Translations under genes and position numbers: made by a program
Assembly: GCA_965204735.1 (NCBI GenBank)
Contig: OZ242008.1
Location: 3,520,001 to 3,584,000 of the forward strand
Origin: Longimicrobiales bacterium
Lineage (GTDB): Bacteria > Gemmatimonadota > Gemmatimonadetes > Longimicrobiales > Gaopeijiaceae
Direction: 5' to 3'
Length of the DNA: 64,000 bases
Shown: in pieces, positions 1-64,000 of the stretch
Layout of the letters: the number at the start of each line of letters is the position of its first letter
Position numbering within the stretch: the stretch's first letter is position 1
Notes under the pieces: model-generated
Told to the model about the DNA's origin: nothing
The model's database searches: none
Seen by the model: the letters and a program-made list of their open reading frames with translations, nothing else

Positions 1-974
1 GAGTTGGTGCGGATCCACGTCATGCCGGCGTCGTCGGAGCGGTACACGCCTCCGTCCGGCTCGGCCTCGACGATCGCCCACACGCGGTCCGGGTCCGCCG
101 GCGACGCGCTGACGCCCACCTTGCCGACGATCCCTTCCGGCAGTCCGCCTTGGAGCTTGGTCCACGTGTCGCCCCCGTCGGCGGACTTGTACACGCCGCC
201 TTCTTCGGCGCCCGAGATCAGCGCCCAGGGCTTGCGTTCGCCGCGCCACATGCCCGCGTACAAGACGCGCGGATTCGTGCTGTCCAGCGTCAAGTCGGAC
301 GCGCCGGTGGAGTCGTTCAGCGCCAGCACGTGCTCCCACGTCGCTCCGCCGTCCCTGGACCGGAAGACCCCGCGTTCCGGGTTCTTGCCGAAGGGGTGGC
401 CCAGCGCGGCAACGTAGACCAGGTCGTGGTCCTTGGGGTGCACCTCGATGCGTCCGATCTGTCCCGCCTCCGGCAACCCGATGAACGCCCACGCGCGCCC
501 GCCGTCCACGGACTTCCAGGCGCCCCGCCCCGTCGAGGTGTTGCCCCGGATGTCCATCGATCCCTGCCCCACGTAGATGACGTTCGGGTCCGACGGCGCC
601 ACCGCCACCGCGCCGATCGAGCCGCCGAACCAGCCGTCCGAGATGTTCCGCCACGACGCGCCGTTGTCCGTGGACTCCCAGACGCCGCCCCCTGTGACGC
701 CCATGATCCAGCGGTCCGGGTCGTTCAGGAACCCGGCAGCAGCCGTCGAGCGGCCGCCCCGGTAGGGCCCCGCCATCCGGTAGCGGAGGTCCTTGAAGGC
801 AAGCGTGTCGAAGGGCTGGGCCGGAGGGGCGGCCCCATGGGAGACGGCCCCGTGGGACGCCGCAGGTCCGGCGGAAACGACGGCGGAGGCGCCGACGGGG
901 GCGCTCGCCGACAGCCCCGCGACAAGGACCGCGCAAGCGAGAACTGTCGAAGGCGGGCGGGTCAATGTGCGCAT
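1..974 (-). CDS. BNR/VPS10-type beta-propeller glycosyl hydrolase-like secreted protein (truncated by window edge)
   Basis: Manual minus-strand translation (absent from ORF track): signal-like N-terminus, then YRMAGPYRGGRSTA and repeated Asp-box motifs (ESTDNGASW, KSVDGGRAW, RSRDGGATW, KSADGGDTW). Confidence 0.85.
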   Translation of the reverse strand, partial: MRTLTRPPSTVLACAVLVAGLSASAPVGASAVVSAGPAASHGAVSHGAAPPAQPFDTLAFKDLRYRMAGPYRGGRSTAAAGFLNDPDRWIMGVTGGGVWESTDNGASWRNISDGWFGGSIGAVAVAPSDPNVIYVGQGSMDIRGNTSTGRGAWKSVDGGRAWAFIGLPEAGQIGRIEVHPKDHDLVYVAALGHPFGKNPERGVFRSRDGGATWEHVLALNDSTGASDLTLDSTNPRVLYAGMWRGERKPWALISGAEEGGVYKSADGGDTWTKLQGGLPEGIVGKVGVSASPADPDRVWAIVEAEPDGGVYRSDDAGMTWIRTN

Positions 975-1026
975 GAGACTGTTTTCCTGGGTTACATGGG
1001 GTAGGTGGTCAAGCTAACGCGGCTTC

Positions 1027-2472
1027 CTAACGAGGACGAGAACCGCCCGCCAATCCCAGCGCCTCCGCCTGCCGTCGGATGTCGTCCTTGTCGCGAACGA
1101 GCAAGTGCGGATGCGTCGACAGCACTTGCGCAGGAAACCCTGCGGCCGGGTACGCCGAATCGTCCCCCTTCAGGTAGCGGTCCAGGAAGCCCAGGACCAA
1201 GTCGTTCTGCATCGCGGTGAATCGCTCGACGACCTCGGGGTCGCCCAGGAACGGCGCTGCGCCCGGCGCGCCCACCAGCTCCGACAGGTCGGACACGGCG
1301 ATGTGCTGAATGCCCGGCACCATGATCCTGTGCACGTCTGGCCGAAGCCCTGCGCGGGCCAGTCGTTCGTAGGCCAAGTCGCCGGCCGTGGGAGCGTCGG
1401 GACCGTACTCGCCGCGGTAGACGGGAGCGTCCGCCAGCGCCGGGGGCAGTCCCGCCAAGACCTGCGTCGGATCGGAGTTGAGCATCAGGAGCGGCGTGCG
1501 CACGTCGGCGTCCACGAGCTCCGCCGTCCAATATCCGCCGTCCAAGTTGACCGCGGCCTTGGCCCGAAGGTCGGTCTGGGCAAGCATCGCCGCGATGTAG
1601 CCGCCGTACGACATGCCCATGTAGGCCCGGACGTCGTGGTCGGTCGCCGCCGCAAGCGCCGCAACCTTGGCCGGCACGTCCTCGTCTTCCAGCCGATCCA
1701 CGACGAAGAGCACGTCGTCGCGCCAGACGGGCGCAAGCCGCCCGAGCGACGTTGCGCGCAGTCGTCGGAAGTAGCCGGGCAGCGCGTCCAGCGCCGTCGC
1801 CAAGTCGGGAGGATAGTGGACCGTCAGGGCAGACAAGTCGCCGCCGTACCGTTGCAGGTCCTGCGTGATCCTGGGCGACATCTTCAGCACGTCGCCGTCC
1901 GGATACGCCAATCCGCCCGATTCGTAAGGATGCCCAACCGAGACGATCACGTACCCGTTCGCCGCCAAGTGCTCGAACAACGCCGTCTGCTGGGCCGGAT
2001 ACGACGTGTACCCGTGGTTGTATCCGACAAGGGGAAAGCGCCCCTCCGCGGGCGCGGCGTCCTCGTATGAATTCGTAGCCAGCGCGGCGCAGTTGCGCAG
2101 TGCGTCGTCTGGCTGGCCCAGCGCCGTCATGAGGCCGCTTGCCAGCGTCGTCATCTCCACCGGCGTGAAGTACGGTCGGCGAGCAGGGGGCGCGCCGGAG
2201 GCCGCGTCGGTAGTGCTCGGCGCGTCCGGGCGGTCGGCCGGGTACCAGGCGCGGACGTAGAGGCGTCGGTAGTCGGTCGGCGTCGGGGCATACTCCGTGC
2301 CGCGCAGCCAGTCGGTGACCGCGAACTCGGTTGTGCCTACGGCGTACGGGCCTTCCACGACGGGCCAAGCGCTGCAGTTGGCGTCGTAGGGGTAGGGCTC
2401 TTGGCCATGGGCGCGCGGCGGCTGCGCCACGAGCAGCAGAAGAACGCCGATCGGGCAGGTCGCGCGATTCAT
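1027..2472 (-). CDS. Secreted alpha/beta hydrolase (PAF-acetylhydrolase/chlorophyllase-like)
   Basis: C-terminal part of ORF 1027..5127: GPYAVG, FPLVGYNHGY, GMSYGG nucleophile elbow, NLDG; ATG overlaps upstream stop. Confidence 0.8.
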   Translation of the reverse strand: MNRATCPIGVLLLLVAQPPRAHGQEPYPYDANCSAWPVVEGPYAVGTTEFAVTDWLRGTEYAPTPTDYRRLYVRAWYPADRPDAPSTTDAASGAPPARRPYFTPVEMTTLASGLMTALGQPDDALRNCAALATNSYEDAAPAEGRFPLVGYNHGYTSYPAQQTALFEHLAANGYVIVSVGHPYESGGLAYPDGDVLKMSPRITQDLQRYGGDLSALTVHYPPDLATALDALPGYFRRLRATSLGRLAPVWRDDVLFVVDRLEDEDVPAKVAALAAATDHDVRAYMGMSYGGYIAAMLAQTDLRAKAAVNLDGGYWTAELVDADVRTPLLMLNSDPTQVLAGLPPALADAPVYRGEYGPDAPTAGDLAYERLARAGLRPDVHRIMVPGIQHIAVSDLSELVGAPGAAPFLGDPEVVERFTAMQNDLVLGFLDRYLKGDDSAYPAAGFPAQVLSTHPHLLVRDKDDIRRQAEALGLAGGSRPR

Positions 2473-3629
2473 GACTCGCCCCTGTTCGGGTCCCCCGCCA
2501 CGAACTTCTGGACACGGCGGCCCGTGGACGCCTCGCCCACGTAGATGTTGCCTTGCGAATCCACGTCCATCCCGTGGGGGCGGATGAACTGGCCCGCCTG
2601 GCGTCCGCCCCGACCGAACGCGCCCACGATCTCCAGCTCCGACCGACGCAGGACCCACACCTTGTGGTTGGTGCCGTCGGCCAAGTACAGCCAGCGCTGC
2701 TCCTCGTCCGGCGACAGCGCCACCACGAACGCCGAGCCCGACGCCCGCGTGAGGGGCGCCACCGTCTTCTCGGTCACGAACGCGCCGTCCTGCCGAAAGA
2801 CCTGGATGCGGTTGCCCCGGCGGTCGGCGACGTAGATCAAGCCGTCGGCGGAGCCCACCAGCCCGTGCACGGTGGAGAATTGGGGCGGCGGCGGACTCTC
2901 TGCCGTGCGGGCGGCGTAGTCGTACTCGGCCTCGTCGTCGGGAGGCTCCCCGTAGGCGCCCCAGTGGCGGATGTATTCGCCCGTTTCGCCGTCGAAGACG
3001 ACCACGCGACGGTTTCGGTAGCCGTCGGCCACGAAGACCTCGTTCGTCTCCGGGTCCACCCAGACGCCGGCCGGGCCGCCGAGGAGGACGGCGTCGTCGC
3101 TGCCGCCGGTCGCGTCGTACTCGCCCAGGGTCGCCAAGTGTTCGCCGGAGCGCGTGAACTTCATGACCCGGTGGTGGCGGTACGTCCCGATCCACACGTG
3201 CTCGTCGTGGTCGACGAAGAGGCCGTGGGCGTTGCGGGGGAACACGGACACGTCCTGGGTCGCCGGGTCGCCCCAAGCCTGGACGACGGCGCCCGCCGGG
3301 TCGAGCTCGATCACGACCGGCGCCGGAACGCAGCATTCGCCGATCGGCGGGTCCTGGACGGCGGCGGCCTCTTCGGGAGTCAGCGTCTCGGGCAGGTGGG
3401 TGATCCAGACGTGGTCCCGGGCGTCCACGAACACCGACGTGATCGGCCCCAGAATCCAGTTGTTCGGCAGCTCCTGGGGCCAGGAAGCGTCCACGCGGAA
3501 GACGGGGGGCTCGTCCGACGAACCCGGCGCCGCGCCAGGCACCCGGCTCTCGGAAGCGCACGCGCCGGCAAGCGCAGCGGCGACGGCGAAGGCGGAGAAT
3601 CGGGCAAGGAAGCGACCGAAGCGACTCAT
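2469..3629 (-). CDS. NHL-repeat beta-propeller lipoprotein (PAL-like)
   Basis: LAGAC lipobox; VADGYRNRRV, YVADRRGNRIQVF, PHGMDVDSQGNIYVGE; GGAGGAG RBS. Confidence 0.85.
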   Translation of the reverse strand: MSRFGRFLARFSAFAVAAALAGACASESRVPGAAPGSSDEPPVFRVDASWPQELPNNWILGPITSVFVDARDHVWITHLPETLTPEEAAAVQDPPIGECCVPAPVVIELDPAGAVVQAWGDPATQDVSVFPRNAHGLFVDHDEHVWIGTYRHHRVMKFTRSGEHLATLGEYDATGGSDDAVLLGGPAGVWVDPETNEVFVADGYRNRRVVVFDGETGEYIRHWGAYGEPPDDEAEYDYAARTAESPPPPQFSTVHGLVGSADGLIYVADRRGNRIQVFRQDGAFVTEKTVAPLTRASGSAFVVALSPDEEQRWLYLADGTNHKVWVLRRSELEIVGAFGRGGRQAGQFIRPHGMDVDSQGNIYVGEASTGRRVQKFVAGDPNRGES

Positions 3630-3843
3630 GGCTCCTCCAGGCGAAGCAACGGGAACGAAGGAATGGGAACCTACGGCTTCGGGAGTCGAACGCCAGCCTC
3701 CAGAGCACATCGAGCTTCCGAACGCGCGTCGCAGGTCTCGGGTGCGCGCCCGGTTGCGCCTCGGGGTCCGCGCTCCGTAACGTTCCAGCCCTGCAGCGTC
3801 GCAGCGGTCCAGAGACCATCCGCAAGCCGAGCCCTCGCACGAC

Positions 3844-5313
3844 ATGAACTCGCCCAACCGACTTCGATCCGCCGCTCTCGCCTTCGCCCTCGCCGGCGCG
3901 GCTTCCGCTCTCTCCCCAGGGGCTTCGCCCGCCCAGTCCGTCGAGGAAGGCAAGGAGTCGGCCTTGGCCCACGCCGCCGCCCTCGACGACCTGGTCGCCG
4001 AGATCTCCATGCGCCTCTGGGAGTTCGCGGAGATCGCGCTTCGGGAGTCGCGCTCCGCCGCATACATGGCCGAGCTGCTGGAAGAGGAAGGCTTCGCCCT
4101 TGAACGGGGCGTCGCCGGGATGCCCACCGCCTTCGTCGCCTCCTGGGGCTCCGGCGCGCCCGTGCTGGGGGTGCTGGCCGAGTACGACGCCCTTCCCAAC
4201 ATCGGCAACGCCGCCGAACCCCGCCGGGCGCCCCGGGCCGACGGCCACGCCCACGGCCAGGGCTGCGGCCACAACCTCTTCGGCGCCGCATCGATCGCCG
4301 CCGCCGTCGCCGTCAAGCGCATGATGGCCGACCACGACGTGGCCGGCACCGTCCGTCTCTACGGCACGCCCGCCGAGGAGACGGTGGTGGGGAAGGTGTA
4401 CATGGCCCGGGACGGTCTCTTCGACGACTTGGACGCCGCCATCGTCTGGCACCCCGGCCAGAAGACCGCCGTCAGCAACAACCGGGCCCGGGCGCTCAAC
4501 AACTTCGAGGTCACCTTCCGCGGCCAGGCCGCCCACGGCGCCGCCGACCCTTGGAACGGCCGAAGCGCGCTGGACGCCGTGGAACTCATGAACCACGGGG
4601 TGAACATGATGCGGGAGCACGTCGAGCCCAGCGCCCGAATCCACTACGTGATGCCCAACGCCGGCGAAGTCCCCAACGTCGTCCCCGAGTACGCGAAGGC
4701 GTGGTACTACGTTCGCGACACGACCCGGGTCGCCGTCGAGGAGAACTACGCGTGGATCCTCGACATCGCCCAGGGCGCGGCCCAGATGACCCGCACCGAG
4801 CACGAAGTCTTCCTCGTGACCGGCGTGCACCCGTACACCCTCGTGCGGCCCCTGCAGGAAGCGATGCAGGCGAACCTGGAGCGCGTCGGGCCGCCGTCGT
4901 TCACCGACGAAGACCAAGCCTTCGCCCGGGAGCTGCAACGGTTCCTGGAGGTGGAGGCCACGGGGCTGAACGACACGATCGACCACTTGGCGCCCGTTCC
5001 GTCGATGGCGGACGGCGGCTCGTCGGACGTGGCCGAGGTGAGCTACATCGCGCCGACCGTCGAGTTCAGCGTGACGACGGCCGCGGAGAACGTCCCGTGG
5101 CATTCGTGGGCGACGACCGCTTCCCACGGCACGCCCGGAGCCGTCAGGGGCGCCCAGGTGGCGGCCAGGGCGCTGGCGCTCATGGGCGCGGAGCTAATGC
5201 TGGACGAGGAGTTGCTGGCCCGCGCCAAGGCCGCCCACGCCGAGGAGGTCGGAGGCAAGCCCTACAAGTCGCCCGTTCCGGCCGGGCAGGCCGTGCCGTT
5301 GCCGAAGAACTAG
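3844..5313 (+). CDS. M20 amidohydrolase, AbgB-like, with signal peptide
   Basis: AEYDALP, GCGHNLFG, GTPAEE, HGAADPWNGRSALDAVELM, GGSSDVAEVS motifs. Confidence 0.9.
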   Translation: MNSPNRLRSAALAFALAGAASALSPGASPAQSVEEGKESALAHAAALDDLVAEISMRLWEFAEIALRESRSAAYMAELLEEEGFALERGVAGMPTAFVASWGSGAPVLGVLAEYDALPNIGNAAEPRRAPRADGHAHGQGCGHNLFGAASIAAAVAVKRMMADHDVAGTVRLYGTPAEETVVGKVYMARDGLFDDLDAAIVWHPGQKTAVSNNRARALNNFEVTFRGQAAHGAADPWNGRSALDAVELMNHGVNMMREHVEPSARIHYVMPNAGEVPNVVPEYAKAWYYVRDTTRVAVEENYAWILDIAQGAAQMTRTEHEVFLVTGVHPYTLVRPLQEAMQANLERVGPPSFTDEDQAFARELQRFLEVEATGLNDTIDHLAPVPSMADGGSSDVAEVSYIAPTVEFSVTTAAENVPWHSWATTASHGTPGAVRGAQVAARALALMGAELMLDEELLARAKAAHAEEVGGKPYKSPVPAGQAVPLPKN

Positions 5314-5609
5314 CCCGACTCGCCGTGGGCGCAGTACGCCGCCCACAAGGCGTCGAGGATCTGGGCCTGCGCCTCCTTCGCGTCGCTCGACCAGAGCCTT
5401 GCCGGATCGAACCGCTCCAGCCACGGGACCACGGCCGTGTCGATCATCTCGCGGGCCATCTCCGTGACTTCGCTGGACCGGAACCCGTCCCCCGGCGCGT
5501 CGCTGTACGCCGCCGCCACGCAGCGCTTGCGGACGTGCACGTAGAACACCCGAAGTCCCCCGTGCATCGTCTCCGCCGGCGAGAAGCTCACGCCCAGGTA
5601 CCGCGCCAT
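5310..5609 (-). CDS. Hypothetical protein (~99 aa)
   Basis: Plausible globular sequence downstream of the ABC-TM gene; start uncertain. Confidence 0.5.
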   Translation of the reverse strand: MARYLGVSFSPAETMHGGLRVFYVHVRKRCVAAAYSDAPGDGFRSSEVTEMAREMIDTAVVPWLERFDPARLWSSDAKEAQAQILDALWAAYCAHGESG

Positions 5610-5670
5610 CAGCTCCACCGTCGGTCTCCCCCGGCCGCGCCTCCGCTCCCGTCGTCGCTGCCGCCCGCCT

Positions 5671-6534
5671 TCATGCCTTTCGCCTCGTGGTCGCGTTCCC
5701 GTCCGTGCCGTCGTCCGCCTCCCCCAGCCTTCCCACGATCTCGCGCAACCGCAGCCATTGTTGGTAGAAGAGGGGCAGCATGGCAACGGACTCCATGAAC
5801 TGGAACACGTACATGACCACCGCCACCACGCCGCCGTACTCCACCGTGTCGGTCGCCGTTGCGCGGACGGAGTACGCCAGCAAGCCGACCATCAGCACCC
5901 AAAGGACGCCGAAGTTGGCCGCCTCCAAGTCCGACAGCTTGATGTTCCACCGCATCATCCGGCGAACGTGGCGCGCGACCCGGACCGGACTGCCGCTCTC
6001 CACGACTTCGACCCTCCGCTCGTACTCGTTGTTGTACGCCTCGTTCCAGCGCGTCGTGAACTTTCCCGTCCAGCCGTACAAGGCGACCGTGGCGCCGACC
6101 ACGATCATGCAGCCGGCGAAGATCGGCAGGCTGAGCGCCGAAAGGATCGCGACCGTCCCGACCAGTCCCAGCACGCTGCTCACCAGGGTAGGCAAGGAGT
6201 TCTCGAAGAACTCGACCACTTCCCCGAGCATCGCCAGGCGCGCGGTCTTGGTCGACGTGCCGGCCCCGGACTGACGGATCGCCAGCTCTTGGCTCGTCTT
6301 GACGTAGACCTTGGCGTAGGCGCGGGAGTCGTAGACCCGCCGGAGCACGTCCACGCCCACGGTCGCGACGCACAGCGCCACCAGCTCGACCAGGCCTCGC
6401 CACGAACCGAGGACGGCGCTGTCGACCGCTCGGCCGATGACAAGCGGAAAGAGGAGCCAGCCCACGGACTCGATCGCCACGAGGGAGACCGTGAAGGCCA
6501 AGGGCCTCCGAAAGGGCCCGAGCCCGGTGTTCAT
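5671..6534 (-). CDS. Stand-alone ABC transporter six-transmembrane domain protein (ABC_membrane_3-like)
   Basis: Six hydrophobic segments, RRVYDSRAYAKVY and NNEYERRVEVV patterns; no Walker motifs. Confidence 0.75.
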   Translation of the reverse strand: MNTGLGPFRRPLAFTVSLVAIESVGWLLFPLVIGRAVDSAVLGSWRGLVELVALCVATVGVDVLRRVYDSRAYAKVYVKTSQELAIRQSGAGTSTKTARLAMLGEVVEFFENSLPTLVSSVLGLVGTVAILSALSLPIFAGCMIVVGATVALYGWTGKFTTRWNEAYNNEYERRVEVVESGSPVRVARHVRRMMRWNIKLSDLEAANFGVLWVLMVGLLAYSVRATATDTVEYGGVVAVVMYVFQFMESVAMLPLFYQQWLRLREIVGRLGEADDGTDGNATTRRKA

Positions 6535-6564
6535 GGGGCGCTGGAAGCTCCCGCTGCAGCCTCC

Positions 6565-6819
6565 CTACAGCCTCCGGCCCTCGGGGCGCTTCGCTTCGGC
6601 GCCGCCCCGCGTCTTGGGAGTCTTCGTCTCCGCAGCGGGCTCCGCCTCCTGGTCCGTCTCCACGGGATGCGCCGCCGCCGGCGACTCGACGACGGGCGCT
6701 TCCTGGTCGCTGGGGCTCACCGTCCAGATCGCCGTGCCCGCTCCCGCGATCAGCAGCAGGGAAAGGACGAGTCCCACTCCCGCGTGGGTCCTCTTCGGCC
6801 GCCGCCTCAAGTGCACCAT
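6565..6819 (-). CDS. Small membrane-anchored hypothetical protein
   Basis: Basic N-terminus, one TM segment, acidic tail; purine-rich RBS; sigma-54 motif upstream. Confidence 0.6.
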   Translation of the reverse strand: MVHLRRRPKRTHAGVGLVLSLLLIAGAGTAIWTVSPSDQEAPVVESPAAAHPVETDQEAEPAAETKTPKTRGGAEAKRPEGRRL

Positions 6820-6908
6820 CTCGTCTCTCCTTCCAGCTCCATGGAATCCATGCCCTCGGCCGGAGCGAGTTCGCCGAAGCGACTCCCGCTGGCCCTGCTC
6901 GTCTTTAC

Positions 6909-6925
6909 TGCATGAAACGTGCCAA
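6909..6925 (-). promoter_or_regulatory. Sigma-54 (-24/-12) promoter
   Basis: Minus strand TTGGCACGTTTCATGCA: GG-N10-GC spacing, about 90 bp upstream of ATG 6819. Confidence 0.7.
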
Positions 6926-7101
6926 AGTTTCGTCCGGGGGGGCTCGAGCCCCTGATTCGCTTGGAGTTCATGGGGTTGTGACGCGGCTTGGGGGCAGCTC
7001 GCTCCAGGACGGGAGATCGTCCGATTGCCGGACGCTGGCCACTTTTCAGGACAGTTGCCGTACCGAGAACGGCACGCCCGCCGGAGACGCCGCCGGACGC
7101 G

Positions 7102-7187
7102 CGCCTTCTCTCACGGACGCTCGCGGCTTCTCTCGCGGACGCTCGCCTACTCTCAGCTTCTCTCGCGGACGCCCGCCTTCTCTCAGC
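7102..7187. repeat. Degenerate ~30-bp tandem repeat abutting the IS left end
   Basis: gcttctctcgcggacgc(t/c)cgcct(a/t)ctctca at 7126 and 7156 plus a partial copy. Confidence 0.7.
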
Positions 7188-7189
7188 TA

Positions 7190-9029
7190 GTGTCTGCCAG
7201 AAAATAGGGGTCTGGCGCGATCTGGCGAGTCGCCAGGCGCGCCGAGTGGCTGTGACGGGGCCTGGAAGGTGCTGGCGACCGGGTCCAGAAGAGGTTGCGT
7301 GGGCGTTTTGGAGGCGCTGCGCGAGCGATTTGGAGGCACGGATCCGCTTGATCCGGGCTGCTGGAGACTCGTGTCCGCATCCCTCCCGAGGAAGGGCGGT
7401 GGAGCCCGGTCGTCCGAGAATGCCGCGTCGTTACGCGGCCCGTCGTCGTCGCTTTCCGTTCTTGAGAGCGTTGCGCCTGATCTGGAGCGCGCGCCGCTCG
7501 CGGCGCTGGAGCAAGACGCCGAGCGTGTGCACGTTGGCGGCCACGATCGACAAGGCGACGCTCCGGGCGAAGCCCGCAGCGCCCCGGGTCCGAACCCGAG
7601 CGAGGCCGTGGTGCTGCAAGTGGTTGATCCCCGACTCGACGGACGGGTGGCGCCGCCGCGCGGCGACGAACGCGGGATCGAGTTCCCTGACCTTGGCCGC
7701 CTTGCCCAGCTTGCCCTTCTGCGGCAACACGTTGCCGTCGGGCAGCAGCGCGTCCAGGCGCGCCCGGTTGGCCGGGCTGTGGAAGCCCTTGTCGAAGCTG
7801 CACGCCCGCAAGTCCGGATACGTCGCCCGGACCGCCTCGATCAGCGGGACGGCCACATGCACGTCCTCGCCTTCCCACAACACCGACCAGCCGAGCACGA
7901 ACCGGTACTGGTCTTCGACGACGCACACCGGCACGCCCAACTCCACCGGGTTGCCCGCCTTCCCCTTCGACACCCAGCGCGTGTGCGGCTCGAACACCGA
8001 GAACACCTTCTCCGCGTGGGCGATCTTCTCGCCCTTCACCAACCGGCGCTCCACCTGGTCCACCTGCCGCAGCGCGTGGCCCAGCCAGTGCAGGATCGGC
8101 AGCATCTCGTCGCTCCCTGCGCCCGCCCGCTCCAGCCGGCGCACCGACTCGGCCGCCCGGTCGGCCAGCTTCCGGCAAAGCTCCACGTACTCCGCCACGG
8201 CGCCCGGCCACCGCTTGCGCTGCCGTGCCGTGCAGACCCGCCTGGCCAGCTGCTTCGCCTGTTGCGTCAGATGGGCGTGCTGACGCCAACCGCCGATGCC
8301 GCGACGCGCGCACGCCCGAGTCGCTTCGCGGACCATGCAGCGCACGGCGTCCATGAGCAGGCCCACGTCGGTGGGGTGTCGGACGTCGGTCTTCGCGACG
8401 AACGAGTCACACCGCCCGCGCAACGTTGCGCCAGACTTTTTTTTTACGACCCGGTGCCCCGTCTCCACCACCAGCCGGTTCACCTCCCGCAGCAGCTCCG
8501 GCGTCAGCAGACTCACGTTGTCCACCACCGTCTGGTACTGGTACTCGTGCACGTCGAAGTCGCCGTGGCCCAGCATCGCCCGCACCGTCCGATGCTGGTT
8601 CGCCAGCTCGTGCAGCCGGTCGAAGTCGCAGGCCAGACCCTGCTTCAGCACGCCCAGCACGAGGATGCGCCACAGCTCCATCCCCGGACGGCCCAGCCGA
8701 TGGTCCGACTCGGGACACACGCCGGCCTCCAGCAACGCCCACAGCTCCGGCCGCCGCTCCTCGTACAGCAGCTGCAGCCCCCTCAGCACCGCCGGGATGT
8801 CGTCGCGCGACTTGGGATCGAGATCGATCTCGCCGATCGGCACTTGGCCGAGACCGAACTGGCACTCCTGCACCTTCCGCATGGCAGCAACCCTCCGCGA
8901 AGATCCCGCCAAACAGGGCCTCGCAAGGCCCCCGAACCTCAAAAACTACTGCAACCGCCCAATCTTCGGTACCTTCACCCCCTCGAATCCCCTGTCAGTC
9001 CAACGAAAACCGACTTCTCTGGCAGACAC
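7190..9029 (-). mobile_element. Insertion sequence (ISNCY-type DDE), 1840 bp
   Basis: TIRs GTGTCTGCCAGAAAA (7190-7204) and revcomp GTGTCTGCCAGAGAA (9015-9029); 6-bp direct repeat CAGCTA at 7184-7189 and 9030-9035. Confidence 0.92.
7431..8882 (-). CDS. Transposase (ISNCY/IS5-like)
   Basis: DPKSRDDIP, GRPGMELWRILVLG, RCDSFVAKTDV, SFDKGFHS, HPSVESGINHL. Confidence 0.9.
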   Translation of the reverse strand: MRKVQECQFGLGQVPIGEIDLDPKSRDDIPAVLRGLQLLYEERRPELWALLEAGVCPESDHRLGRPGMELWRILVLGVLKQGLACDFDRLHELANQHRTVRAMLGHGDFDVHEYQYQTVVDNVSLLTPELLREVNRLVVETGHRVVKKKSGATLRGRCDSFVAKTDVRHPTDVGLLMDAVRCMVREATRACARRGIGGWRQHAHLTQQAKQLARRVCTARQRKRWPGAVAEYVELCRKLADRAAESVRRLERAGAGSDEMLPILHWLGHALRQVDQVERRLVKGEKIAHAEKVFSVFEPHTRWVSKGKAGNPVELGVPVCVVEDQYRFVLGWSVLWEGEDVHVAVPLIEAVRATYPDLRACSFDKGFHSPANRARLDALLPDGNVLPQKGKLGKAAKVRELDPAFVAARRRHPSVESGINHLQHHGLARVRTRGAAGFARSVALSIVAANVHTLGVLLQRRERRALQIRRNALKNGKRRRRAA

Positions 9030-9053
9030 CAGCTAGGTTGAAGTCATGAGGAC

Positions 9054-10241
9054 ATGGGAGCGGAGATCATGAGGACGGGGGATCGTCGCGGGGAGCTTCT
9101 TGCCTGCGTGGTGCCTTTGCGACGGGCCGTTGCGGGGCCGGCGGCGGCGGGGGCCAGCGCCGGCGTGGTCGCCGCTTTGCTCGTCGCCGCCGGGCTTGGG
9201 GTCGTCGAGCCGACGGGCGCCCAGGCGACGGACCCGGGCCGGGCCGCTCCGGTCGCCGACGACGAGCCGGCGCGCGCTCCCGGCATCGTCGCCGTGCCCG
9301 GCATCCGGGCGGGCCACTTCACCTATGCCGACGCCGCGACGGGCTGCACGGTCGTGATCGCCGACGGGGGCGCGGTGGGGGGGGTGGACGTGCGGGGAGG
9401 CGCGCCGGGCACCGTCGAGACGGACCTGCTGAACCCGGTCGCCACGGTCCAGACGGTCAACGCGGTGCTGCTGGCCGGCGGCAGCGCCTTCGGGTTGGCC
9501 GCCCGCGACGGCGTGGTGCGCCGCCTGGAGGAGATGGGCGAGGGCTTCCGGGTCGGCGAGGGGTTGACGGTGCCCATCGTGCCGGGCGCCGTGATCTTCG
9601 ACCTGCGGGTGGCCGCGACGCGGCCCGGAGCAGAGTGCGGCTATCGGGCCGCGACGGCGGCGGACGAGGGGACGGCGCGGCTGGCCGAGGGGAGCGTGGG
9701 CGCGGGCGCGGGCGCGAGCGTCGGCAAGCTTCGGGGCATGGCCTGGGCGATGAAGGGAGGCGCCGGTACTGCCTCGATCTCGCTGGAGAGCGGGCTCGTG
9801 GTGGGTGCGGTGGTGGTGGTGAACGCCGTGGGCGACGTGGTCGATCCGCGCACCGGTCGGATCGTGGCGGGGGCTCGGGCGGAGGCGGGGGGGTTCGCCG
9901 ACGCGCGACGCATCCTCCGGGGCCAGGGACCCAGGGAGCCCGCCGGGCTGAACACGACGATCGGCGTGGTGGCCACCAACGCGCGCCTCGACCAATCCCA
10001 AGCGACCAAGGTCGCCCAGATGGCGCAGGACGGACTGGCCCGCGCCCTCGTGCCCAGCCACGCGCCGGGCGACGGCGACGCCATCTTCTCCTTGGCCACG
10101 GGGCGGCTCGCGTCGGGCTTCGACACCGGGCAGGTGGGCGCCCTCGCCGCCGAGGTCGTCGCCGAAGCGATCCTTCGGGCGGTGCGGGCCGCCACCGGTC
10201 TCCCGGGCTTGCCGGCCGTGAAGGACTTGCCCGGATCGTGA
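9054..10241 (+). CDS. P1/S58 (DmpA-like) aminopeptidase
   Basis: GVDVRGGAPGT, LAGGSAFGL, EGSVGAGAGA, NTTIGVVATNA, GDGDAIF. Confidence 0.9.
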   Translation: MGAEIMRTGDRRGELLACVVPLRRAVAGPAAAGASAGVVAALLVAAGLGVVEPTGAQATDPGRAAPVADDEPARAPGIVAVPGIRAGHFTYADAATGCTVVIADGGAVGGVDVRGGAPGTVETDLLNPVATVQTVNAVLLAGGSAFGLAARDGVVRRLEEMGEGFRVGEGLTVPIVPGAVIFDLRVAATRPGAECGYRAATAADEGTARLAEGSVGAGAGASVGKLRGMAWAMKGGAGTASISLESGLVVGAVVVVNAVGDVVDPRTGRIVAGARAEAGGFADARRILRGQGPREPAGLNTTIGVVATNARLDQSQATKVAQMAQDGLARALVPSHAPGDGDAIFSLATGRLASGFDTGQVGALAAEVVAEAILRAVRAATGLPGLPAVKDLPGS

Positions 10242-10257
10242 AGGACTTGCTCGGTCG

Positions 10258-11652
10258 TTGAGCGCCACTCTTGCGGGACTGCTGCTGTACGTCGCGCTGA
10301 TCTCGGCGGTGGGGCTGGCGATAGGCCGGCGCGTAGCGGGCACGGCGGACTTCTTCGTCGCCGGACGGACGCTGGGGCCGGGACTTCTGCTGGCAACCCT
10401 GCTGGCAGCCAACATCGGGGCGGGCTCGACGGTGCACGCGGCCAGCTTGGGGTATCGGGACGGCGTCGCGGCGTGGTGGTGGGTCGGCTCCGCGGGCTTG
10501 GGGACGGTGGTTCTGGCGCTTTGGATCGGCCCCCGGATCTGGCGGGCGGCCAAGGCCAACTCGCTCCTCACGGTGGGCGACTACCTGGAGCACCGCTACG
10601 GCGCCACGGTGCGCGCGACGATGACGGCCCTCCTCTGGCTCGGGACGCTGGCGATCCTGGCCGCCCAGCTCATCGCCATGGCCTGGATCCTGGAAGTCGT
10701 GGCGGGAGCCCCCCGGTGGCTGGGCGCCACCGCCGGCGGCGCCGTGATGACCCTCTACTTTGTCGCAGGCGGCCTTCTGAGCTCGGCCTGGGTCAACTTG
10801 GTCCAGCTGTGCGTCCTACTGACGGGGTTCGCCGTCGCGGTGCCCTTGGCGGCGGACGGCGTGGGCGGCGTGGGCGCGTTGCTGGCGGACGCGAAGAGCC
10901 GCCCCGGCCACCTCGACTTCTTCGGCAACGGCGGCTCCGGCTGGCACTACGTGGCGCTCCTGGCGCCCGCCTTCATCGTGTCGCCGGGGATCCTTCAGAA
11001 GACCTTCGGCGCCCGGGACGAAAGAACGGTCCGCCTGGGGCTGGGGGCGTGCGCGGTCGCGCTGATGCTCTTCGCCTGCCTCCCGGTCGCCCTGGGGATC
11101 GTCGCCCGCGCGGCGGCGCCGGCCCTGGACAACCCGGAGACGGCGCTGCCGGTGATCCTCGCCCAGGGCGTGCCCGAATGGGTGGGACTGCTGGGACTGG
11201 CGGCGGTTCTTTCGGCCGAGATCAGTTCGGCGGACGCGATCCTCTTCATGCTTTCCACCTCCCTCTCCCGCGACCTGTACAAGCGCTTCGCGAACCCGGA
11301 GGCGACGGACCGGCAGGTGCTGGGCGTCGCCCGCTGGGCCGCCGTGGCAGGCGGATCGGCGGGGATTCTCCTGGCGGTGGCGTTGCCCGACTTGGCCTCG
11401 GCGCTGACGATCTTCTACTCGCTCCTGGGCGTGAGCCTCTTCGTGCCCGTCGTGGCCGGGCTGCACTCGCGGCGTCCGGGTTCGGCAGAGGCGCTGGCGG
11501 CCGCCGGGGCAGGGATCGCGGCGCTGCTCTGGACCCAGGCGGCCGGAGACCAGGGTCCATGGGACTCGATGCCGCCGACGGCGTGGGGGCTGGCCGGGGC
11601 GGCTGCCGGGTTCGGAGCGGCGTTCGCTGTGCGACGGGTGCGAAGCGCGTAG
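10258..11652 (+). CDS. Sodium:solute symporter
   Basis: FFVAGR, ~12 TM segments, LAAVLSAEISSAD; TTG start. Confidence 0.9.
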   Translation: MSATLAGLLLYVALISAVGLAIGRRVAGTADFFVAGRTLGPGLLLATLLAANIGAGSTVHAASLGYRDGVAAWWWVGSAGLGTVVLALWIGPRIWRAAKANSLLTVGDYLEHRYGATVRATMTALLWLGTLAILAAQLIAMAWILEVVAGAPRWLGATAGGAVMTLYFVAGGLLSSAWVNLVQLCVLLTGFAVAVPLAADGVGGVGALLADAKSRPGHLDFFGNGGSGWHYVALLAPAFIVSPGILQKTFGARDERTVRLGLGACAVALMLFACLPVALGIVARAAAPALDNPETALPVILAQGVPEWVGLLGLAAVLSAEISSADAILFMLSTSLSRDLYKRFANPEATDRQVLGVARWAAVAGGSAGILLAVALPDLASALTIFYSLLGVSLFVPVVAGLHSRRPGSAEALAAAGAGIAALLWTQAAGDQGPWDSMPPTAWGLAGAAAGFGAAFAVRRVRSA

Positions 11653-11660
11653 CTTCCTCC

Positions 11661-12677
11661 ATGCCCTCGAAGCCGTTTCCCAAGGAAATCCGAACCTGCG
11701 AGATGCACACCGGCGGAGAGCCGGTGCGGATCGTCACGGCCGGGTACCCCGAGGTTCGCGGCGCCACGATCCTCGACAAGCGGCGCTGGGCCCGGGAGCA
11801 CGTGGACCACCTGCGCCGCTTCCTGATGCTGGAGCCCCGCGGCCACGACGACATGTACGGCGTGATTCCCGTGACGCCGGACCACCCGGAGGCCGATCTG
11901 GCCGTCCTCTTCTGCCACAACGAGGGCTACTCCACCATGTGCGGACACGCCACCATCGCCGTGGCCCGGTGGGCGGTGGACAGCGGGCTGGTGGAGGCGA
12001 CGGAGCCGGTCGCGACGGTGCGGATCCAGTGTCCGTGCGGTCTGGTGGTCGCCCACGTGGACGTACGGGACGGGCGGACCGGCGGCGTGCGCTTCGAGAG
12101 CGCAGGCGCCTTCGCCGCGGCGCTGGACGCGACGGTTCACGTGCACGGCGACCGCCCGGTGCAGGTGGACGTGGGCTACGGCGGCGCCTTCTACGCGCTG
12201 CTCCCGGCCGCCCGCTTCGGTCTGGACGTGCGGACCTCGTCGGTTCGCTCGCTCGTGGAGGCGGCGTGGGCCGTCACCTGCGCGGCCAGGGCCCAGCTGG
12301 AGCTTTCCCACCCCGAGCACCCGGACCTGGGCTTCCTCTACGGCGCCATCCTGACCGACGGAACCACTGGGGCGGACCGCCCGAGCGCCAACGTCTGCGT
12401 CTTCGCCGACCGGCAGGTCGATCGGAGCCCCACGGGCAGCGGCGTGACGGCCCGCATGGCGGTCCAGAGGGCGAGGGGCCAAGTCGCCGCCGGAGAGGAA
12501 CGCCGCTTCTCCAGCCTGACGGGTTCGGTGTTCACCGGCCGCGTGCTGGAGGATGCGCGGGTGGGCGAGCACGACGCCGTCACCGTGCTGGTGGGCGGTC
12601 GGGCCCACTACACGGGGTCCGCCGTCTTTCGGGCCGAGGAGGGGGACCCGCTGGCAGGCGGGTTCTCTCTGCGCTGA
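11661..12677 (+). CDS. Proline racemase family, trans-3-hydroxy-L-proline dehydratase type
   Basis: MHTGGEP, EPRGHDDMYG, MCGH and DRSPTGSG (Cys/Thr catalytic pair). Confidence 0.85.
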   Translation: MPSKPFPKEIRTCEMHTGGEPVRIVTAGYPEVRGATILDKRRWAREHVDHLRRFLMLEPRGHDDMYGVIPVTPDHPEADLAVLFCHNEGYSTMCGHATIAVARWAVDSGLVEATEPVATVRIQCPCGLVVAHVDVRDGRTGGVRFESAGAFAAALDATVHVHGDRPVQVDVGYGGAFYALLPAARFGLDVRTSSVRSLVEAAWAVTCAARAQLELSHPEHPDLGFLYGAILTDGTTGADRPSANVCVFADRQVDRSPTGSGVTARMAVQRARGQVAAGEERRFSSLTGSVFTGRVLEDARVGEHDAVTVLVGGRAHYTGSAVFRAEEGDPLAGGFSLR

Positions 12678-12817
12678 AGCCGGGTCGAAGATCGGACTCG
12701 CTTCCGTCGGCTTGGCAGGGTAGATTCGGAGTCGACGGCCGCGTTGGCGCAGGCTCCGGCGGCGTCGCGGCAGACTCCAGCCAAGAGCGTTTCGATCCCC
12801 CGGGAGAGGTGAAGGCG

Positions 12818-13330
12818 ATGACCCGTTTCCGCTTTGCCGCTCGGCGCGTCCGTCCGCGGTTCGCCGTCGCGCTCCTCGCGACCGGGTGCGTCACCACCGC
12901 GCCCGTCTCCTACATGGGCGTCACGTCGCCGGGCAAGGAAGACGCCTTCCAATGCGCCATCGCGCAGCTCAACCTGATGGGCTACAACATCGAGGACGGC
13001 AACGCCGACATCGGCTTCGTCCGAGGGCGGAAGCAGACTTCCGGGGTCGTCGAGGAGATATTCCTGGGCAACGCCTACGTGGACCTGCTGACGGTGTCCG
13101 CCTTCGACAACCCCCAGGCGGGCACCACCCACCTGCGCGCCGTGGCGTCCCAGGTCGCCGACAAGGACATCAGCTTGATCGGCGGCGTGTCGTTGGACGA
13201 GGACCTGGAGCAGGGCGAGAGGCAGATCGAGCCTTCGGAAACCGGCAAGGCGGACGCCCAGGCGCTGCTCGCCAACTGCGGCGTGAGCCAGATCACGGGA
13301 CCGCCGCCCGACGGCGACCGGCTTCCCTAA
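12818..13330 (+). CDS. Hypothetical lipoprotein
   Basis: Signal ending LLATGC, RBS upstream, coding-like composition. Confidence 0.7.
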   Translation: MTRFRFAARRVRPRFAVALLATGCVTTAPVSYMGVTSPGKEDAFQCAIAQLNLMGYNIEDGNADIGFVRGRKQTSGVVEEIFLGNAYVDLLTVSAFDNPQAGTTHLRAVASQVADKDISLIGGVSLDEDLEQGERQIEPSETGKADAQALLANCGVSQITGPPPDGDRLP

Positions 13331-13469
13331 AGGCGCCGGAGGCGGAGTTCGACGTCGCCGAGGCGGTGGAGGCGGAAGGCTTCGGGTCGAGGGCGCCGGG
13401 CCGCGGGCGCTCCGGCCGACGCGGGCGCACCTCCCTGAATTGCACGTTTCGGAGGCGGCCGGCATCGGC

Positions 13470-14348
13470 ATGAACGGAGACCGCATCGGTCGCAGGGAGT
13501 TTCTGGCACGGTCGGCGGCGTGCTCCGGCGCTCTCCTGCTCGCGGGGCGCGGGGTCGAAGCCCGCGCAGCGACCCGTCCACTCCGCGCCGAAGCTTGGCC
13601 GGAGCGGATCGGCATTCAGCTCTACACGGTTCGCTCCCTCATGGCGGACGATCCGGCGGCGACCCTCGACGCGCTGGCCGCCGTCGGCTACCGCGAGGTC
13701 GAGTTCGCGGGCTACTTCGGCCACGCTCCAGCCACGCTCCGGGAGTGGCTGGACGGAGCGGGCATCGCGGCCCCGGCGGCCCACGCGAGCATGGAGGAGC
13801 TCTCGGGCGCGGGGCTCGCGGCGTCGCTGGAAGCCGCCGTCGCGCTGGACCACCGATGGCTGGTCCTGCCCTGGATCCCCGCCGAGCAGCGAACGCCTGA
13901 CGGCTACCGAGCCGTCGCCGACGCCCTGAACCGCGCGGGCGCGGCGGCGCGGACAGCGGGCGCGCGGGTCGCTTACCACAACCACGACTTCGAGTTCGAG
14001 CCCCTCGCCGAGCCTTCCGGCCCGACCGGCTACGACCTCCTCTTGGAGCGCCTCGACCCGTCGCTGGTGGACTTGGAGCTCGACGTCCACTGGTCGACCG
14101 TCGCCGGGGTCCCTTTCGAGCAACTCTTTGCAGACCACCCAGGCCGCTTTGCGCTGTGTCACCTGAAGGACTTGGACGCCCAGGGCCGGATGGCCGACGT
14201 GGGCGCGGGCACGATCGACTGGTCCGCCGTCTTCGCCCTTTCCGGCGAGGCGGGAGTGCGCCACTACTTCGTGGAGCACGACGACCCCGCCGACCCTCTG
14301 GCGTCGGCCCGGGCCAGCTACCGCTACTTGTCCCAGGAGGTCCCATGA
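13470..14348 (+). CDS. Tat-exported sugar phosphate isomerase/epimerase (xylose-isomerase-like TIM barrel)
   Basis: GRREFL Tat motif; GIQLYTVR, YHNHDFEF, ELDVHW, HLKD, FVEHD. Confidence 0.9.
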   Translation: MNGDRIGRREFLARSAACSGALLLAGRGVEARAATRPLRAEAWPERIGIQLYTVRSLMADDPAATLDALAAVGYREVEFAGYFGHAPATLREWLDGAGIAAPAAHASMEELSGAGLAASLEAAVALDHRWLVLPWIPAEQRTPDGYRAVADALNRAGAAARTAGARVAYHNHDFEFEPLAEPSGPTGYDLLLERLDPSLVDLELDVHWSTVAGVPFEQLFADHPGRFALCHLKDLDAQGRMADVGAGTIDWSAVFALSGEAGVRHYFVEHDDPADPLASARASYRYLSQEVP

Positions 14349-15931
14349 GCGGATCGACCGCCGCCGGTCCCGGTCCCGCCCGGGCCTCCGGCGAAGCGCC
14401 CTGCGACGCGGCCCGGCTCTTCTTCGGCAGCTGCGTCGCGCTCGTCGCCACGTCGGTGGCCTTCGCCACGGTGGGCGCGGTCATGTTCGACCTGAAGGGC
14501 GAGTTCCTCCTCTCCAACGCCCAGGTCGGATGGATCGCCGGGGTGGCGCTGGGAGGGTTCGCGCTCTCCCAGCTCCTGTTCTCGCCGCTTTGCGACACCC
14601 TGGGGATGCGCTTCCTGCTCCGGCTGGCCTTCGTCGGCCACCTGGCCGGGTCGCTTGCGATGGTCTTCGCGGGCGGCTTCGGCGCCCTCTACGCCGGCGC
14701 CTTGGTGCTGGCCATGGCGAACGGCTTGGTGGAGGCGGCTTGCAACCCTCTGGTGGCGGCGCTCTACCCCCGCGACAAGACGGTGAAGCTCAACCAGTTC
14801 CACGTCTGGTTCCCCGGCGGGATCGTGCTCGGAGGAGTGGCGGCGTACGCCCTGGACGCGGCCGGGCTGGGCTGGTGGCAGCTCAAGATCGGATTGATTC
14901 TGATTCCCACGCTCGGCTACGGCGTCCTCTTGCTCGGGCGCCGCTTCCCCCCGACGGAGGGCGTGCGTTCCGGCGTGTCGATGCGCGCGATGTTCAAGGC
15001 CGCCCTGACCACGCCTCTCATGCTGCTCATGCTGGGGTGCATGGCCCTGACCGCGTCCGTCGAGCTGGGACCCAACCGCTGGATCCCGGCCGTGCTGGAG
15101 GCGGGCGGGATGCCCGGGATACTCGTGCTCGTCTACATCAACGGGCTGATGGCGGTCCTCCGCTACAAGGCAGGACCGGTCGTGCACCGCTTGTCGCCCA
15201 CGGGAATCCTCCTGGCGTCGGCGGTGGCGTCGGGGGCGGGGCTGCTGTGGCTGAGCGCCGGGGGCTCCGCCTGGTCGGTGTTCGCCGCGGCCACGGTGTT
15301 CGCCGTCGGCGTCTGCTACTTCTGGCCGACGATGCTGGGGTTCGTCTCGGAGCGGGTGCCCCGCGGCGGTGCGCTGGCCCTGGGCTTGATGGGCGCAGTG
15401 GGGATGGCCGTCGTGGGCTGGGGCACGTCGCCGCTGATGGGCAAGATCGCCGACCGCCACGCCCACCAGGAGCTTCCGGAAGACGCGGTGGTCCTGACGC
15501 TGGCGGAAGCCCGGGGCGCTCTGGAGTCCCAGTCGCTGCGCACGCCTGGACCGGAAGGAGATGACTTGCGCTCCGCCCTCGCCGCCACGACGGCGGTGCT
15601 GGCCTCGGTGGACGAGAACGGCTCGCTGCCGCCGGTCGCGACGGCCAATGCGCTTCGGGCCGTGATCTCGTCGGGCTCCACTTCGCCGGCGGTCGACCGG
15701 GCCTCGGCCCTCCTGGGGCCGGCGGAGAACCACGGCGGACTCGTCTCCTTCCGCTACGTCGTGCCTCTCTGCGGCGTCCTGGCGCTCGTCTTCGGCGCGC
15801 TGCACGTCCGGGACCGCGCTCGCCGCCGAAGCCCCCCCCCCCCCCCCCCCCCCTATGAATCCTTCGCTCGGCGGCGCCCGACGGTTGCAGGGCCGGAGCC
15901 GCGTAGACGCGGGGAACGATGGACACTATGA
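14345..15931 (+). CDS. MFS transporter (3' end depends on C22 tract)
   Basis: 12-TM pattern, NGLVEAACNPLVAALYP, FHVWFPGGIVLG; ATGA overlap with upstream gene. Confidence 0.88.
   Translation: MSGSTAAGPGPARASGEAPCDAARLFFGSCVALVATSVAFATVGAVMFDLKGEFLLSNAQVGWIAGVALGGFALSQLLFSPLCDTLGMRFLLRLAFVGHLAGSLAMVFAGGFGALYAGALVLAMANGLVEAACNPLVAALYPRDKTVKLNQFHVWFPGGIVLGGVAAYALDAAGLGWWQLKIGLILIPTLGYGVLLLGRRFPPTEGVRSGVSMRAMFKAALTTPLMLLMLGCMALTASVELGPNRWIPAVLEAGGMPGILVLVYINGLMAVLRYKAGPVVHRLSPTGILLASAVASGAGLLWLSAGGSAWSVFAAATVFAVGVCYFWPTMLGFVSERVPRGGALALGLMGAVGMAVVGWGTSPLMGKIADRHAHQELPEDAVVLTLAEARGALESQSLRTPGPEGDDLRSALAATTAVLASVDENGSLPPVATANALRAVISSGSTSPAVDRASALLGPAENHGGLVSFRYVVPLCGVLALVFGALHVRDRARRRSPPPPPPPYESFARRRPTVAGPEPRRRGERWTL
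15832..15853. repeat. C22 homopolymer
   Basis: 22 consecutive C. Confidence 0.95.
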
Positions 15932-15961
15932 GTCCTTCGCTCGGCGGCGCCCGACGGTTGC
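15853..15961. repeat. 36-bp direct repeat pair with 37-bp insert
   Basis: ctatga(a/g)tccttcgctcggcggcgcccgacggttgc at 15853-15888 and 15926-15961. Confidence 0.9.
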
Positions 15962-15962
15962 G

Positions 15963-17165
15963 GTGAACCCTCACCTCGGTCGGAAGCTCCGATACGGGAT
16001 GGTCGGGGGCGGTCCAGGGGCCTTCATCGGCGGGGTCCACCGGACGGCGACGAGACTGCACGGGGAATGGGAACTGGTTGCCGGGGCCTTCTCTTCTTCG
16101 GCGGCGCGCTCGCGGGAGCAGGGCCGGGCGCTGGGGCTGGACCCGGCAAGGGTCTACGACGACTACCTCCAGATGGCGAAGGCGGAGGGGGCCTTGCCGA
16201 AGGACTCGCGCATCGACGCCGTGGTGGTGGCGACGCCGAACCACCTTCACCATCGCGTCGCCAAGGCGTTTCTGGACGCGGAAGTGCACGTGGTCTGCGA
16301 CAAGCCGATGACCACGACGGCGGCGGACGCGGAGGAGCTGGGCCGGGCCGTGGAACGGGCTCGCCTCGTCTTGGCCGTGACGTACAACTACACGGGCTAT
16401 CCGATGGTCAAGGAAGCTCGCCGCCAACTCTCGGACGGTCGCCTCGGCACGCTGCGCAAGGTCGTGGCCGAGTACTCGCAGGGCTGGCTGGCCAAGCGCC
16501 TGGAGGAATCGGGCCACAAGCAGGCGGCGTGGCGGCTGGACCCGGCGCAGGCCGGTCCGTCGTCGGCCGTGGCCGACATCGGGTCCCACGCGCACAACTT
16601 GATTCGCTACGTGACGGGACTTCAGGTCGAGCAGGTCTTCGCCGACGTGGCCAGCTTGGTGCCGGGTCGAGCGATGGAGGACGACGCGGGGGTGCTGCTC
16701 AGGTTCGAGGGAGGCGCCCGGGGCGTGCTCACCGTGAGCCAGGTGTGCGCCGGCGAGGAGAACGGGCTGCGGCTGCGCGTCTACGGGGAGGCGGGCGGCT
16801 TGGACTGGCGGCAAGAGCGGCCGAACGAGCTGCGGCTGCTCCTTCCCGACGCGCCGGCCCAGCGGCTCACGAGAGGGAGTCCCTACTTGTCGGCGGCGGC
16901 CCGACACGCGGCTCGCCTGCCTCCCGGCCACCCGGAGGGCTTCATGGAGGCGTTCGCCAACATCTACCTGAACGCAGGGCGCACCATCGGCGCCGCGCTG
17001 GCGGGCACGAACCCCGACCCCCTGGAACGGGATTTTCCGGACCACGTCGACGGCCTCCGGGGAGTGCGCTTCGTGGAGAGCGTGCTGCGGTCGGCTCGAG
17101 AAGAGCGCTGGACGGCAGTGGGGCCGGCGAGGCGTGCCCGCGACGAGCGCGCGCACGCGCCATGA
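15963..17165 (+). CDS. Gfo/Idh/MocA oxidoreductase
   Basis: GMVGGGPGAFIG, ATPNHLH, CDKP, DIGSHA, PGHPEGFMEAFANIY; GTG start chosen (ATG 15855 also in frame). Confidence 0.9.
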   Translation: MNPHLGRKLRYGMVGGGPGAFIGGVHRTATRLHGEWELVAGAFSSSAARSREQGRALGLDPARVYDDYLQMAKAEGALPKDSRIDAVVVATPNHLHHRVAKAFLDAEVHVVCDKPMTTTAADAEELGRAVERARLVLAVTYNYTGYPMVKEARRQLSDGRLGTLRKVVAEYSQGWLAKRLEESGHKQAAWRLDPAQAGPSSAVADIGSHAHNLIRYVTGLQVEQVFADVASLVPGRAMEDDAGVLLRFEGGARGVLTVSQVCAGEENGLRLRVYGEAGGLDWRQERPNELRLLLPDAPAQRLTRGSPYLSAAARHAARLPPGHPEGFMEAFANIYLNAGRTIGAALAGTNPDPLERDFPDHVDGLRGVRFVESVLRSAREERWTAVGPARRARDERAHAP

Positions 17166-18715
17166 GGCCGAGGCCGACATCGGTTCGATACAACGATTGG
17201 CGTCGCGTGAAGGCGCAGCCGCTCGACGGCTTCGAGCCTTCCCTTCCCGTGAGCGTGATCATTCCGTACTTCCAGACCCCCACCGAAACCGAGAAGACCT
17301 TGGCCGCGCTCGAGGGCCAGTCGTATCCCCGAGAACTCTTCGAGGTGGTCGTGGTCGACGACGGGTCGGAGCCGCCCTTCCGACAGGTCGGCGCGTGCCC
17401 GCTCCGACTCAAGACGGCACGTCAGCCGCGTCGCGGCTTTGGACTTGCCAGAGCGCGCAACTTGGGCGCCCGGGTCGCATCTCACGACATCCTCCTCTTC
17501 CTCGACAGCGACATGTTGCCGGAAGCCGGATGGATCGCCGCCCACGCCCGGTGGCATCACGTCCTCTCGGACGCGCTGACCGTGGGAATCCGCAAGAACG
17601 CGGCAACCAGCGACGTAAGCGCAGATGCGATCCGGGAGCGACCCGGCTCTCTCTCCGACCTCTTTCCGGATCCGCCCCCGACTGCGTGCTGGGTCGAGGA
17701 CCACTTGGCGCGAACCGCCGACCTGACTTCCAAGCACGACGATCCGTTCAGCGTCGTCGTCGGGGCCAACTTCGGGATGCGGAGGACGCACTACGGCGCC
17801 ATCGGCGGAACGGACGAGAGCTTCCGCCGCTGGGGAGTGGAAGACGTGGAGCTGGGGTACCGCGCCTACGCCCACGGAGGCCTGCTGGTGCCCGTTCGGG
17901 AGGCGACGGCGTGGCACCAGGGTCTTGGCGCGGACCACCGAGCGGCCAAGGAGCGCTCGAACTGGATCAACCGGGGCAAGGGCGCGCACCGAATCGCCCA
18001 CCCGCGCTACCGCCACGCCACGCCGGGACGGCACTTCGCCGTGCCCAGGCACGTGGTGACGCTGGACGCGCGGCGCCCGCGCCCGGACCACGTTGTTCGG
18101 ACCGTGGCCAAGCTGCTGGCCGACCGGGTGCACGATCTGGTGGTGCGGGTCGAAGCCGGACCGGACGACGACGACCGCGCCGAGTACGTTCGCAACGAGC
18201 TCGGCCCGGACCCCCGCGTGCGAGTGAACCCGCGCCGTTCGATCCTCGACGAGTTCCCGGCGTCCGCCTTTCATGTCCAGGTGCCGGGAAGCGCGGTCTT
18301 CGCCCGAGGCCTTGTCCATCGACTGGAAGCGCATCTGGGCGACGCGGTCCAAATGAAGGCGCTCCTGTCGGACGGCTGCGCCCTGACGGTCACGAGGGTG
18401 TGGGCGCTTCACCGAGCCCGTCGCGCGGGAGCGGAACCCGCCGCTTTCGGGGACGTGCGGAACGTTCCCGCTTCTCGCCTGCGCGTCCGGGCGGCTGCGC
18501 TCGACCGCAGCGACGACGGAGCGGCGTCCTTGGAGGTCGCGCCCTATCCGAGTCGCCGCGAGGCGGCCCTGCGGGAAGTGCAGGACGTTCGCGGCGTCGC
18601 CGGCGCGGCCGTGTTCTTGCGAAGAACGGCCCGCCGGATCCTCTGGCGGCTAACGAGCGGGTGGAGGGCGCCCCGCGAACGGCCGGCCCGAGCGTCCGGC
18701 CCGTCGCGACCCTGA
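17162..18715 (+). CDS. Glycosyltransferase family 2
   Basis: VSVIIP, VVVDDGS, ARARNLG, FLDSD, WGVEDVELGYR. Confidence 0.88.
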   Translation: MRPRPTSVRYNDWRRVKAQPLDGFEPSLPVSVIIPYFQTPTETEKTLAALEGQSYPRELFEVVVVDDGSEPPFRQVGACPLRLKTARQPRRGFGLARARNLGARVASHDILLFLDSDMLPEAGWIAAHARWHHVLSDALTVGIRKNAATSDVSADAIRERPGSLSDLFPDPPPTACWVEDHLARTADLTSKHDDPFSVVVGANFGMRRTHYGAIGGTDESFRRWGVEDVELGYRAYAHGGLLVPVREATAWHQGLGADHRAAKERSNWINRGKGAHRIAHPRYRHATPGRHFAVPRHVVTLDARRPRPDHVVRTVAKLLADRVHDLVVRVEAGPDDDDRAEYVRNELGPDPRVRVNPRRSILDEFPASAFHVQVPGSAVFARGLVHRLEAHLGDAVQMKALLSDGCALTVTRVWALHRARRAGAEPAAFGDVRNVPASRLRVRAAALDRSDDGAASLEVAPYPSRREAALREVQDVRGVAGAAVFLRRTARRILWRLTSGWRAPRERPARASGPSRP

Positions 18716-20437
18716 AGTCGCTCGGAACACGACGCCGTCGGCCAGCTCCGCCTCCACGACCATGCTCGGCAGGGAGCGCAAGTCCTCTTCGTCGTACTCG
18801 AAGCCGACCTCCGCATCGAACTTGAACCACACGAGGCGGAGGACTTGCCCCTCCTCGATTCGTTGCTTCGCCCTCTCCAGCTGCCTGGGGAAGCCGCGGT
18901 ACTTCCCAATCACGTCTTCCCCGGCCTTGAGAGCCAGCTGAGCATGGAGCAGGCCGAAGCGGGAGTTCGCATGCACGCTTGCATCGACAGGGTTTTCCCG
19001 CAGGTACTGGATCGTCTCCGACTCGTCCCAGTAGGCCGTGTTGAACAACTTGCCGTGATACCCCGACTCCATGGCCTGCGCCGTTCGGGCGATGCTGGTC
19101 CGCGTTCCCAGCGCCAAGCTTCCGGCGCCTCCGGCCAGCACCACGCCAGCGACGCTCGTCTTGACCCAGGTCCTCCAACCGGCGGCAGCGAGCCCGATCC
19201 AGCGGTCCACGCCGACGGCGGCGGCGATCAGCAACGGCACGTAGAGCGGAATCAGGAAGTGCCAGCTCATCCCGGGCCCGTCCCCGTCTGCCGCGTCCCA
19301 TGCGCGCCCACTGCTTACTGCAACTACGATGAAGATCGTGTACACCGAGCAAAACACGCCAAGCACCGTCAACGGACTCGCGTTCCAAGCGCGTCGCGAG
19401 GACCGTCGGCCGGCCGAAGCGACGCAGACGGCGCCGCATACTGCGACCAGGAGAACGGCGGACGCCCACAGCAACGGCGCAAGCCACTCCGGTCCGCCGG
19501 CTGGAACCACGGCGCTGCGCACCAAGACGGCGACTTGACCAAGCGACTCGAAGACGGACTGGCCCAGGTCGGGGTTGCCGCTGGGCTTGTCCCAGTGCCC
19601 GAAGAGCAAGCGATTGCGCATCGCCACCGCGGCCAGCGGAAGCAGCGACGCGCCCGCGAACGCCGCCGATCGTCCAGCCCTGGCGACAAGACGTTGCCGA
19701 GGTTGCAGGAGCAGCAGCAGGGCGCCCGTGGCGACAACGGTGACGCCGGCGTATCGAGTGGTTGCGGCCAACGCCGAGCACGCGGCCGCCAGGGCCAGGG
19801 AAGTCCGGGTTGGGCGGCGGTTCAGAAAGGAGTCCAGATGCATCAACGCGAGCAGCGAAAGAAGGACGAAGAGCGCCTCGGTCAATGCGGTCGAAGCGAA
19901 GTGGTCGAGATAGGGAGAGGTCGCAACTGCCAGCGTCGCTCCAGCGGCCAGCAGGCGCGAACCGACCGTCCGGCGCAGCCAAAGGCCCGCGGCCAGGATC
20001 GTCAGCCCGAAGGCCGCGGCGTTGACCAGGCGCGAGGCGTCGTGGGGCTCTATCCCGGCAAGATGGCCGACTGCGGCCAGCAACAGTGGAAACAGGGGTG
20101 GCCATGGAAGCAGAGCGTTGCCCAAGAAGTCTTGGAAGCCATGCCCGGCAAGCAGGTTCGAGGCGATTGAGATGTAGGAGACGCTGTCCACATCGATGCC
20201 GGCCCCGTAGGCGCTCGTGCGAACCAGAACGTGAAGTGTTCCCAAGCACGCGAACGCGGCCCCGAGCAGGGTCAGGCCCAAGTGGTCGCGGCGGCGATCA
20301 ACGCTTCGGTGCGGGGGTTGACTCCCTTGCGGGCGGGCATGAGCGTGCGTGGACGGCGGCACTCGGGGATCGCCCGTCCGCTCGTCGAGAGGGTCTGCAG
20401 AAGGAACCGCGCCGCGGAACCTGGGAGTCCTCGCCAT
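18650..20437 (-). CDS. GT-C fold (ArnT/PMT-like) membrane glycosyltransferase
   Basis: DSVSY, WPPLFPLLLA, TEALF, TRYAG, many TM segments; start uncertain. Confidence 0.7.
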   Translation of the reverse strand: MARTPRFRGAVPSADPLDERTGDPRVPPSTHAHARPQGSQPPHRSVDRRRDHLGLTLLGAAFACLGTLHVLVRTSAYGAGIDVDSVSYISIASNLLAGHGFQDFLGNALLPWPPLFPLLLAAVGHLAGIEPHDASRLVNAAAFGLTILAAGLWLRRTVGSRLLAAGATLAVATSPYLDHFASTALTEALFVLLSLLALMHLDSFLNRRPTRTSLALAAACSALAATTRYAGVTVVATGALLLLLQPRQRLVARAGRSAAFAGASLLPLAAVAMRNRLLFGHWDKPSGNPDLGQSVFESLGQVAVLVRSAVVPAGGPEWLAPLLWASAVLLVAVCGAVCVASAGRRSSRRAWNASPLTVLGVFCSVYTIFIVVAVSSGRAWDAADGDGPGMSWHFLIPLYVPLLIAAAVGVDRWIGLAAAGWRTWVKTSVAGVVLAGGAGSLALGTRTSIARTAQAMESGYHGKLFNTAYWDESETIQYLRENPVDASVHANSRFGLLHAQLALKAGEDVIGKYRGFPRQLERAKQRIEEGQVLRLVWFKFDAEVGFEYDEEDLRSLPSMVVEAELADGVVFRATSGSRRAGRSGRPFAGRPPPAR

Positions 20438-21698
20438 GTCAAAACCGTACCAAGACGGCGAGGGCGCTGCAACTCGCCGCCGAACCGCGGAGACGGCCGC
20501 CGCCTTCGGCCTGCGACCCGCAAGCCCAAGCCGGAGCCCCGCTGCGTCTGCGCGGGCGGCTGCGGAGACGGCCGCCGCCTTCGACCTGCGACGGTTCAAC
20601 CCGGTGCAGTGGTCGTGCGATGCAAGCTTTGGAGCGGGGGCGCTCGGGCCGCTCGACCTGTTGCCGCCCGGAGCGCCCGCGGCCCGCGTCGAACGACGAC
20701 GCAATCCCCTGCGGCTGCGTCGCTACCACCACGTGGTGGACGTGAAGGCGTATCACGAAGACGCCGCAAGCCGCGCCGGCGAACTGGCCCGGCTGGCGGC
20801 CGCTGGCGTGGTGATTCATGTGGCGGACGACGACGATCGGCTTCGAGCGCTTCTGGATTCCGACTTGCATCGATTCATGAGTGCGCATCCGGGCGCCTTC
20901 GATGCGGGCGAGCGGGAGATGCACTCCATCCGCATGCGCCGCGCGGCGCTGCAAGCGCACTCCTCTTGGTCGCGCGGAAAGAACGCGCCCCCGGTGTCCG
21001 TCGTGGTGGCGAGCAAGCGCCCCGAGATGCTCCCGCGCGTGCTCGACGCGGTGGCTCGACAGACGTATCCTCAACTCGAGCTTGTGCTGGCGGTGCACGG
21101 CGACGCCAAGGGCTTCGATGGAATCGAGGCAACTCGCGAAGCCATGCCCGTTCCTGCGACGGTGGTTCGCGCGCACCGCGACGAGCCCCTTGGCGCCGTG
21201 CTCAACGAAGCTTGCGCGGCCGCATCCGGGACCCTGCTGACGAAGATGGACGACGACGACGTTTACGGCGCCGATCACGTGTGGGACTTGGTGCTTGCTC
21301 GCGTGTACGCGGGCGCCACGCTGGTGGGAAAGGTCGCTCAGTTCGTGCACCTGTCGGACGCCGAACTCACCGTGCATGTCCGGCGGGGGCAGGGCGAGTC
21401 CTTTCGAAGGGAGCTGGCGGGGGGGACGCTGTTGATCGCCCGCTCGGACTTGGAGCGGATCGGGGGCTGGCGGAACGTGCCCCGGGCAGTGGACGGGGCG
21501 CTGGAAGAGGACGTGGTGCGCGCAGGCGGCGTCGTCTACGCGACTCACGGCGCCGGGTTCGTGCTCGTCCGGCACGGCCGCTCCCACACCTGGGGGGCGA
21601 GCGACGCCTTCTTCCTTGAGCTGGCGGACCGCATCGCTCCGGGATGGGCTCCCGCGATCGCCGGGATGGACGGCGAGTGCGGTGCGCGTCTTCCATAG
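20436..21698 (+). CDS. Glycosyltransferase family 2-like, paralog 1
   Basis: VSVVVASKRP, QTYPQLEL, KMDDDDVYG, AGGTLLI; start uncertain. Confidence 0.8.
   Translation: MSKPYQDGEGAATRRRTAETAAAFGLRPASPSRSPAASARAAAETAAAFDLRRFNPVQWSCDASFGAGALGPLDLLPPGAPAARVERRRNPLRLRRYHHVVDVKAYHEDAASRAGELARLAAAGVVIHVADDDDRLRALLDSDLHRFMSAHPGAFDAGEREMHSIRMRRAALQAHSSWSRGKNAPPVSVVVASKRPEMLPRVLDAVARQTYPQLELVLAVHGDAKGFDGIEATREAMPVPATVVRAHRDEPLGAVLNEACAAASGTLLTKMDDDDVYGADHVWDLVLARVYAGATLVGKVAQFVHLSDAELTVHVRRGQGESFRRELAGGTLLIARSDLERIGGWRNVPRAVDGALEEDVVRAGGVVYATHGAGFVLVRHGRSHTWGASDAFFLELADRIAPGWAPAIAGMDGECGARLP
20487..20592. repeat. 31-bp direct repeat pair, 75-bp period, in frame
   Basis: gcggagacggccgccgccttcg(g/a)cctgcgac at 20487 and 20562 (AETAAAFGLR/AETAAAFDLR). 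Confidence 0.8.
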
Positions 21699-23079
21699 TA
21701 GGGGCGTCGCCTTCCTGCAACGGGTCCGCCGGGACGTTCGCAGCCTCGGGGATGCTTGGAGGGTGGCCCGCTGGACGGCTTGGCGCGCGCTCTGGCTTCC
21801 CGCCTTGGCCGCGATCAACAAGCGGCACGCCGCGTGGTGGTTCCTTCGCCGCCGGCGCCGATTCGCGCTGGCCGCGTGGCGCCGACCCCCGGCGCCGACT
21901 CCGTCGCTTGGCCGCCGGCAACGCACCTCGACCGACGAAGAGCGCGTCTTCGACTTCGACCTGCGAACCTACAACCCGATACACTGGCGGCCGGCAACCC
22001 GCGAAGAGGCGCCGGCGCTGGGTCGGTTCTGCACGGAGCCGCCCGGAGCAACGGCCGAGGTCGCGGCCCGTCGGCTCGACCCCGTCCGGCTGCGTCGCCA
22101 TCATCACGTAGTGGACGCTCGGGCGTTCCACCGCGACCCGGCGACCCGGGCCGGCACGTTGGCTCGGCTGGCAGCCGCCGGCGTGGTCGTGCACGTCGTG
22201 GACGCCGACGCCCGTCTGCAAGCGCTCATGGGCCCCGAACTCTGCAAGCTGACGACCGTCGACCCGAGGGGCTTCGACGCCGACCAACGCGAGCTGCACA
22301 GCATCCGGATGCGTCGCGAGGCGATGCGGAGCCACTGGGCGCGCAGCTCCCGGCGGCCGCCTGCGGTCTCGATCCTGCTTGCGACCCGGCGCCCGGCCCT
22401 GCTCCCCCAAGCACTCGCGGCGGCTGCAAGCCAGACGTATCCAAGGCTCGAGCTGGCACTGGCCCTTCACGGCCACGAAGGCGCGGTTGCAGAGGTCGAG
22501 GAGCAGGTGGCCGCCCTGCCGTTCCCTGCCACGGCGATTCGGGCGCCCCGTTCGGCGCCCCTCGGCCAAGTGCTGAACGAGGCGGCCGGGGCGGCCGGCG
22601 GCACGCTGCTGACCAAGATGGACGACGACGACCTGTACGGTCCCGAGCACGTCTGGGACCTGGTGCTCGCCCGCGAGTACTCGGGCGCGCAGGTCGTGGC
22701 CAAGGCGGTCGAGTTCGCCTACTTGGCGGCGCCCGACCGAACCGTGCGGCGAGCAAGCGGGACCGGCGAGAGCTACCGCACCGATCTCCTGGCCGGAGGG
22801 ACGCTGCTGATCGCGGCGGACGACTTGGAGCGGATCGGGGGCTGGCGGAACGTGCCTCGGGGAGAGGACATGCAGCTTGCGAGAGACGTCCTGCGCGCCG
22901 GCGGCGGCGTCTACAGGACTCACGGCACGGGCTTCATACAGGTGCGGCACGGAGTCGGCCACACCTGGCAGGCGGACGACCGCCACTTCCTGCTGACTGC
23001 GGAGCGCATCGTCCCTGGGTGCGCCTTGGCGGCGGCGGGAATCGACCCGGTCTTGCGACCGGCCGCGGTCGGCCGCTAG
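21616..23079 (+). CDS. Glycosyltransferase family 2-like, paralog 2
   Basis: Clearly similar to the previous gene (RLRRHHHVVD, KMDDDDLYG, DLERIGGWRNVPR); start uncertain. Confidence 0.8.
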   Translation: MSWRTASLRDGLPRSPGWTASAVRVFHSRGVAFLQRVRRDVRSLGDAWRVARWTAWRALWLPALAAINKRHAAWWFLRRRRRFALAAWRRPPAPTPSLGRRQRTSTDEERVFDFDLRTYNPIHWRPATREEAPALGRFCTEPPGATAEVAARRLDPVRLRRHHHVVDARAFHRDPATRAGTLARLAAAGVVVHVVDADARLQALMGPELCKLTTVDPRGFDADQRELHSIRMRREAMRSHWARSSRRPPAVSILLATRRPALLPQALAAAASQTYPRLELALALHGHEGAVAEVEEQVAALPFPATAIRAPRSAPLGQVLNEAAGAAGGTLLTKMDDDDLYGPEHVWDLVLAREYSGAQVVAKAVEFAYLAAPDRTVRRASGTGESYRTDLLAGGTLLIAADDLERIGGWRNVPRGEDMQLARDVLRAGGGVYRTHGTGFIQVRHGVGHTWQADDRHFLLTAERIVPGCALAAAGIDPVLRPAAVGR

Positions 23080-24065
23080 CAGCGCCTCCAAATTTCCAAG
23101 TCGCTGGCGTACCGAACGGAAAGCAGCTCCCTGTTGCGCGCGGTGAGGAGCCTGGTGCGAGCCGATCTCATGGCCTGCACGTCCTCGGCAACGGCGTTCC
23201 ATCCCACTCCCGAATGCACGAACGGGAGCTCGGGCACGGGCATGCCGAGGCGGGCGACGACGCTGCGCCAGTCGGCTTCGATGCTCTCGAGCCGCCCAAC
23301 GAAGTCCGGCAGCCGTCCGTTGTCGAGGCGCAGCAAGCTCTCCATCGACACGAAGTGCTCGTCCGCGTGCTGGTCGGCTCCGTACGGCGTGTTCAGCCAC
23401 TCGCAGTACGCGTCGAACTCCTGCGTGTCGGCCAAGCCGTAGAAGCGATCGAAGAGATCGGTGCGCTTCTGAAAGAGGATCCTGCGCCGTCCTTCCGTGT
23501 ACCTCCAGGGCGACACGTGCAGCTCGTACCAAAAGGAGAGGGCTCGCTCGAAAGGGTGTCTCACGAAGGCAAACGTAAACCAGTCCCGCACGTCCGGACG
23601 AACCCTGCACAGATCGACTGCGTTCATCTGGTAGACCTTGCACTCCGGATCTGCACTTGTCAGGGCCGCCAGGATGCTTCGAGAAGCAACCTTGGGCGTG
23701 CTGATCCAAACACATCGGTACGTCGGCGACACGAACTTCGGCGTGACCAGCGCCAGGGCGGAGGAACGCGTTGCCGTCGACGCCATCTGCCGGGCCCGCG
23801 TCAGATCGCCCCTTAGGACTGCGCCAGCCACGTCTCGGCCGACGCCCTCGCCGCGGAGCGACAGGAGACGGCCAACCCGTCGCACGGCACGGCGCGTCCA
23901 TCCGACTCGCCGATCCTCTATGCGGATCGGGTCGAACCCCATCTCGTAGGAGCGTCGCAACCCCTCCGACAGATCAACGCCTGCGTGGCCAGCCGTCCGG
24001 CGCCGCCGCGACGGATCGGCTCGGGAGTTCGAGTCGGCAGGCGAGACCGGAGCGGCTATCTTCAT
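23076..24065 (-). CDS. Sulfotransferase family 2 protein
   Basis: PKVASRS (5'-PSB) and FVRHPFERALS (3'-PB) motifs, DFVGRLE, YASDL. Confidence 0.85.
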   Translation of the reverse strand: MKIAAPVSPADSNSRADPSRRRRTAGHAGVDLSEGLRRSYEMGFDPIRIEDRRVGWTRRAVRRVGRLLSLRGEGVGRDVAGAVLRGDLTRARQMASTATRSSALALVTPKFVSPTYRCVWISTPKVASRSILAALTSADPECKVYQMNAVDLCRVRPDVRDWFTFAFVRHPFERALSFWYELHVSPWRYTEGRRRILFQKRTDLFDRFYGLADTQEFDAYCEWLNTPYGADQHADEHFVSMESLLRLDNGRLPDFVGRLESIEADWRSVVARLGMPVPELPFVHSGVGWNAVAEDVQAMRSARTRLLTARNRELLSVRYASDLEIWRRC

Positions 24066-24106
24066 GGGCGAATAATAGCCGACACGCCGATCGGAGGCGA
24101 TGCACC

Positions 24107-25684
24107 TTGAGACAGCCGCTCTGCCCCGGAGTCCGTCCTGTCCGTTCGTTTCGCCCTTGCAGCCCGCGAGCAGCCGCGACGCTCCTGGCGGGCGCCGCCG
24201 CGATGCTGGCTCCCACGGGCGGGCCGTCCCCCTTGCGCTGGGCGCCCGCCGGCCTTGCCGCCCAGGACCGGTACGACGTGGTGCTGGCCGGCGGTCGCGT
24301 CATGGACCCGGAAACGGGCCTCGACCAGGTCGGCCACGTCGGCATCCGCGGCTCCGAGATCGCGGTCGTGTCCGAGGAGCCGTTGGAGGGAGAAGTCGTC
24401 GTCGCCGCGACCGGCCTCGTGGTGGCGCCCGGGTTCATCGACCTGCACGCCCACGGACAGACCAACCGAGCGAACGAGTTCCAAGCCCGGGACGGCGTGA
24501 CGACGGCGCTGGAGCTGGAAAGCGGCGCCGCCAGCCCGAGAGAGTTCCTGGAGCGCCGCACCGGCAGGGCGATCCTCAACTTCGGGGCCACCGTCTCCCA
24601 CATGGCCGCCCGCGCATGGGCGATGCCCGGCCGCGCGGCCGCGCTCGAGCGGGCGGTTCGCGCGCTGGCCGACGACCCCGAAGCAGGCGAGCGCGCCCTG
24701 AGCTCGATCGCGTCGGCCGCTCGCTACGACCCGGTGCTTCCCGAGAACTACGGCGCCCTGCGCGACGCCCTGCGACGGGGACTCGCCGAGGGCGCGCTGG
24801 GGATCGGCATGGCGCACCAGTACTACCCGGGGGCGACGCGGAAAGAGGTTCTGCGCGTCTTCGAGCTGGCCGCCGAGGAGCAGGCGACGATCTACACCCA
24901 TGTCCGCAGCATGGGCGTCGGCGCCATGCAGGAGGTCGTCGCCGACGCTGTGGTCACCGGCGCGCCCCTTCACATCGTTCACGTCAACAGCTCCAGCCTG
25001 TGGAACATCGGCACGGTGCTGGACCTGGTCGGCGGCGTCCAGGACCGGGGCTTCGACGTGACCACCGAAGCGTACCCCTACACCGCGGCGTCCACCGGTC
25101 TCCAGTCGGCCATCTTCGACCCGGGCTGGCAGGAAGGCCTCCGAATCGGCTACGGCGACCTCCAGTGGCAGGACACGGGCGAACGCCTCACGGCGGAGAG
25201 CTTTCGGCGCTACCGAGCGTCGGGAGGCACGGTCATCATCCACATGATGCGCCCCGAGTGGATCCGCGAAGCCCTTTCGCGGGAGTTCGTGATGGTCGCG
25301 TCGGACGGGATGCCCTATGCGCCCGGCGCTCACCCCCGCAGCGCAGGCACGTTCTCGCGCTTCTTGGGACGGTACGTGCGGGACGAAGGGCTCGTCTCCC
25401 TCATGGACGGGCTCGCGCGGATCACGATCATGCCCGCCCGGCGCTTGGAGACGACCTCGGAGCAGGCCCGCCGCAAGGGTCGCCTGCAGCCCGGCGCCGA
25501 CGCCGACGTGACCGTGTTCGACCCGGCGCGGATCATCGACACGGCCACCTTCCAGGACGAGCTGTCCTACTCGCAGGGAGTGGTCCACGTCCTGGTGAAC
25601 GGCCAGTTCGTGGTGCGCGACGGCGAGAACGTGGCCGGGGCGACTCCGGGTCGGGCGGTGGTGGGCGCCCGCCCGGTCGGCTGA
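24107..25684 (+). CDS. N-acyl-D-glutamate/D-aminoacylase-type amidohydrolase
   Basis: PGFIDLHAH, TTEAYPY, ASDG, HPRSAGTF, GADADVTVFDP; start uncertain (24107 or 24203). Confidence 0.85.
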   Translation: MRQPLCPGVRPVRSFRPCSPRAAATLLAGAAAMLAPTGGPSPLRWAPAGLAAQDRYDVVLAGGRVMDPETGLDQVGHVGIRGSEIAVVSEEPLEGEVVVAATGLVVAPGFIDLHAHGQTNRANEFQARDGVTTALELESGAASPREFLERRTGRAILNFGATVSHMAARAWAMPGRAAALERAVRALADDPEAGERALSSIASAARYDPVLPENYGALRDALRRGLAEGALGIGMAHQYYPGATRKEVLRVFELAAEEQATIYTHVRSMGVGAMQEVVADAVVTGAPLHIVHVNSSSLWNIGTVLDLVGGVQDRGFDVTTEAYPYTAASTGLQSAIFDPGWQEGLRIGYGDLQWQDTGERLTAESFRRYRASGGTVIIHMMRPEWIREALSREFVMVASDGMPYAPGAHPRSAGTFSRFLGRYVRDEGLVSLMDGLARITIMPARRLETTSEQARRKGRLQPGADADVTVFDPARIIDTATFQDELSYSQGVVHVLVNGQFVVRDGENVAGATPGRAVVGARPVG

Positions 25685-25712
25685 CGGCAGCTCCGGGGCG
25701 CGGCAGCGTTCC

Positions 25713-26882
25713 ATGGAACCTCCGTCGAGCGTTCCTCGGGGAGACGGCTGGGCCGTGCCGGGAGCCGCCCCGTCCGACGCCCCTCCGCTGGACCTGGTGA
25801 TCGTCGGCGCTGGCCCTTGCGGGTTGGCGGCTGCGGTTGCGGCCAAGGAACACGGCTTGCGTCACGCGGTCCTGGATCGGGGCTGCATCACCCACTCTCT
25901 GACCCGCTACCCGTACTACATGACGTTCTTCTCGACCGCGGAGCGGCTGGAGATCGGCGGCGTGCCCTTTGCAATTCCCGAGCCCAAGCCCACCCGCCGC
26001 GAGGCCCTGGCGTACTATCGTCACGTGGCCCGGCGCCATGGCCTGGCAGTGCGGCAGTACGAAGAAGCGACCACGGTGGAGCGAGAGGAGGCTCCCTCCC
26101 GCGCCGGCGCGCCGCAGACGTTCACGACGCATACCCGCAGGACCGGACCGTGGGCCGGGAGACCGGTGCCGACCGCGCCGCTGCGTTCCCGAGGGGTGGT
26201 GGTCGCCACGGGCGGGTTCGGCGAGCCCAACCGACTGGAGCTGCCCGGCTGCTCGGACCCCGACGGCTACCCCGCCAACGTCGTCCACTACTACAAGGAG
26301 CCGTATCCCTACTTCGGCCACGACGTGGTCGTGGTGGGGGGCGGCAACTCGGCCGTGGAGACCGCGCTGGACCTGCACAGGAACGGCGTCGGAGTTCGGA
26401 TGGTGCACTTCGCGTCGGAGTTCGACCGCGGGGTGAAGCCCTGGGTTCGACCCGACATCGACAACCGACTCGCCGGCGGGGAGATCCCCATGCACTGGCG
26501 GTCGCGCGTAGCCCGAGTCGCAACGGAACGGCGCTCGGTCGAGATCGTGGACGAGGCCACGGGCGTCTCCAGCGAGCACCCGGCCGACTGGGTCCTGGCC
26601 ATGACGGGATGGTTGCCGGACAGCGCCTTGCTGGACGGCTTGGGGGTGGCGACCGATCCCGAGACCGGCATCCCCGTCCACGACCCGGCGACGATGGAAA
26701 CGAACGTCGGCGGCGTCTACCTTGCGGGCGTCGTCGCCGCCGGCTTCGACGCGAACAAGATCTTCATCGAGAACGGCCGGGAGCACGGCGCTCGCGTGGC
26801 GGCCCACATGGCGGCCGGCTTGGCCGCTCCGGCGCGGGCGTCTCGACCTGGACGGGCGGGCCTTCGCCGCTCCCCAAGCTGA
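25713..26882 (+). CDS. ypdA: YpdA-family putative bacillithiol disulfide reductase
   Basis: GAGPCG, FFSTAERLEIG, KPTRREALAYY, HYYKEPYPY, GGGNSA, IFIENGREH. Confidence 0.85.
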   Translation: MEPPSSVPRGDGWAVPGAAPSDAPPLDLVIVGAGPCGLAAAVAAKEHGLRHAVLDRGCITHSLTRYPYYMTFFSTAERLEIGGVPFAIPEPKPTRREALAYYRHVARRHGLAVRQYEEATTVEREEAPSRAGAPQTFTTHTRRTGPWAGRPVPTAPLRSRGVVVATGGFGEPNRLELPGCSDPDGYPANVVHYYKEPYPYFGHDVVVVGGGNSAVETALDLHRNGVGVRMVHFASEFDRGVKPWVRPDIDNRLAGGEIPMHWRSRVARVATERRSVEIVDEATGVSSEHPADWVLAMTGWLPDSALLDGLGVATDPETGIPVHDPATMETNVGGVYLAGVVAAGFDANKIFIENGREHGARVAAHMAAGLAAPARASRPGRAGLRRSPS

Positions 26883-27933
26883 GGACGGCCGGCGGGTCCA
26901 CCTCCCGCCGGACGTAGCCGAGTCCCACCACTTCGCCGAAGCGGAGCGACCGCACCGCGGAAGTGACCCGCCCGCACGCCTTCTCGGCGCCGCGCATGAA
27001 GAGCCGGTCCCCGGGCGCGACCGTCGCGCCGCCGAAGCGGAGCCACCGCAGGCGCCAGTTGACCCGTCCGCGGTGGCGAATCCGCACGATGACTTCCTGG
27101 CCCGTGTAGCATCCCTTCTCGTGGTCGAAGGCTCGATCCACCAAGCCCGCCTCCACCGGGATCGTCTTCTCGTCCATGTCCACGCCGAAGCGGGGGAAGC
27201 CCGCCTCGACCCGCAGGGTTTCCCAGACCTCCGGTCCCACAAGGGAGGCCCCGTGCTCGACAAGTCGCCGCCCCGCCCGCGCCGCTCCCTCGGCGCCCAC
27301 CCAAACGTCCCACGAGGCGACCTGCTCCAAGCCCTTCGCGATCAAGACGCCGCCCGCCAGCGGTCCCCCGTCCATGAGCGCGAATCCGCTCTCGGGCGCC
27401 GCGCCGAAGGCTCCGGCAACCGTCGCCCGCGCCTCCGGACCCACGGCGGTGAGCAGTGCGGTCCGGCCCGCCAAGTCCTCGACGCGCGCCATGCGGGGCG
27501 GCAGAAAGCGGGCGAAGTGGGCAAGGGCCGCGCCGCGGCCGGCAGCCGAGATGTCCAGTCCCACTCCCTCCGCCTCGGTCGCTCCCAGCCAAAGCGTCTT
27601 CTGGTCCGCGACCATGCGCCCCTTGGCCGTGAGGACGGCGCCGTAGACGACCTCGCCCGCCAGCACGCCCGGAGGGTCGTCGGCGACCGCCGGCGGTCCC
27701 GGCACCCGGTTGGTGAGGATGCCGTGGAGCATCCGCATCGGGGCTCGACCGGACACCCGCAACAGGACGCGGTCGGTCCGGCGCGCGACTCCGCATCGAT
27801 CGGCGGCCGCCTGGTACTCCCGCCGCGGCGCGCGGGTCGTGGATCCGCTGGCCATGGGCGCGTCCAACCTGTCTCTCCGCGACGCCTTGGCGACCGCCGG
27901 CGTCGGCGCCGGACTCGACCGTTCGCCCGTCAT
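26764..27933 (-). CDS. ygfZ: YgfZ/GcvT-like folate-binding protein
   Basis: KGCYTGQE signature, LRVEAGFP. Confidence 0.85.
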   Translation of the reverse strand: MTGERSSPAPTPAVAKASRRDRLDAPMASGSTTRAPRREYQAAADRCGVARRTDRVLLRVSGRAPMRMLHGILTNRVPGPPAVADDPPGVLAGEVVYGAVLTAKGRMVADQKTLWLGATEAEGVGLDISAAGRGAALAHFARFLPPRMARVEDLAGRTALLTAVGPEARATVAGAFGAAPESGFALMDGGPLAGGVLIAKGLEQVASWDVWVGAEGAARAGRRLVEHGASLVGPEVWETLRVEAGFPRFGVDMDEKTIPVEAGLVDRAFDHEKGCYTGQEVIVRIRHRGRVNWRLRWLRFGGATVAPGDRLFMRGAEKACGRVTSAVRSLRFGEVVGLGYVRREVDPPAVLSLGSGEGPPVQVETPAPERPSRPPCGPPRERRAPGRSR

Positions 27934-28001
27934 TCAGCTCCCGGCGGCGAGTCTGGAGGCAGGGTCGGAATCCAGCGGTTCCTGGCGCATGAACTCAATG
28001 T

Positions 28002-28199
28002 AACCCGGCTTGGACAGAGCAACCCCGGCTTGGACGGAAGCAGTCGGCCCGGACGGGCGCGGTTCCCGCGGCGTCGGCATGGACCGAAAGGGCTTCGCGG
28101 CGTCGGCATGGACGGAAGCGACGCGGCGTGGTAGCATGGTGTTCGCCCCGACGGCTTTGTGTTTGCCCCGACGGCTTTGGTGTTCGCCCCGACGGCTTT
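28002..28199. repeat. Intergenic cluster of short duplications
   Basis: cccggcttggac x2, cgcggcgtcggcatggac x2, gtgtt(c/t)gccccgacggcttt x3. Confidence 0.8.
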
Positions 28200-28250
28200 C
28201 TGGAGAGCGGCGTCCATGGAAGAAGCTTCAACCGGGGCCAGGAGGAGCTG

Positions 28251-28784
28251 ATGCTGGATCGTTCCATTGGCGCGGGACCCGCGGCGGAGCCGAGCGGCGA
28301 GCTGCTTCGCCTGTCCTGGGAGATGTTCGGCGAACTCTGTCGCGCCTTGGCGGTCAAGGTGGCCGCCGGATACGACCCCGAGGTCGTGGTCGGCGTTGCT
28401 CGGGCCGGAGTGATCCCAGGCGCCGTGGTGGCCTCGATGATGCGAACGGACTTCTTCTCGTTGAGAATCAGCCGACGGGAAGGAGGGCAAGTCGTCCGCC
28501 AGCGGCCGTCAATCTTGTCGGCGGCGCCCTCGCAAGCTCGGGGCAGGCGAGTCCTGATCGTCGACGAGATCACCACGTCGGGCGACACGCTGCGCTTGGC
28601 CTTGGCCGCGGTCCGCGACGTGGGCCCGTCCGAGGTCCGCACCGCGACCTGCTTCGCCCGGCCCCAGGGCTACAAGCCCGACTACTTCGCGCTCGCCACC
28701 GACGACACGATCGCCTACCCCTGGGACCGCAAGATATATCAAGACGGCGACCTCGTGGTGAACCCGCGCTACCGGCCGGCTTGA
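28251..28784 (+). CDS. Type I phosphoribosyltransferase
   Basis: VVGVARAG, VLIVDEITTSGDTL PRPP loop, YPW; GGAGGAG RBS. Confidence 0.9.
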   Translation: MLDRSIGAGPAAEPSGELLRLSWEMFGELCRALAVKVAAGYDPEVVVGVARAGVIPGAVVASMMRTDFFSLRISRREGGQVVRQRPSILSAAPSQARGRRVLIVDEITTSGDTLRLALAAVRDVGPSEVRTATCFARPQGYKPDYFALATDDTIAYPWDRKIYQDGDLVVNPRYRPA

Positions 28785-28990
28785 CCCATGGCGGCCGTGG
28801 CGAGGCGGCCCGCCGCGGAAGAGAGGGCGAGCGACGGCTCCTGACGGGAGGCTCCCAGCGGCGCCGCGGACCTACCGCCCACCGCCTTTCGTGGGCTAGC
28901 TTCAGGGGCTGATTCTTGGCCGTTTGTCACGCGAGCCGGCCCGCGCGCTCCCCTGCCGAAGCCGTCCGCCGACCGTCCGCCGGAGGTACC

Positions 28991-31900
28991 ATGCGCCGCT
29001 TGCCGTCCCACGCTGCCACGCCCGTCGCAGCCCTTGCTTCCCTCTCGACCATCCTCGTCGCGGCTTGCTCCGAGAGCATCGGCCCCTCGGACGTCGAGCC
29101 GCCCGAGCCTCCGCCGCTGCGGATCGCGGGCACCTACGCCGAAACAGGGGCGTACTCGGCCGACGCCCGCGCCATGGCGGACGGTTACAGACTCGCCGTG
29201 GAGATGCTCAACGAGCAGGGCGGCCTCGGCGGGCGCACCGTGCAGCTCGACCTGCGCGACGACGCCAGCGACCCGGGCGCTGCCGCCGAGATCTACCGTC
29301 GGCTGGCGGCGGACAGCACGATCGACCTGCTCCTCGGCCCCTTCAGCAGTCCCGTCACGGAAGCAGTGCTCCCGATCGTGGAGGCGGCGGGACGACCCTT
29401 CGTGGCCTCGATGGCCTCGTCCCCCGAGCTTTGGGAGGATCGGCAGCGCCAGTGGAGCGTCCAGCTTCTGGCGTCCGCCAGGAGCTACCTGCAGGGCTCG
29501 GTGGAGCTGGCCGCCGCGGAAGAGCTCGAGACCGTCGCCCTGGTGTGGGAGGACTCCCGCTTCCCCAGCTCGGTGGCCAGCGGCGTCCGCCAGGCCGTTC
29601 GGGAAGCCGGAATGCGCATCGTCCTGGACCAGTCCTACCCGGTGGGCGCCGCGGACCACGCGGCCTTGGCGACGGCCGTCATGGAGTCGGGCGCCGAGGT
29701 GCTTCTCGGAGGCGGCTACCGGAACGACGGGATCGAGCTCGCCAAGGCCCTGGGAGCAGTGGGACACGCTCCCCGGCTCGTGAGCCTGGTGATCGGCGCG
29801 GCGGACCCGGCGTTCGCCGAGGCGGCCGGCGAGCTGGCTCGCTGCGTGGCCGGCTACACCCCTTGGTCGCCCTCCATTCCCACCCAAGGCGGCTTGGCGA
29901 GCAACGCCGAGTTCGTCGAGCGCTTCAGGCAGGCTCGCGGCCGCGCCCCGGGCTATTTGGCGGCCGGCGGCTTCGCGGCGGTCGAGCTTCTCGCCGAAGC
30001 CGCCCGGGCCACGATCGGTCCTTCGGGCGAGATCGACGACGGCGCCCTGCGGGACTACCTCTTCGCCACCTCCACGCAGACGGTCCTGGGACCCTACGGA
30101 GTCGTCGCCCGCGGCGAGTCCGACGCCGGCGGCCAGCGGGCCCTTGTGGGACTTCAGGTCCAGTGGCAGGACGACGGCGCGGGAGGACTGGTCCAGCGGA
30201 TCGTCCACCCCTCCGCCTTCGCCAACGCCCAGGCGTGCTTCAACCCGCCCGACCCCGATCCGATCCGGGTGGCGGCCACGATCTCGGAGACCGGGCCCAG
30301 GCGGCGCAACGCCACGGACATGCACCGGGGCTACCGCTTGGCGGTCGAGATGCTCAACGAGCAGGGGGGCGTCGGCGGCAGGCCCGTCGAGCTCGTGACG
30401 GCGGACGACGGAAGCGCGCCGCGCACGGCTGCGGTCCTCTACGAGCGGTTCGTCGCGGACACGACGATCGACGTGGTCGTCGGTCCGTACAGCAGCTCGG
30501 TGACGGAAGCGGTGATCCCCGTGGTGGAGGCGGCGGAGATGCCGTTCGTCACGCCGTTGGCTTCCTCCACCGAGCTCTGGGAGGGACAGAACCGCCAGTG
30601 GACGGTCCAGATGGCCAGCCCCGGGCGGGCATCGCTGCGGGGCGCCGTTCAGCTGGCGGCGGAAGCGGGCGCCAGAACGGTCGCCGTCGTCTGGGAGGAC
30701 TCGCGATTCCCCGAGTCGGTGGCCGAAGGCGTGCGGCGGGAGGCCGGCATCAGAGGCGTGCGGATCGTGCTGGCCCGCTCGTTCCGCAGCGGTCGGGCCG
30801 ACCACGAACGGCTCGTCGCGGCGGCCAAGGAGGCGCGGGCGGACGTCTTCGTCGTCGGCGCCTACTTCGACGACGGAGTGGCGTTCGTCAGGGCCATGGA
30901 AGAGGTCGACTACACGCCCATGCTGGCGGCTTTCTCCACGGCGCCGGCCGACGCGGCGTTCGTCGAGGCGGCGGGCGCGAAGGCGCGGTGCGTGGCGGGC
31001 AACGCTTCATGGGTCCCGGCGGTCCGCACCCGGGGACCGATCGCCGACGGCGCCGAGTTCGCGCGACGCTATCGGGAGGCTTACGGCGGCGCGCCGAACT
31101 ACCGCTCGGCGTCTGCGTTCGGGGCCGTGGAGCTCCTCTCCATGGCACTCTCCGAGTCGATGGGGGAGGACGGCGAGATCGACGACGCCGCCGTGCGGGA
31201 CTACCTCTTCGCCGCGGACGTCGAGACGGTCCTGGGGCCGTACGCGGTCTTGCCCTTGGGGGCGGCGGCGGCAGGCAGCCAGTACCGGTTGCAGGGCCTC
31301 CTGATCCAGTGGCAGGACGACGGAGAGGGCGGCTTGGTGCAGCGGATCGTCCATCCGAGACGCCAGGCCGACGGGGAGGCGTGCATTGCCCCCCGCCCGC
31401 TCCGAATCGCGGGCACCTACCCGGCGACCGGCGTTCTGAGCCCCGATGGAGCGAACATGCACAGGGGCTACGCCCTTGCCGTGGAGATGCTGAACGAGCG
31501 GGGCGGGATCGCGGGCCGTCCCGTGGAGCTGACGCTCCAAGACGACCGGAGCGCTCCCCGGACCGCGGCCGAGATGTACGAGGAGTACGCGGCCGACGAG
31601 ACGATCGATCTGCTCCTGGGTCCGTACAGCAGTCCGATCACCGAGGCCGTGCTGCCGGCGACGGAAGCTGCGGAGCGGCCCCTGATCGCTGCGGGCGCCG
31701 CGTCGTCCGCGCTCTGGGCCGGCCGAAACCGGCGGTGGAGCGTGCAGCTGATCAACCCGGCCCGAACGTTCCTGCAAGGAGCGGTGGAGATGGCGTCGCA
31801 GCGCGGCGGCGTCACCACGGCAGCACTGGTGTGGGAAGACACGCGCTTCCCCGAGTCGGTGGCCGAAGGCGTGCGGGCGGCGGCGGCCGACGCCGGCGTG

Positions 31901-33679
31901 AAAGTGGTGATGGACCGCTCCTACCGGGCGGGCCGCGCCGACCACGAAGCCCTGGCCGCGGCGGCCAAGGAGGCGGGCGCGGAGCTCTTCATCGGCGGCG
32001 GCTACCGAAACGACGGCATCGCCTTCACCAGGGCCGTCGCCGCAGTGGGCTACGAGCCCCGGCTGATCAGCCTCGCCCTCGGCCCCGACGACCCGGGCTT
32101 CGCGGAAGAGGTGGGCGACGAGCTGGCCCGCTGCGTGGCCAGCCAGGTCCAGTGGCTGCCCTCGCTCCGCCACCGAGGTTTCTTGACCGACACCGAGACC
32201 TTTGCCCGGCGCTTCCGGGAGCGCTGGGGAGTTCCGCCCCACTCCCACAGCGCAACCGCCTTCGGCGCCTTGGAGCTGCTGGCGCAGGCGACCGCTGCGA
32301 CCGTCGGTCCCAACAGCGAGGTCGACAACCGCGCCCTTCGCGACTACCTCTTCGCCACCACCGCCGAAACGGTGACCGGTCCCTACGGGGTCGCTCCCCT
32401 CGGGGACCCGGAGGCCGGCGTGCAGCGGGCGCTCAAGAGCCTCCAGGTCCAGTGGCAGGACGACGGGCAGGGCGCCTTGGCGCGACGGATCGTCCACCCG
32501 GAGGCCGCCGCGCAGGCGCGGCCGTGCTTCAACGGGCCGGCCCCGATCCGGATCGCAGCCTCCTACCCCGCCACCGGCTACCTGCGCAACGACGGCGGCA
32601 AGATGCGCAACGGCTACGAGCTCGGCGTGCGGATGCTCAACGAGCAGGGGGGGATCGGCGGGCGGAAGGTGGAGCTGACGACCCGCGACGACGGCAGCGA
32701 CCCCGAGAGGGCCGCGGCGATCTACCGCGAGTTCGTCGCGGACGAGACGATCGATCTGGTGCTGGGCCCTTACGCCAGCCCGATCACGGAGGCCGTGATT
32801 CCGGTCGTCGAAGCGGCGGAGCGTCCGTTGATCGCGGCGATGGCGGCGTCCACCGAGCTGTGGGTCGGTCGGGACCGCCGGTGGAGCGTGCAGATGCTCA
32901 ACTCGGCCCACACCTACCTGCTCGGCTCGGTGGAGCTCGCTGCCGCGAACGGGGCCGCGACGGCGGCTCTGGTGTGGGAAGACACGCGCTTCCCCGAGTC
33001 GGTGGCCGGGGGCGTGCGCGCCGCCGTGGCGGAGCACGGCCTGCGGCTCGTGATGGACCAGTCGTATCCGGCAGGGGCCGCCGACCACGAGGCGCTGGCC
33101 AGGGCGGCGAAGGAAGCGGGCGCCGATCTCTTCGTCGGGGGCGGCTACCTGGACGATGCCGTCGGCCTCACCAAGGCGGCCGCGGCCGTCGAGTACGTGC
33201 CCAAGCTCATGAGTTGGAACATCGGACCCGCCGACCCCAACTTCGCCGAGCTGGCGGGCGACGCGGCCCGGTGCGTCGCGGGCAACACGCCATGGATCCC
33301 GTCGATCCGCACCAGAGGCGCCCTTGCCGACAGCGAGACCTTCGTTCGGCGCTACGAGGAGGCGTTCGGAGACGTGGAGGGCTACCATGCCGCCGGCGGC
33401 TTCGGCGCCGTCGAGCTCTTGGCCGAAGGGCTGCGGGCGACGATGGGCCAGGACGGCGAGATCGACGAAGCGGCCTTGCGGGACCATCTCTTCGGCGTTT
33501 CCACCGAGACGGTCATGGGACCCTTCGCGGTGGCCCCCTTGGGCCACGAGGCGGCGGGCACGCAGCAGGCGTTGACCGGCCTCCAAGTCCAGTGGCAGGA
33601 CGACGGCGAAGGAGGACTGGCGCAGATGATCGTCCATCCGGCGTCCGCGGCCAACGCCGAGGCCTGCTTCAACCGCTAA
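28991..33679 (+). CDS. Lipoprotein with four tandem LivJ-type (branched-chain amino acid family) substrate-binding domains
   Basis: LVAAC lipobox; four ~380-aa repeats each with GYxLxVxMLNExGG, GP(Y/F)xS, VWEDxRFP, QWQDDG. Confidence 0.9.
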   Translation: MRRLPSHAATPVAALASLSTILVAACSESIGPSDVEPPEPPPLRIAGTYAETGAYSADARAMADGYRLAVEMLNEQGGLGGRTVQLDLRDDASDPGAAAEIYRRLAADSTIDLLLGPFSSPVTEAVLPIVEAAGRPFVASMASSPELWEDRQRQWSVQLLASARSYLQGSVELAAAEELETVALVWEDSRFPSSVASGVRQAVREAGMRIVLDQSYPVGAADHAALATAVMESGAEVLLGGGYRNDGIELAKALGAVGHAPRLVSLVIGAADPAFAEAAGELARCVAGYTPWSPSIPTQGGLASNAEFVERFRQARGRAPGYLAAGGFAAVELLAEAARATIGPSGEIDDGALRDYLFATSTQTVLGPYGVVARGESDAGGQRALVGLQVQWQDDGAGGLVQRIVHPSAFANAQACFNPPDPDPIRVAATISETGPRRRNATDMHRGYRLAVEMLNEQGGVGGRPVELVTADDGSAPRTAAVLYERFVADTTIDVVVGPYSSSVTEAVIPVVEAAEMPFVTPLASSTELWEGQNRQWTVQMASPGRASLRGAVQLAAEAGARTVAVVWEDSRFPESVAEGVRREAGIRGVRIVLARSFRSGRADHERLVAAAKEARADVFVVGAYFDDGVAFVRAMEEVDYTPMLAAFSTAPADAAFVEAAGAKARCVAGNASWVPAVRTRGPIADGAEFARRYREAYGGAPNYRSASAFGAVELLSMALSESMGEDGEIDDAAVRDYLFAADVETVLGPYAVLPLGAAAAGSQYRLQGLLIQWQDDGEGGLVQRIVHPRRQADGEACIAPRPLRIAGTYPATGVLSPDGANMHRGYALAVEMLNERGGIAGRPVELTLQDDRSAPRTAAEMYEEYAADETIDLLLGPYSSPITEAVLPATEAAERPLIAAGAASSALWAGRNRRWSVQLINPARTFLQGAVEMASQRGGVTTAALVWEDTRFPESVAEGVRAAAADAGVKVVMDRSYRAGRADHEALAAAAKEAGAELFIGGGYRNDGIAFTRAVAAVGYEPRLISLALGPDDPGFAEEVGDELARCVASQVQWLPSLRHRGFLTDTETFARRFRERWGVPPHSHSATAFGALELLAQATAATVGPNSEVDNRALRDYLFATTAETVTGPYGVAPLGDPEAGVQRALKSLQVQWQDDGQGALARRIVHPEAAAQARPCFNGPAPIRIAASYPATGYLRNDGGKMRNGYELGVRMLNEQGGIGGRKVELTTRDDGSDPERAAAIYREFVADETIDLVLGPYASPITEAVIPVVEAAERPLIAAMAASTELWVGRDRRWSVQMLNSAHTYLLGSVELAAANGAATAALVWEDTRFPESVAGGVRAAVAEHGLRLVMDQSYPAGAADHEALARAAKEAGADLFVGGGYLDDAVGLTKAAAAVEYVPKLMSWNIGPADPNFAELAGDAARCVAGNTPWIPSIRTRGALADSETFVRRYEEAFGDVEGYHAAGGFGAVELLAEGLRATMGQDGEIDEAALRDHLFGVSTETVMGPFAVAPLGHEAAGTQQALTGLQVQWQDDGEGGLAQMIVHPASAANAEACFNR

Positions 33680-33699
33680 GCCGCGACCTCGCCGGAGCC

Positions 33700-34809
33700 G
33701 TGCCCGAGCACCCCGACGACCAGCGGCCCCGAATCCGCCTGAGCACCCTTTCCCACGGGGCCGGGTGAGCGTGCAAGCTCGGCCGGGCCGAGCTGGCGCA
33801 GGTCCTGCGTCCACTTCTACCTGAGCACGAGGGCGGCTCGCGGCAGGTCGCGGGCGGCGCCGTTCGCGCGGCCGGCGACCCCCAGGTGCTGGTGGACGCC
33901 AGCACGGGAGACGACGCCGCCGTGTACTTGGTGGCCCCCGACCGGGCGCTGGTGGTCACCCTCGACTTCTTCACGCCGATCGTCGACGACCCCTACGACT
34001 TCGGGCGCATCGCGGCGGCCAACGCCCTCTCGGACGTGTATGCGATGGGAGGGACGCCGCTCTTCGCCCTCAACCTCCTCTCGTTCCCCCGGGGACTGCT
34101 CTCCGAGGGGCTGGCCGAAGAGATCGTCCGAGGCGGCGCCGACAAGGCGGCGGAAGCGGGCGTGCCGGTGCTGGGGGGCCACTCCATCGACGATCCCGTG
34201 CCCAAGTACGGGATGGCGGCCGTGGGCGAGGTCCATCCGGAGAAGGTGCTGGCCAACGACCGCGCGCGACCCGGCGACCGCCTCGTTCTGACGAAGCCCC
34301 TCGGCACGGGAGTCGTGGCGACCGCCGTGAAGAACGGCGAGTGCCCGTCGGAAACCCTTGCCGCGGCGGTGGAGACGATGGCGCGGCTGAACCGAGACGC
34401 CGCCGAGGCCGCCCGGGCAGCGGACGCCCGGGCCGCCACCGACGTGACCGGCTACGGCCTGACGGGACACCTTCACGCCATGCTCCAGGCGTCGGGGGCG
34501 TCGGCCCGGATCGACTCCGCCCGGGTTCCCCTCTTGAAGGGGGCGGTGGAGCTCGCCGAGGCGGGCCACGTCCCCGGGGGCACCCGGCGCAACTTGGCGG
34601 AGGCCGACAACCACGTCTCCTGGGAACGCGACGTTCCGGCGGTCCTCAGGCTGCTCCTCGCCGACGCCCAAACCTCGGGCGGTCTGCTGATCGCCTGCCC
34701 GCCGGATCGAGCGGCGCGGCTCCTGAAGGAGGCAGCGGCCAGAAACGTTCCCGCCGCACAGATCGGCCAAGTCGAGGCGGGTCCGGGCGGGCGGATCCTG
34801 GTGGTCTAG
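33700..34809 (+). CDS. selD: Selenide, water dikinase, selenocysteine-containing (UGA at codon 23)
   Basis: GTG 33700, RLSTLSHGAG-TGA-ACKLG in frame with GDDAAVY, DFFTPIVDDP, ANALSDVYAMGG, TDVTGYGL, DAQTSGGLL. Confidence 0.92.
33766..33813 (+). promoter_or_regulatory. Putative bacterial SECIS element
   Basis: After TGA: hairpin agctcggc/gccgagct and GGCGCAGGTCCTGCGTCC hairpin resembling the GCAGGUCUGC fdhF SECIS apex. Confidence 0.6.
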
Positions 34810-34870
34810 CTCCAGCGCCTGCGTCGTGCCGCGCTCGGGCCGGCCGCCGCGCTCCGGCCCGGACGGCCCG

Positions 34871-37435
34871 CTACGCTTGGGCGGGCACCACGGCGGCGGC
34901 TTCCGGCACCGCCGGCATCGTCGGCGCCCGGGTCGTCGCTTTCTTCCGGGGCGGGTGGACGGCCAGCGCCACCACCCGGTCCAGGTCGTCGACCAGGTGG
35001 ACCGTCAGGGAGTCCCGGACGGCGTCGGGCAGGTCCTCCAGGTGGGATTCGTTCTCCCTGGGCAGGATCACCTCCAGTATCCCCGCCCGCACCGCGCCCA
35101 GGACCTTCTCCTTCACGCCGCCGATGGGCAGCACCCGCCCCGTGAGCGTGAGTTCGCCGGTCATCGCCAGGTCGCTTCGCACCTTCCGGCCCGACACCGC
35201 CGAGATCAGGGCCGTGGCCATCGTGATCCCCGCCGAGGGGCCGTCCTTGGGCACGGCGCCCGCGGGCACGTGGATGTGGGTGTCCCGATCGTCCAGGGCG
35301 CCCTTCTCGATCCCCAGCGCACGGTAGTTGCTCTTGGCGTACGAGAGGGCGGCCCGCGCGGACTCCTTCATCACGTCGCCGAGCTGGCCCGTCAGCGCCA
35401 GCTTGCCGTCGCCGTGCATGACCGAGGCCTCCACGAACATGATGTCGCCGCCCATCGGCGTGTAGAACATTCCCGTGGCCACGCCCGTCGCGTCCTCGTT
35501 CGCCTTGCGCTCCGGGTGCACGCGAGGCCGCCCCAGCAGCTCGGCGACGCTCTCCGCGGTCACCCCAATGCTCTCGGTCTCGCCGGACGCGATCTTGCGG
35601 GCGACCTTGCGCGCCAGCTTGCCCAGCTCCCTCTCGAGCTGCCGCACGCCGGCTTCGTGCGTGTACTTCTGGATGACCGTCAGCAGCGCGTCTTCGGCGA
35701 TCTCCAGCTCGCCTTCCTCGAGCCCCGAGTGCCGCGTCTGCCGGGGAAGGAGGTACCGTCGCGCGATCTCCACCTTCTCCTGCTCCGTGTAGCCCCTGAA
35801 CTCCACCGTCTCCATGCGGTCCAGCAACGGCCTGGGAATGCGGTCGGCGTAGTTGGCGGTGGCGATGAAGAGCACCTCGGACAGATCGAAGGGAATCCCC
35901 AGGTAGTGGTCGAAGAAGGTGGAGTTCTGGGCCGGGTCGAGAACCTCCAGCAGCGCGGAGCTCGGGTCCCCCTGAAAGGACGTTCCCAGCTTGTCCACCT
36001 CGTCGAGCAGGAAGACCGGGTTCTTGTTCCCCGCGTCCTTCATTCCCTGAATGATCCGTCCGGGCATGGCGCCGACGTAGGTGCGGCGGTGGCCCCGAAT
36101 GTCCGCCTCGTCCCGCGCGCCGCCCAAGGAGATGCGGATGTACTTTCGTCCTATGGAGCGGGCAATCGACTGGGCGATGCTGGTCTTGCCCACCCCTGGC
36201 GGCCCCGCGAAGAGCAGGATCGGTCCCTTGCCGCCGAAGGTGGGCGGTTCTTCGCCTGCTTCGCTCTCGTCGTCGCCCGCGTCGGCCCCTTCGGGCGCTT
36301 CGGCGGTCTCGGCAACGTCGGCGGCGTCGGCAACGGCGGTGTCGGCAGCGGCGGCGCCTTCGGCTCCGTCGCGCGCTGCATCGTCTTCGGAAGTCCCCTC
36401 GAGCCTCTCCTGCTGAAGCTTCCGCACCGCCAGGAACTCCAGCACCCGGTCCTTGACGTCGCTGAGCCCGTAGTGGTCCTCCTCCAGGATCTCCTGGGAC
36501 CGCGTCAAGTCCAGCTTGTCCTCGGTCCGAACGCTCCACGGCAGCTCGGTGATCCACTCCAGGAAGGTACGGATGACTTGGTACTCGGCCGACTGGGGCG
36601 AGGTGCGGTTCAGCCGACGAAGCTCCCGCTCCACTTCCCTGCGGGCCTGCTTGCCCAGCTCCAGGGCGGCGAGGCGCTCCCGGAGCTCGTCCAGCTCGTC
36701 CCGCTCGCCTTCCTCGCCCAGCTCCTTGCGGATCTGCTTCATCTGCTCCCGCAGGAGCATCTCCCGCTGACGTTCTCCCAGCTCCTCCTGGACCTTGGCC
36801 TGGATGTCCTCCTGGGCGTCGAGGCGCACTAGAGCCCGCTTGACGGCGACGAGCACCGCCTGCATCCGCGTCTCGTCCTCCAACGTCTCCAGCAGCCCCT
36901 GCTTCTCGCCGGTCTCCAAGTCGAGGTAGAAGCCCACCAAGTCCGCGAAAGCGCCCGGGTCCTCCACCCCTTCGATCAGCTGGCTGACCGCCTCCGACGA
37001 GACGCCTTGGCGGGCGCTCAGCTCCGCCGCCCGCTCCCGAAGCTCCGTGTCCAGCGCCAGGAACGACGGGTCGTCGCCGACCGCCGGGCGGGTGCGCTCC
37101 ATCGACACCAAGGTGGCGCGCAGCATGGCCTCGCCCTCGTTCAGGTACGCCAGGGCGCGGCCCCGCCCTTCCCCCTGGACCAGGAGCTGGATGCCGCCTC
37201 GCACGCGATGGGTCTGGATGACCCGAACCACCGTGCCCACGGCGTAGAGGATCTGGGGATCGGCTTCCTCCTGGTTGTCCCGCTGGGCGACTGCGAACAG
37301 CCTGCGGTCGCCCTCCAGCGCCTGCTGGACCGCCTCTATCGTTCCCGTGCGGCCGGCCGAGATGGGCACGGCCACGCCCGGATAGACCACCGTGTCCCGG
37401 AGGGGAAGCACCGGCAGCGAGAAGCGCTTCTTCAT
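34871..37435 (-). CDS. lon: Endopeptidase La (Lon)
   Basis: LPVLPLRD, GPPGVGKTS, RGHRRTYVGAMPG, PKDGPSAG, PIGGVKEK. Confidence 0.97.
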   Translation of the reverse strand: MKKRFSLPVLPLRDTVVYPGVAVPISAGRTGTIEAVQQALEGDRRLFAVAQRDNQEEADPQILYAVGTVVRVIQTHRVRGGIQLLVQGEGRGRALAYLNEGEAMLRATLVSMERTRPAVGDDPSFLALDTELRERAAELSARQGVSSEAVSQLIEGVEDPGAFADLVGFYLDLETGEKQGLLETLEDETRMQAVLVAVKRALVRLDAQEDIQAKVQEELGERQREMLLREQMKQIRKELGEEGERDELDELRERLAALELGKQARREVERELRRLNRTSPQSAEYQVIRTFLEWITELPWSVRTEDKLDLTRSQEILEEDHYGLSDVKDRVLEFLAVRKLQQERLEGTSEDDAARDGAEGAAAADTAVADAADVAETAEAPEGADAGDDESEAGEEPPTFGGKGPILLFAGPPGVGKTSIAQSIARSIGRKYIRISLGGARDEADIRGHRRTYVGAMPGRIIQGMKDAGNKNPVFLLDEVDKLGTSFQGDPSSALLEVLDPAQNSTFFDHYLGIPFDLSEVLFIATANYADRIPRPLLDRMETVEFRGYTEQEKVEIARRYLLPRQTRHSGLEEGELEIAEDALLTVIQKYTHEAGVRQLERELGKLARKVARKIASGETESIGVTAESVAELLGRPRVHPERKANEDATGVATGMFYTPMGGDIMFVEASVMHGDGKLALTGQLGDVMKESARAALSYAKSNYRALGIEKGALDDRDTHIHVPAGAVPKDGPSAGITMATALISAVSGRKVRSDLAMTGELTLTGRVLPIGGVKEKVLGAVRAGILEVILPRENESHLEDLPDAVRDSLTVHLVDDLDRVVALAVHPPRKKATTRAPTMPAVPEAAAVVPAQA

Positions 37436-37675
37436 GTACCCGTCGCCTTGGTCGTGACTTGGTGACCTGATCGCGAGTCGCCGGCCCTGCGTCGGGACCT
37501 CCGCCACCTGATCGGACCCGGCGCCTGCCTGCGACCATTCTATCCTGCCCCTTGCCCCACCTGCCAGACCTTACGGAGACGTCCGCGCCTCGGTTACATT
37601 CGCCCGGCGGCCAGCTCCGCCGCCGGCCCCGACGGTCCCCGAGCCACGACAACCCCGAGCCACGAGGACGATGCA

Positions 37676-39412
37676 ATGCTCCCGCGCCGGCTTCCGCCTC
37701 TCGCCCTGGCGTTCTTCGACCGTCGCCGACCCTGCCGGTCCTGCGCCGTCGGCCCGCGCCGGCTTCCGCCCCTCGCCCTGGCGTTCTTCTGCGTGGCGTC
37801 CGCGTCGCCCATGAGCGCCCACGCCCTTCAGCACAGCATGGCCGCCCGGTCGACGGTGTACGCGCCGCGGGCGGCGGCCGCAACGAGCCAGCCGCTGGCC
37901 ACCTCCGCCGCGCTTGCGATCATGGACCGCGGCGGCAACGCGGTCGACGCGGCCGTGGCGGCCGCCGCCGTGCTCAACGTGGTGGAGCCGCACATGACCG
38001 GCGCCGGGGGAGACGCCTTCGCCATCGTGTGGTGGGCCGAGACCGGAGAGCTGGTGGGGCTCGACGCCAGCGGCCGGAGCGGGAGCGGGATGACGGTGGA
38101 GGCGTTGCGGAGCCGGGGCCGCGAGCGGACGCCCGGGTCGGGGGCCGAGGCGGTGACGGTTCCCGGCGCCGTGTCGGGGTGGCACGCCCTGGTGGACGCC
38201 TACGGGAAGCTGGAGCTGGCCCAGGTCCTGGCGCCGGCAATTCGCATTGCAGAAGAGGGCTTTCCGGTCACGCCGATCATCGCCCGCCAGTGGGCTGCGG
38301 CAGCGGAGAAGCTGGCGGCGGACGAAGGCGCCCGAGCCACCTACTTGGTGGACGGGCAGCGGGCGCCGAGGGCGGGCGAGTGGTTCGCCAACCCGGACTT
38401 GGCCCGTTCGTTCCGCCGGATCGCCGACAAGGGTCCGGGCGTTCTCTACGGCGGCGCGCTGGGAGAAGAGCTGGTCCGGGGCGTCCAGGCGCTGGGCGGC
38501 TTCGTCACGCTCCAGGACATGGCGGCCCACCAGCCCCGCTGGGTCGAGCCCCTGAGCGCCGACTTCCGGGGCTGGACGGTCTGGGAGCTGCCGCCCGCGG
38601 GACAGGGCATAGCGGCGCTGGAGCTGCTGAAGCTGCTGGAGCCCTTCGACCTGGAGGGCATGGGCCACAACTCGGCCGAGTACCTGCATCACCTGATCGA
38701 GGCCAAGAAGGTGGCCTTCGCCGACCTCCACCGCTACATCTCCGACCCCGAGAGCATGGAGATCGACCCCCGGTCGCTCTTGGAGCCCGGCTTCGTGGAC
38801 GCCCGCCGGCGGCTCATCGACCCCCGGGCGGCGGCCGAACGGGTCGAGCCCGGCCCCGCCGTCACCGACTCCGAGACGATCTACCTGGCGGTCGCCGACG
38901 CGGACGGCAACATGGTGTCGTTCATCAACTCGATCTACTCGTCCTTCGGTTCCGGCGTGGTGGTCCCGGGGACCGGCTTCGCGCTCCAGAACCGGGGCGC
39001 CGGGTTCGTGATGGAGGACGGGCACCCCAACCAGGTCGGGCCTCGCAAGCGTCCCTTCCACACGATCATTCCCGGCTTCGTCACCAGGGACGGCGCGCCC
39101 CGCATGGCGTTCGGGCTCATGGGCGGCTCCATGCAGCCCCAGGGCCACGCCCAACTGCTCCTCAACATGCTGGTCTTCGGCATGGACCCGCAGGAAGCAG
39201 TGGACGCGGCGCGCTTCCGCCACTTCTCCGGGCGGTCGGTGGCGGTCGAGGGAATCGACGCGGAGACGGCGGCCGATCTGGAAGCCAGGGGGCACGAGCT
39301 CGCCGACTGGACCCGCGCGGACTTCGGCGGCGCCCAAGTGATCGTTCGGCTCTCCAAGGGGTGGGCCGCCGCCTCGGAACCGAGAAAGGACGGCCACGCC
39401 GCCGGCAACTGA
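37676..39412 (+). CDS. ggt: Gamma-glutamyltransferase
   Basis: GGNAVDAAVA, VEPHMTGAGGD, ETIYLAVAD, KRPFHTIIP, MGGSMQPQGH. Confidence 0.92.
   Translation: MLPRRLPPLALAFFDRRRPCRSCAVGPRRLPPLALAFFCVASASPMSAHALQHSMAARSTVYAPRAAAATSQPLATSAALAIMDRGGNAVDAAVAAAAVLNVVEPHMTGAGGDAFAIVWWAETGELVGLDASGRSGSGMTVEALRSRGRERTPGSGAEAVTVPGAVSGWHALVDAYGKLELAQVLAPAIRIAEEGFPVTPIIARQWAAAAEKLAADEGARATYLVDGQRAPRAGEWFANPDLARSFRRIADKGPGVLYGGALGEELVRGVQALGGFVTLQDMAAHQPRWVEPLSADFRGWTVWELPPAGQGIAALELLKLLEPFDLEGMGHNSAEYLHHLIEAKKVAFADLHRYISDPESMEIDPRSLLEPGFVDARRRLIDPRAAAERVEPGPAVTDSETIYLAVADADGNMVSFINSIYSSFGSGVVVPGTGFALQNRGAGFVMEDGHPNQVGPRKRPFHTIIPGFVTRDGAPRMAFGLMGGSMQPQGHAQLLLNMLVFGMDPQEAVDAARFRHFSGRSVAVEGIDAETAADLEARGHELADWTRADFGGAQVIVRLSKGWAAASEPRKDGHAAGN
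37681..37789. repeat. 37-bp direct repeat pair with 35-bp insert, in frame in the ggt N-terminus
   Basis: cccgcgccggcttccgcc(t/c)ctcgccctggcgttcttc at 37681-37717 and 37753-37789. Confidence 0.92.
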
Positions 39413-39413
39413 A

Positions 39414-40151
39414 GTGGCGAGCGCGGCGGCGGTTCCCGTGCCGGCCGCGACGCTGGTCCTCCTGAGGGACGCGGCGGCGGGCCCGGAAGCGCTTCTGCTG
39501 CGCCGAAGCCGCGTCACCCGGTTCGCTCCCGGCTTCTACGTCTTCCCGGGCGGCCGGGTGGACCCGTCCGACGGGGGCAAGGCCCTCGCCGACCTCTGGA
39601 ACGGGCTCGATCCAGACGCTGCCCGCGCTCGGCTGGGCTTGGACCCTGGGGAGACGCCTTCCGCCTTGGCCTACTACGGGGCGGCAGTCAGGGAGGCCTT
39701 CGAGGAGACGGGCGTCGTCGCCTGCGCGGCAGCCGAAGGGACGCCGGCCGACGGGGAACCGTTCTCCGCGGCCCGCGAATCGCTGCTGAACGGCGTCGAG
39801 TCCTTCTCCCGGGTCCTGCGGCGCCTGCGTCTGCGGCTGGACGGCGCCGCCCTGGAGTACGTCGCCCACTGGGTCACCCCGGCCGCGTCTCCCCGCCGCT
39901 ACGACACGCGCTTCTTCGCGACCGCCGTCCCGCCCGGCATCCGCGTCGCGGCAGACGAGCGGGAGATCGTGCACGCCGCGTGGCTTTCTCCCCGCGCCGC
40001 CCTGGCGCGTCACCGGGCCGGCGACCTGCCCCTCATGCGTCCCACCCGGCGCACCCTGGAGGAGTTCCAGGCGTTCTCCTCGGTCGACGCGCTGCTCTCC
40101 GCCTACCGGGGCCGCGCCGTTCCCCGCATCGAGCCGAACCCGGGTCTCTAG
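39414..40151 (+). CDS. NUDIX hydrolase (Nudt19-like)
   Basis: VFPGGRVD, AVREAFEETG, WVTP...RRYDTRFF. Confidence 0.88.
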   Translation: MASAAAVPVPAATLVLLRDAAAGPEALLLRRSRVTRFAPGFYVFPGGRVDPSDGGKALADLWNGLDPDAARARLGLDPGETPSALAYYGAAVREAFEETGVVACAAAEGTPADGEPFSAARESLLNGVESFSRVLRRLRLRLDGAALEYVAHWVTPAASPRRYDTRFFATAVPPGIRVAADEREIVHAAWLSPRAALARHRAGDLPLMRPTRRTLEEFQAFSSVDALLSAYRGRAVPRIEPNPGL

Positions 40152-40157
40152 GCGAGG

Positions 40158-41831
40158 CTAGGCCCGGTCGCGTCCCAGGGCGGCCCGCACGACATCGAGC
40201 AAGCCGACCCCGAGCACCGTCGCCGCGCCGACCACGTTGTGCCAGAGGTACGCCACCTCCGGCGCGAAGTAGGCGGTCGCCGCCACCGCTCCCATGCCGG
40301 CCGCCAGCCCTTCGAGGGCGCCCCTGCCGCGAGCCCGCGGAATCAAGGCCAGCAGGAAGACGCCCAGGATGGAGCCGTAGAAGAGCGACCCGACCCGGTT
40401 CACCACTTCGATCAGCGATCCCAGGTTCGCGATGAAGGTGGCGACCACGCAGGCGAAGGCGCCCCAGAAGAGGGTGGTCCATCGGGAGACGGCCAAGTAG
40501 TGGGCGTCGCCGGCGCGGCGTCGGAACCAGCGACGGTAGAAGTCCACCACGGTGGTCGTGGAGAGGGAGTTGAGCTCGGAGGAGATGCTCGACATCGCCG
40601 CCGCGATCACGGCCGCGACGAACAGCCCCGACAGCCCGACGGGAAGCTCGCTCAGGACGAAGCGGGGAATCACGTAGTTGACGTCGTCGGAGGGCTCGCC
40701 CGTCACCGCCTCCGCAAGCCCCAGCGCCTCCCGCCGGATCTCCTGCACGGCGGCGTCCCGGGAAAGGAACTCGTCCATGGCGCCGGGGGCGGGTCCCTCG
40801 TTCGCCTCGACGGCCCTTCTCGCCGCGGCCTCGCGCTCTGCCAGCGCGGCGGCGAACCGCTCCCGAAGCGCATCGTACTCGGCGCCCCGCTCCTGGACGA
40901 CGTTCGCCTCGTGCTCCGGGTTGTAGAGAAGCGGCTGGGGCTGGAACTGGTAGTGCACGAACACCAGCACGCCGACCAGGAGCACCAGCGCCTGGAGCGG
41001 AATCTTCCAGTACGCGCTCATGAGCAGGGAGCTGCGCGCCGCGCCCACCGACTTGGCGGCCAGGTACCGCTGGACCTGGCTCTGGTCGGTGCCGAAGTAC
41101 GACAGCATGAGGAACGTCCCGCCGATCAGCCCCGACCACAGCGTGTAGCGCTCCGTGACCGTGAAGGACAGGTCAAAGACCTCGAGCCGTCCCGCCGCCC
41201 CTGCCAGGCGCAGCGCGTCGTCAGGCGAGACGGGCATCTTCGCCACGAGCACCGCCACCACCGTCGCCAGAGACGCGACGATGAGAATCATCTGCTTCAC
41301 GTCGGTCCAGGTCACTGCCTGGATGCCGCCGAGCATCGTGTACGCCACGGTCGGCACGCCGATCAGCGCCACGCACCACTCCAGCGGCCACCCCAAGACT
41401 GCCGAGAAGACCACGCCCGGCGCTGCGATGATCGTGCCGCACGCCGCGCCTCTGGAGAGGAGGAAGAGGAAGGCGGTGAACGACCGGGTGCCCGGACCGA
41501 ACCGCTGCTCCAGGTACTCGTACGCTGTGTAGACCCCGGCGCCGCGGAGGAGGGGGACCAGCGTCGCCCCGAGGATCACCATCGCCAGGGGCAGGCCGAA
41601 GTAGATCTGGACGAAGCGAAGGCCGTCGGTCGCGCCCTGTCCGGTCGTGCCGATCAACGTCACTGCCGACAGCTGGGTCGCCATGACCGAGAGCCCCACG
41701 GCCCACCAGGGCAGCGTCCGGTTGGCGAGGAAGTAGCCTTCGATCTGCCGGGTGCCCTTGGCCCGGCGAACGCCGTCCACCACCACGTAGGCCAAGTAGC
41801 CTGCAACGACGATCCAGTTCAGAGGATGCAA
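40158..41831 (-). CDS. Sodium:solute symporter
   Basis: YFLANRTLPWW, SYFGTDQSQVQRYL, AAAMSSISSELNSL. Confidence 0.92.
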   Translation of the reverse strand: MHPLNWIVVAGYLAYVVVDGVRRAKGTRQIEGYFLANRTLPWWAVGLSVMATQLSAVTLIGTTGQGATDGLRFVQIYFGLPLAMVILGATLVPLLRGAGVYTAYEYLEQRFGPGTRSFTAFLFLLSRGAACGTIIAAPGVVFSAVLGWPLEWCVALIGVPTVAYTMLGGIQAVTWTDVKQMILIVASLATVVAVLVAKMPVSPDDALRLAGAAGRLEVFDLSFTVTERYTLWSGLIGGTFLMLSYFGTDQSQVQRYLAAKSVGAARSSLLMSAYWKIPLQALVLLVGVLVFVHYQFQPQPLLYNPEHEANVVQERGAEYDALRERFAAALAEREAAARRAVEANEGPAPGAMDEFLSRDAAVQEIRREALGLAEAVTGEPSDDVNYVIPRFVLSELPVGLSGLFVAAVIAAAMSSISSELNSLSTTTVVDFYRRWFRRRAGDAHYLAVSRWTTLFWGAFACVVATFIANLGSLIEVVNRVGSLFYGSILGVFLLALIPRARGRGALEGLAAGMGAVAATAYFAPEVAYLWHNVVGAATVLGVGLLDVVRAALGRDRA

Positions 41832-41852
41832 GCGGCGGTCGTCTTCCCCTCT

Positions 41853-42146
41853 TCAGCCGTGGTAGCGGGCCTGGAGGAGCCAGAGGAGGGCCATCGTCGC
41901 CGCCTGCACCAGAAGGACGCGCGCCAGGGTTCCGCCCGCGGGAGGAGCGTCGGCGGGTCCAGCGGGTCCGGGTTCGGCGGGTCCAGCGGGTCCGGGTTCG
42001 GCGGGTCCAGCGGGTCCGGGTTCGGCGGGTCCAGCGGGTCCGGGTTCGGCGGGTCCAGCGGGTCCAGCGGGTTCGGAGTCCGGTGGATCCGGCGTCGGGG
42101 GCCGAGTTGCGGTTCGGCTCGCCGGCGGGGCGTCGTCGTGGGACAT
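41853..42146 (-). CDS. Small membrane protein with PAGPAEPG repeats, possible symporter accessory subunit
   Basis: Pro-rich N-terminus, single C-terminal TM, stop 21 bp before the symporter start. Confidence 0.55.
   Translation of the reverse strand: MSHDDAPPASRTATRPPTPDPPDSEPAGPAGPAEPGPAGPAEPGPAGPAEPGPAGPAEPGPAGPADAPPAGGTLARVLLVQAATMALLWLLQARYHG
41953..42075. repeat. 24-bp tandem repeat, four perfect copies plus a partial
   Basis: gcgggtccagcgggtccgggttcg. Confidence 0.95.
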
Positions 42147-42292
42147 CGGCTGGGCCTCGAGTCCTTTCGGAATCGGCGGGAGGAGCCGGGGCTGCGAGAC
42201 GGGCGTTGCAGTCCTACAATACTTGAGCCCGACGCGGGTTGCCGCCAAGATTCTCCCTCGCCCGCGTCTCACCTTCCGACGGAGAAGCCCCG

Positions 42293-42700
42293 ATGCGCAC
42301 CGAACAGCCCGGACAGGTCCCGAAGCGCGCTCGCGTCCCCTTGGTCCTCGCGGCGCTGGCCGTGTCCGCCGTCCTGGCCGCTTGCGCCAGCGGGGGCGGG
42401 GGCTCCAGCGGACCTCGCCGGAACACGAACGTCATCACCGCCGAAGAGCTGGCCGAATACACCACCTTCACTGTCCACGACGTGATCCGGCGGCTTCGGC
42501 CTCGCTGGCTCGTGTCCCGCGGGGGCGGCTCGCCCACCGTCGTGATGGACGGCGCCCGCATGGGGGGCGTCCAGTCCCTTCAGTCGATATCCGTATCCGA
42601 CGTCGACTCGCTGCGCTTCCTGAGCGCCGCCGACGCCACCATGCGCTTCGGAACCAACTTCCCGGACGGAGCGATCGAGGTGACCAGCCGGGCGAGGTGA
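42293..42700 (+). CDS. Lipoprotein resembling a stand-alone TonB-receptor plug domain
   Basis: LAAC lipobox; NVITAEEL, FLSAADATMRFG, GAIEVTS. Confidence 0.7.
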   Translation: MRTEQPGQVPKRARVPLVLAALAVSAVLAACASGGGGSSGPRRNTNVITAEELAEYTTFTVHDVIRRLRPRWLVSRGGGSPTVVMDGARMGGVQSLQSISVSDVDSLRFLSAADATMRFGTNFPDGAIEVTSRAR

Positions 42701-42712
42701 CGCGCGTCGGGC

Positions 42713-43912
42713 CTACTCGCTCGTCGGCGCTCGGTCGCCGGCCAAGAACCGGCGGGCATACTCCGCCAGCACTGCGGCGCACGTCCTGATCTCCGACACG
42801 TCCACCCACTCGTCGTCGGCGTGGGCCTGGGCGATCGAGCCGGGACCGAAGCAGACGGCGGGGATCCCCGCTTGGTTGAGGAAGCAGGCGTCCACCCAAG
42901 CCGACATCCCCCTCACGTCGCCGGGCAGGCCGTGGCGGACGCACGCTTGGCGGAGCCCCTCCACCACCGGCGAATCGGCAGGCGCCTCGGTCCCGGCCCG
43001 GTACAGCACCGTCTCCATGCGGACGTCCAGGCCGGGGCAGCGCTTCCGGGCCGAGGACAGCACCGTCTCCAGCTCGGCCGTCACCGCTTCGCGGCTCTCG
43101 CCCGGCAGCGTGCGCCGCTCGACCACCACTTCGCACCGGCCGGGGTAGACCGACGGCGCCGACCCTCCCTTGATCGTTCCCGCGTGAATGGACGCCGGGC
43201 CGAGCAGGGGATGGTCCGTTTCCCGCCGGAGCCGCTGGCCCTCCTCTTCCAGCGCGACAAGCAGGTGCCCGGTCCGGACGATGGCGTCCACCCCTTCGTC
43301 CGGCCGGGAGCCGTGGGCCGCGCGCCCCTTCGTCACGGCTTCGGCCCAGAGAAACCCCTTGTGGGCGGGCATGACGGCCAGGCTCGTGGGCTCGCACACC
43401 ACCGCCGCGTCGGCTCGGACTCCGGATTCGACCACGGCCTGCATCCCCAGCGAAGCGTGCTCCTCGTCGGCGGTCAGGGCGACGATCAGCTCGCCGGGGA
43501 AGTCCTCGTCCGCCAGCGCCGCCGCAACGGAAAGGATGCACGCCACTCCCGACTTCATGTCCGCCGCGCCGCGGCCCCACACCCGCCCCTGGCGAACGTC
43601 GCCCGAGAAGGGGGCCTCCATCCCGGCCACGCCGACCGTGTCCAGGTGGCCGTTCAGGAGAAGCGAGGCGCCCCCGCCGCTCCCGGTGCTTCCGCCGCCC
43701 CGGCGAGCGACCACGTTGAACCGTCCGGGCGCCGCTTCCTGCGCAACCGCGTCGTATCCCCAGCCCTTCAGCCAGCCGGCAGCCAGCTTCGCCACCGCTG
43801 CTTCCCCGGCGCCCCCTTCCTCGATCCGCGGGTTCACCGAAGGCGTGCGGATCAGGGCGCAGGTCGCCTCCACGGGATCGAGGGCGTGTTCGGTTTTCCG
43901 TACGTCGACCAA
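42713..43912 (-). CDS. ArgE/DapE family deacylase (M20A)
   Basis: NGHLDTV, GRGAADMKSG, ADEEHASLG, CEPT, GRAAHGS, AHADDEWV. Confidence 0.92.
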   Translation of the reverse strand: MVDVRKTEHALDPVEATCALIRTPSVNPRIEEGGAGEAAVAKLAAGWLKGWGYDAVAQEAAPGRFNVVARRGGGSTGSGGGASLLLNGHLDTVGVAGMEAPFSGDVRQGRVWGRGAADMKSGVACILSVAAALADEDFPGELIVALTADEEHASLGMQAVVESGVRADAAVVCEPTSLAVMPAHKGFLWAEAVTKGRAAHGSRPDEGVDAIVRTGHLLVALEEEGQRLRRETDHPLLGPASIHAGTIKGGSAPSVYPGRCEVVVERRTLPGESREAVTAELETVLSSARKRCPGLDVRMETVLYRAGTEAPADSPVVEGLRQACVRHGLPGDVRGMSAWVDACFLNQAGIPAVCFGPGSIAQAHADDEWVDVSEIRTCAAVLAEYARRFLAGDRAPTSE

Positions 43913-44037
43913 GAAAGTGTCCTTTCCCCGACCAGCGAACGGCAGCGGCGGCCGAGAACTTCGGCGAGTCGGGAGCGTAGGATGCAGTAGGCCGAGACGA
44001 GGGCCCGGGCCCCTTCGGGAAGTGGGCTGCGAAGGAG

Positions 44038-44053
44038 TGGCACGGTTGTTGCA
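44038..44053 (+). promoter_or_regulatory. Sigma-54 (-24/-12) promoter
   Basis: TGGCACGGTTGTTGCA, full TGGCACG-N4-TTGCA consensus. Confidence 0.85.
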
Positions 44054-44106
44054 CGAACAAGATGGCGTTCACACGGCGCATTCACCGCTAACCAGAGGAG
44101 GGAGCC

Positions 44107-44286
44107 ATGCGCAAGTTCACCGTGAGCCTGATGGGGGCCGCGGCGCTGGTGACGGCGGGTCTCGCCCTCCTTCGGCAGGGCATCGGCAGGTCCGAGCCCG
44201 TCGAGGCGGCGATCGAGGAAGTTCCGCCTGGGGAGACGATCCCCGGCCAGATCAGGCTCGAGAGGCTGAGGGAGCTGGGGATCTAA
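44107..44286 (+). CDS. 59-aa small membrane/secreted protein (not in ORF track)
   Basis: AGAGGAGGGAG RBS; MRKFTVSLMGAAALVTAGLALLRQGIGRSEPVEAAIEEVPPGETIPGQIRLERLRELGI. Confidence 0.75.
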   Translation: MRKFTVSLMGAAALVTAGLALLRQGIGRSEPVEAAIEEVPPGETIPGQIRLERLRELGI

Positions 44287-44363
44287 GCCCGCCAGCCGGG
44301 CGCGGATGCCGCAGGCAGTTCCCCGCGACAGAGGGGGGCGGTCCCAGGGAAGGGGCCGTCTCC

Positions 44364-44466
44364 CTCGCCCTCGGAACAACGGCGGCGCGACTCGACCGAT
44401 GATGGGCCCGGTCACGAGGATGTTCGGGCCACGGACTCGCTCTCGGAACAACGGAGGCGGCGCGAC
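44364..44466. repeat. 28-31-bp direct repeat pair, 72-bp period
   Basis: ctcgccctcggaacaacggcggcgcgac (44364) vs ctcgctctcggaacaacggaggcggcgcgac (44436). Confidence 0.75.
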
Positions 44467-44529
44467 GTCCCGCTAACCCCGGTTGGGCGCTCGGCCTGGG
44501 CGTGCAGGCCTGCTCGAAGCAACGCCGGC

Positions 44530-44763
44530 CTACGCGAAGTAGTCTACGTTCTTCGCAATGTACTCGCTCCACTCGGGCGGAACGTCCGTGTCGGGGAAGA
44601 TCGCCTGGACGGGGCACTCGGGCTCGCACGCGCCGCAGTCGATGCACTCGTCCGGGTGGATGAAGTACTGGTCCTCGGACTCGTAGATGCAGTCCACCGG
44701 ACACACTTCGACGCAGCTGGCGTCCTTGGTGCCGATGCAGGGCTCGGTGATGATGTATGTCAT
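44530..44763 (-). CDS. 7Fe-type ferredoxin
   Basis: [20 protein letters not shown]...[14 protein letters not shown]. Confidence 0.95.
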
Positions 44764-44881
44764 TCGATCCTCGGGTTCGCTGTTCACGACCGAACTCAAT
44801 GATTGCCGAACCTCAACGGCGTTGCAACCCCGACTCGCGTCCCCCGGCGTCAATCCCCAGGAGCACGGCTCGGCGGTCCCC

Positions 44882-44980
44882 CGGCGTCAGCCCCGCAACA
44901 TCGGTGTCAGGCCGCTACATCGGCGTCAGCCCAGCAACGTCGGCGTCAGCCCCGCAACGTCGGCGTCAGGCCCGCAACGT
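44882..44980. repeat. ~20-bp tandem repeat, about five copies, spanning the hydrolase stop codon
   Basis: cggcgtcagccccgcaacgt variants. Confidence 0.85.
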
Positions 44981-45820
44981 CTCTCGGAAGTGCTTCAGCG
45001 TGGCCTCCACGGCGTCTTCCAGCGCGGGCGGGGGCGGACCCAGCATTGGGTGGGCGGCCTCGAAGGCATGGCCCGCGCCTTCCAGGACCAGAAGTCGGGC
45101 GGCTGCTCCCGCCTCGGAGAGCGCCCGGCCCTCGGCCTCCGGAACGGCCGAATCCTCCGATCCCTGAACGACGAGCCAGGGCGCCTGCACCCGCCTCGCC
45201 GCCGCCAGCACGTCCAAGCGCTCGCCGTTGGCCTTCAGGTCGTCCCAAAGAGTCCTGTAGAGGGGCATCCGCTGCCCGGTGCGGGCGTTCACCACGTAGG
45301 CGACTCCCTCCGTCTCCCACGCCTCGCGCTGCTCCTCCGTCCACCGCTGAAAGGAGGCGATTCCGGCCCAGGTGACGAGCGACGACACGGCCCCGCCTGC
45401 TTCGGCCGCCACCACCACGGCCACGCCGCCTCCCCTGCTGTGCCCCAGCATCCCCACCGGTCCCGGCGCGCGTCCCCGGGTCCACGCGCCGGTGCGGAGC
45501 CGGCCGAGCATCCACTCGAGGTCTTCCACTTCGCGGGTGACGGTGTTGCGCCCGAAGGCGTCCAAGTCGGCGAACTCCAGCGTTTCCGGGTCGATCCCGG
45601 CAAGGGAGAAGTCGAAGGAGACCACCAAGCGGCCGTCGGCCGCCAATCGCTCGCACAGGTGCGGGAAGAACCCCCAGTCCTTGAACCCCTTGAAGCCGTG
45701 AGCCACGAGGACCGCCGACGCCGCGTCGCCCTCCGCGGGTCTGCGCACGTCGAAGCGGATCGGGTCGCCGTGGGGAGGCGTGGCTTCGCCGCGCTCGTGG
45801 ATCACCGTGGTCCGCGCCAC
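44966..45820 (-). CDS. Alpha/beta hydrolase
   Basis: HGFKGFKDWGFFP, GHSRGG, GSEDSAV, GAGHAF. Confidence 0.88.
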   Translation of the reverse strand: MARTTVIHERGEATPPHGDPIRFDVRRPAEGDAASAVLVAHGFKGFKDWGFFPHLCERLAADGRLVVSFDFSLAGIDPETLEFADLDAFGRNTVTREVEDLEWMLGRLRTGAWTRGRAPGPVGMLGHSRGGGVAVVVAAEAGGAVSSLVTWAGIASFQRWTEEQREAWETEGVAYVVNARTGQRMPLYRTLWDDLKANGERLDVLAAARRVQAPWLVVQGSEDSAVPEAEGRALSEAGAAARLLVLEGAGHAFEAAHPMLGPPPPALEDAVEATLKHFRETLRA

Positions 45821-46365
45821 TCGACGTCCTTCACCCCGGCATGGGCGTTCTCCATCCGGGCCGCGGCGAAGAGGTAGTCCGACAGCCGGTTCAGGTAGCG
45901 AACGACGAGGGGATCCACGACAGCCTGGGCGGCGAGCGCCACGACGCGTCTCTCTGCGCGACGGCACACGGCTCGGGCGACGTGCAGGTGGGCGGCGCCG
46001 GGAGTCCCGCCAGGCAGCACGAAGCGGCGGAGGGGCGGCGCAGCGTCCTCCGCCTCGTCGATCCACGCCTCCATTTCGGCCACCCGGGCGACGGGAAGAG
46101 GCGGAAGCGCCGACGCCCCTCCGCCCGCGCCGGCCCCTTCCTGCGGCGTCGAGAGGTGGGCGCCCAAGGCGAAGAGGTCCGACTGGACGCGCCCCAGCCG
46201 GTTGCGGGAACCTTGGACCGCCACGTGAAGCCGCGCCGCGCCGAGCGCCGCGTTGAGCTCGTCGGCAGCGCCGCAGGCCTCCACGCGAGGATCGGTCTTC
46301 GGCCTTCGTTCCCCGCCGAACAGGCCGGTGACGCCTCCGTCTCCCCGCCGCGTGTAGAGCTTCAC
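45802..46365 (-). CDS. PduO-type cob(I)alamin adenosyltransferase
   Basis: KLYTRRGDGG, DELNA, FVLPGG, RAVCRRAER, YLNRLSDYLF. Confidence 0.93.
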   Translation of the reverse strand: MKLYTRRGDGGVTGLFGGERRPKTDPRVEACGAADELNAALGAARLHVAVQGSRNRLGRVQSDLFALGAHLSTPQEGAGAGGGASALPPLPVARVAEMEAWIDEAEDAAPPLRRFVLPGGTPGAAHLHVARAVCRRAERRVVALAAQAVVDPLVVRYLNRLSDYLFAAARMENAHAGVKDVEWRGPR

Positions 46366-46619
46366 CGCGTCCTCAGCTTGGCGAACTTGCGGATCGTCTT
46401 GGCCCGGTCCAGAAGGCTCGGCTCTTCTTCCGACTCCTTCGGGGCGACACGGGCTTGGCCGTCTCGGAGGTCCAGCATCACCTCCAGGAACACCTGATCG
46501 CGCTGAAAGCCGAAGTCCAGGTCCTCCATGCGGGCGGCGTCCCCGGACGTCTTGGCGTTCTCGAACGCCTCGCGGTAGACCTCCTCGAGGCTGGCGACGA
46601 CCTTGGACCTGGGGCGCAT
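46362..46619 (-). CDS. Hypothetical protein (85 aa)
   Basis: GGAGG RBS; GTGA overlap with the adenosyltransferase start. Confidence 0.7.
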   Translation of the reverse strand: MRPRSKVVASLEEVYREAFENAKTSGDAARMEDLDFGFQRDQVFLEVMLDLRDGQARVAPKESEEEPSLLDRAKTIRKFAKLRTR

Positions 46620-46701
46620 GGAGCAACCTCCGTTCTGGCGAGTCCGCTTGCGGCTGGACGTGGTTCGTGCGGAAGTGGTGGGAAAGATACATGTTGCCGA
46701 G

Positions 46702-47967
46702 ATGACTTCCTCCCCGCGAACGCCCCCGCTCGAAGTCCTCCTCGGCCTCGGCCGCCGGCGCTCCGCCGGCAACCCCGATCGCGCTTCAGGCCCAGGCGAC
46801 CCGAAGTCCGTCGTCACCCCCGACGCCTTTGCGGTGGCCCCCGAGCTGCTGGGCGTCCCCCTCGCGGCTCCTTGGCGACGGCTCGCGGCTCTTGTTCTCG
46901 ATCTGGTCTTGATCGGCTGCCTGCAGCTGCTGGGATGGCGCTTCGTCCTCGGCGGAGCGGCGCTGATGCTCTTCCTGGTGTTGGTTCGCCCTTCCGGCGG
47001 CGCTCGGCCAAGTCCACTGCGAAAGGCGGCCGCCGGCTGCGGCGGCGCGCTGGTGCTGGTCGTCACCGTGCTCGTTTCGCTGGTCCCCATCCTGCTCAAG
47101 AACAGGATGCTGGTCCCGACGCCGGACGGCGCCGGCTTCACGATCCGGGCGAGCCCCGCCCACGACACCACAGGGGCGGACGACCCGGACGCGCGGGACG
47201 GCGTGGGAACGTCGATCGTCCTGGGGACGCAAGGGTCCTTGGCGACGACGCAAGATTCCTCGGCGACGACGCAAGGGTCCTTGGCGACGACGCAAGATTC
47301 CTCGGCGACGACGCAAGATTCCTTGGCGATCCAGGGCTCCGTCGAGGCGCTGGACTCCGTGGAGGCGCTGGACTCCGTCGAGGCCCCCGACGCCCTGGGA
47401 ACTGCCGACACGACGACTGCGGGCCCAAACTCGGCGGCCACGGGCTTCGACACCTTTGCGGCGGTCTTCATGCACGTTGCCGACAGCGTAGCCGCCGCCG
47501 ACACCGCAGCCGCCGACCTCGGCGACGGATCGCGGGCGACCGCCTTCGACTGGATCCGCGACGCCGCCGACGAGGCGGGTCTGGTCTTCGGCTGGGGCAC
47601 CGTCTACATCACGCTGTTCCTGGCCCTCTGGGACGGGCGGACGCCGGGCAAGCGGGCGCTCGACCTGCGGGTCGTGCGCGTGACCGGCGGGCCGTTGGGG
47701 CTGCTCATGTCCTTCGAGCGGGCGGGCGGCTACGCGGCGGGGTTCGCTACCGGGCTGCTGGGGTTCGCCCGGGCGTGGTGGGACCCGAACCGGCAGGCGA
47801 TCCACGACAAGATCGCCGAGACCGTGGTGATCCGGGAGAAGTTGGCCAGGGAGTCGGGGCTTTGGGGCGCGGAGGCGCGGCGCGACATTCCGGCGGCGGA
47901 CACGGGCCGCGCTCCGGCCGCGTCGACGAAGCGGAGCAACGAACCGAAGGAGGAGGAGACCCGATGA
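46702..47967 (+). CDS. RDD family membrane protein with internal repeats
   Basis: APWRRLAALVLD, GRTPGKRALDLRVV, RQAIHDKIAETVV. Confidence 0.85.
   Translation: MTSSPRTPPLEVLLGLGRRRSAGNPDRASGPGDPKSVVTPDAFAVAPELLGVPLAAPWRRLAALVLDLVLIGCLQLLGWRFVLGGAALMLFLVLVRPSGGARPSPLRKAAAGCGGALVLVVTVLVSLVPILLKNRMLVPTPDGAGFTIRASPAHDTTGADDPDARDGVGTSIVLGTQGSLATTQDSSATTQGSLATTQDSSATTQDSLAIQGSVEALDSVEALDSVEAPDALGTADTTTAGPNSAATGFDTFAAVFMHVADSVAAADTAAADLGDGSRATAFDWIRDAADEAGLVFGWGTVYITLFLALWDGRTPGKRALDLRVVRVTGGPLGLLMSFERAGGYAAGFATGLLGFARAWWDPNRQAIHDKIAETVVIREKLARESGLWGAEARRDIPAADTGRAPAASTKRSNEPKEEETR
47227..47385. repeat. In-frame 21-bp (x5) and 18-bp (x2-3) tandem repeats
   Basis: Encode TTQGSLA/TTQDSSA and VEALDS. 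Confidence 0.9.
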
Positions 47968-48827
47968 CAGCTTCAGTGGAATCAGCCGGGCGCGCGGACG
48001 GGAAGGACTTTCGGGCGGCGACCCCTTCGCCGTCCGGAAGGCGGCGGCCCGCCCCGGCGCTCGCGCAGGCGCCGGTCGCGCTGGCCGCCTTCCTGTGCTG
48101 GGCGACGGCGGCCGGATGCGACGGCAATCGATCTCCCGACGGCGGCGCGAGCGGCACCGGCGGCGACGCCTCGTCCGGCGCGGCTTCCCAGTCGATCCCG
48201 TCGTCGATGCTGACAGCGGGAGGGACCCGCGCCGTGCCGCCCGCCCAGGAGTTCACCCTGGACGAGATCGGCTTCGACTTCGGGCTCGAGGAGGCACCGG
48301 TGAAGGTGGTGGAGTTCAGCGACTACGGGTGCGGGTACTGCCGACGCTTCCACGCCGAGACCTTCCCGACCCTCATGGAGGAGTTCGTGAACGCCGGCGT
48401 CGTGCGCTGGAAGTACGTCACCTACGTCAGCGGGATGTTCCCCAACGGCTTCCCCGCCGCCTTCGCGGCCGAGTGCGCCGGCGAACAGGGGCTCTTCATG
48501 GAGGTGAGCCGCGCGCTCTACGAACGCCAGTCCGACTGGAAGGGCCTGGGCCAGCCCTTCCCCGTCTTCGAGTCGCTGGCGGCCGAAGCCGGCGCCGACT
48601 TGGACGAGTTCCGGGCGTGCGTCGAGGAAGAGCGGCCTCGTCCTCGGATCCGCAGCGGCGTCATTTCCGGAGCTCGCCTGGGGGTGCGAGGCACGCCGTC
48701 GTTCCTGGTGGCCGGTCGGCCCCTGGTGGGCGCTCAGCCCCTCTCCGTGTGGCGGGACGTCATCGAGATCGCCAAGGACCTGCCTGCCGCCCCGGACTCC
48801 GTCGCCGGAGGGAGCGGGGCGAGGTAG
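47964..48827 (+). CDS. DsbA-like thioredoxin-fold lipoprotein
   Basis: VEFSDYGCGYC, GVRGTPSF, GAQP. Confidence 0.88.
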   Translation: MTASVESAGRADGKDFRAATPSPSGRRRPAPALAQAPVALAAFLCWATAAGCDGNRSPDGGASGTGGDASSGAASQSIPSSMLTAGGTRAVPPAQEFTLDEIGFDFGLEEAPVKVVEFSDYGCGYCRRFHAETFPTLMEEFVNAGVVRWKYVTYVSGMFPNGFPAAFAAECAGEQGLFMEVSRALYERQSDWKGLGQPFPVFESLAAEAGADLDEFRACVEEERPRPRIRSGVISGARLGVRGTPSFLVAGRPLVGAQPLSVWRDVIEIAKDLPAAPDSVAGGSGAR

Positions 48828-50439
48828 CCCCGCCGCCGGCCCGGCTTCGGGCGTCGTCCATCACCACCTCGAAGTCCTCTTCGTATCCGACCCGACCGAC
48901 GGACGGCAAGTACCGGGAAAGGTCGATCTCCGCACCGGCCAGCTCCCGGTCGAAGGCGGCCATCTCCCGCTTGGCGGCTTCCGAGTCGTCGTCCGACGTG
49001 GAGTAGACGATCTCGCCCAGCTTCTGGTCCTCCAGGCGAAGGGCGCGCCGGGTCAGCTCCGCTTCGACGAACGTCCGTCGGATCTGCGGAAAGCGGTAGC
49101 GAAAGCCGTCGTCGTCCGACGCCACGTCGGCGTCGAACTCGGCGGCCAGCGTCTCCAGCTCCTTCGTCGTCAGCCCGGCGACGTCCGAGGAGACCCCCTT
49201 TCCTCCCAGGCCGCGGGCCACGTGGCGGACCGCTTCGTCCACCGAGAGCCACCGCACTGTCCCCACGCTCCTCTGATACGCAAGCCCCAGCAGGAGCCGC
49301 CGAACGTTGCGCCGCCGCCGCTCCCGGTTCTCCCTGGCCAGCCCCAGCGACCGGAGGGCGGGAATGGCGAAGAAGAGCGTGCTGAACGCCACGGGGACGA
49401 CCCCGAGCCCCCAGAAGAAGAGCGGGTCCACCAGCGCGGCCCCGGCGGCGCCGGCGACGGCGCCGGCAGCGCCGGGCGCCGCCGCGGGAGCCAACCCCAA
49501 GACGCTTCCCGCCACCAAGTTGAAGCCGTTCATGCCTCCGATGACGGCGTTGGAGGTCCCGGCGTTCCCGGTCAGCTTCTTCGGGCGTTCCAGCCGCAAC
49601 CATGCCGGCTTGGGCTCCGACGCCCGAACTCTGCCGTGGGCGCTCTTCATCAGGGCGGGGAAGGCGTAGACGACTTCGCCCTCTTGCGAGACCCGCGGGT
49701 CGCCGCCGTAGGCGCCGGTCAGCCGTCCCATCTCTTCTTCCGCTTCCGGCAGGGGAAGGGCCGTGTGCTCCACCAGCTCGGCCGTGGCAAGCACGCCGTT
49801 TCGGGCTCGAACGAGCTGCAGGACGCTCCGGTCCTTCTGAAGCTGGGTGGGCCGGGGCTCTTCGGGACCGAAGACGAAGGCGAACACCTTCTTGTAGAAC
49901 GGCGGCTGGGCTTCCTTGGGAAGGCGCTCGGCGTGGCGGTGGCCGTAGTAGAGGCTCCCGCGTCCCCACCCGCTTCCGCCGAGGAGCCAGTGCATGAGGA
50001 AGAAGTCCCCCAGGCCGAAGCCGCCTCGCCGGCCGCCGAAGCCGCCGTTTCGGTCGCCGTCCCGGTTCGCGGTCATGGCCGCGATCACCAGCACCACGAA
50101 GACCACGAAGTAGACGACGAGCATCGCCGCGGTCCACACCTTGAACCCGATCTTGAAGGCGGCCCACGCGGCGCGCTTGAGCCGGACCCACAGCGCTTCC
50201 TGGTCCCGGGTCATGAGCTTCGGGTCGAAGCGGTAGAGGAGCTCGCCCGAGTCCGAAACCTCCAGATGCCCGCGACGGGTCTCCAGCAGCTTCTTCAGGG
50301 CGGACTCGGCCTCGTCCTGCGGCATGCCGGTGGCCGAGACCACGTCCCCCAGGGTGGCGCGTCCCCGGAGACGGCGCAGGGCGTCGAGAAGGCTGGCGGA
50401 GGGCTCGGCGGCGGCGGCAGCGACGGCTGTGCTGGACAA
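48760..50439 (-). CDS. Hypothetical membrane protein with probable winged-helix-like segments
   Basis: Long coding-like ORF, TM segments, repeated GE(L/V/I)(L/V)Y motif. Confidence 0.75.
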   Translation of the reverse strand: MSSTAVAAAAAEPSASLLDALRRLRGRATLGDVVSATGMPQDEAESALKKLLETRRGHLEVSDSGELLYRFDPKLMTRDQEALWVRLKRAAWAAFKIGFKVWTAAMLVVYFVVFVVLVIAAMTANRDGDRNGGFGGRRGGFGLGDFFLMHWLLGGSGWGRGSLYYGHRHAERLPKEAQPPFYKKVFAFVFGPEEPRPTQLQKDRSVLQLVRARNGVLATAELVEHTALPLPEAEEEMGRLTGAYGGDPRVSQEGEVVYAFPALMKSAHGRVRASEPKPAWLRLERPKKLTGNAGTSNAVIGGMNGFNLVAGSVLGLAPAAAPGAAGAVAGAAGAALVDPLFFWGLGVVPVAFSTLFFAIPALRSLGLARENRERRRRNVRRLLLGLAYQRSVGTVRWLSVDEAVRHVARGLGGKGVSSDVAGLTTKELETLAAEFDADVASDDDGFRYRFPQIRRTFVEAELTRRALRLEDQKLGEIVYSTSDDDSEAAKREMAAFDRELAGAEIDLSRYLPSVGRVGYEEDFEVVMDDARSRAGGGATSPRSLRRRSPGRQAGPWRSR

Positions 50440-50484
50440 TGGCGGAGTTCCTGCAGTGGCGGTGGCGGATCGGCCCGTCCAAAG

Positions 50485-50720
50485 CTAACCCACCACGGGA
50501 GCCGGCGGACCCAGCTCGATGGCGTCCGCCGCCCGCTCGCCGCCTTCCACTCGCTCGCCGTCCTCCGGCAAGCCGCCGTCCGCAGGCCGGATTCCCCGGC
50601 CCGATCCGTCGCGCCGGCCCAGCAGGAAGTCGACGCGGGACGAACCCCAGGCCGCTTCGCTGCGTAGAAGGCTCCATCCCGACAGCTCGGCGATCGCTCC
50701 GGTCCTCAGCGCCGCGTGGG
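50485..50720 (-). pseudogene. Probable sfsA remnant
   Basis: ALRTGAIAELSGWSLLRSEAAWGSSRVDFLL resembles the SfsA mid-region; the EVK/FPD catalytic segment is absent. Confidence 0.45.
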
Positions 50721-50847
50721 CGGGACGGCGGGCGGCGGGAGCATAGCGACCGATGCGAGCGGGGAGGTGGAGGGGACGATGATCAAACGATGACGGCTGC
50801 TCCATAGGCTTCGGTTTCCAAGACCAAACCTCAGCCAGGAGCCTGCG

Positions 50848-51705
50848 ATGTCGAACCGTCAGAGTGGCCCGGGGATCGTCTCCCTCATGCGGCCTCCGTA
50901 CCGCAACCTGCGCCCTGTGGACCCTACGCGGCCCGTCCAGCCCAGGGGAGGCGGTTGGGTCATGGTGTGGAACTTGGCGGCGAACGGGTGGCCGAGCGGA
51001 AGCGACTTCGTGACCGGGCGGCACGCCGGCGTGACCCTGGCCATCGTCCTGCCCGACGAGAACGGGTTGGCCATCGCCCAGGTCCTTCGGGCAATCGAGC
51101 GGTCGCGCCCACAGGCGGTCCTGCCGTATCACCACGCCGCTCCGCGTCCCGCCGACGTGGCGTCCGTGATCCGACGCCCGCCCGCCTCCCTTTCCGCCGC
51201 CGTCAGCGAGTACCTGGACTGGCGAGGGTTCGCCCTGAACCCCGTCACCAGGAGCGTGGTTCGCAGAACCGTGGAGCTCAGCGCCCACGTGCAGACGATC
51301 ACCGCCCTAGCCAAGAACCTCTACATGTCCCGGCGCGCTCTGGGGCGGCGCTTCACCGGCAGCGGCCTGCCGACGCCGTCCCATTGGCTTCACGCCGCTC
51401 GGATCCTGCGCGCTTCGATCAAGCTCCAGAACTCTGACGCCAGCCTCTTCAGCATAGCCGTCTCGCTGGGATACCCGGACGGGTTCTCGCTGAGCAACCA
51501 GATGAGTCGGCTCTGCGGCGTCCGCCCCCTCGACACCCGAACCCAGTTGGGATGGGAGTGGATCATGGAGTGCTGGCTGGCCCGGGAGGCGGAGAAGGGA
51601 AACATCTCCCGGAAGGTTCTGCGCGCCCGCCCGTCCGTCGTTCCGCCGCAGATCGAAGGCGCCGCGGACGACTCGCCCCGCCCCAAGGCTGCCATCTCCC
51701 GATAG
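50848..51705 (+). CDS. AraC-type HTH regulator
   Basis: LAKNLYMSRRALGRRF, IAVSLGYPDGFSLSNQMSRLCGVRP. Confidence 0.8.
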   Translation: MSNRQSGPGIVSLMRPPYRNLRPVDPTRPVQPRGGGWVMVWNLAANGWPSGSDFVTGRHAGVTLAIVLPDENGLAIAQVLRAIERSRPQAVLPYHHAAPRPADVASVIRRPPASLSAAVSEYLDWRGFALNPVTRSVVRRTVELSAHVQTITALAKNLYMSRRALGRRFTGSGLPTPSHWLHAARILRASIKLQNSDASLFSIAVSLGYPDGFSLSNQMSRLCGVRPLDTRTQLGWEWIMECWLAREAEKGNISRKVLRARPSVVPPQIEGAADDSPRPKAAISR

Positions 51706-51729
51706 GTCCGGGTTTCGGGCAGCCGCTCC

Positions 51730-54700
51730 GTGGCCCGCTGGCCGGAACTCCGGCTGGAACTCTTCGGCGGACCTTCCCTCCAGCGAGACGGACGCCACGT
51801 GGGGACATCTCCCTACCAGGCCGCGCTCCTGGCCGTCGTCTTCGGCGAGGGCAGGGACCGCCTCGCGCGATCGTTCGTCCATCGGCTCCTCTGGGAGGAC
51901 GCGCACCGCCGAGCCGTCAGTCATCGCGCCAGCCAGCTGGTCTACCAGACGAACCGGCGCTGCGGAGCTCGAGTGCTCTCGTTGGAGGGGGAGTTCGTCC
52001 GCGTATGCGCCGGGACCGTCGGCTGCGACCTGGACGACTTCGAGGAGATGATCCGCGTTCCCCGCTTCGGGGACGCCTGCCAGCTGCTGGAGCGCGGCTT
52101 CCTCTCCGCGTTCCCGCGCCGAAGGACGCGGGCGCTGGCGGGCTGGATCGAGGAGCGGAGGGCCACCATGCGGGCCAAGCTTCGCCGGAAGGCTCTTTCG
52201 ATCTGGGAGTTCGCGGAGCGTTCCGGCGACTGGTCCCACGCGCGCCAAGCCGCCGAAGCGCTGCTCCGCCTCGAGCCCCACGACGAGACGGTGCTTCGCC
52301 GAGTCATGAAGGCCACGGCCCTGGGCGGCATGGTCCGGGAGGCCGAGGCCGTGTATCAAGCCTTCGCCGACCAGGCGAGGCCGTCGGGAGAGTGGGTTCC
52401 CGAGCGGGAGACCACCGCCTTGCTGCGCTCCGTCCAGTCGGCGGTCCGCATCCCCGAAGCGGCGTCCAGGGCCGCGCCCCCGCTGGAGGTGGAGGCGCCG
52501 TTCCTCGGTCGGGAAGAAGAGCTGGCGCACGTGGCGCGCAGCATCTTCGGAAGGGAGGCGGGCGACCGCCTGCGCGTCGTGGTGGTCGGCGGCGAGGCGG
52601 GGATCGGCAAGACGAGACTTGTGGAGGAGGCGATTCACGGCGCGCGCTTTCGGGGCTACCGGGTCTTGCGGGCGGCCACGGCCGAGCTGGAGCAGGAGAT
52701 GCCGCTGCGGCCGCTGCTGGAAGGGCTGAACCAGCCTTGGACGGGTGCGCTGCTGCGCGCCGTCGAAGACCCGTGGCGATCCACGCTCCTCTCTCTCATG
52801 CCCCAGTTCCATGAAGGACCGGACCCCCGGCCCAACTCCACTGGGCCCAACTCCACTGCATCCAGCCCGGAGGCTGTCGCCAAGCGCGCGTGCGAAGCGT
52901 TCCTGCACTTGTTCGAAGCCGTCGCCCGCGATCGGCCGACGATCTTCTTCTTGGACGACCTGCATTGGGCCGACCCGGCGACGCTGGCCGTCCTTCAGCT
53001 CGTTCGCCGCCGCTGGGGGCCGAACCGCTTCACGCTGGCGCTGGCGTATCGGCCGGAGGAGCTGCCCGCGCGCGGTCCGGCTTTCCGGCTCGCGCGGGAC
53101 CTGGAGGCGGACCCTCGCGCGACGACGATGCGCCTGGGTCGGCTGGGCGCGGAGCAGGCCCGGGAGGTTGCGGCGGCCGTCTCGGCCCGGTCTCTGTCGG
53201 ACGCGGCGCTGGACCAAGTCGCGGCGCTGGCAGGAGGCAACCCCTTCTTCCTGATCGAACTAGCGGAGGAATGGGCCGCCGACCGCATCCCGGCACGGCC
53301 CCAGGAGAAGCTGCCGGCGCCGACCTCGATGCGCCGGCTGATCCTCCGTCGCATGGCGCAGCTGGACCCCGTCGCCGCAAGGGTGGCCGCCGCGCTCTCG
53401 GTCTGCGGTCGCACCGTCGCGCTGGGGAAGCTGTGCCAGATCGCCGGCGCCGGCCGCATGGAATGCGTGGCCGCGTTGGAGACCCTCAGGCGGCTTCGGT
53501 TCGTCCGATGGACCGACGGCGGCGTCGGCATCCGCAACGAGATCGTTCGGAAGACGGTGTACGACGATCTCGATCCGACCCGTCGGGCCCTGCTACGCTC
53601 GGCCGCGGCCGAGACGCTGCGCTCCGTCTCCCGCCCGCCGCTGGACCAAGTCGCCCTCCACTTCTCTCGAGCCGGAGGGCGCGAGCCGGCCGACCGCTTC
53701 GCGGCGGCAGCCGCGGACGAGCATGGACGCCCCGCCGACCGCATGGGACTTCTTGGCCCGACCCGCGACGCCGGGCAGGAGCGGGACGGTCGTTCCGTTG
53801 CCGCGCGCTTGGCGCAGGCCCACTACGACTCCCAGGAGCTGGCGGACGCCCGCCGCTGGGGCGAGGAGGCCCTGAAGAACGCCCAGGGACTCTCGAGCGC
53901 GGCGAGGATCGAGATGGAGCTGGTGAGCGCCGTCGCCCGTTGGCGCCTCGGGGTCGACCCGCCTGCAACGACCTTGGCCACGCTGGCCGCACTGGAGAAG
54001 ACGGCGCTCGAGGAGCAGGAGGAGACCCTCGCCGCCCGAGTCCTGGACGCCACGTTGGAGGCAATGGAGGCGACGCCCGCCGAAGGGCCTGGCGGCGAAG
54101 CCGAAGTCGCGGACCTCGGCGCCAGGGCTCGCGGCATGACCGCCTGCGCAGAGCCTGCGGCGCGATGCCGGATCATGGCGCTGTTGGCCGCCGACCCAAG
54201 CGCCGGCCCCGCCTCCGGGCCGCCGTCGGCGAGAGTGGCCTGGAGCCGACGGGCCATGGCGCTCGTCCGCGACGAGAAGCTCGGGGCGGAGGAGATGCTG
54301 GCCTGTCAGCGACACGTGCTGGCGTTGGCCGCAAACGGCCTGCTGGCGACCGCCGAGGGCCGCGCCGCGGTGGCGCGGGCCCGCGCGGCCGCTGCGACGA
54401 CTCGCGACGCCCGCGCCCGGGCTCTCTTCCTCTTTCAGCTCGCCGACTGGCACGTCGTCTCGGGCGCTTCCGAGGCGGCCGCCGAGATCATGGCCGAGTA
54501 CCGCGCCGCCCTGGGCTCCACCGACTGTCCCGGCCTCCGCTTTCTGGAACAGTTCGGGCAGGGCGCGACGGCCCTGGGGCAGGGCGACCTGGGCGCAGCC
54601 GAGAGCGCCTTCGCCGAAGCCCGGGAGCTGCCGACGCAGTGCATCTCCCGGCGACTCCTCGCCAGGCTGGCCGGACTGGATGGGCAGCTGCTGCTGGATC

Positions 54701-55020
54701 TGGGACGCATCCGTCAGGCGGGCGAGCTTGCGAAGCGCGCGCCCGTCAAGGCAGGTGCCCCCGGCGACCTGCTTGCGTTTCACGCGCGCTACCTGTCCCG
54801 CGTCGGCGAGGCCGGCCGGGCCGTGGCGTTGCTGAAGAGGGGCTTGGCGGAGACTCGGTCGACGCGGCCCGTCTCTTGGCTGCGCCTGGCGCTGGAGTTC
54901 GTGCGCTTGGCGCGTCGGAGCGGTCGGCCCCGCGCCGAGCTGGCTCGACTGGCCCGCACTCGGGCCCACGAGCTGGAGCTGCCCGGCCTGGCCCACGAAT
55001 TCGTGCCCTACGTCGACTGA
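51730..55020 (+). CDS. BTAD + AAA ATPase (SARP/STAND-like) regulator
   Basis: LELFGGP, LEPHDE BTAD region, GEAGIGKT, LDDLHWAD, AGGNPFFL, helical C-terminus. Confidence 0.85.
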   Translation: MARWPELRLELFGGPSLQRDGRHVGTSPYQAALLAVVFGEGRDRLARSFVHRLLWEDAHRRAVSHRASQLVYQTNRRCGARVLSLEGEFVRVCAGTVGCDLDDFEEMIRVPRFGDACQLLERGFLSAFPRRRTRALAGWIEERRATMRAKLRRKALSIWEFAERSGDWSHARQAAEALLRLEPHDETVLRRVMKATALGGMVREAEAVYQAFADQARPSGEWVPERETTALLRSVQSAVRIPEAASRAAPPLEVEAPFLGREEELAHVARSIFGREAGDRLRVVVVGGEAGIGKTRLVEEAIHGARFRGYRVLRAATAELEQEMPLRPLLEGLNQPWTGALLRAVEDPWRSTLLSLMPQFHEGPDPRPNSTGPNSTASSPEAVAKRACEAFLHLFEAVARDRPTIFFLDDLHWADPATLAVLQLVRRRWGPNRFTLALAYRPEELPARGPAFRLARDLEADPRATTMRLGRLGAEQAREVAAAVSARSLSDAALDQVAALAGGNPFFLIELAEEWAADRIPARPQEKLPAPTSMRRLILRRMAQLDPVAARVAAALSVCGRTVALGKLCQIAGAGRMECVAALETLRRLRFVRWTDGGVGIRNEIVRKTVYDDLDPTRRALLRSAAAETLRSVSRPPLDQVALHFSRAGGREPADRFAAAAADEHGRPADRMGLLGPTRDAGQERDGRSVAARLAQAHYDSQELADARRWGEEALKNAQGLSSAARIEMELVSAVARWRLGVDPPATTLATLAALEKTALEEQEETLAARVLDATLEAMEATPAEGPGGEAEVADLGARARGMTACAEPAARCRIMALLAADPSAGPASGPPSARVAWSRRAMALVRDEKLGAEEMLACQRHVLALAANGLLATAEGRAAVARARAAAATTRDARARALFLFQLADWHVVSGASEAAAEIMAEYRAALGSTDCPGLRFLEQFGQGATALGQGDLGAAESAFAEARELPTQCISRRLLARLAGLDGQLLLDLGRIRQAGELAKRAPVKAGAPGDLLAFHARYLSRVGEAGRAVALLKRGLAETRSTRPVSWLRLALEFVRLARRSGRPRAELARLARTRAHELELPGLAHEFVPYVD

Positions 55021-55095
55021 CGATGCGCCGGATCGGAGACGTCGCGCGCGCCGACGCCCGTTCCGAATGCTCCCGCCGAGTGTAGATTTCCCCGG

Positions 55096-55362
55096 ATGAG
55101 GACGGTCGAAGGAGAGGCCCGCCGGGCGCTGTCGAGGCTCCGCAGGTCCGTGGAGAAGGCCCGCCGGGAGCTGGGCGCGCTGCGGGCCGCGTTGGAAGAG
55201 GCCGAAGGAGGGGACTTTCCCTCGGACAAGTACGAGGAGTGCGACGAGCGCTTGGCTGCGACGACGGGCTGGATCGGCGAAGAGGAGGCGCGCCTCCGAG
55301 CCAAGACGCTGCGCGCCGGCGGGCTGGAGCCAAGCACGCTCCGGAGGTCGCCGGAACGATGA
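55096..55362 (+). CDS. Hypothetical coiled-coil protein
   Basis: 88 aa; ATGA overlap with the next gene. Confidence 0.65.
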   Translation: MRTVEGEARRALSRLRRSVEKARRELGALRAALEEAEGGDFPSDKYEECDERLAATTGWIGEEEARLRAKTLRAGGLEPSTLRRSPER

Positions 55363-57146
55363 GACGCAGGGAGTTCGTTGCCCGGGGCACCGCCGGCTTG
55401 GCCGCCTTCTCTTCGTTGCCGGGCCGGTCGGGGCCGCTTGGCCGGACGGAGCTGCGGGGACGCGGAGCAGCTCCGTCGAGCGCCCAGCCGGAAGTTGTCG
55501 TGCGCGGAGGAACGGTCTTCGACGGAACCGGCGGCCCGCCCCTTGCCGGCGATGTGGCGGTGTCCGGCGACCGCATCGTCCACGTCGGCCGCGTCTCGGC
55601 CCGCGGCGCTGCGGAGATCGACGCCCGCGGAATGGCGGTCGCCCCGGGGTTCGTGGACATCCACTCCCACGCGGACCTCTCGCTGCTCGTCAACCCTGCC
55701 GCGGAAAGCCGGGTCCGCCAGGGGGTCACGCTGGAGGTGGTCGGCCAGGACGGCAGCTCCGTCGGTCCCTGGGGCGACGCCGCCTTCGAATCGGTTCGCG
55801 ACCGCTACCGTCGGAGCTGGGACGTCGAGATCGACTTTCGGGACCTGGGCGGCTTCCTGGACAGGATCGACCAGGAGCGGCCGGCGGTGAGCGTGGCGAC
55901 GATGGTGGGCCACGGCACGATCCGCAGCCGCGTCGTGGGCGGCGCGAGCCGTCCCGCCACCCCTTCCGAGGTGGACCAGATGCGGTCGCTCGTGCGCGGC
56001 GCCCTGGCCCAAGGCGCGGTCGGCCTCTCCACCGGACTGGAGTACACGCCCGGCAGCTTCGCCTCCCTGGAGGAGCTGACGGCCCTGGCCGGAGAGCTGC
56101 GGGACTCCCCGTACCCCTACGCCTCCCACTTGCGCAACGAGGACGACCGGCTTCTCGCAGCCCTGGAGGAAGCCCTGCACGTGGGTCGGGCCGCCGGCGT
56201 CCCCGTCCAGGTGTCGCACCTCAAGGCCCAGGGCGAGCGCAACTACTGGAAAGCGGACGCCGCCCTCGCCGCGATCGAGGCCGCCCGGACCGCAGGCGTG
56301 GACGCCCACTTCGACCGCTATCCGTACACCGCCTACGCAACCAGCCTCTCCAACCTCTTCCCCGCGTCCGCCCGCTCCGGCGGCGCCGCCCGGCTGCTGG
56401 AGCGCCTGGACGACCCGTCCCAGGGTCCGGCGCTGGAGCGCGCGTGCCGCGACAAGGTCGCCCTGCTCGGGTCGTGGGACGCGGTGCAAGTCAGCGGCTC
56501 CGGCGGCATCGCGCCGCGCGCCCGCGGCCGCCGACTGGGCGAGCTCGCTCGGGAGCTGGGCGACGACCCCTACGAAGTCGCGGTCCGCCTCATCCGAGAG
56601 AGCGGCGGCCGCGTCGGAATGATCGGCTTCGGCATGTCGGAGGAGAACACGGAGCGCCTCCTGGCCCACCCCCTGGGGATGGTGTGCTCCGACGGCGGCG
56701 CCTATGCGCCCTACGGCCCCCTCTCGGCGTCGTCGCCCCATCCCCGGGGCTACGGCAGCTTCCCGCGGGTCCTCGGCCGCTACGTCCGGGAGCGGAACGC
56801 GCTGACGCTGGAAGCCGCGGTCCACAAGATGACGGGCCTGCCCGCGGCCAAGCTGGGACTGGCGGACCGGGGCGCGGTCCGCGCGGGGGCCGTCGCCGAC
56901 CTGGTGGTGTTCGACCCGGACCAGGTCGGCGACGGAGCCACCTTCGAGCAACCTCATCAGTACCCGACGGGCGTTCGCCACGTGCTCGTCGGCGGCGTGC
57001 ACACGATCCGCGACGGCGAGCAGACCGGGCGCCGGGGCGGGCGCGCCGTGCGGGGCGTCGGCGCCGGCCGACAGGGGCCCGGCTCGGCGTCGGTCCGCGC
57101 TTCACGGCCAGGCGTGGGCGCCCGCGGGCCGGGACCCCGCCGCTGA
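55359..57146 (+). CDS. Tat-exported N-acyl-D-amino-acid deacylase
   Basis: RRREFV, PGFVDIHSH, GLSTGLEY, SHLK, DRYPY, HPRGYGSFPRVLG. Confidence 0.9.
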   Translation: MRRREFVARGTAGLAAFSSLPGRSGPLGRTELRGRGAAPSSAQPEVVVRGGTVFDGTGGPPLAGDVAVSGDRIVHVGRVSARGAAEIDARGMAVAPGFVDIHSHADLSLLVNPAAESRVRQGVTLEVVGQDGSSVGPWGDAAFESVRDRYRRSWDVEIDFRDLGGFLDRIDQERPAVSVATMVGHGTIRSRVVGGASRPATPSEVDQMRSLVRGALAQGAVGLSTGLEYTPGSFASLEELTALAGELRDSPYPYASHLRNEDDRLLAALEEALHVGRAAGVPVQVSHLKAQGERNYWKADAALAAIEAARTAGVDAHFDRYPYTAYATSLSNLFPASARSGGAARLLERLDDPSQGPALERACRDKVALLGSWDAVQVSGSGGIAPRARGRRLGELARELGDDPYEVAVRLIRESGGRVGMIGFGMSEENTERLLAHPLGMVCSDGGAYAPYGPLSASSPHPRGYGSFPRVLGRYVRERNALTLEAAVHKMTGLPAAKLGLADRGAVRAGAVADLVVFDPDQVGDGATFEQPHQYPTGVRHVLVGGVHTIRDGEQTGRRGGRAVRGVGAGRQGPGSASVRASRPGVGARGPGPRR

Positions 57147-58471
57147 TTCCAGAGCCGCTGCCGGCCCTGGCCGACGCGCTGGGCGCGTGGTTCGCGCGCT
57201 GGGAGGCGCCGGATCAGCGCCCGACGGCGACGGCGCCCGATGTCGCGGGCGCGCCCCCTCGCAACGTGACCGCCAAGGCGCCGGATCAGCCTCCGACGGC
57301 ATCGGCGCCCGAGGCCTTCGACGACGACGCCTTCAACCACTGGGCCTTGCGGGTCCACGCCTGCCAGCGCGCGACCACTCCAGCGCTGCGCCGCTTCTGG
57401 GACGCGGCGGGCTGCCGGTCGCCGACGCGCTGGGAAGAGATCCCTCCCGTTCCCGCTGCCGCCTTCCGGGACGTCGTCGTCGGCCCGGAGGCGGCGGAGG
57501 CGGTGTTCCGCACCAGCGGCACCACCGGGGGGCAGGGAAGAAGGGGCGAGCATCGCGTCGCCAGCTTGGCCCTCTACCGAGCCGCCGCCCGCGGCAACTA
57601 CCGCCGCCACCTCTTGCAGGGGACGAGGTCCACCCGCGTCGTGTCCTTGGTCCCCAACCCGGTCGCCGTGCCGGAGTCGTCCCTGGCGGCGATGGCGGGG
57701 TTCGTCTGCGGGGAAGCGGAGGTGTCGGCCGCGACCTGGGCCTTCGACGCGAACACCGGGGTCGACGCGGAGGCCGTTCGGCGGGCCGCGGCCGCTTCCC
57801 TCCGTTCCCAGGAACCCGTGCTGCTGCTGGCCACCGCCTTCGCGCTCGTCCAGCTCATGGACGCGGTCGAAGGCGCCGGCGGGGGCTCCGCGGACGAAGG
57901 GCTCCGGCTCCCGCCCGGGTCCCGAGTCATGGAGACGGGCGGCTTCAAGGCGCGGACGGCGGAGGTGGACCGGGAGTCCCTGTACCGCCGGATCCGCACC
58001 GTCCTGGGAGTGCCCGAGTCCCACGTGACCAGCGAGTACGGGATGACCGAACTTCTCTCCCAGGCATACGACGCCGTCGCCGGCGCCGCCGGACCCCCGG
58101 CTGCCCGGGTTCATCGGTTTCCGCCTTGGGTCCGAACCCGCGCCCTGGACCCGTCCACCCTGACGCCGCGGCCGCCCGGCCGTCCCGGACTGCTGGCCCA
58201 CTTCGACCTGGCCAACGCGGGCTCCGCTTGCCCCGTGCTCACAGAAGACGTGGGGGCGACGACCGGAGACGGCGGCTTTCGTCTCCACGGGCGCGCGTCG
58301 GGCGCCGTTCCCAGGGGCTGCTCCCTGCTGGCCGAAGCTTTCTTCCGGGCCGCCGACACTCGGGCTGGGACCGCCGACGCTCGGCGCGCGACCGCCGGTG
58401 CCACAGGGTCCATGGGCGCCCCGGAAGCGCCCAGCCGCCCGGCGACCGCCGAGGCCCCCGGCCGGTCGTGA
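57143..58471 (+). CDS. LuxE/PaaK-like acyl-protein synthetase
   Basis: FRTSGTT, METGGFK, SEYGMTELLSQ, DLAN; start uncertain (CTG at CTGA overlap or GTG 57266). Confidence 0.8.
   Translation: MIPEPLPALADALGAWFARWEAPDQRPTATAPDVAGAPPRNVTAKAPDQPPTASAPEAFDDDAFNHWALRVHACQRATTPALRRFWDAAGCRSPTRWEEIPPVPAAAFRDVVVGPEAAEAVFRTSGTTGGQGRRGEHRVASLALYRAAARGNYRRHLLQGTRSTRVVSLVPNPVAVPESSLAAMAGFVCGEAEVSAATWAFDANTGVDAEAVRRAAAASLRSQEPVLLLATAFALVQLMDAVEGAGGGSADEGLRLPPGSRVMETGGFKARTAEVDRESLYRRIRTVLGVPESHVTSEYGMTELLSQAYDAVAGAAGPPAARVHRFPPWVRTRALDPSTLTPRPPGRPGLLAHFDLANAGSACPVLTEDVGATTGDGGFRLHGRASGAVPRGCSLLAEAFFRAADTRAGTADARRATAGATGSMGAPEAPSRPATAEAPGRS
57204..57312. repeat. 37-bp direct repeat pair with 35-bp insert, in frame
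   Basis: aggcgccggatcagc..ccgacggc..cggcgcccga at 57204-57240 and 57276-57312 (4 mismatches). Confidence 0.85.
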
Positions 58472-59988
58472 CCAAGCCCGCGCGCCCCGGTGCGTCCCTC
58501 GCGGACCCGTCCGTCGTCGAAGCGCCTCGTCCCGAAGCCTGCATCTTCGACGCCCCCGTCGTCGACGGATGGCTGTGGCCCCCGGAGGCGCCCCGCCCCA
58601 ACTCCTTCGTCGAGGCGCGGGCCGGGCAGGCGCGGGTCCGTGCGCCGGTCCCCGAGCCCGGTCGCGCCGCCGCGCTCTTCTCCTCCCTCCGGGCCGCGAG
58701 CCGGCGCTTGGCTGCCCGCCCCGTCCAGCAGATCGCGGCAACGCTGGGATCGGTCGCCACCGCCCTCGTCCGAACCCTGAACGACGACGCTCTGCGCGAA
58801 GTCGCCGCCAACGCGGCGCTCTCGCCCGCCATGGCGCGGGAAGTGCTCGCAGGGGTGGCGGAGACCTGGACGCCGCACGCCCTCGACCGCCTCCTGCGGG
58901 CAGAGTTCCCCGACCCCCGGGCGCTGGACGGCTTCGCGCCCGACGGCGACCGGGCCGTCCGCGCCGCAGGCCACGGCGCGACCCTTCACATCGGCTCCGG
59001 AAGCGTGCCCGGCGCGACCGCCACGTCGATGATCCGCGCCCTTCTGGTCAAGTCGGCCGTGCTGGCCAAGCCCGGCACCGGCGACGTCGCGCTGACCGTC
59101 CGCTTCGCCCAGGCGCTCCGCGAGGCCGACCCCGTCTTGGGCGCCGCCGCCGCCGTCCACTACTGGCCCGGCGGCGACCCCGCCCACGACGCCTGGGAGC
59201 GGGCCCTCCTGCACGGCGCCGATCAAGCGGTCGTCTACGGCGCCGACGCCGCCATCGAGTCGGTGCGCGCTCGGGCGCCCGCGACTACCCGCCTAGTTGA
59301 GCACGCCCACCGCCTCGGCGTCGCCGTCGTGGACCCGGCGCGCGCGCCCGAATCGGCGGCCCACGCCGCCCGCGCGGCGGCCCTCTGCGACCAGCGCGGC
59401 TGCGTCAGCGCCCACCTCTTCCTGCTCCTGGCGAACCGCGAGGAAGCCGCTCGGTGGTGCTCCGCCCTCGCGGCCCGGCTGGCCGCCCTGCACCGCGCCC
59501 TTCCCCCGACGCCCGGAGGCGCCGGCCCGCTCTCGGCACTCCACCAGCTTCGGGGCCGCCTCGCCATGAAGAAGGCCGCATCGGGCGCCGTCGAGCTGTG
59601 GACTTCCCGCAGCTCGCCGTCGCCGACCTCTGGCGAGCCGGACGCGGCCCGCGACGCTCCCGGCTGGACCGTCGTCTTGGCGACGATGGAGGAGTTCGAG
59701 CCCGTGGGCTTCCGCACGGCCTGGGTCGTCCCGGCATCGGACCTGCAAGGATGCTTGGAGGCGCTGGGCCCGATGGCGCCCGCGCTTCAGACCGTGGGCC
59801 TGGCCGGAGCGCCCGACGAACCCTTCAGCGAGTCCGGCTTCGTCGAATCCCTGGCCACGGTGGGGGCCACGCGAATCGTTCCGCTGTCGGAGATGCCCTT
59901 CCCCGACGCGCGGTGGCTTCACGACGGCGCTCGGCCCCTGGGCGAACTCGTACGCTGGGCGGAAGCACGGCCGGGAGGAGCGGAGTGA
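58468..59988 (+). CDS. LuxC-like acyl-CoA reductase
   Basis: HIGSGSVPG, VVYGAD, DQRGCVS catalytic Cys, HDG; GTGA overlap. Confidence 0.8.
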   Translation: MTKPARPGASLADPSVVEAPRPEACIFDAPVVDGWLWPPEAPRPNSFVEARAGQARVRAPVPEPGRAAALFSSLRAASRRLAARPVQQIAATLGSVATALVRTLNDDALREVAANAALSPAMAREVLAGVAETWTPHALDRLLRAEFPDPRALDGFAPDGDRAVRAAGHGATLHIGSGSVPGATATSMIRALLVKSAVLAKPGTGDVALTVRFAQALREADPVLGAAAAVHYWPGGDPAHDAWERALLHGADQAVVYGADAAIESVRARAPATTRLVEHAHRLGVAVVDPARAPESAAHAARAAALCDQRGCVSAHLFLLLANREEAARWCSALAARLAALHRALPPTPGGAGPLSALHQLRGRLAMKKAASGAVELWTSRSSPSPTSGEPDAARDAPGWTVVLATMEEFEPVGFRTAWVVPASDLQGCLEALGPMAPALQTVGLAGAPDEPFSESGFVESLATVGATRIVPLSEMPFPDARWLHDGARPLGELVRWAEARPGGAE

Positions 59989-60000
59989 GGGGGCGGACCC

Positions 60001-60192
60001 TCAGTCTTCGTCCTTCGCCGCCTTCCGCCACAGCACCAGCTGGCGGAGGCCCCGAGAGTTCTCCTCGACCCGCACCACGACGGTGTCCCCTTCGGCAATG
60101 CCGCAGTCCTCGCGCATCGTCTTGGGGATCGTCATCCGCCCTTCGGTGCCGACGGTGGCTTCCGCGTAGTAGAGCGTTCGGTAGATTGCCAC
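60001..60192 (-). CDS. AbrB/MazE/SpoVT DNA-binding protein
   Basis: VGTEGRMTIPKTMREDCGIAEGD; AAGGA RBS. Confidence 0.85.
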   Translation of the reverse strand: MAIYRTLYYAEATVGTEGRMTIPKTMREDCGIAEGDTVVVRVEENSRGLRQLVLWRKAAKDED

Positions 60193-60345
60193 GAGAAGTC
60201 CTTCCTTGGGGGTCGATGGGAATCAGGCTGTCGAGGGTCGCTGGAATTACGCTCGGACCGGGGGCGCTGCCGTTGCCCGCCGGACGAAGCAGCCAACAAG
60301 TATAGTCCCGACCGGTGCATCTCCGAACACTTCAGCCCTTTCCGT

Positions 60346-62205
60346 TGTCGTACCAATTTAGAAATGTCCGGTCTTACCAAGATAGAAATGTCCTCTTTCG
60401 GGCGATGTTCGGCGGGAGTCGAACTCGTGCCCGGGAGAGGAGCGAATGGAGTTGAGCTTGAAGGAGCGGGACCGGATCTCGGTGTTGAGGCAGGTGAGCG
60501 AAGGCGTGCTGGCGGCGGCCGACGGCGCGGCGCGCTTCGGGGTGACGGAGCGTCACTTCCGGCGCGTGCGCCGCCGGTTCGAGGCGGCGGGCGACGAGGT
60601 GGTCGTGCACGGGCTCCGGGGTCGGAGGTCGAACCGGTCGCTGCCGTCGGAGACGCGGGAGCAGGTGCTGGTCATGGCCAGGGACCCCGACTACGCCGAC
60701 TTCGGCGCCACGTTTCTGGCGGAGCATGTCGAGCGGGAGCTGGGCGTGCGCGTCAGCGCGGAGACGCTGCGGGCATGGCGGAAGGGCGCGGGCTTGTGGC
60801 AGCGCAAGCGCAAGCGGGCGAAGCACCGGCGCCGACGGCCGCGTCGCGCCGCGCGGGGCGAGCTGCTCCAGTGGGACAGCTCGGTTCACGCCTGGCTTGA
60901 AGACCGGGGGCCGCCCGACCTCGTGCTGATCGCGCTGCACGACGACGCGACGAGCGGGTTCATGCACGGTCGCTTCGTCGAGCGCGACACGGGCGCCGCG
61001 AATCGGCGAGCGATCGTCGAGTGCCTCGAACGCCACGGACGGCCGAGGGCGGTGTACGTGGACCACGCGGGCCACTTCGGGCAGCGCCTCGGCCCGGAGG
61101 GCAAGCGGACCCGGACGATCATCGGCACGGCGCTGGAGAAGCTGGGCGTCGAGGTGGTCCTGGCGAACTCGCCGCAGGCGAAGGGCCGGGTCGAGCGGAC
61201 GTTCGGCACGGCGCAGGACCGGCTGGTCAAAGAGATGCGCTTGGCGCGAGTCACCACGCTCGAGGCGGCGAACCGCTACTTGGAGGAGCGGTGGGTTCCG
61301 TTCTGGAACGAACGCTTCACGGTGGCGCCGGCCGATCCCCTCGACGCCCATCGCCCGCTGCCTCAGGACATCGATCTGGAAGCCCTCTTCGCCGAGACGG
61401 ACACGCGGGTCGTGGCCCGCGACTTCACCGTGCGCTTCGAGAACCGCTTCTGGCAGGTCACGGCCCGCGACGCCGAGGCGGCCGGCGTCGCGCCGGGCTC
61501 CCCCGTCGTCGTCGAACGGCGCCTCTCGGGCGAGCTGCGCTTCCGGCATCGCGGCTGCTACCTGACGCCCAAGGCCTTGGGGGCGGTCCGGTCGGCGACG
61601 CCCAAGCCGGCGCCGGCGCCCGCGACGGCCAAGCCCAGGCCCAAGCCGCCGAAGCCGGGAAGGGATCACCCGTGGCGCAAGCACTTCAGCGCCAGCGTGG
61701 CCCAGGCCGTGGCCAAGCGGGAACACCGCGCCGCCCACTCCAACGGGACCGGTCCCGAGCGGTGCAGGACCTCGTCCTGAGCCTGCAGGCGGGGACGGCA
61801 GCTCGCACTCCCCTTCCCGCAAAGGTCGGACGCGACCGCAGTGTCGGCATCCGTGCCTCCGAGGCTTGCCGGCGCTGCGCAGGTCGCTCGGCGCACCACG
61901 ACCGTCCGAGCTGGCAGGCTCAGTGCGAACTGCGAGCCATCGGGGCAGCAGTGTCCGGACCCGTCCGCGTTGGCGTCCACCCGGCCAGAGCTTGGCCACG
62001 GCGACGACCTCGACTCGCCCGGCCGCCACTGGCCTTGAAGCGCCTGGAACAGGGCGCCCGGCGCCGTCCAGCCCAGGCTTGCTGGATCCGCGTGTCCTGC
62101 GCCCGACACCTGGCCCCCGGCCTCAGGAAGAACCCACCGTCCACACCATCAGGGGGGACATTTCTACTTTGGCCAACTACCGGACATTTCTACTTTGGCT
62201 TGACA
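60346..62205 (+). mobile_element. IS1202-family insertion sequence, 1860 bp
   Basis: TGT...ACA ends; two TAGAAATGTCC motifs at left and two inverted copies at right; 16-bp direct repeat CTTCAGCCCTTTCCGT at 60330-60345 and 62206-62221. Confidence 0.9.
60446..61780 (+). CDS. IS1202/ISNCY transposase (HTH + rve integrase)
   Basis: HGLRGRRSN, QWDSSVHAW, DDAT, YVDH, PQAKGRVER. Confidence 0.93.
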   Translation: MELSLKERDRISVLRQVSEGVLAAADGAARFGVTERHFRRVRRRFEAAGDEVVVHGLRGRRSNRSLPSETREQVLVMARDPDYADFGATFLAEHVERELGVRVSAETLRAWRKGAGLWQRKRKRAKHRRRRPRRAARGELLQWDSSVHAWLEDRGPPDLVLIALHDDATSGFMHGRFVERDTGAANRRAIVECLERHGRPRAVYVDHAGHFGQRLGPEGKRTRTIIGTALEKLGVEVVLANSPQAKGRVERTFGTAQDRLVKEMRLARVTTLEAANRYLEERWVPFWNERFTVAPADPLDAHRPLPQDIDLEALFAETDTRVVARDFTVRFENRFWQVTARDAEAAGVAPGSPVVVERRLSGELRFRHRGCYLTPKALGAVRSATPKPAPAPATAKPRPKPPKPGRDHPWRKHFSASVAQAVAKREHRAAHSNGTGPERCRTSS

Positions 62206-62295
62206 CTTCAGCCCTTTCCGTCGTAGAGGCGTGGACGGCTCGCGGTCCCGACCGCCGGCCCCGCCGGCCCCAGCCCTCCAACCAGGACCCGCCAC

Positions 62296-63270
62296 GTGAA
62301 CCAACCGGCAGTGCGCCTGTCCGGCGCCACCAAGACGTTCGGAACCCACACGGCCGTCTCCGGCTTCGACCTCGAGATTCCCAAGGGCTCGATCTACGGC
62401 TTGCTGGGGCCCAACGGATCGGGCAAGACCACCACGATCCGCATGATCATGGGCATCCTTCTTCCCGACGAGGGCTCGGTGGAGCTCTTCGGGGGCGTCC
62501 CCGACTTCGCCCGGCGGAGCCGAGTGGGGTACCTCCCGGAGGAACGCGGGGTCTACGAGAAGATGAAGGTTGTGGACCAGCTGGTCTTCCTGGGGGAGAT
62601 CCGGGGCCTGGAGCGATGGCGCGTCCGCCAGCGGGCGATGGAGTGGCTGGAGCGGCTGGGTCTGAAGGAGTGGGCCCTCAAGAAGGTGCGGGACCTGTCG
62701 AAGGGGATGCAGCAGAAGGTCCAGTTCATCGGCACGGTGCTCCACGAGCCTGAGCTGCTGATCCTGGACGAGCCCTTCAGCGGTCTGGACCCGATCAACC
62801 AGGACGTGCTGGAGTCGATCGTCCGGGAGCAGCGGGAGAAGGGGACGACGATCCTCTTCTCGACCCACCTGATGGAGCAGGCGGAGCGCCTCTGCGAGCG
62901 GGTGTGCCTGATCTCGAAGGCGCGCAAGGTGCTGGACGGGGACCTGAAGGAGATGAAGCGGCGCGAGCGGTCGGGAGTGGTGGCCGTGGAGTTCGACGGT
63001 CCTGCGCCGCGCATTGCGTGGCCCGGCGTGGCCACCGTGCAGGAGGTGGGCGAGGCGCTCCATCTCTCGCTTCGTCCGGGCGCGAGCCATGGCGAGGTGC
63101 TGGCGGCGGCAGTGGCCGAGGGCGTCGGATTGCGGCGCTTCGAGCTGCTCGAGCCCCGCCTCCACGAGATCTTCGTGCGCCACGCGGGGAGCGAGGACGA
63201 GCAGAACGCCGACGTGAGAGAGCACGCCAACGGCCGTGCCGGAGCCGCCTCCGGCCGCTCCGGCGCTTAA
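62296..63270 (+). CDS. ABC-2 exporter ATP-binding subunit
   Basis: GPNGSGKT, LSKGMQQK, ILDEPFSGLD. Confidence 0.95.
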   Translation: MNQPAVRLSGATKTFGTHTAVSGFDLEIPKGSIYGLLGPNGSGKTTTIRMIMGILLPDEGSVELFGGVPDFARRSRVGYLPEERGVYEKMKVVDQLVFLGEIRGLERWRVRQRAMEWLERLGLKEWALKKVRDLSKGMQQKVQFIGTVLHEPELLILDEPFSGLDPINQDVLESIVREQREKGTTILFSTHLMEQAERLCERVCLISKARKVLDGDLKEMKRRERSGVVAVEFDGPAPRIAWPGVATVQEVGEALHLSLRPGASHGEVLAAAVAEGVGLRRFELLEPRLHEIFVRHAGSEDEQNADVREHANGRAGAASGRSGA

Positions 63271-63285
63271 GGGGAGAAACAACGG

Positions 63286-64000
63286 ATGAGCCAAGTCTGG
63301 GTGGTTGTTCGACGGGAGTACTTGGAGCGCGTGCGGACAAAGGGGTTCGTCATCGCAACCCTGGCCGTCCCGCTGATCATGATGGGGCTGATGGCCTTCA
63401 GCATCTTCATGGGCGTGCGTTCGCAGCAGTCCGAACGGGAGATGGCGCTGGTGGACTACACCGGGGCGCTGGGCGCTTCGGTGGCCGCCGACCTGGACCA
63501 GGCGGGCTGGGAGATCGAAGTCGCGGAGCCGTCGGCCGGCGCGGCCGCGGAGCTGGAGCGCCGCCTCGAGGACGACGAGATCCAGGCCTACCTGATCCTG
63601 GACGACGTGACCGCTGCCGAGGGCGCTTTCGTCTACCGCAGCAAGGACGGTCCCGGCCGCGTCTTCCGGGCCATATCGGAGCGGGTGGTGGCAGAGGCTG
63701 CGCTGTCGGCCCGGCTCGCGGGCATGGAGGACCCGGCAGGCCTGCGCCAGCTCCTGGGCGGCGGCGAGCTGGAGTTCCAAGCCCTGCGGGACGAGGACGA
63801 CGGCGAGGCCGTCGACGAGGGCGTCTCCCTGGTCGTCGGGTTCGCCGGGGCCTTCCTCCTCTACATCACCATGCTGATCTACGGCGCCTACGTGCTTCGC
63901 TCCGTCCTGGACGAGAAGACGAACCGGGTGGTCGAGGTCGTGATCTCGTCGATCCGGCCCTGGCAGCTCATGCTGGGAAAGATTCTGGGCGTGGGCGCCA
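63286..64000 (+). CDS. ABC-2 permease (NatB/YhaP-like), truncated by window edge
   Basis: MSQVWVVVRREYLERVRTKGF...VLDEKTNRVVEVVISS...QLMLGKILG. Confidence 0.9.
   Translation, partial: MSQVWVVVRREYLERVRTKGFVIATLAVPLIMMGLMAFSIFMGVRSQQSEREMALVDYTGALGASVAADLDQAGWEIEVAEPSAGAAAELERRLEDDEIQAYLILDDVTAAEGAFVYRSKDGPGRVFRAISERVVAEAALSARLAGMEDPAGLRQLLGGGELEFQALRDEDDGEAVDEGVSLVVGFAGAFLLYITMLIYGAYVLRSVLDEKTNRVVEVVISSIRPWQLMLGKILGVGA

What the first reader, a model, noticed from the sequence alone, without database searches (positions are those of the whole stretch)
15853..57312. Dispersed repeat-insert-repeat scars with CRISPR geometry: possible fossil off-target Cas1-Cas2 integrations
Seen: five mutually unrelated direct-repeat pairs share almost the same period. 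These are 15853/15926 (36 bp + 37 bp insert), 37681/37753 (37+35), 57204/57276 (37+35), 44364/44436 (28-31 bp, period 72) and 20487/20562 (31 bp, period 75). The duplicated part looks like ordinary host sequence and the insert is unique. The three cases inside protein N-termini add 72 or 75 bp and keep the frame. Slippage gives adjacent copies, not a fixed-length insert between copies. Established: Cas1-Cas2 duplicates a repeat-length target around a spacer-length insert, and off-target integration has been shown experimentally in E. coli. Inference: this lineage accumulates such events, or has an unknown integrase with a similar ruler, and they remodel protein termini. No cas gene is in this window.
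Basis: partly seen in the sequence, partly recalled or inferred. Interest (0 to 1): 0.85.

Follow-up and report, generated by a model that had tools for sequence, protein, structure and literature searches.

The report
Misplaced CRISPR spacers from two integrases
A sponge-dwelling bacterium carries about ninety small scars where its two different CRISPR memory-writing enzymes pasted spacer-sized DNA, partly copied from its own chromosome, into ordinary sites instead of the CRISPR arrays, so its immune system has also acted as a mutator.

Summary
The five pairs are real, and independent assemblies hold three of them. They belong to 93 repeat-insert-repeat units across a 4.14-Mb Longimicrobiales genome (about 2-3 expected). 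The units fall in two size classes, 28+32/33 bp (32 units) and 37+35-38 bp (61). These match the genome's complete type I-E and type I-G systems and arrays. All five window pairs are I-G sized. Twelve of 118 inserts match a distant chromosomal site edge to edge (controls 7 of 1180; array spacers 0 of 90), and 9 of the 12 sources lie near dnaA. Congeners and in-genome paralogs lack the insert. Units inside genes keep the frame. At least six loci hold two different spacers. Congeners with similar Cas1 proteins have almost no scars (2 versus 34 expected), and the cause is unknown. PAM evidence is weak and I-G targets show no motif. Verdict: fixed off-target Cas1-Cas2 integrations (0.93). The reaction is known from laboratory E. 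coli. This scan has reported such scars in other genomes, including a two-class case.

The parts
15853..15961 (.). I-G-sized scar: copy 1 15853-15888, insert 15889-15925 (37 bp), copy 2 15926-15961; period 73. Duplicates the MFS stop codon region and the gap before the next gene
   Evidence: G000 is longer than G001, G003 and G002 here by 102, 67 and 71 bp with no insert in them; no donor found
15832..15853 (+). C22 homopolymer abutting copy 1; as assembled, the MFS frame passes the first TGA and stops at the TGA in copy 2
14345..15931 (+). MFS transporter whose C-terminus is lengthened across the poly-C run and scar
   Evidence: Pfam MFS_1; congener ends about 30 aa earlier
15963..17165 (+). 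Gfo/Idh/MocA-type oxidoreductase starting just after copy 2
   Evidence: NCBIfam sugar dehydrogenase hits, all below cut-off; congener alignment
20487..20592 (.). I-G-sized scar, period 75, 30 of 31 bp matched core (ends probably eroded), in frame in the N-terminal region of a glycosyltransferase
   Evidence: no anchored ortholog found
20436..21698 (+). Family 2 glycosyltransferase carrying the 25-codon insertion; start codon inferred
   Evidence: Pfam Glycos_transf_2; translation
37681..37789 (.). I-G-sized scar: 37 + 35 + 37 bp, period 72, in frame in the leader peptide of gamma-glutamyltransferase
   Evidence: G001 has one copy and a 75-nt gap; filled in runs X1, X11, X14; no donor found
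37676..39412 (+). Gamma-glutamyltransferase; the leader peptide has a duplicated PRRLPPLALAFF segment absent from G001 and G003
   Evidence: TIGR00066 above cut-off; translations
44364..44466 (.). Older, eroded intergenic scar, period 72, with a 3-nt indel between copies; 52 bases (44379-44430) are missing in strain run X1
   Evidence: congeners 152-169 bp shorter here
57204..57312 (.). I-G-sized scar: 37 + 35 + 37 bp, period 72, in frame near the N-terminus of a LuxE-like gene. The insert matches G000 C1:4049813-4049849 (37 of 37 nt: insert bases 2-35 plus 3 bases of copy 2), 56 kb from dnaA
   Evidence: G003 72 bp and G001 129 bp shorter
57161..58471 (+). LuxE-like acyl-protein synthetase frame that carries the 24-codon insertion; start codon not fixed
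   Evidence: Pfam LuxE; translations against congeners

Best explanation
The units are fixed products of full-site spacer integration by the cell's own CRISPR integrases at chromosomal sites outside the arrays. Type I-E Cas1-Cas2 made the 28+32/33 class and type I-G Cas4/1-Cas2 made the 37+35-38 class, which includes all five window pairs. Steps: (1) a prespacer is captured, in at least some cases from the host chromosome and mostly near the replication origin (source shown; capture inferred); (2) the integrase joins it to both strands one repeat length apart and gap filling duplicates the target (geometry shown; chemistry from established knowledge); (3) I-E picks sites loosely like its repeat, I-G shows no detectable sequence preference (shown statistically); (4) off-array units are not expected to give guide RNA, so self-derived inserts escape autoimmunity (inferred from 12 of 118 against 0 of 90); (5) selection removes most hits in genes and keeps in-frame ones in leader peptides, linkers and termini (shown for I-G); (6) some sites were hit twice, giving two-spacer mini-arrays (shown). 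Both integrases misfired in this lineage and not in congeners, which points to a host-level cause such as cas over-expression, weaker targeting by a host factor, or weaker purging; this last step is inference.
For: Two period spikes and duplication-length modes of 28 and 37 equal array A (28-bp repeat, 53 of 55 intervals 61) and array B (37-bp repeat, 27 of 37 intervals 72-75). Complete I-E and I-G gene sets. 93 strict units against a background of 0.26 and 0.20 per period. Self donors ending at the insert edges: 12 of 118 vs 7 of 1180 displaced windows, Fisher 5e-9; 10 of 93 vs 3 of 372 by a second method; array spacers 0 of 90. 9 of 12 donors within 0.4 Mb of dnaA, KS p 4e-4, like origin-centred self-spacer sources in experiments (PMC5737086, PMC13034035, passages). 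At 28 sites anchored in a congener none showed the insert or the duplication, and G000 was at least 70 bp longer at 27; clean cases at C1:2611480 (73 vs period 74), C1:1834477 and window 37681. Scar C1:1530101 has a donor and three empty paralogs in the same genome. I-E-sized targets resemble the I-E repeat more than 150 of 150 shuffled repeats and are enriched for CCCGCG/CGCGCG/CACGCG over GC- and context-matched controls. I-G-sized units: period divisible by 3 in 33 of 39 inside extended ORFs vs 5 of 22 outside, p 3e-6; outside ORFs the mode is 74, as in array B.
Against: PAM is not established: TTN at 3 of 9 I-G donors with one base of slack (p 0.12), TYN at 7 of 9 (p 0.04, motif picked after looking); AAG at 1 of the 5 I-E-class donors I read by eye. 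I-G-sized targets resemble neither the I-G repeat (87 of 150 shuffles as good) nor the leader, and a Gibbs search found no motif above null in either class. Fourteen of 32 I-E-sized units have period 60, which array A never shows; frame selection explains this only partly (11 of 20 vs 3 of 12, p 0.15). Congeners with similar Cas1 proteins have almost no scars. At most anchored sites the length excess is larger than the period because the regions are hypervariable; one site (C1:3259223) shows no excess. 106 of 118 inserts have no donor. No empty allele was seen in close strains at the three sites laid. Some donors share 3-5 bases with the repeat edge.
Confidence: 0.93

Rival explanations
1. A non-Cas mechanism (unknown integrase, or microhomology-driven templated insertion during break repair) copies short chromosomal pieces into new sites with a target duplication.
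For: 3-5 shared bases at some donor junctions, including window 57204; weak PAM signal; no target motif in the 37-bp class; congeners with the same CRISPR types lack scars.
Against: It would need two fixed rulers that each equal one of the two resident arrays. The 28-bp class resembles the I-E repeat. The Cas1 search found only the two array-linked cas1 genes. Repeated insertion at one site gives regular mini-arrays.
Confidence: 0.04
2. Ordinary slippage or protein-repeat evolution: tandem duplications of 60-75 bp whose middle part diverged, or 24-residue leucine-rich repeats.
For: 72 bp is the LRR period, and LRR genes do give hits at 72 (two dropped from the strict set; all 3 strict hits in 80 other Gemmatimonadota loci look like LRRs). 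3 of 93 units share 10-12 bases between insert and flanks. Scars sit in hypervariable linkers.
Against: Periods 61, 73 and 74 are frequent and not multiples of 3. Inserts match distant loci rather than neighbours. The in-ORF units in the strict set are not LRRs. Tandem-duplication load in G000 (108 per Mb) is within the range of relatives (50-158).
Confidence: 0.02
3. Long-read assembly artefact.
For: Single-contig metagenome assembly with long homopolymers, one next to a scar.
Against: Copies differ by 5% and 7.6% on average; contigs of runs from other studies carry the filled alleles; frame bias and avoidance of genes show selection.
Confidence: 0.01

Closest known systems
Non-canonical (off-target) spacer integration and 'neo-CRISPR' arrays, E. 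coli type I-E (Nivala, Shipman and Church 2018; not held, seen only through citing passages in PMC7054753, PMC6698737 and bioRxiv 10.1101/148544)
   Same: Spacer-sized insert flanked by a repeat-length duplication of host DNA outside the array; I-E-sized targets loosely like the repeat.
   Different: There: over-produced Cas1-Cas2 in the laboratory, rare events, and only 'circumstantial evidence' in two other species (10.1101/148544). Here: about 90 fixed, selected, ageing events in a wild genome, from two subtypes at once, mostly type I-G, with several two-spacer loci.
Type I-G (I-U) Cas4/1-Cas2 adaptation of Geobacter sulfurreducens (PMC6547450, abstract and passages)
   Same: Cas4g/Cas1g fusion above the NCBIfam cut-off; predominant spacer 36 bp, as the inserts here.
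   Different: That work describes on-array acquisition with a TTN PAM and has no occurrence of 'off-target'; TTN is not established at the donors here.
In vitro off-target integration by Cas1-Cas2 of Pyrococcus furiosus (PMC6698737) and Thermotoga profunda without HU (PMC13769266), passages
   Same: Integrases hit non-CRISPR sites, and a host DNA-bending protein can set fidelity.
   Different: In vitro only. G000 has the same two HU/IHF-family genes as its scar-poor congeners, so loss of such a gene is not the cause.

Membership tests
Off-target Cas1-Cas2 integration product | Duplication length equals the repeat length of a resident array | tested here: met
   Modes 28 and 37 vs repeats 28 and 37
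Off-target Cas1-Cas2 integration product | Insert length equals the spacer length of that array | tested here: met
   Periods 60-61 and 72-75 vs array periods 61 and 72-79; outside ORFs the I-G mode is 74 in both. Caveat: period 60 is absent from array A
Off-target Cas1-Cas2 integration product | cas1 and cas2 of the matching subtype in the genome | tested here: met
   Cas1e, Cas2e, Cas4g/Cas1g and Cas2 above cut-offs with open frames
Off-target Cas1-Cas2 integration product | Insert is captured DNA from another locus | tested here: met
   12 of 118 vs 7 of 1180; the other 106 have no donor
Off-target Cas1-Cas2 integration product | Empty single-copy site in relatives or paralogs | tested here: met
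   28 of 28 anchored sites lack insert and duplication, 27 of 28 are shorter; clean at a handful; empty paralogs for C1:1530101
Off-target Cas1-Cas2 integration product | PAM next to the donor | tested here: inconclusive
   TTN 3 of 9, TYN 7 of 9 with slack; AAG 1 of 5
Off-target Cas1-Cas2 integration product | Target resembles the repeat or leader-repeat junction | tested here: inconclusive
   Met for the I-E class; not met for the I-G class; no junction dinucleotide in either
Off-target Cas1-Cas2 integration product | Dependence on Cas1 catalysis | not testable with these tools
   Needs biochemistry or genetics
Functional (neo-)CRISPR array | Three or more repeats with different spacers | tested here: met
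   C1:724206, 3057375, 1622700, 3122381, 2906575, 2182742, and with a more decayed first copy 3584541
Functional (neo-)CRISPR array | Repeat recognisable by the resident Cas6 (consensus sequence and hairpin) | tested here: not met
   Copies at the four 28-bp loci examined match the I-E repeat at 7-17 of 28; duplicated segments fold no better than GC-matched controls
Functional (neo-)CRISPR array | Transcription and processing into crRNA | not tested
Leucine-rich or other protein repeat | Many in-frame tandem units with similarity over the whole period | tested here: not met
   Translations and flank similarity of the 93 strict units

The most novel reading that the evidence does not exclude
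In this lineage CRISPR adaptation has been a standing mutator that moves origin-proximal host DNA into leader peptides, linkers and promoters, some of it kept by positive selection, and the two-spacer loci are new CRISPR arrays caught at birth, at least one of them transcribed and processed.
Probability: 0.15. Interest if true: 0.88.

Novelty: new variant of a known kind. Interest (0 to 1): 0.7.

Why it matters
[quoted passage not shown] Here two unrelated integrases each left their own ruler across one wild genome. This gives a fossil record of integrase errors, of self-DNA capture that autoimmunity normally erases from arrays, and of repeated integration at new sites, which is a route to new arrays. 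Congeners with 85-89% identical Cas1 proteins and almost no scars make a matched pair for asking what sets fidelity in nature, including for type I-G, where my searches found no report of off-target products.

Tried and rejected
Gibbs motif search on targets: no gain over null. Leader similarity of flanks: none. A 'GA' leader-junction idea seen by eye failed the formal test. Hairpin strength of targets: no difference. AGATT near I-E-sized sites, 8 of 32 vs 1.6 expected (p 1.6e-4, but picked from 512 words): left as a lead. Phage origin: no match for about 1 kb around the start of array A in the phage collection, only partial chance-level hits for the 15889 insert, and no exact match for two window inserts in viral contigs. 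Host-factor loss: two HU/IHF-family genes in all 5 genomes searched; mutS, mutL, recJ, recA present without stops in the matched parts in 4 of 4. General slippage mutator: not supported. A histogram of insertion sizes against congeners showed G000 longer on balance but no clear peak at 60 or 72-75. The JGI metagenome scan gave no strain closer than 81% protein identity. Rfam found nothing in the window. Dropped before counting: the two arrays, tandem repeats, two LRR hits at C1:701-703 kb (strict set of 93), and for the donor test hits at 701-703 kb plus seven further protein-repeat or short hits (118 of 128 kept).
Full report
Observation. All five pairs are at the stated coordinates with periods 73, 75, 72, 72 and 72. 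The window is C1:3520001-3584000 of a single-contig, 4,140,498-bp, 69% GC genome, G000. The closest Lon protease matches carry the record titles Longimicrobiales or Gemmatimonadota, and the best-labelled runs holding the DNA are sponge metagenomes. Contigs from runs of four studies, from strains about 1% different, carry the filled allele at 37681 (spanning pieces listed for 3 of 4 runs) and 44364 (2 of 4; a third lacks 52 bases inside the unit), and one holds copy 1 plus most of the insert at 57204. The other two pairs were outside the stretch laid.

Genome-wide pattern. After removing tandem repeats and the CRISPR arrays, direct-repeat pairs show two spikes, at periods 59-62 (4, 16, 18, 4) and 71-75 (6, 39, 11, 14, 15). 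Other periods from 40 to 160 have 0-6, mostly 0-1, and a codon-block shuffle gave 2 hits over periods 55-80. Duplication lengths peak at 28 and 37. A strict set has 32 units of the short class and 61 of the long class (two LRR hits dropped); the same rules give 0.26 and 0.20 hits per off-class period, so 2-3 are expected. Copies differ by 5% and 7.6% on average, and 12 units are perfect, so the events span a range of ages. My gene calls come from a home-made dicodon model and are approximate.

Two systems, two rulers. G000 has a complete type I-E system (Cas3, Cse1, Cse2, Cas7, Cas5, Cas1e and Cas2e above cut-offs, Cas6 just below) with a 56-repeat array of 28-bp repeats, 53 of 55 intervals being 61. 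It also has a type I-G system (two effector modules, Cas4g/Cas1g, Cas2) with 38 repeats of 37 bp and periods mostly 72-76. Each spike matches one array. All five window pairs are I-G sized; an I-E-sized one lies 600 bases past the window end.

The inserts. Twelve of 118 inserts match a distant unique locus over nearly their whole length, with the match ending at the insert edges; displaced control windows give 7 of 1180. A second method gave 10 of 93 against 3 of 372. The insert of window unit 57204 matches C1:4049813-4049849 exactly. None of 90 array spacers has such a match, as expected if self spacers are purged from arrays but harmless outside them (inference). Nine of the 12 donors lie within 0.4 Mb of dnaA (C1:3993443); the 0.4-Mb cut was chosen after looking, and a cut-free KS test gives p 4e-4. 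The scars themselves are scarce there (5 of 93 against 18 expected). Origin-centred sources of self spacers are reported in experiments (PMC5737086 and PMC13034035, passages). The PAM is not established: TTN (PMC6547450) at 3 of 9 I-G donors with one base of slack, p 0.12, and TYN at 7 of 9, p 0.04; AAG (recalled as the usual I-E PAM) at 1 of 5. No phage source was found.

Empty sites. Three congeners (79-86% DNA identity in a core gene) gave both flanks for 28 sites. None showed the insert or the duplication, and G000 was at least 70 bp longer at 27 of 28. The excess equals the period at only some sites (C1:2611480, 73 against 74; window 37681, a 75-nt gap; window 57204, 72 against G003), because most scars lie in fast-changing linkers; C1:3259223 shows no excess and may be a false positive. 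Scar C1:1530101 has the full set inside one genome: a donor and three empty paralogs.

Targets and selection. I-E-sized targets resemble the I-E repeat more than any of 150 shuffled repeats (14.66 against 13.13 +/- 0.48) and are enriched for CCCGCG-type words; I-G-sized targets resemble neither repeat nor leader. A Gibbs search found nothing above null in either class. Only 23 of 95 units fall in called genes, against 81% coding DNA. For the long class, 33 of 39 units in extended ORFs have a period divisible by 3, against 5 of 22 outside, where the mode is 74 as in the array. For the short class the same test is not significant (11 of 20 against 3 of 12), and the 14 units of period 60 are only partly explained. 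In the window the insertions lengthen the leader peptide of gamma-glutamyltransferase, a LuxE-like N-terminal region and a glycosyltransferase N-terminus, and duplicate an MFS stop region. Nothing here shows that these changes are useful.

Repeated hits. Six loci have three repeat copies with two different spacers of the right size (C1:724206, 3057375, 1622700, 3122381, 2906575, 2182742), a seventh has a more decayed first copy (3584541), and others show a duplicated unit (574973, 955797). With about 90 loci, that many double hits means either a limited set of preferred sites or easier re-use of a hit site (inference). Their repeats do not match the native consensus well and show no extra hairpin strength, so they fail the test for a functional array as far as sequence can tell.

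Lineage specificity. In 1.52 Mb from G001, G002, G003, G008 and G012 there are 2 strict units against 34 expected, and in 1.48 Mb from 80 other Gemmatimonadota loci 3, all LRR-like by my reading, against 33. These are samples, not whole genomes. G001 has an I-E array with Cas1 251 of 295 residues identical, and G003 an I-G array with Cas4/1 509 of 575 identical. HU/IHF-family genes, mutS, mutL, recJ and recA are present in all genomes searched, and tandem-duplication load is not raised. Since two unrelated integrases both misfired, a shared host-level cause is the likeliest, but none was identified.

Comparison with what is known. The product is that of off-target Cas1-Cas2 integration. I could not read Nivala et al. 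2018; citing passages say that rarer off-target events were detected in over-producing E. coli (PMC7054753), that such events might generate CRISPR loci (PMC6698737), and that evidence in nature was circumstantial, in two other species (10.1101/148544). HU suppresses off-target integration in vitro in Thermotoga (PMC13769266, passages); IHF and leader motifs direct integration (10.1101/2023.05.26.542337, passages). PMC11394691 gave only the reference, and PMC8616872 and PMC10011333 gave nothing relevant. Searches, seen as listings, showed no paper on dozens of fixed scars in a wild genome or on type I-G off-target products; the library lacks most subscription papers, and I read no supplements. 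This scan has noted the same phenomenon in other genomes, among them Nitrosopumilus-group archaea, a planctomycete, another sponge bacterium and a two-class case; these are unchecked notes and were seen after my reading was formed.

Verdict. Real, and best explained as fixed off-target spacer integrations by two CRISPR subtypes (0.93). It works like neo-CRISPR formation and meets five of the seven testable features, with PAM and target motif inconclusive; functional new arrays are not shown. New variant of a known kind; interest 0.70.

Noticed in passing
G000 C1:3584541-3584692 (window 64541-64692, just past the end): I-E-sized three-copy locus: two identical 28-bp copies and an older decayed copy, two different spacers; its target is among the closest to the I-E repeat (17 of 28).
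   Followed up: partly
window 15832-15853; G000 C1:1530078 and C1:2079705: Three of the genome's 27 long G/C homopolymers abut I-G-sized scars, all C-runs on the copy-1 side. Such runs also occur in congeners. Unexplained.
   Followed up: partly
G000 C1:2099139-2099240 (leader end of the I-G array): The first units are aberrant: a 23-nt spacer, a repeat lacking 4 bases and a 5-nt spacer; possibly sloppy recent integration or a deletion.
   Followed up: no
L377:5704-7281 (G000 C1:2087704-2089281): A frame with a weak hit to a repressor/antitoxin family (NF052239, below cut-off) sits between two type I-G effector modules; a candidate regulator of cas expression.
   Followed up: no
G000 C1:2079304-2079565 and C1:2101951 onward: A multi-copy sequence fragment interrupts the far end of the I-E array, a perfect scar (C1:2079716) lies right behind it, and a transposase-like frame (my reading) follows the I-G array.
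   Followed up: no
G000 C1:2075925-2075980 vs L047: The I-E leader of G000 is about 13 bases shorter than that of G001 and lacks its T-rich upstream stretch.
   Followed up: no
flanks of I-E-sized scars, e.g. C1:683126, 3439591, 455452: AGATT/AATCT within 60 bases of 8 of 32 sites (1.6 expected), next to the repeat in several; 1 of 61 in the I-G class. Could be a host-factor half-site.
   Followed up: partly
G000 C1:3990724 and C1:3991601: Two independent inserts come from one gene next to dnaA (YidC-like by my reading), about 880 bases apart.
   Followed up: partly
window 44379-44430: Strain run X1 lacks 52 bases inside the 44364 scar: partial decay rather than clean reversion.
   Followed up: no
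window 41950-42065 and 47226-47330: Ordinary 24-bp and 21-bp tandem repeats that vary among strains.
   Followed up: no
window 28924-33768: A 1,600-residue frame with about four internal repeats of 1,140-1,146 bp and no Pfam hit.
   Followed up: no
G000 C1:2181519 and C1:1622688: The insert of one scar weakly matches the repeat region of another scar (E 0.009); could be chance.
   Followed up: no
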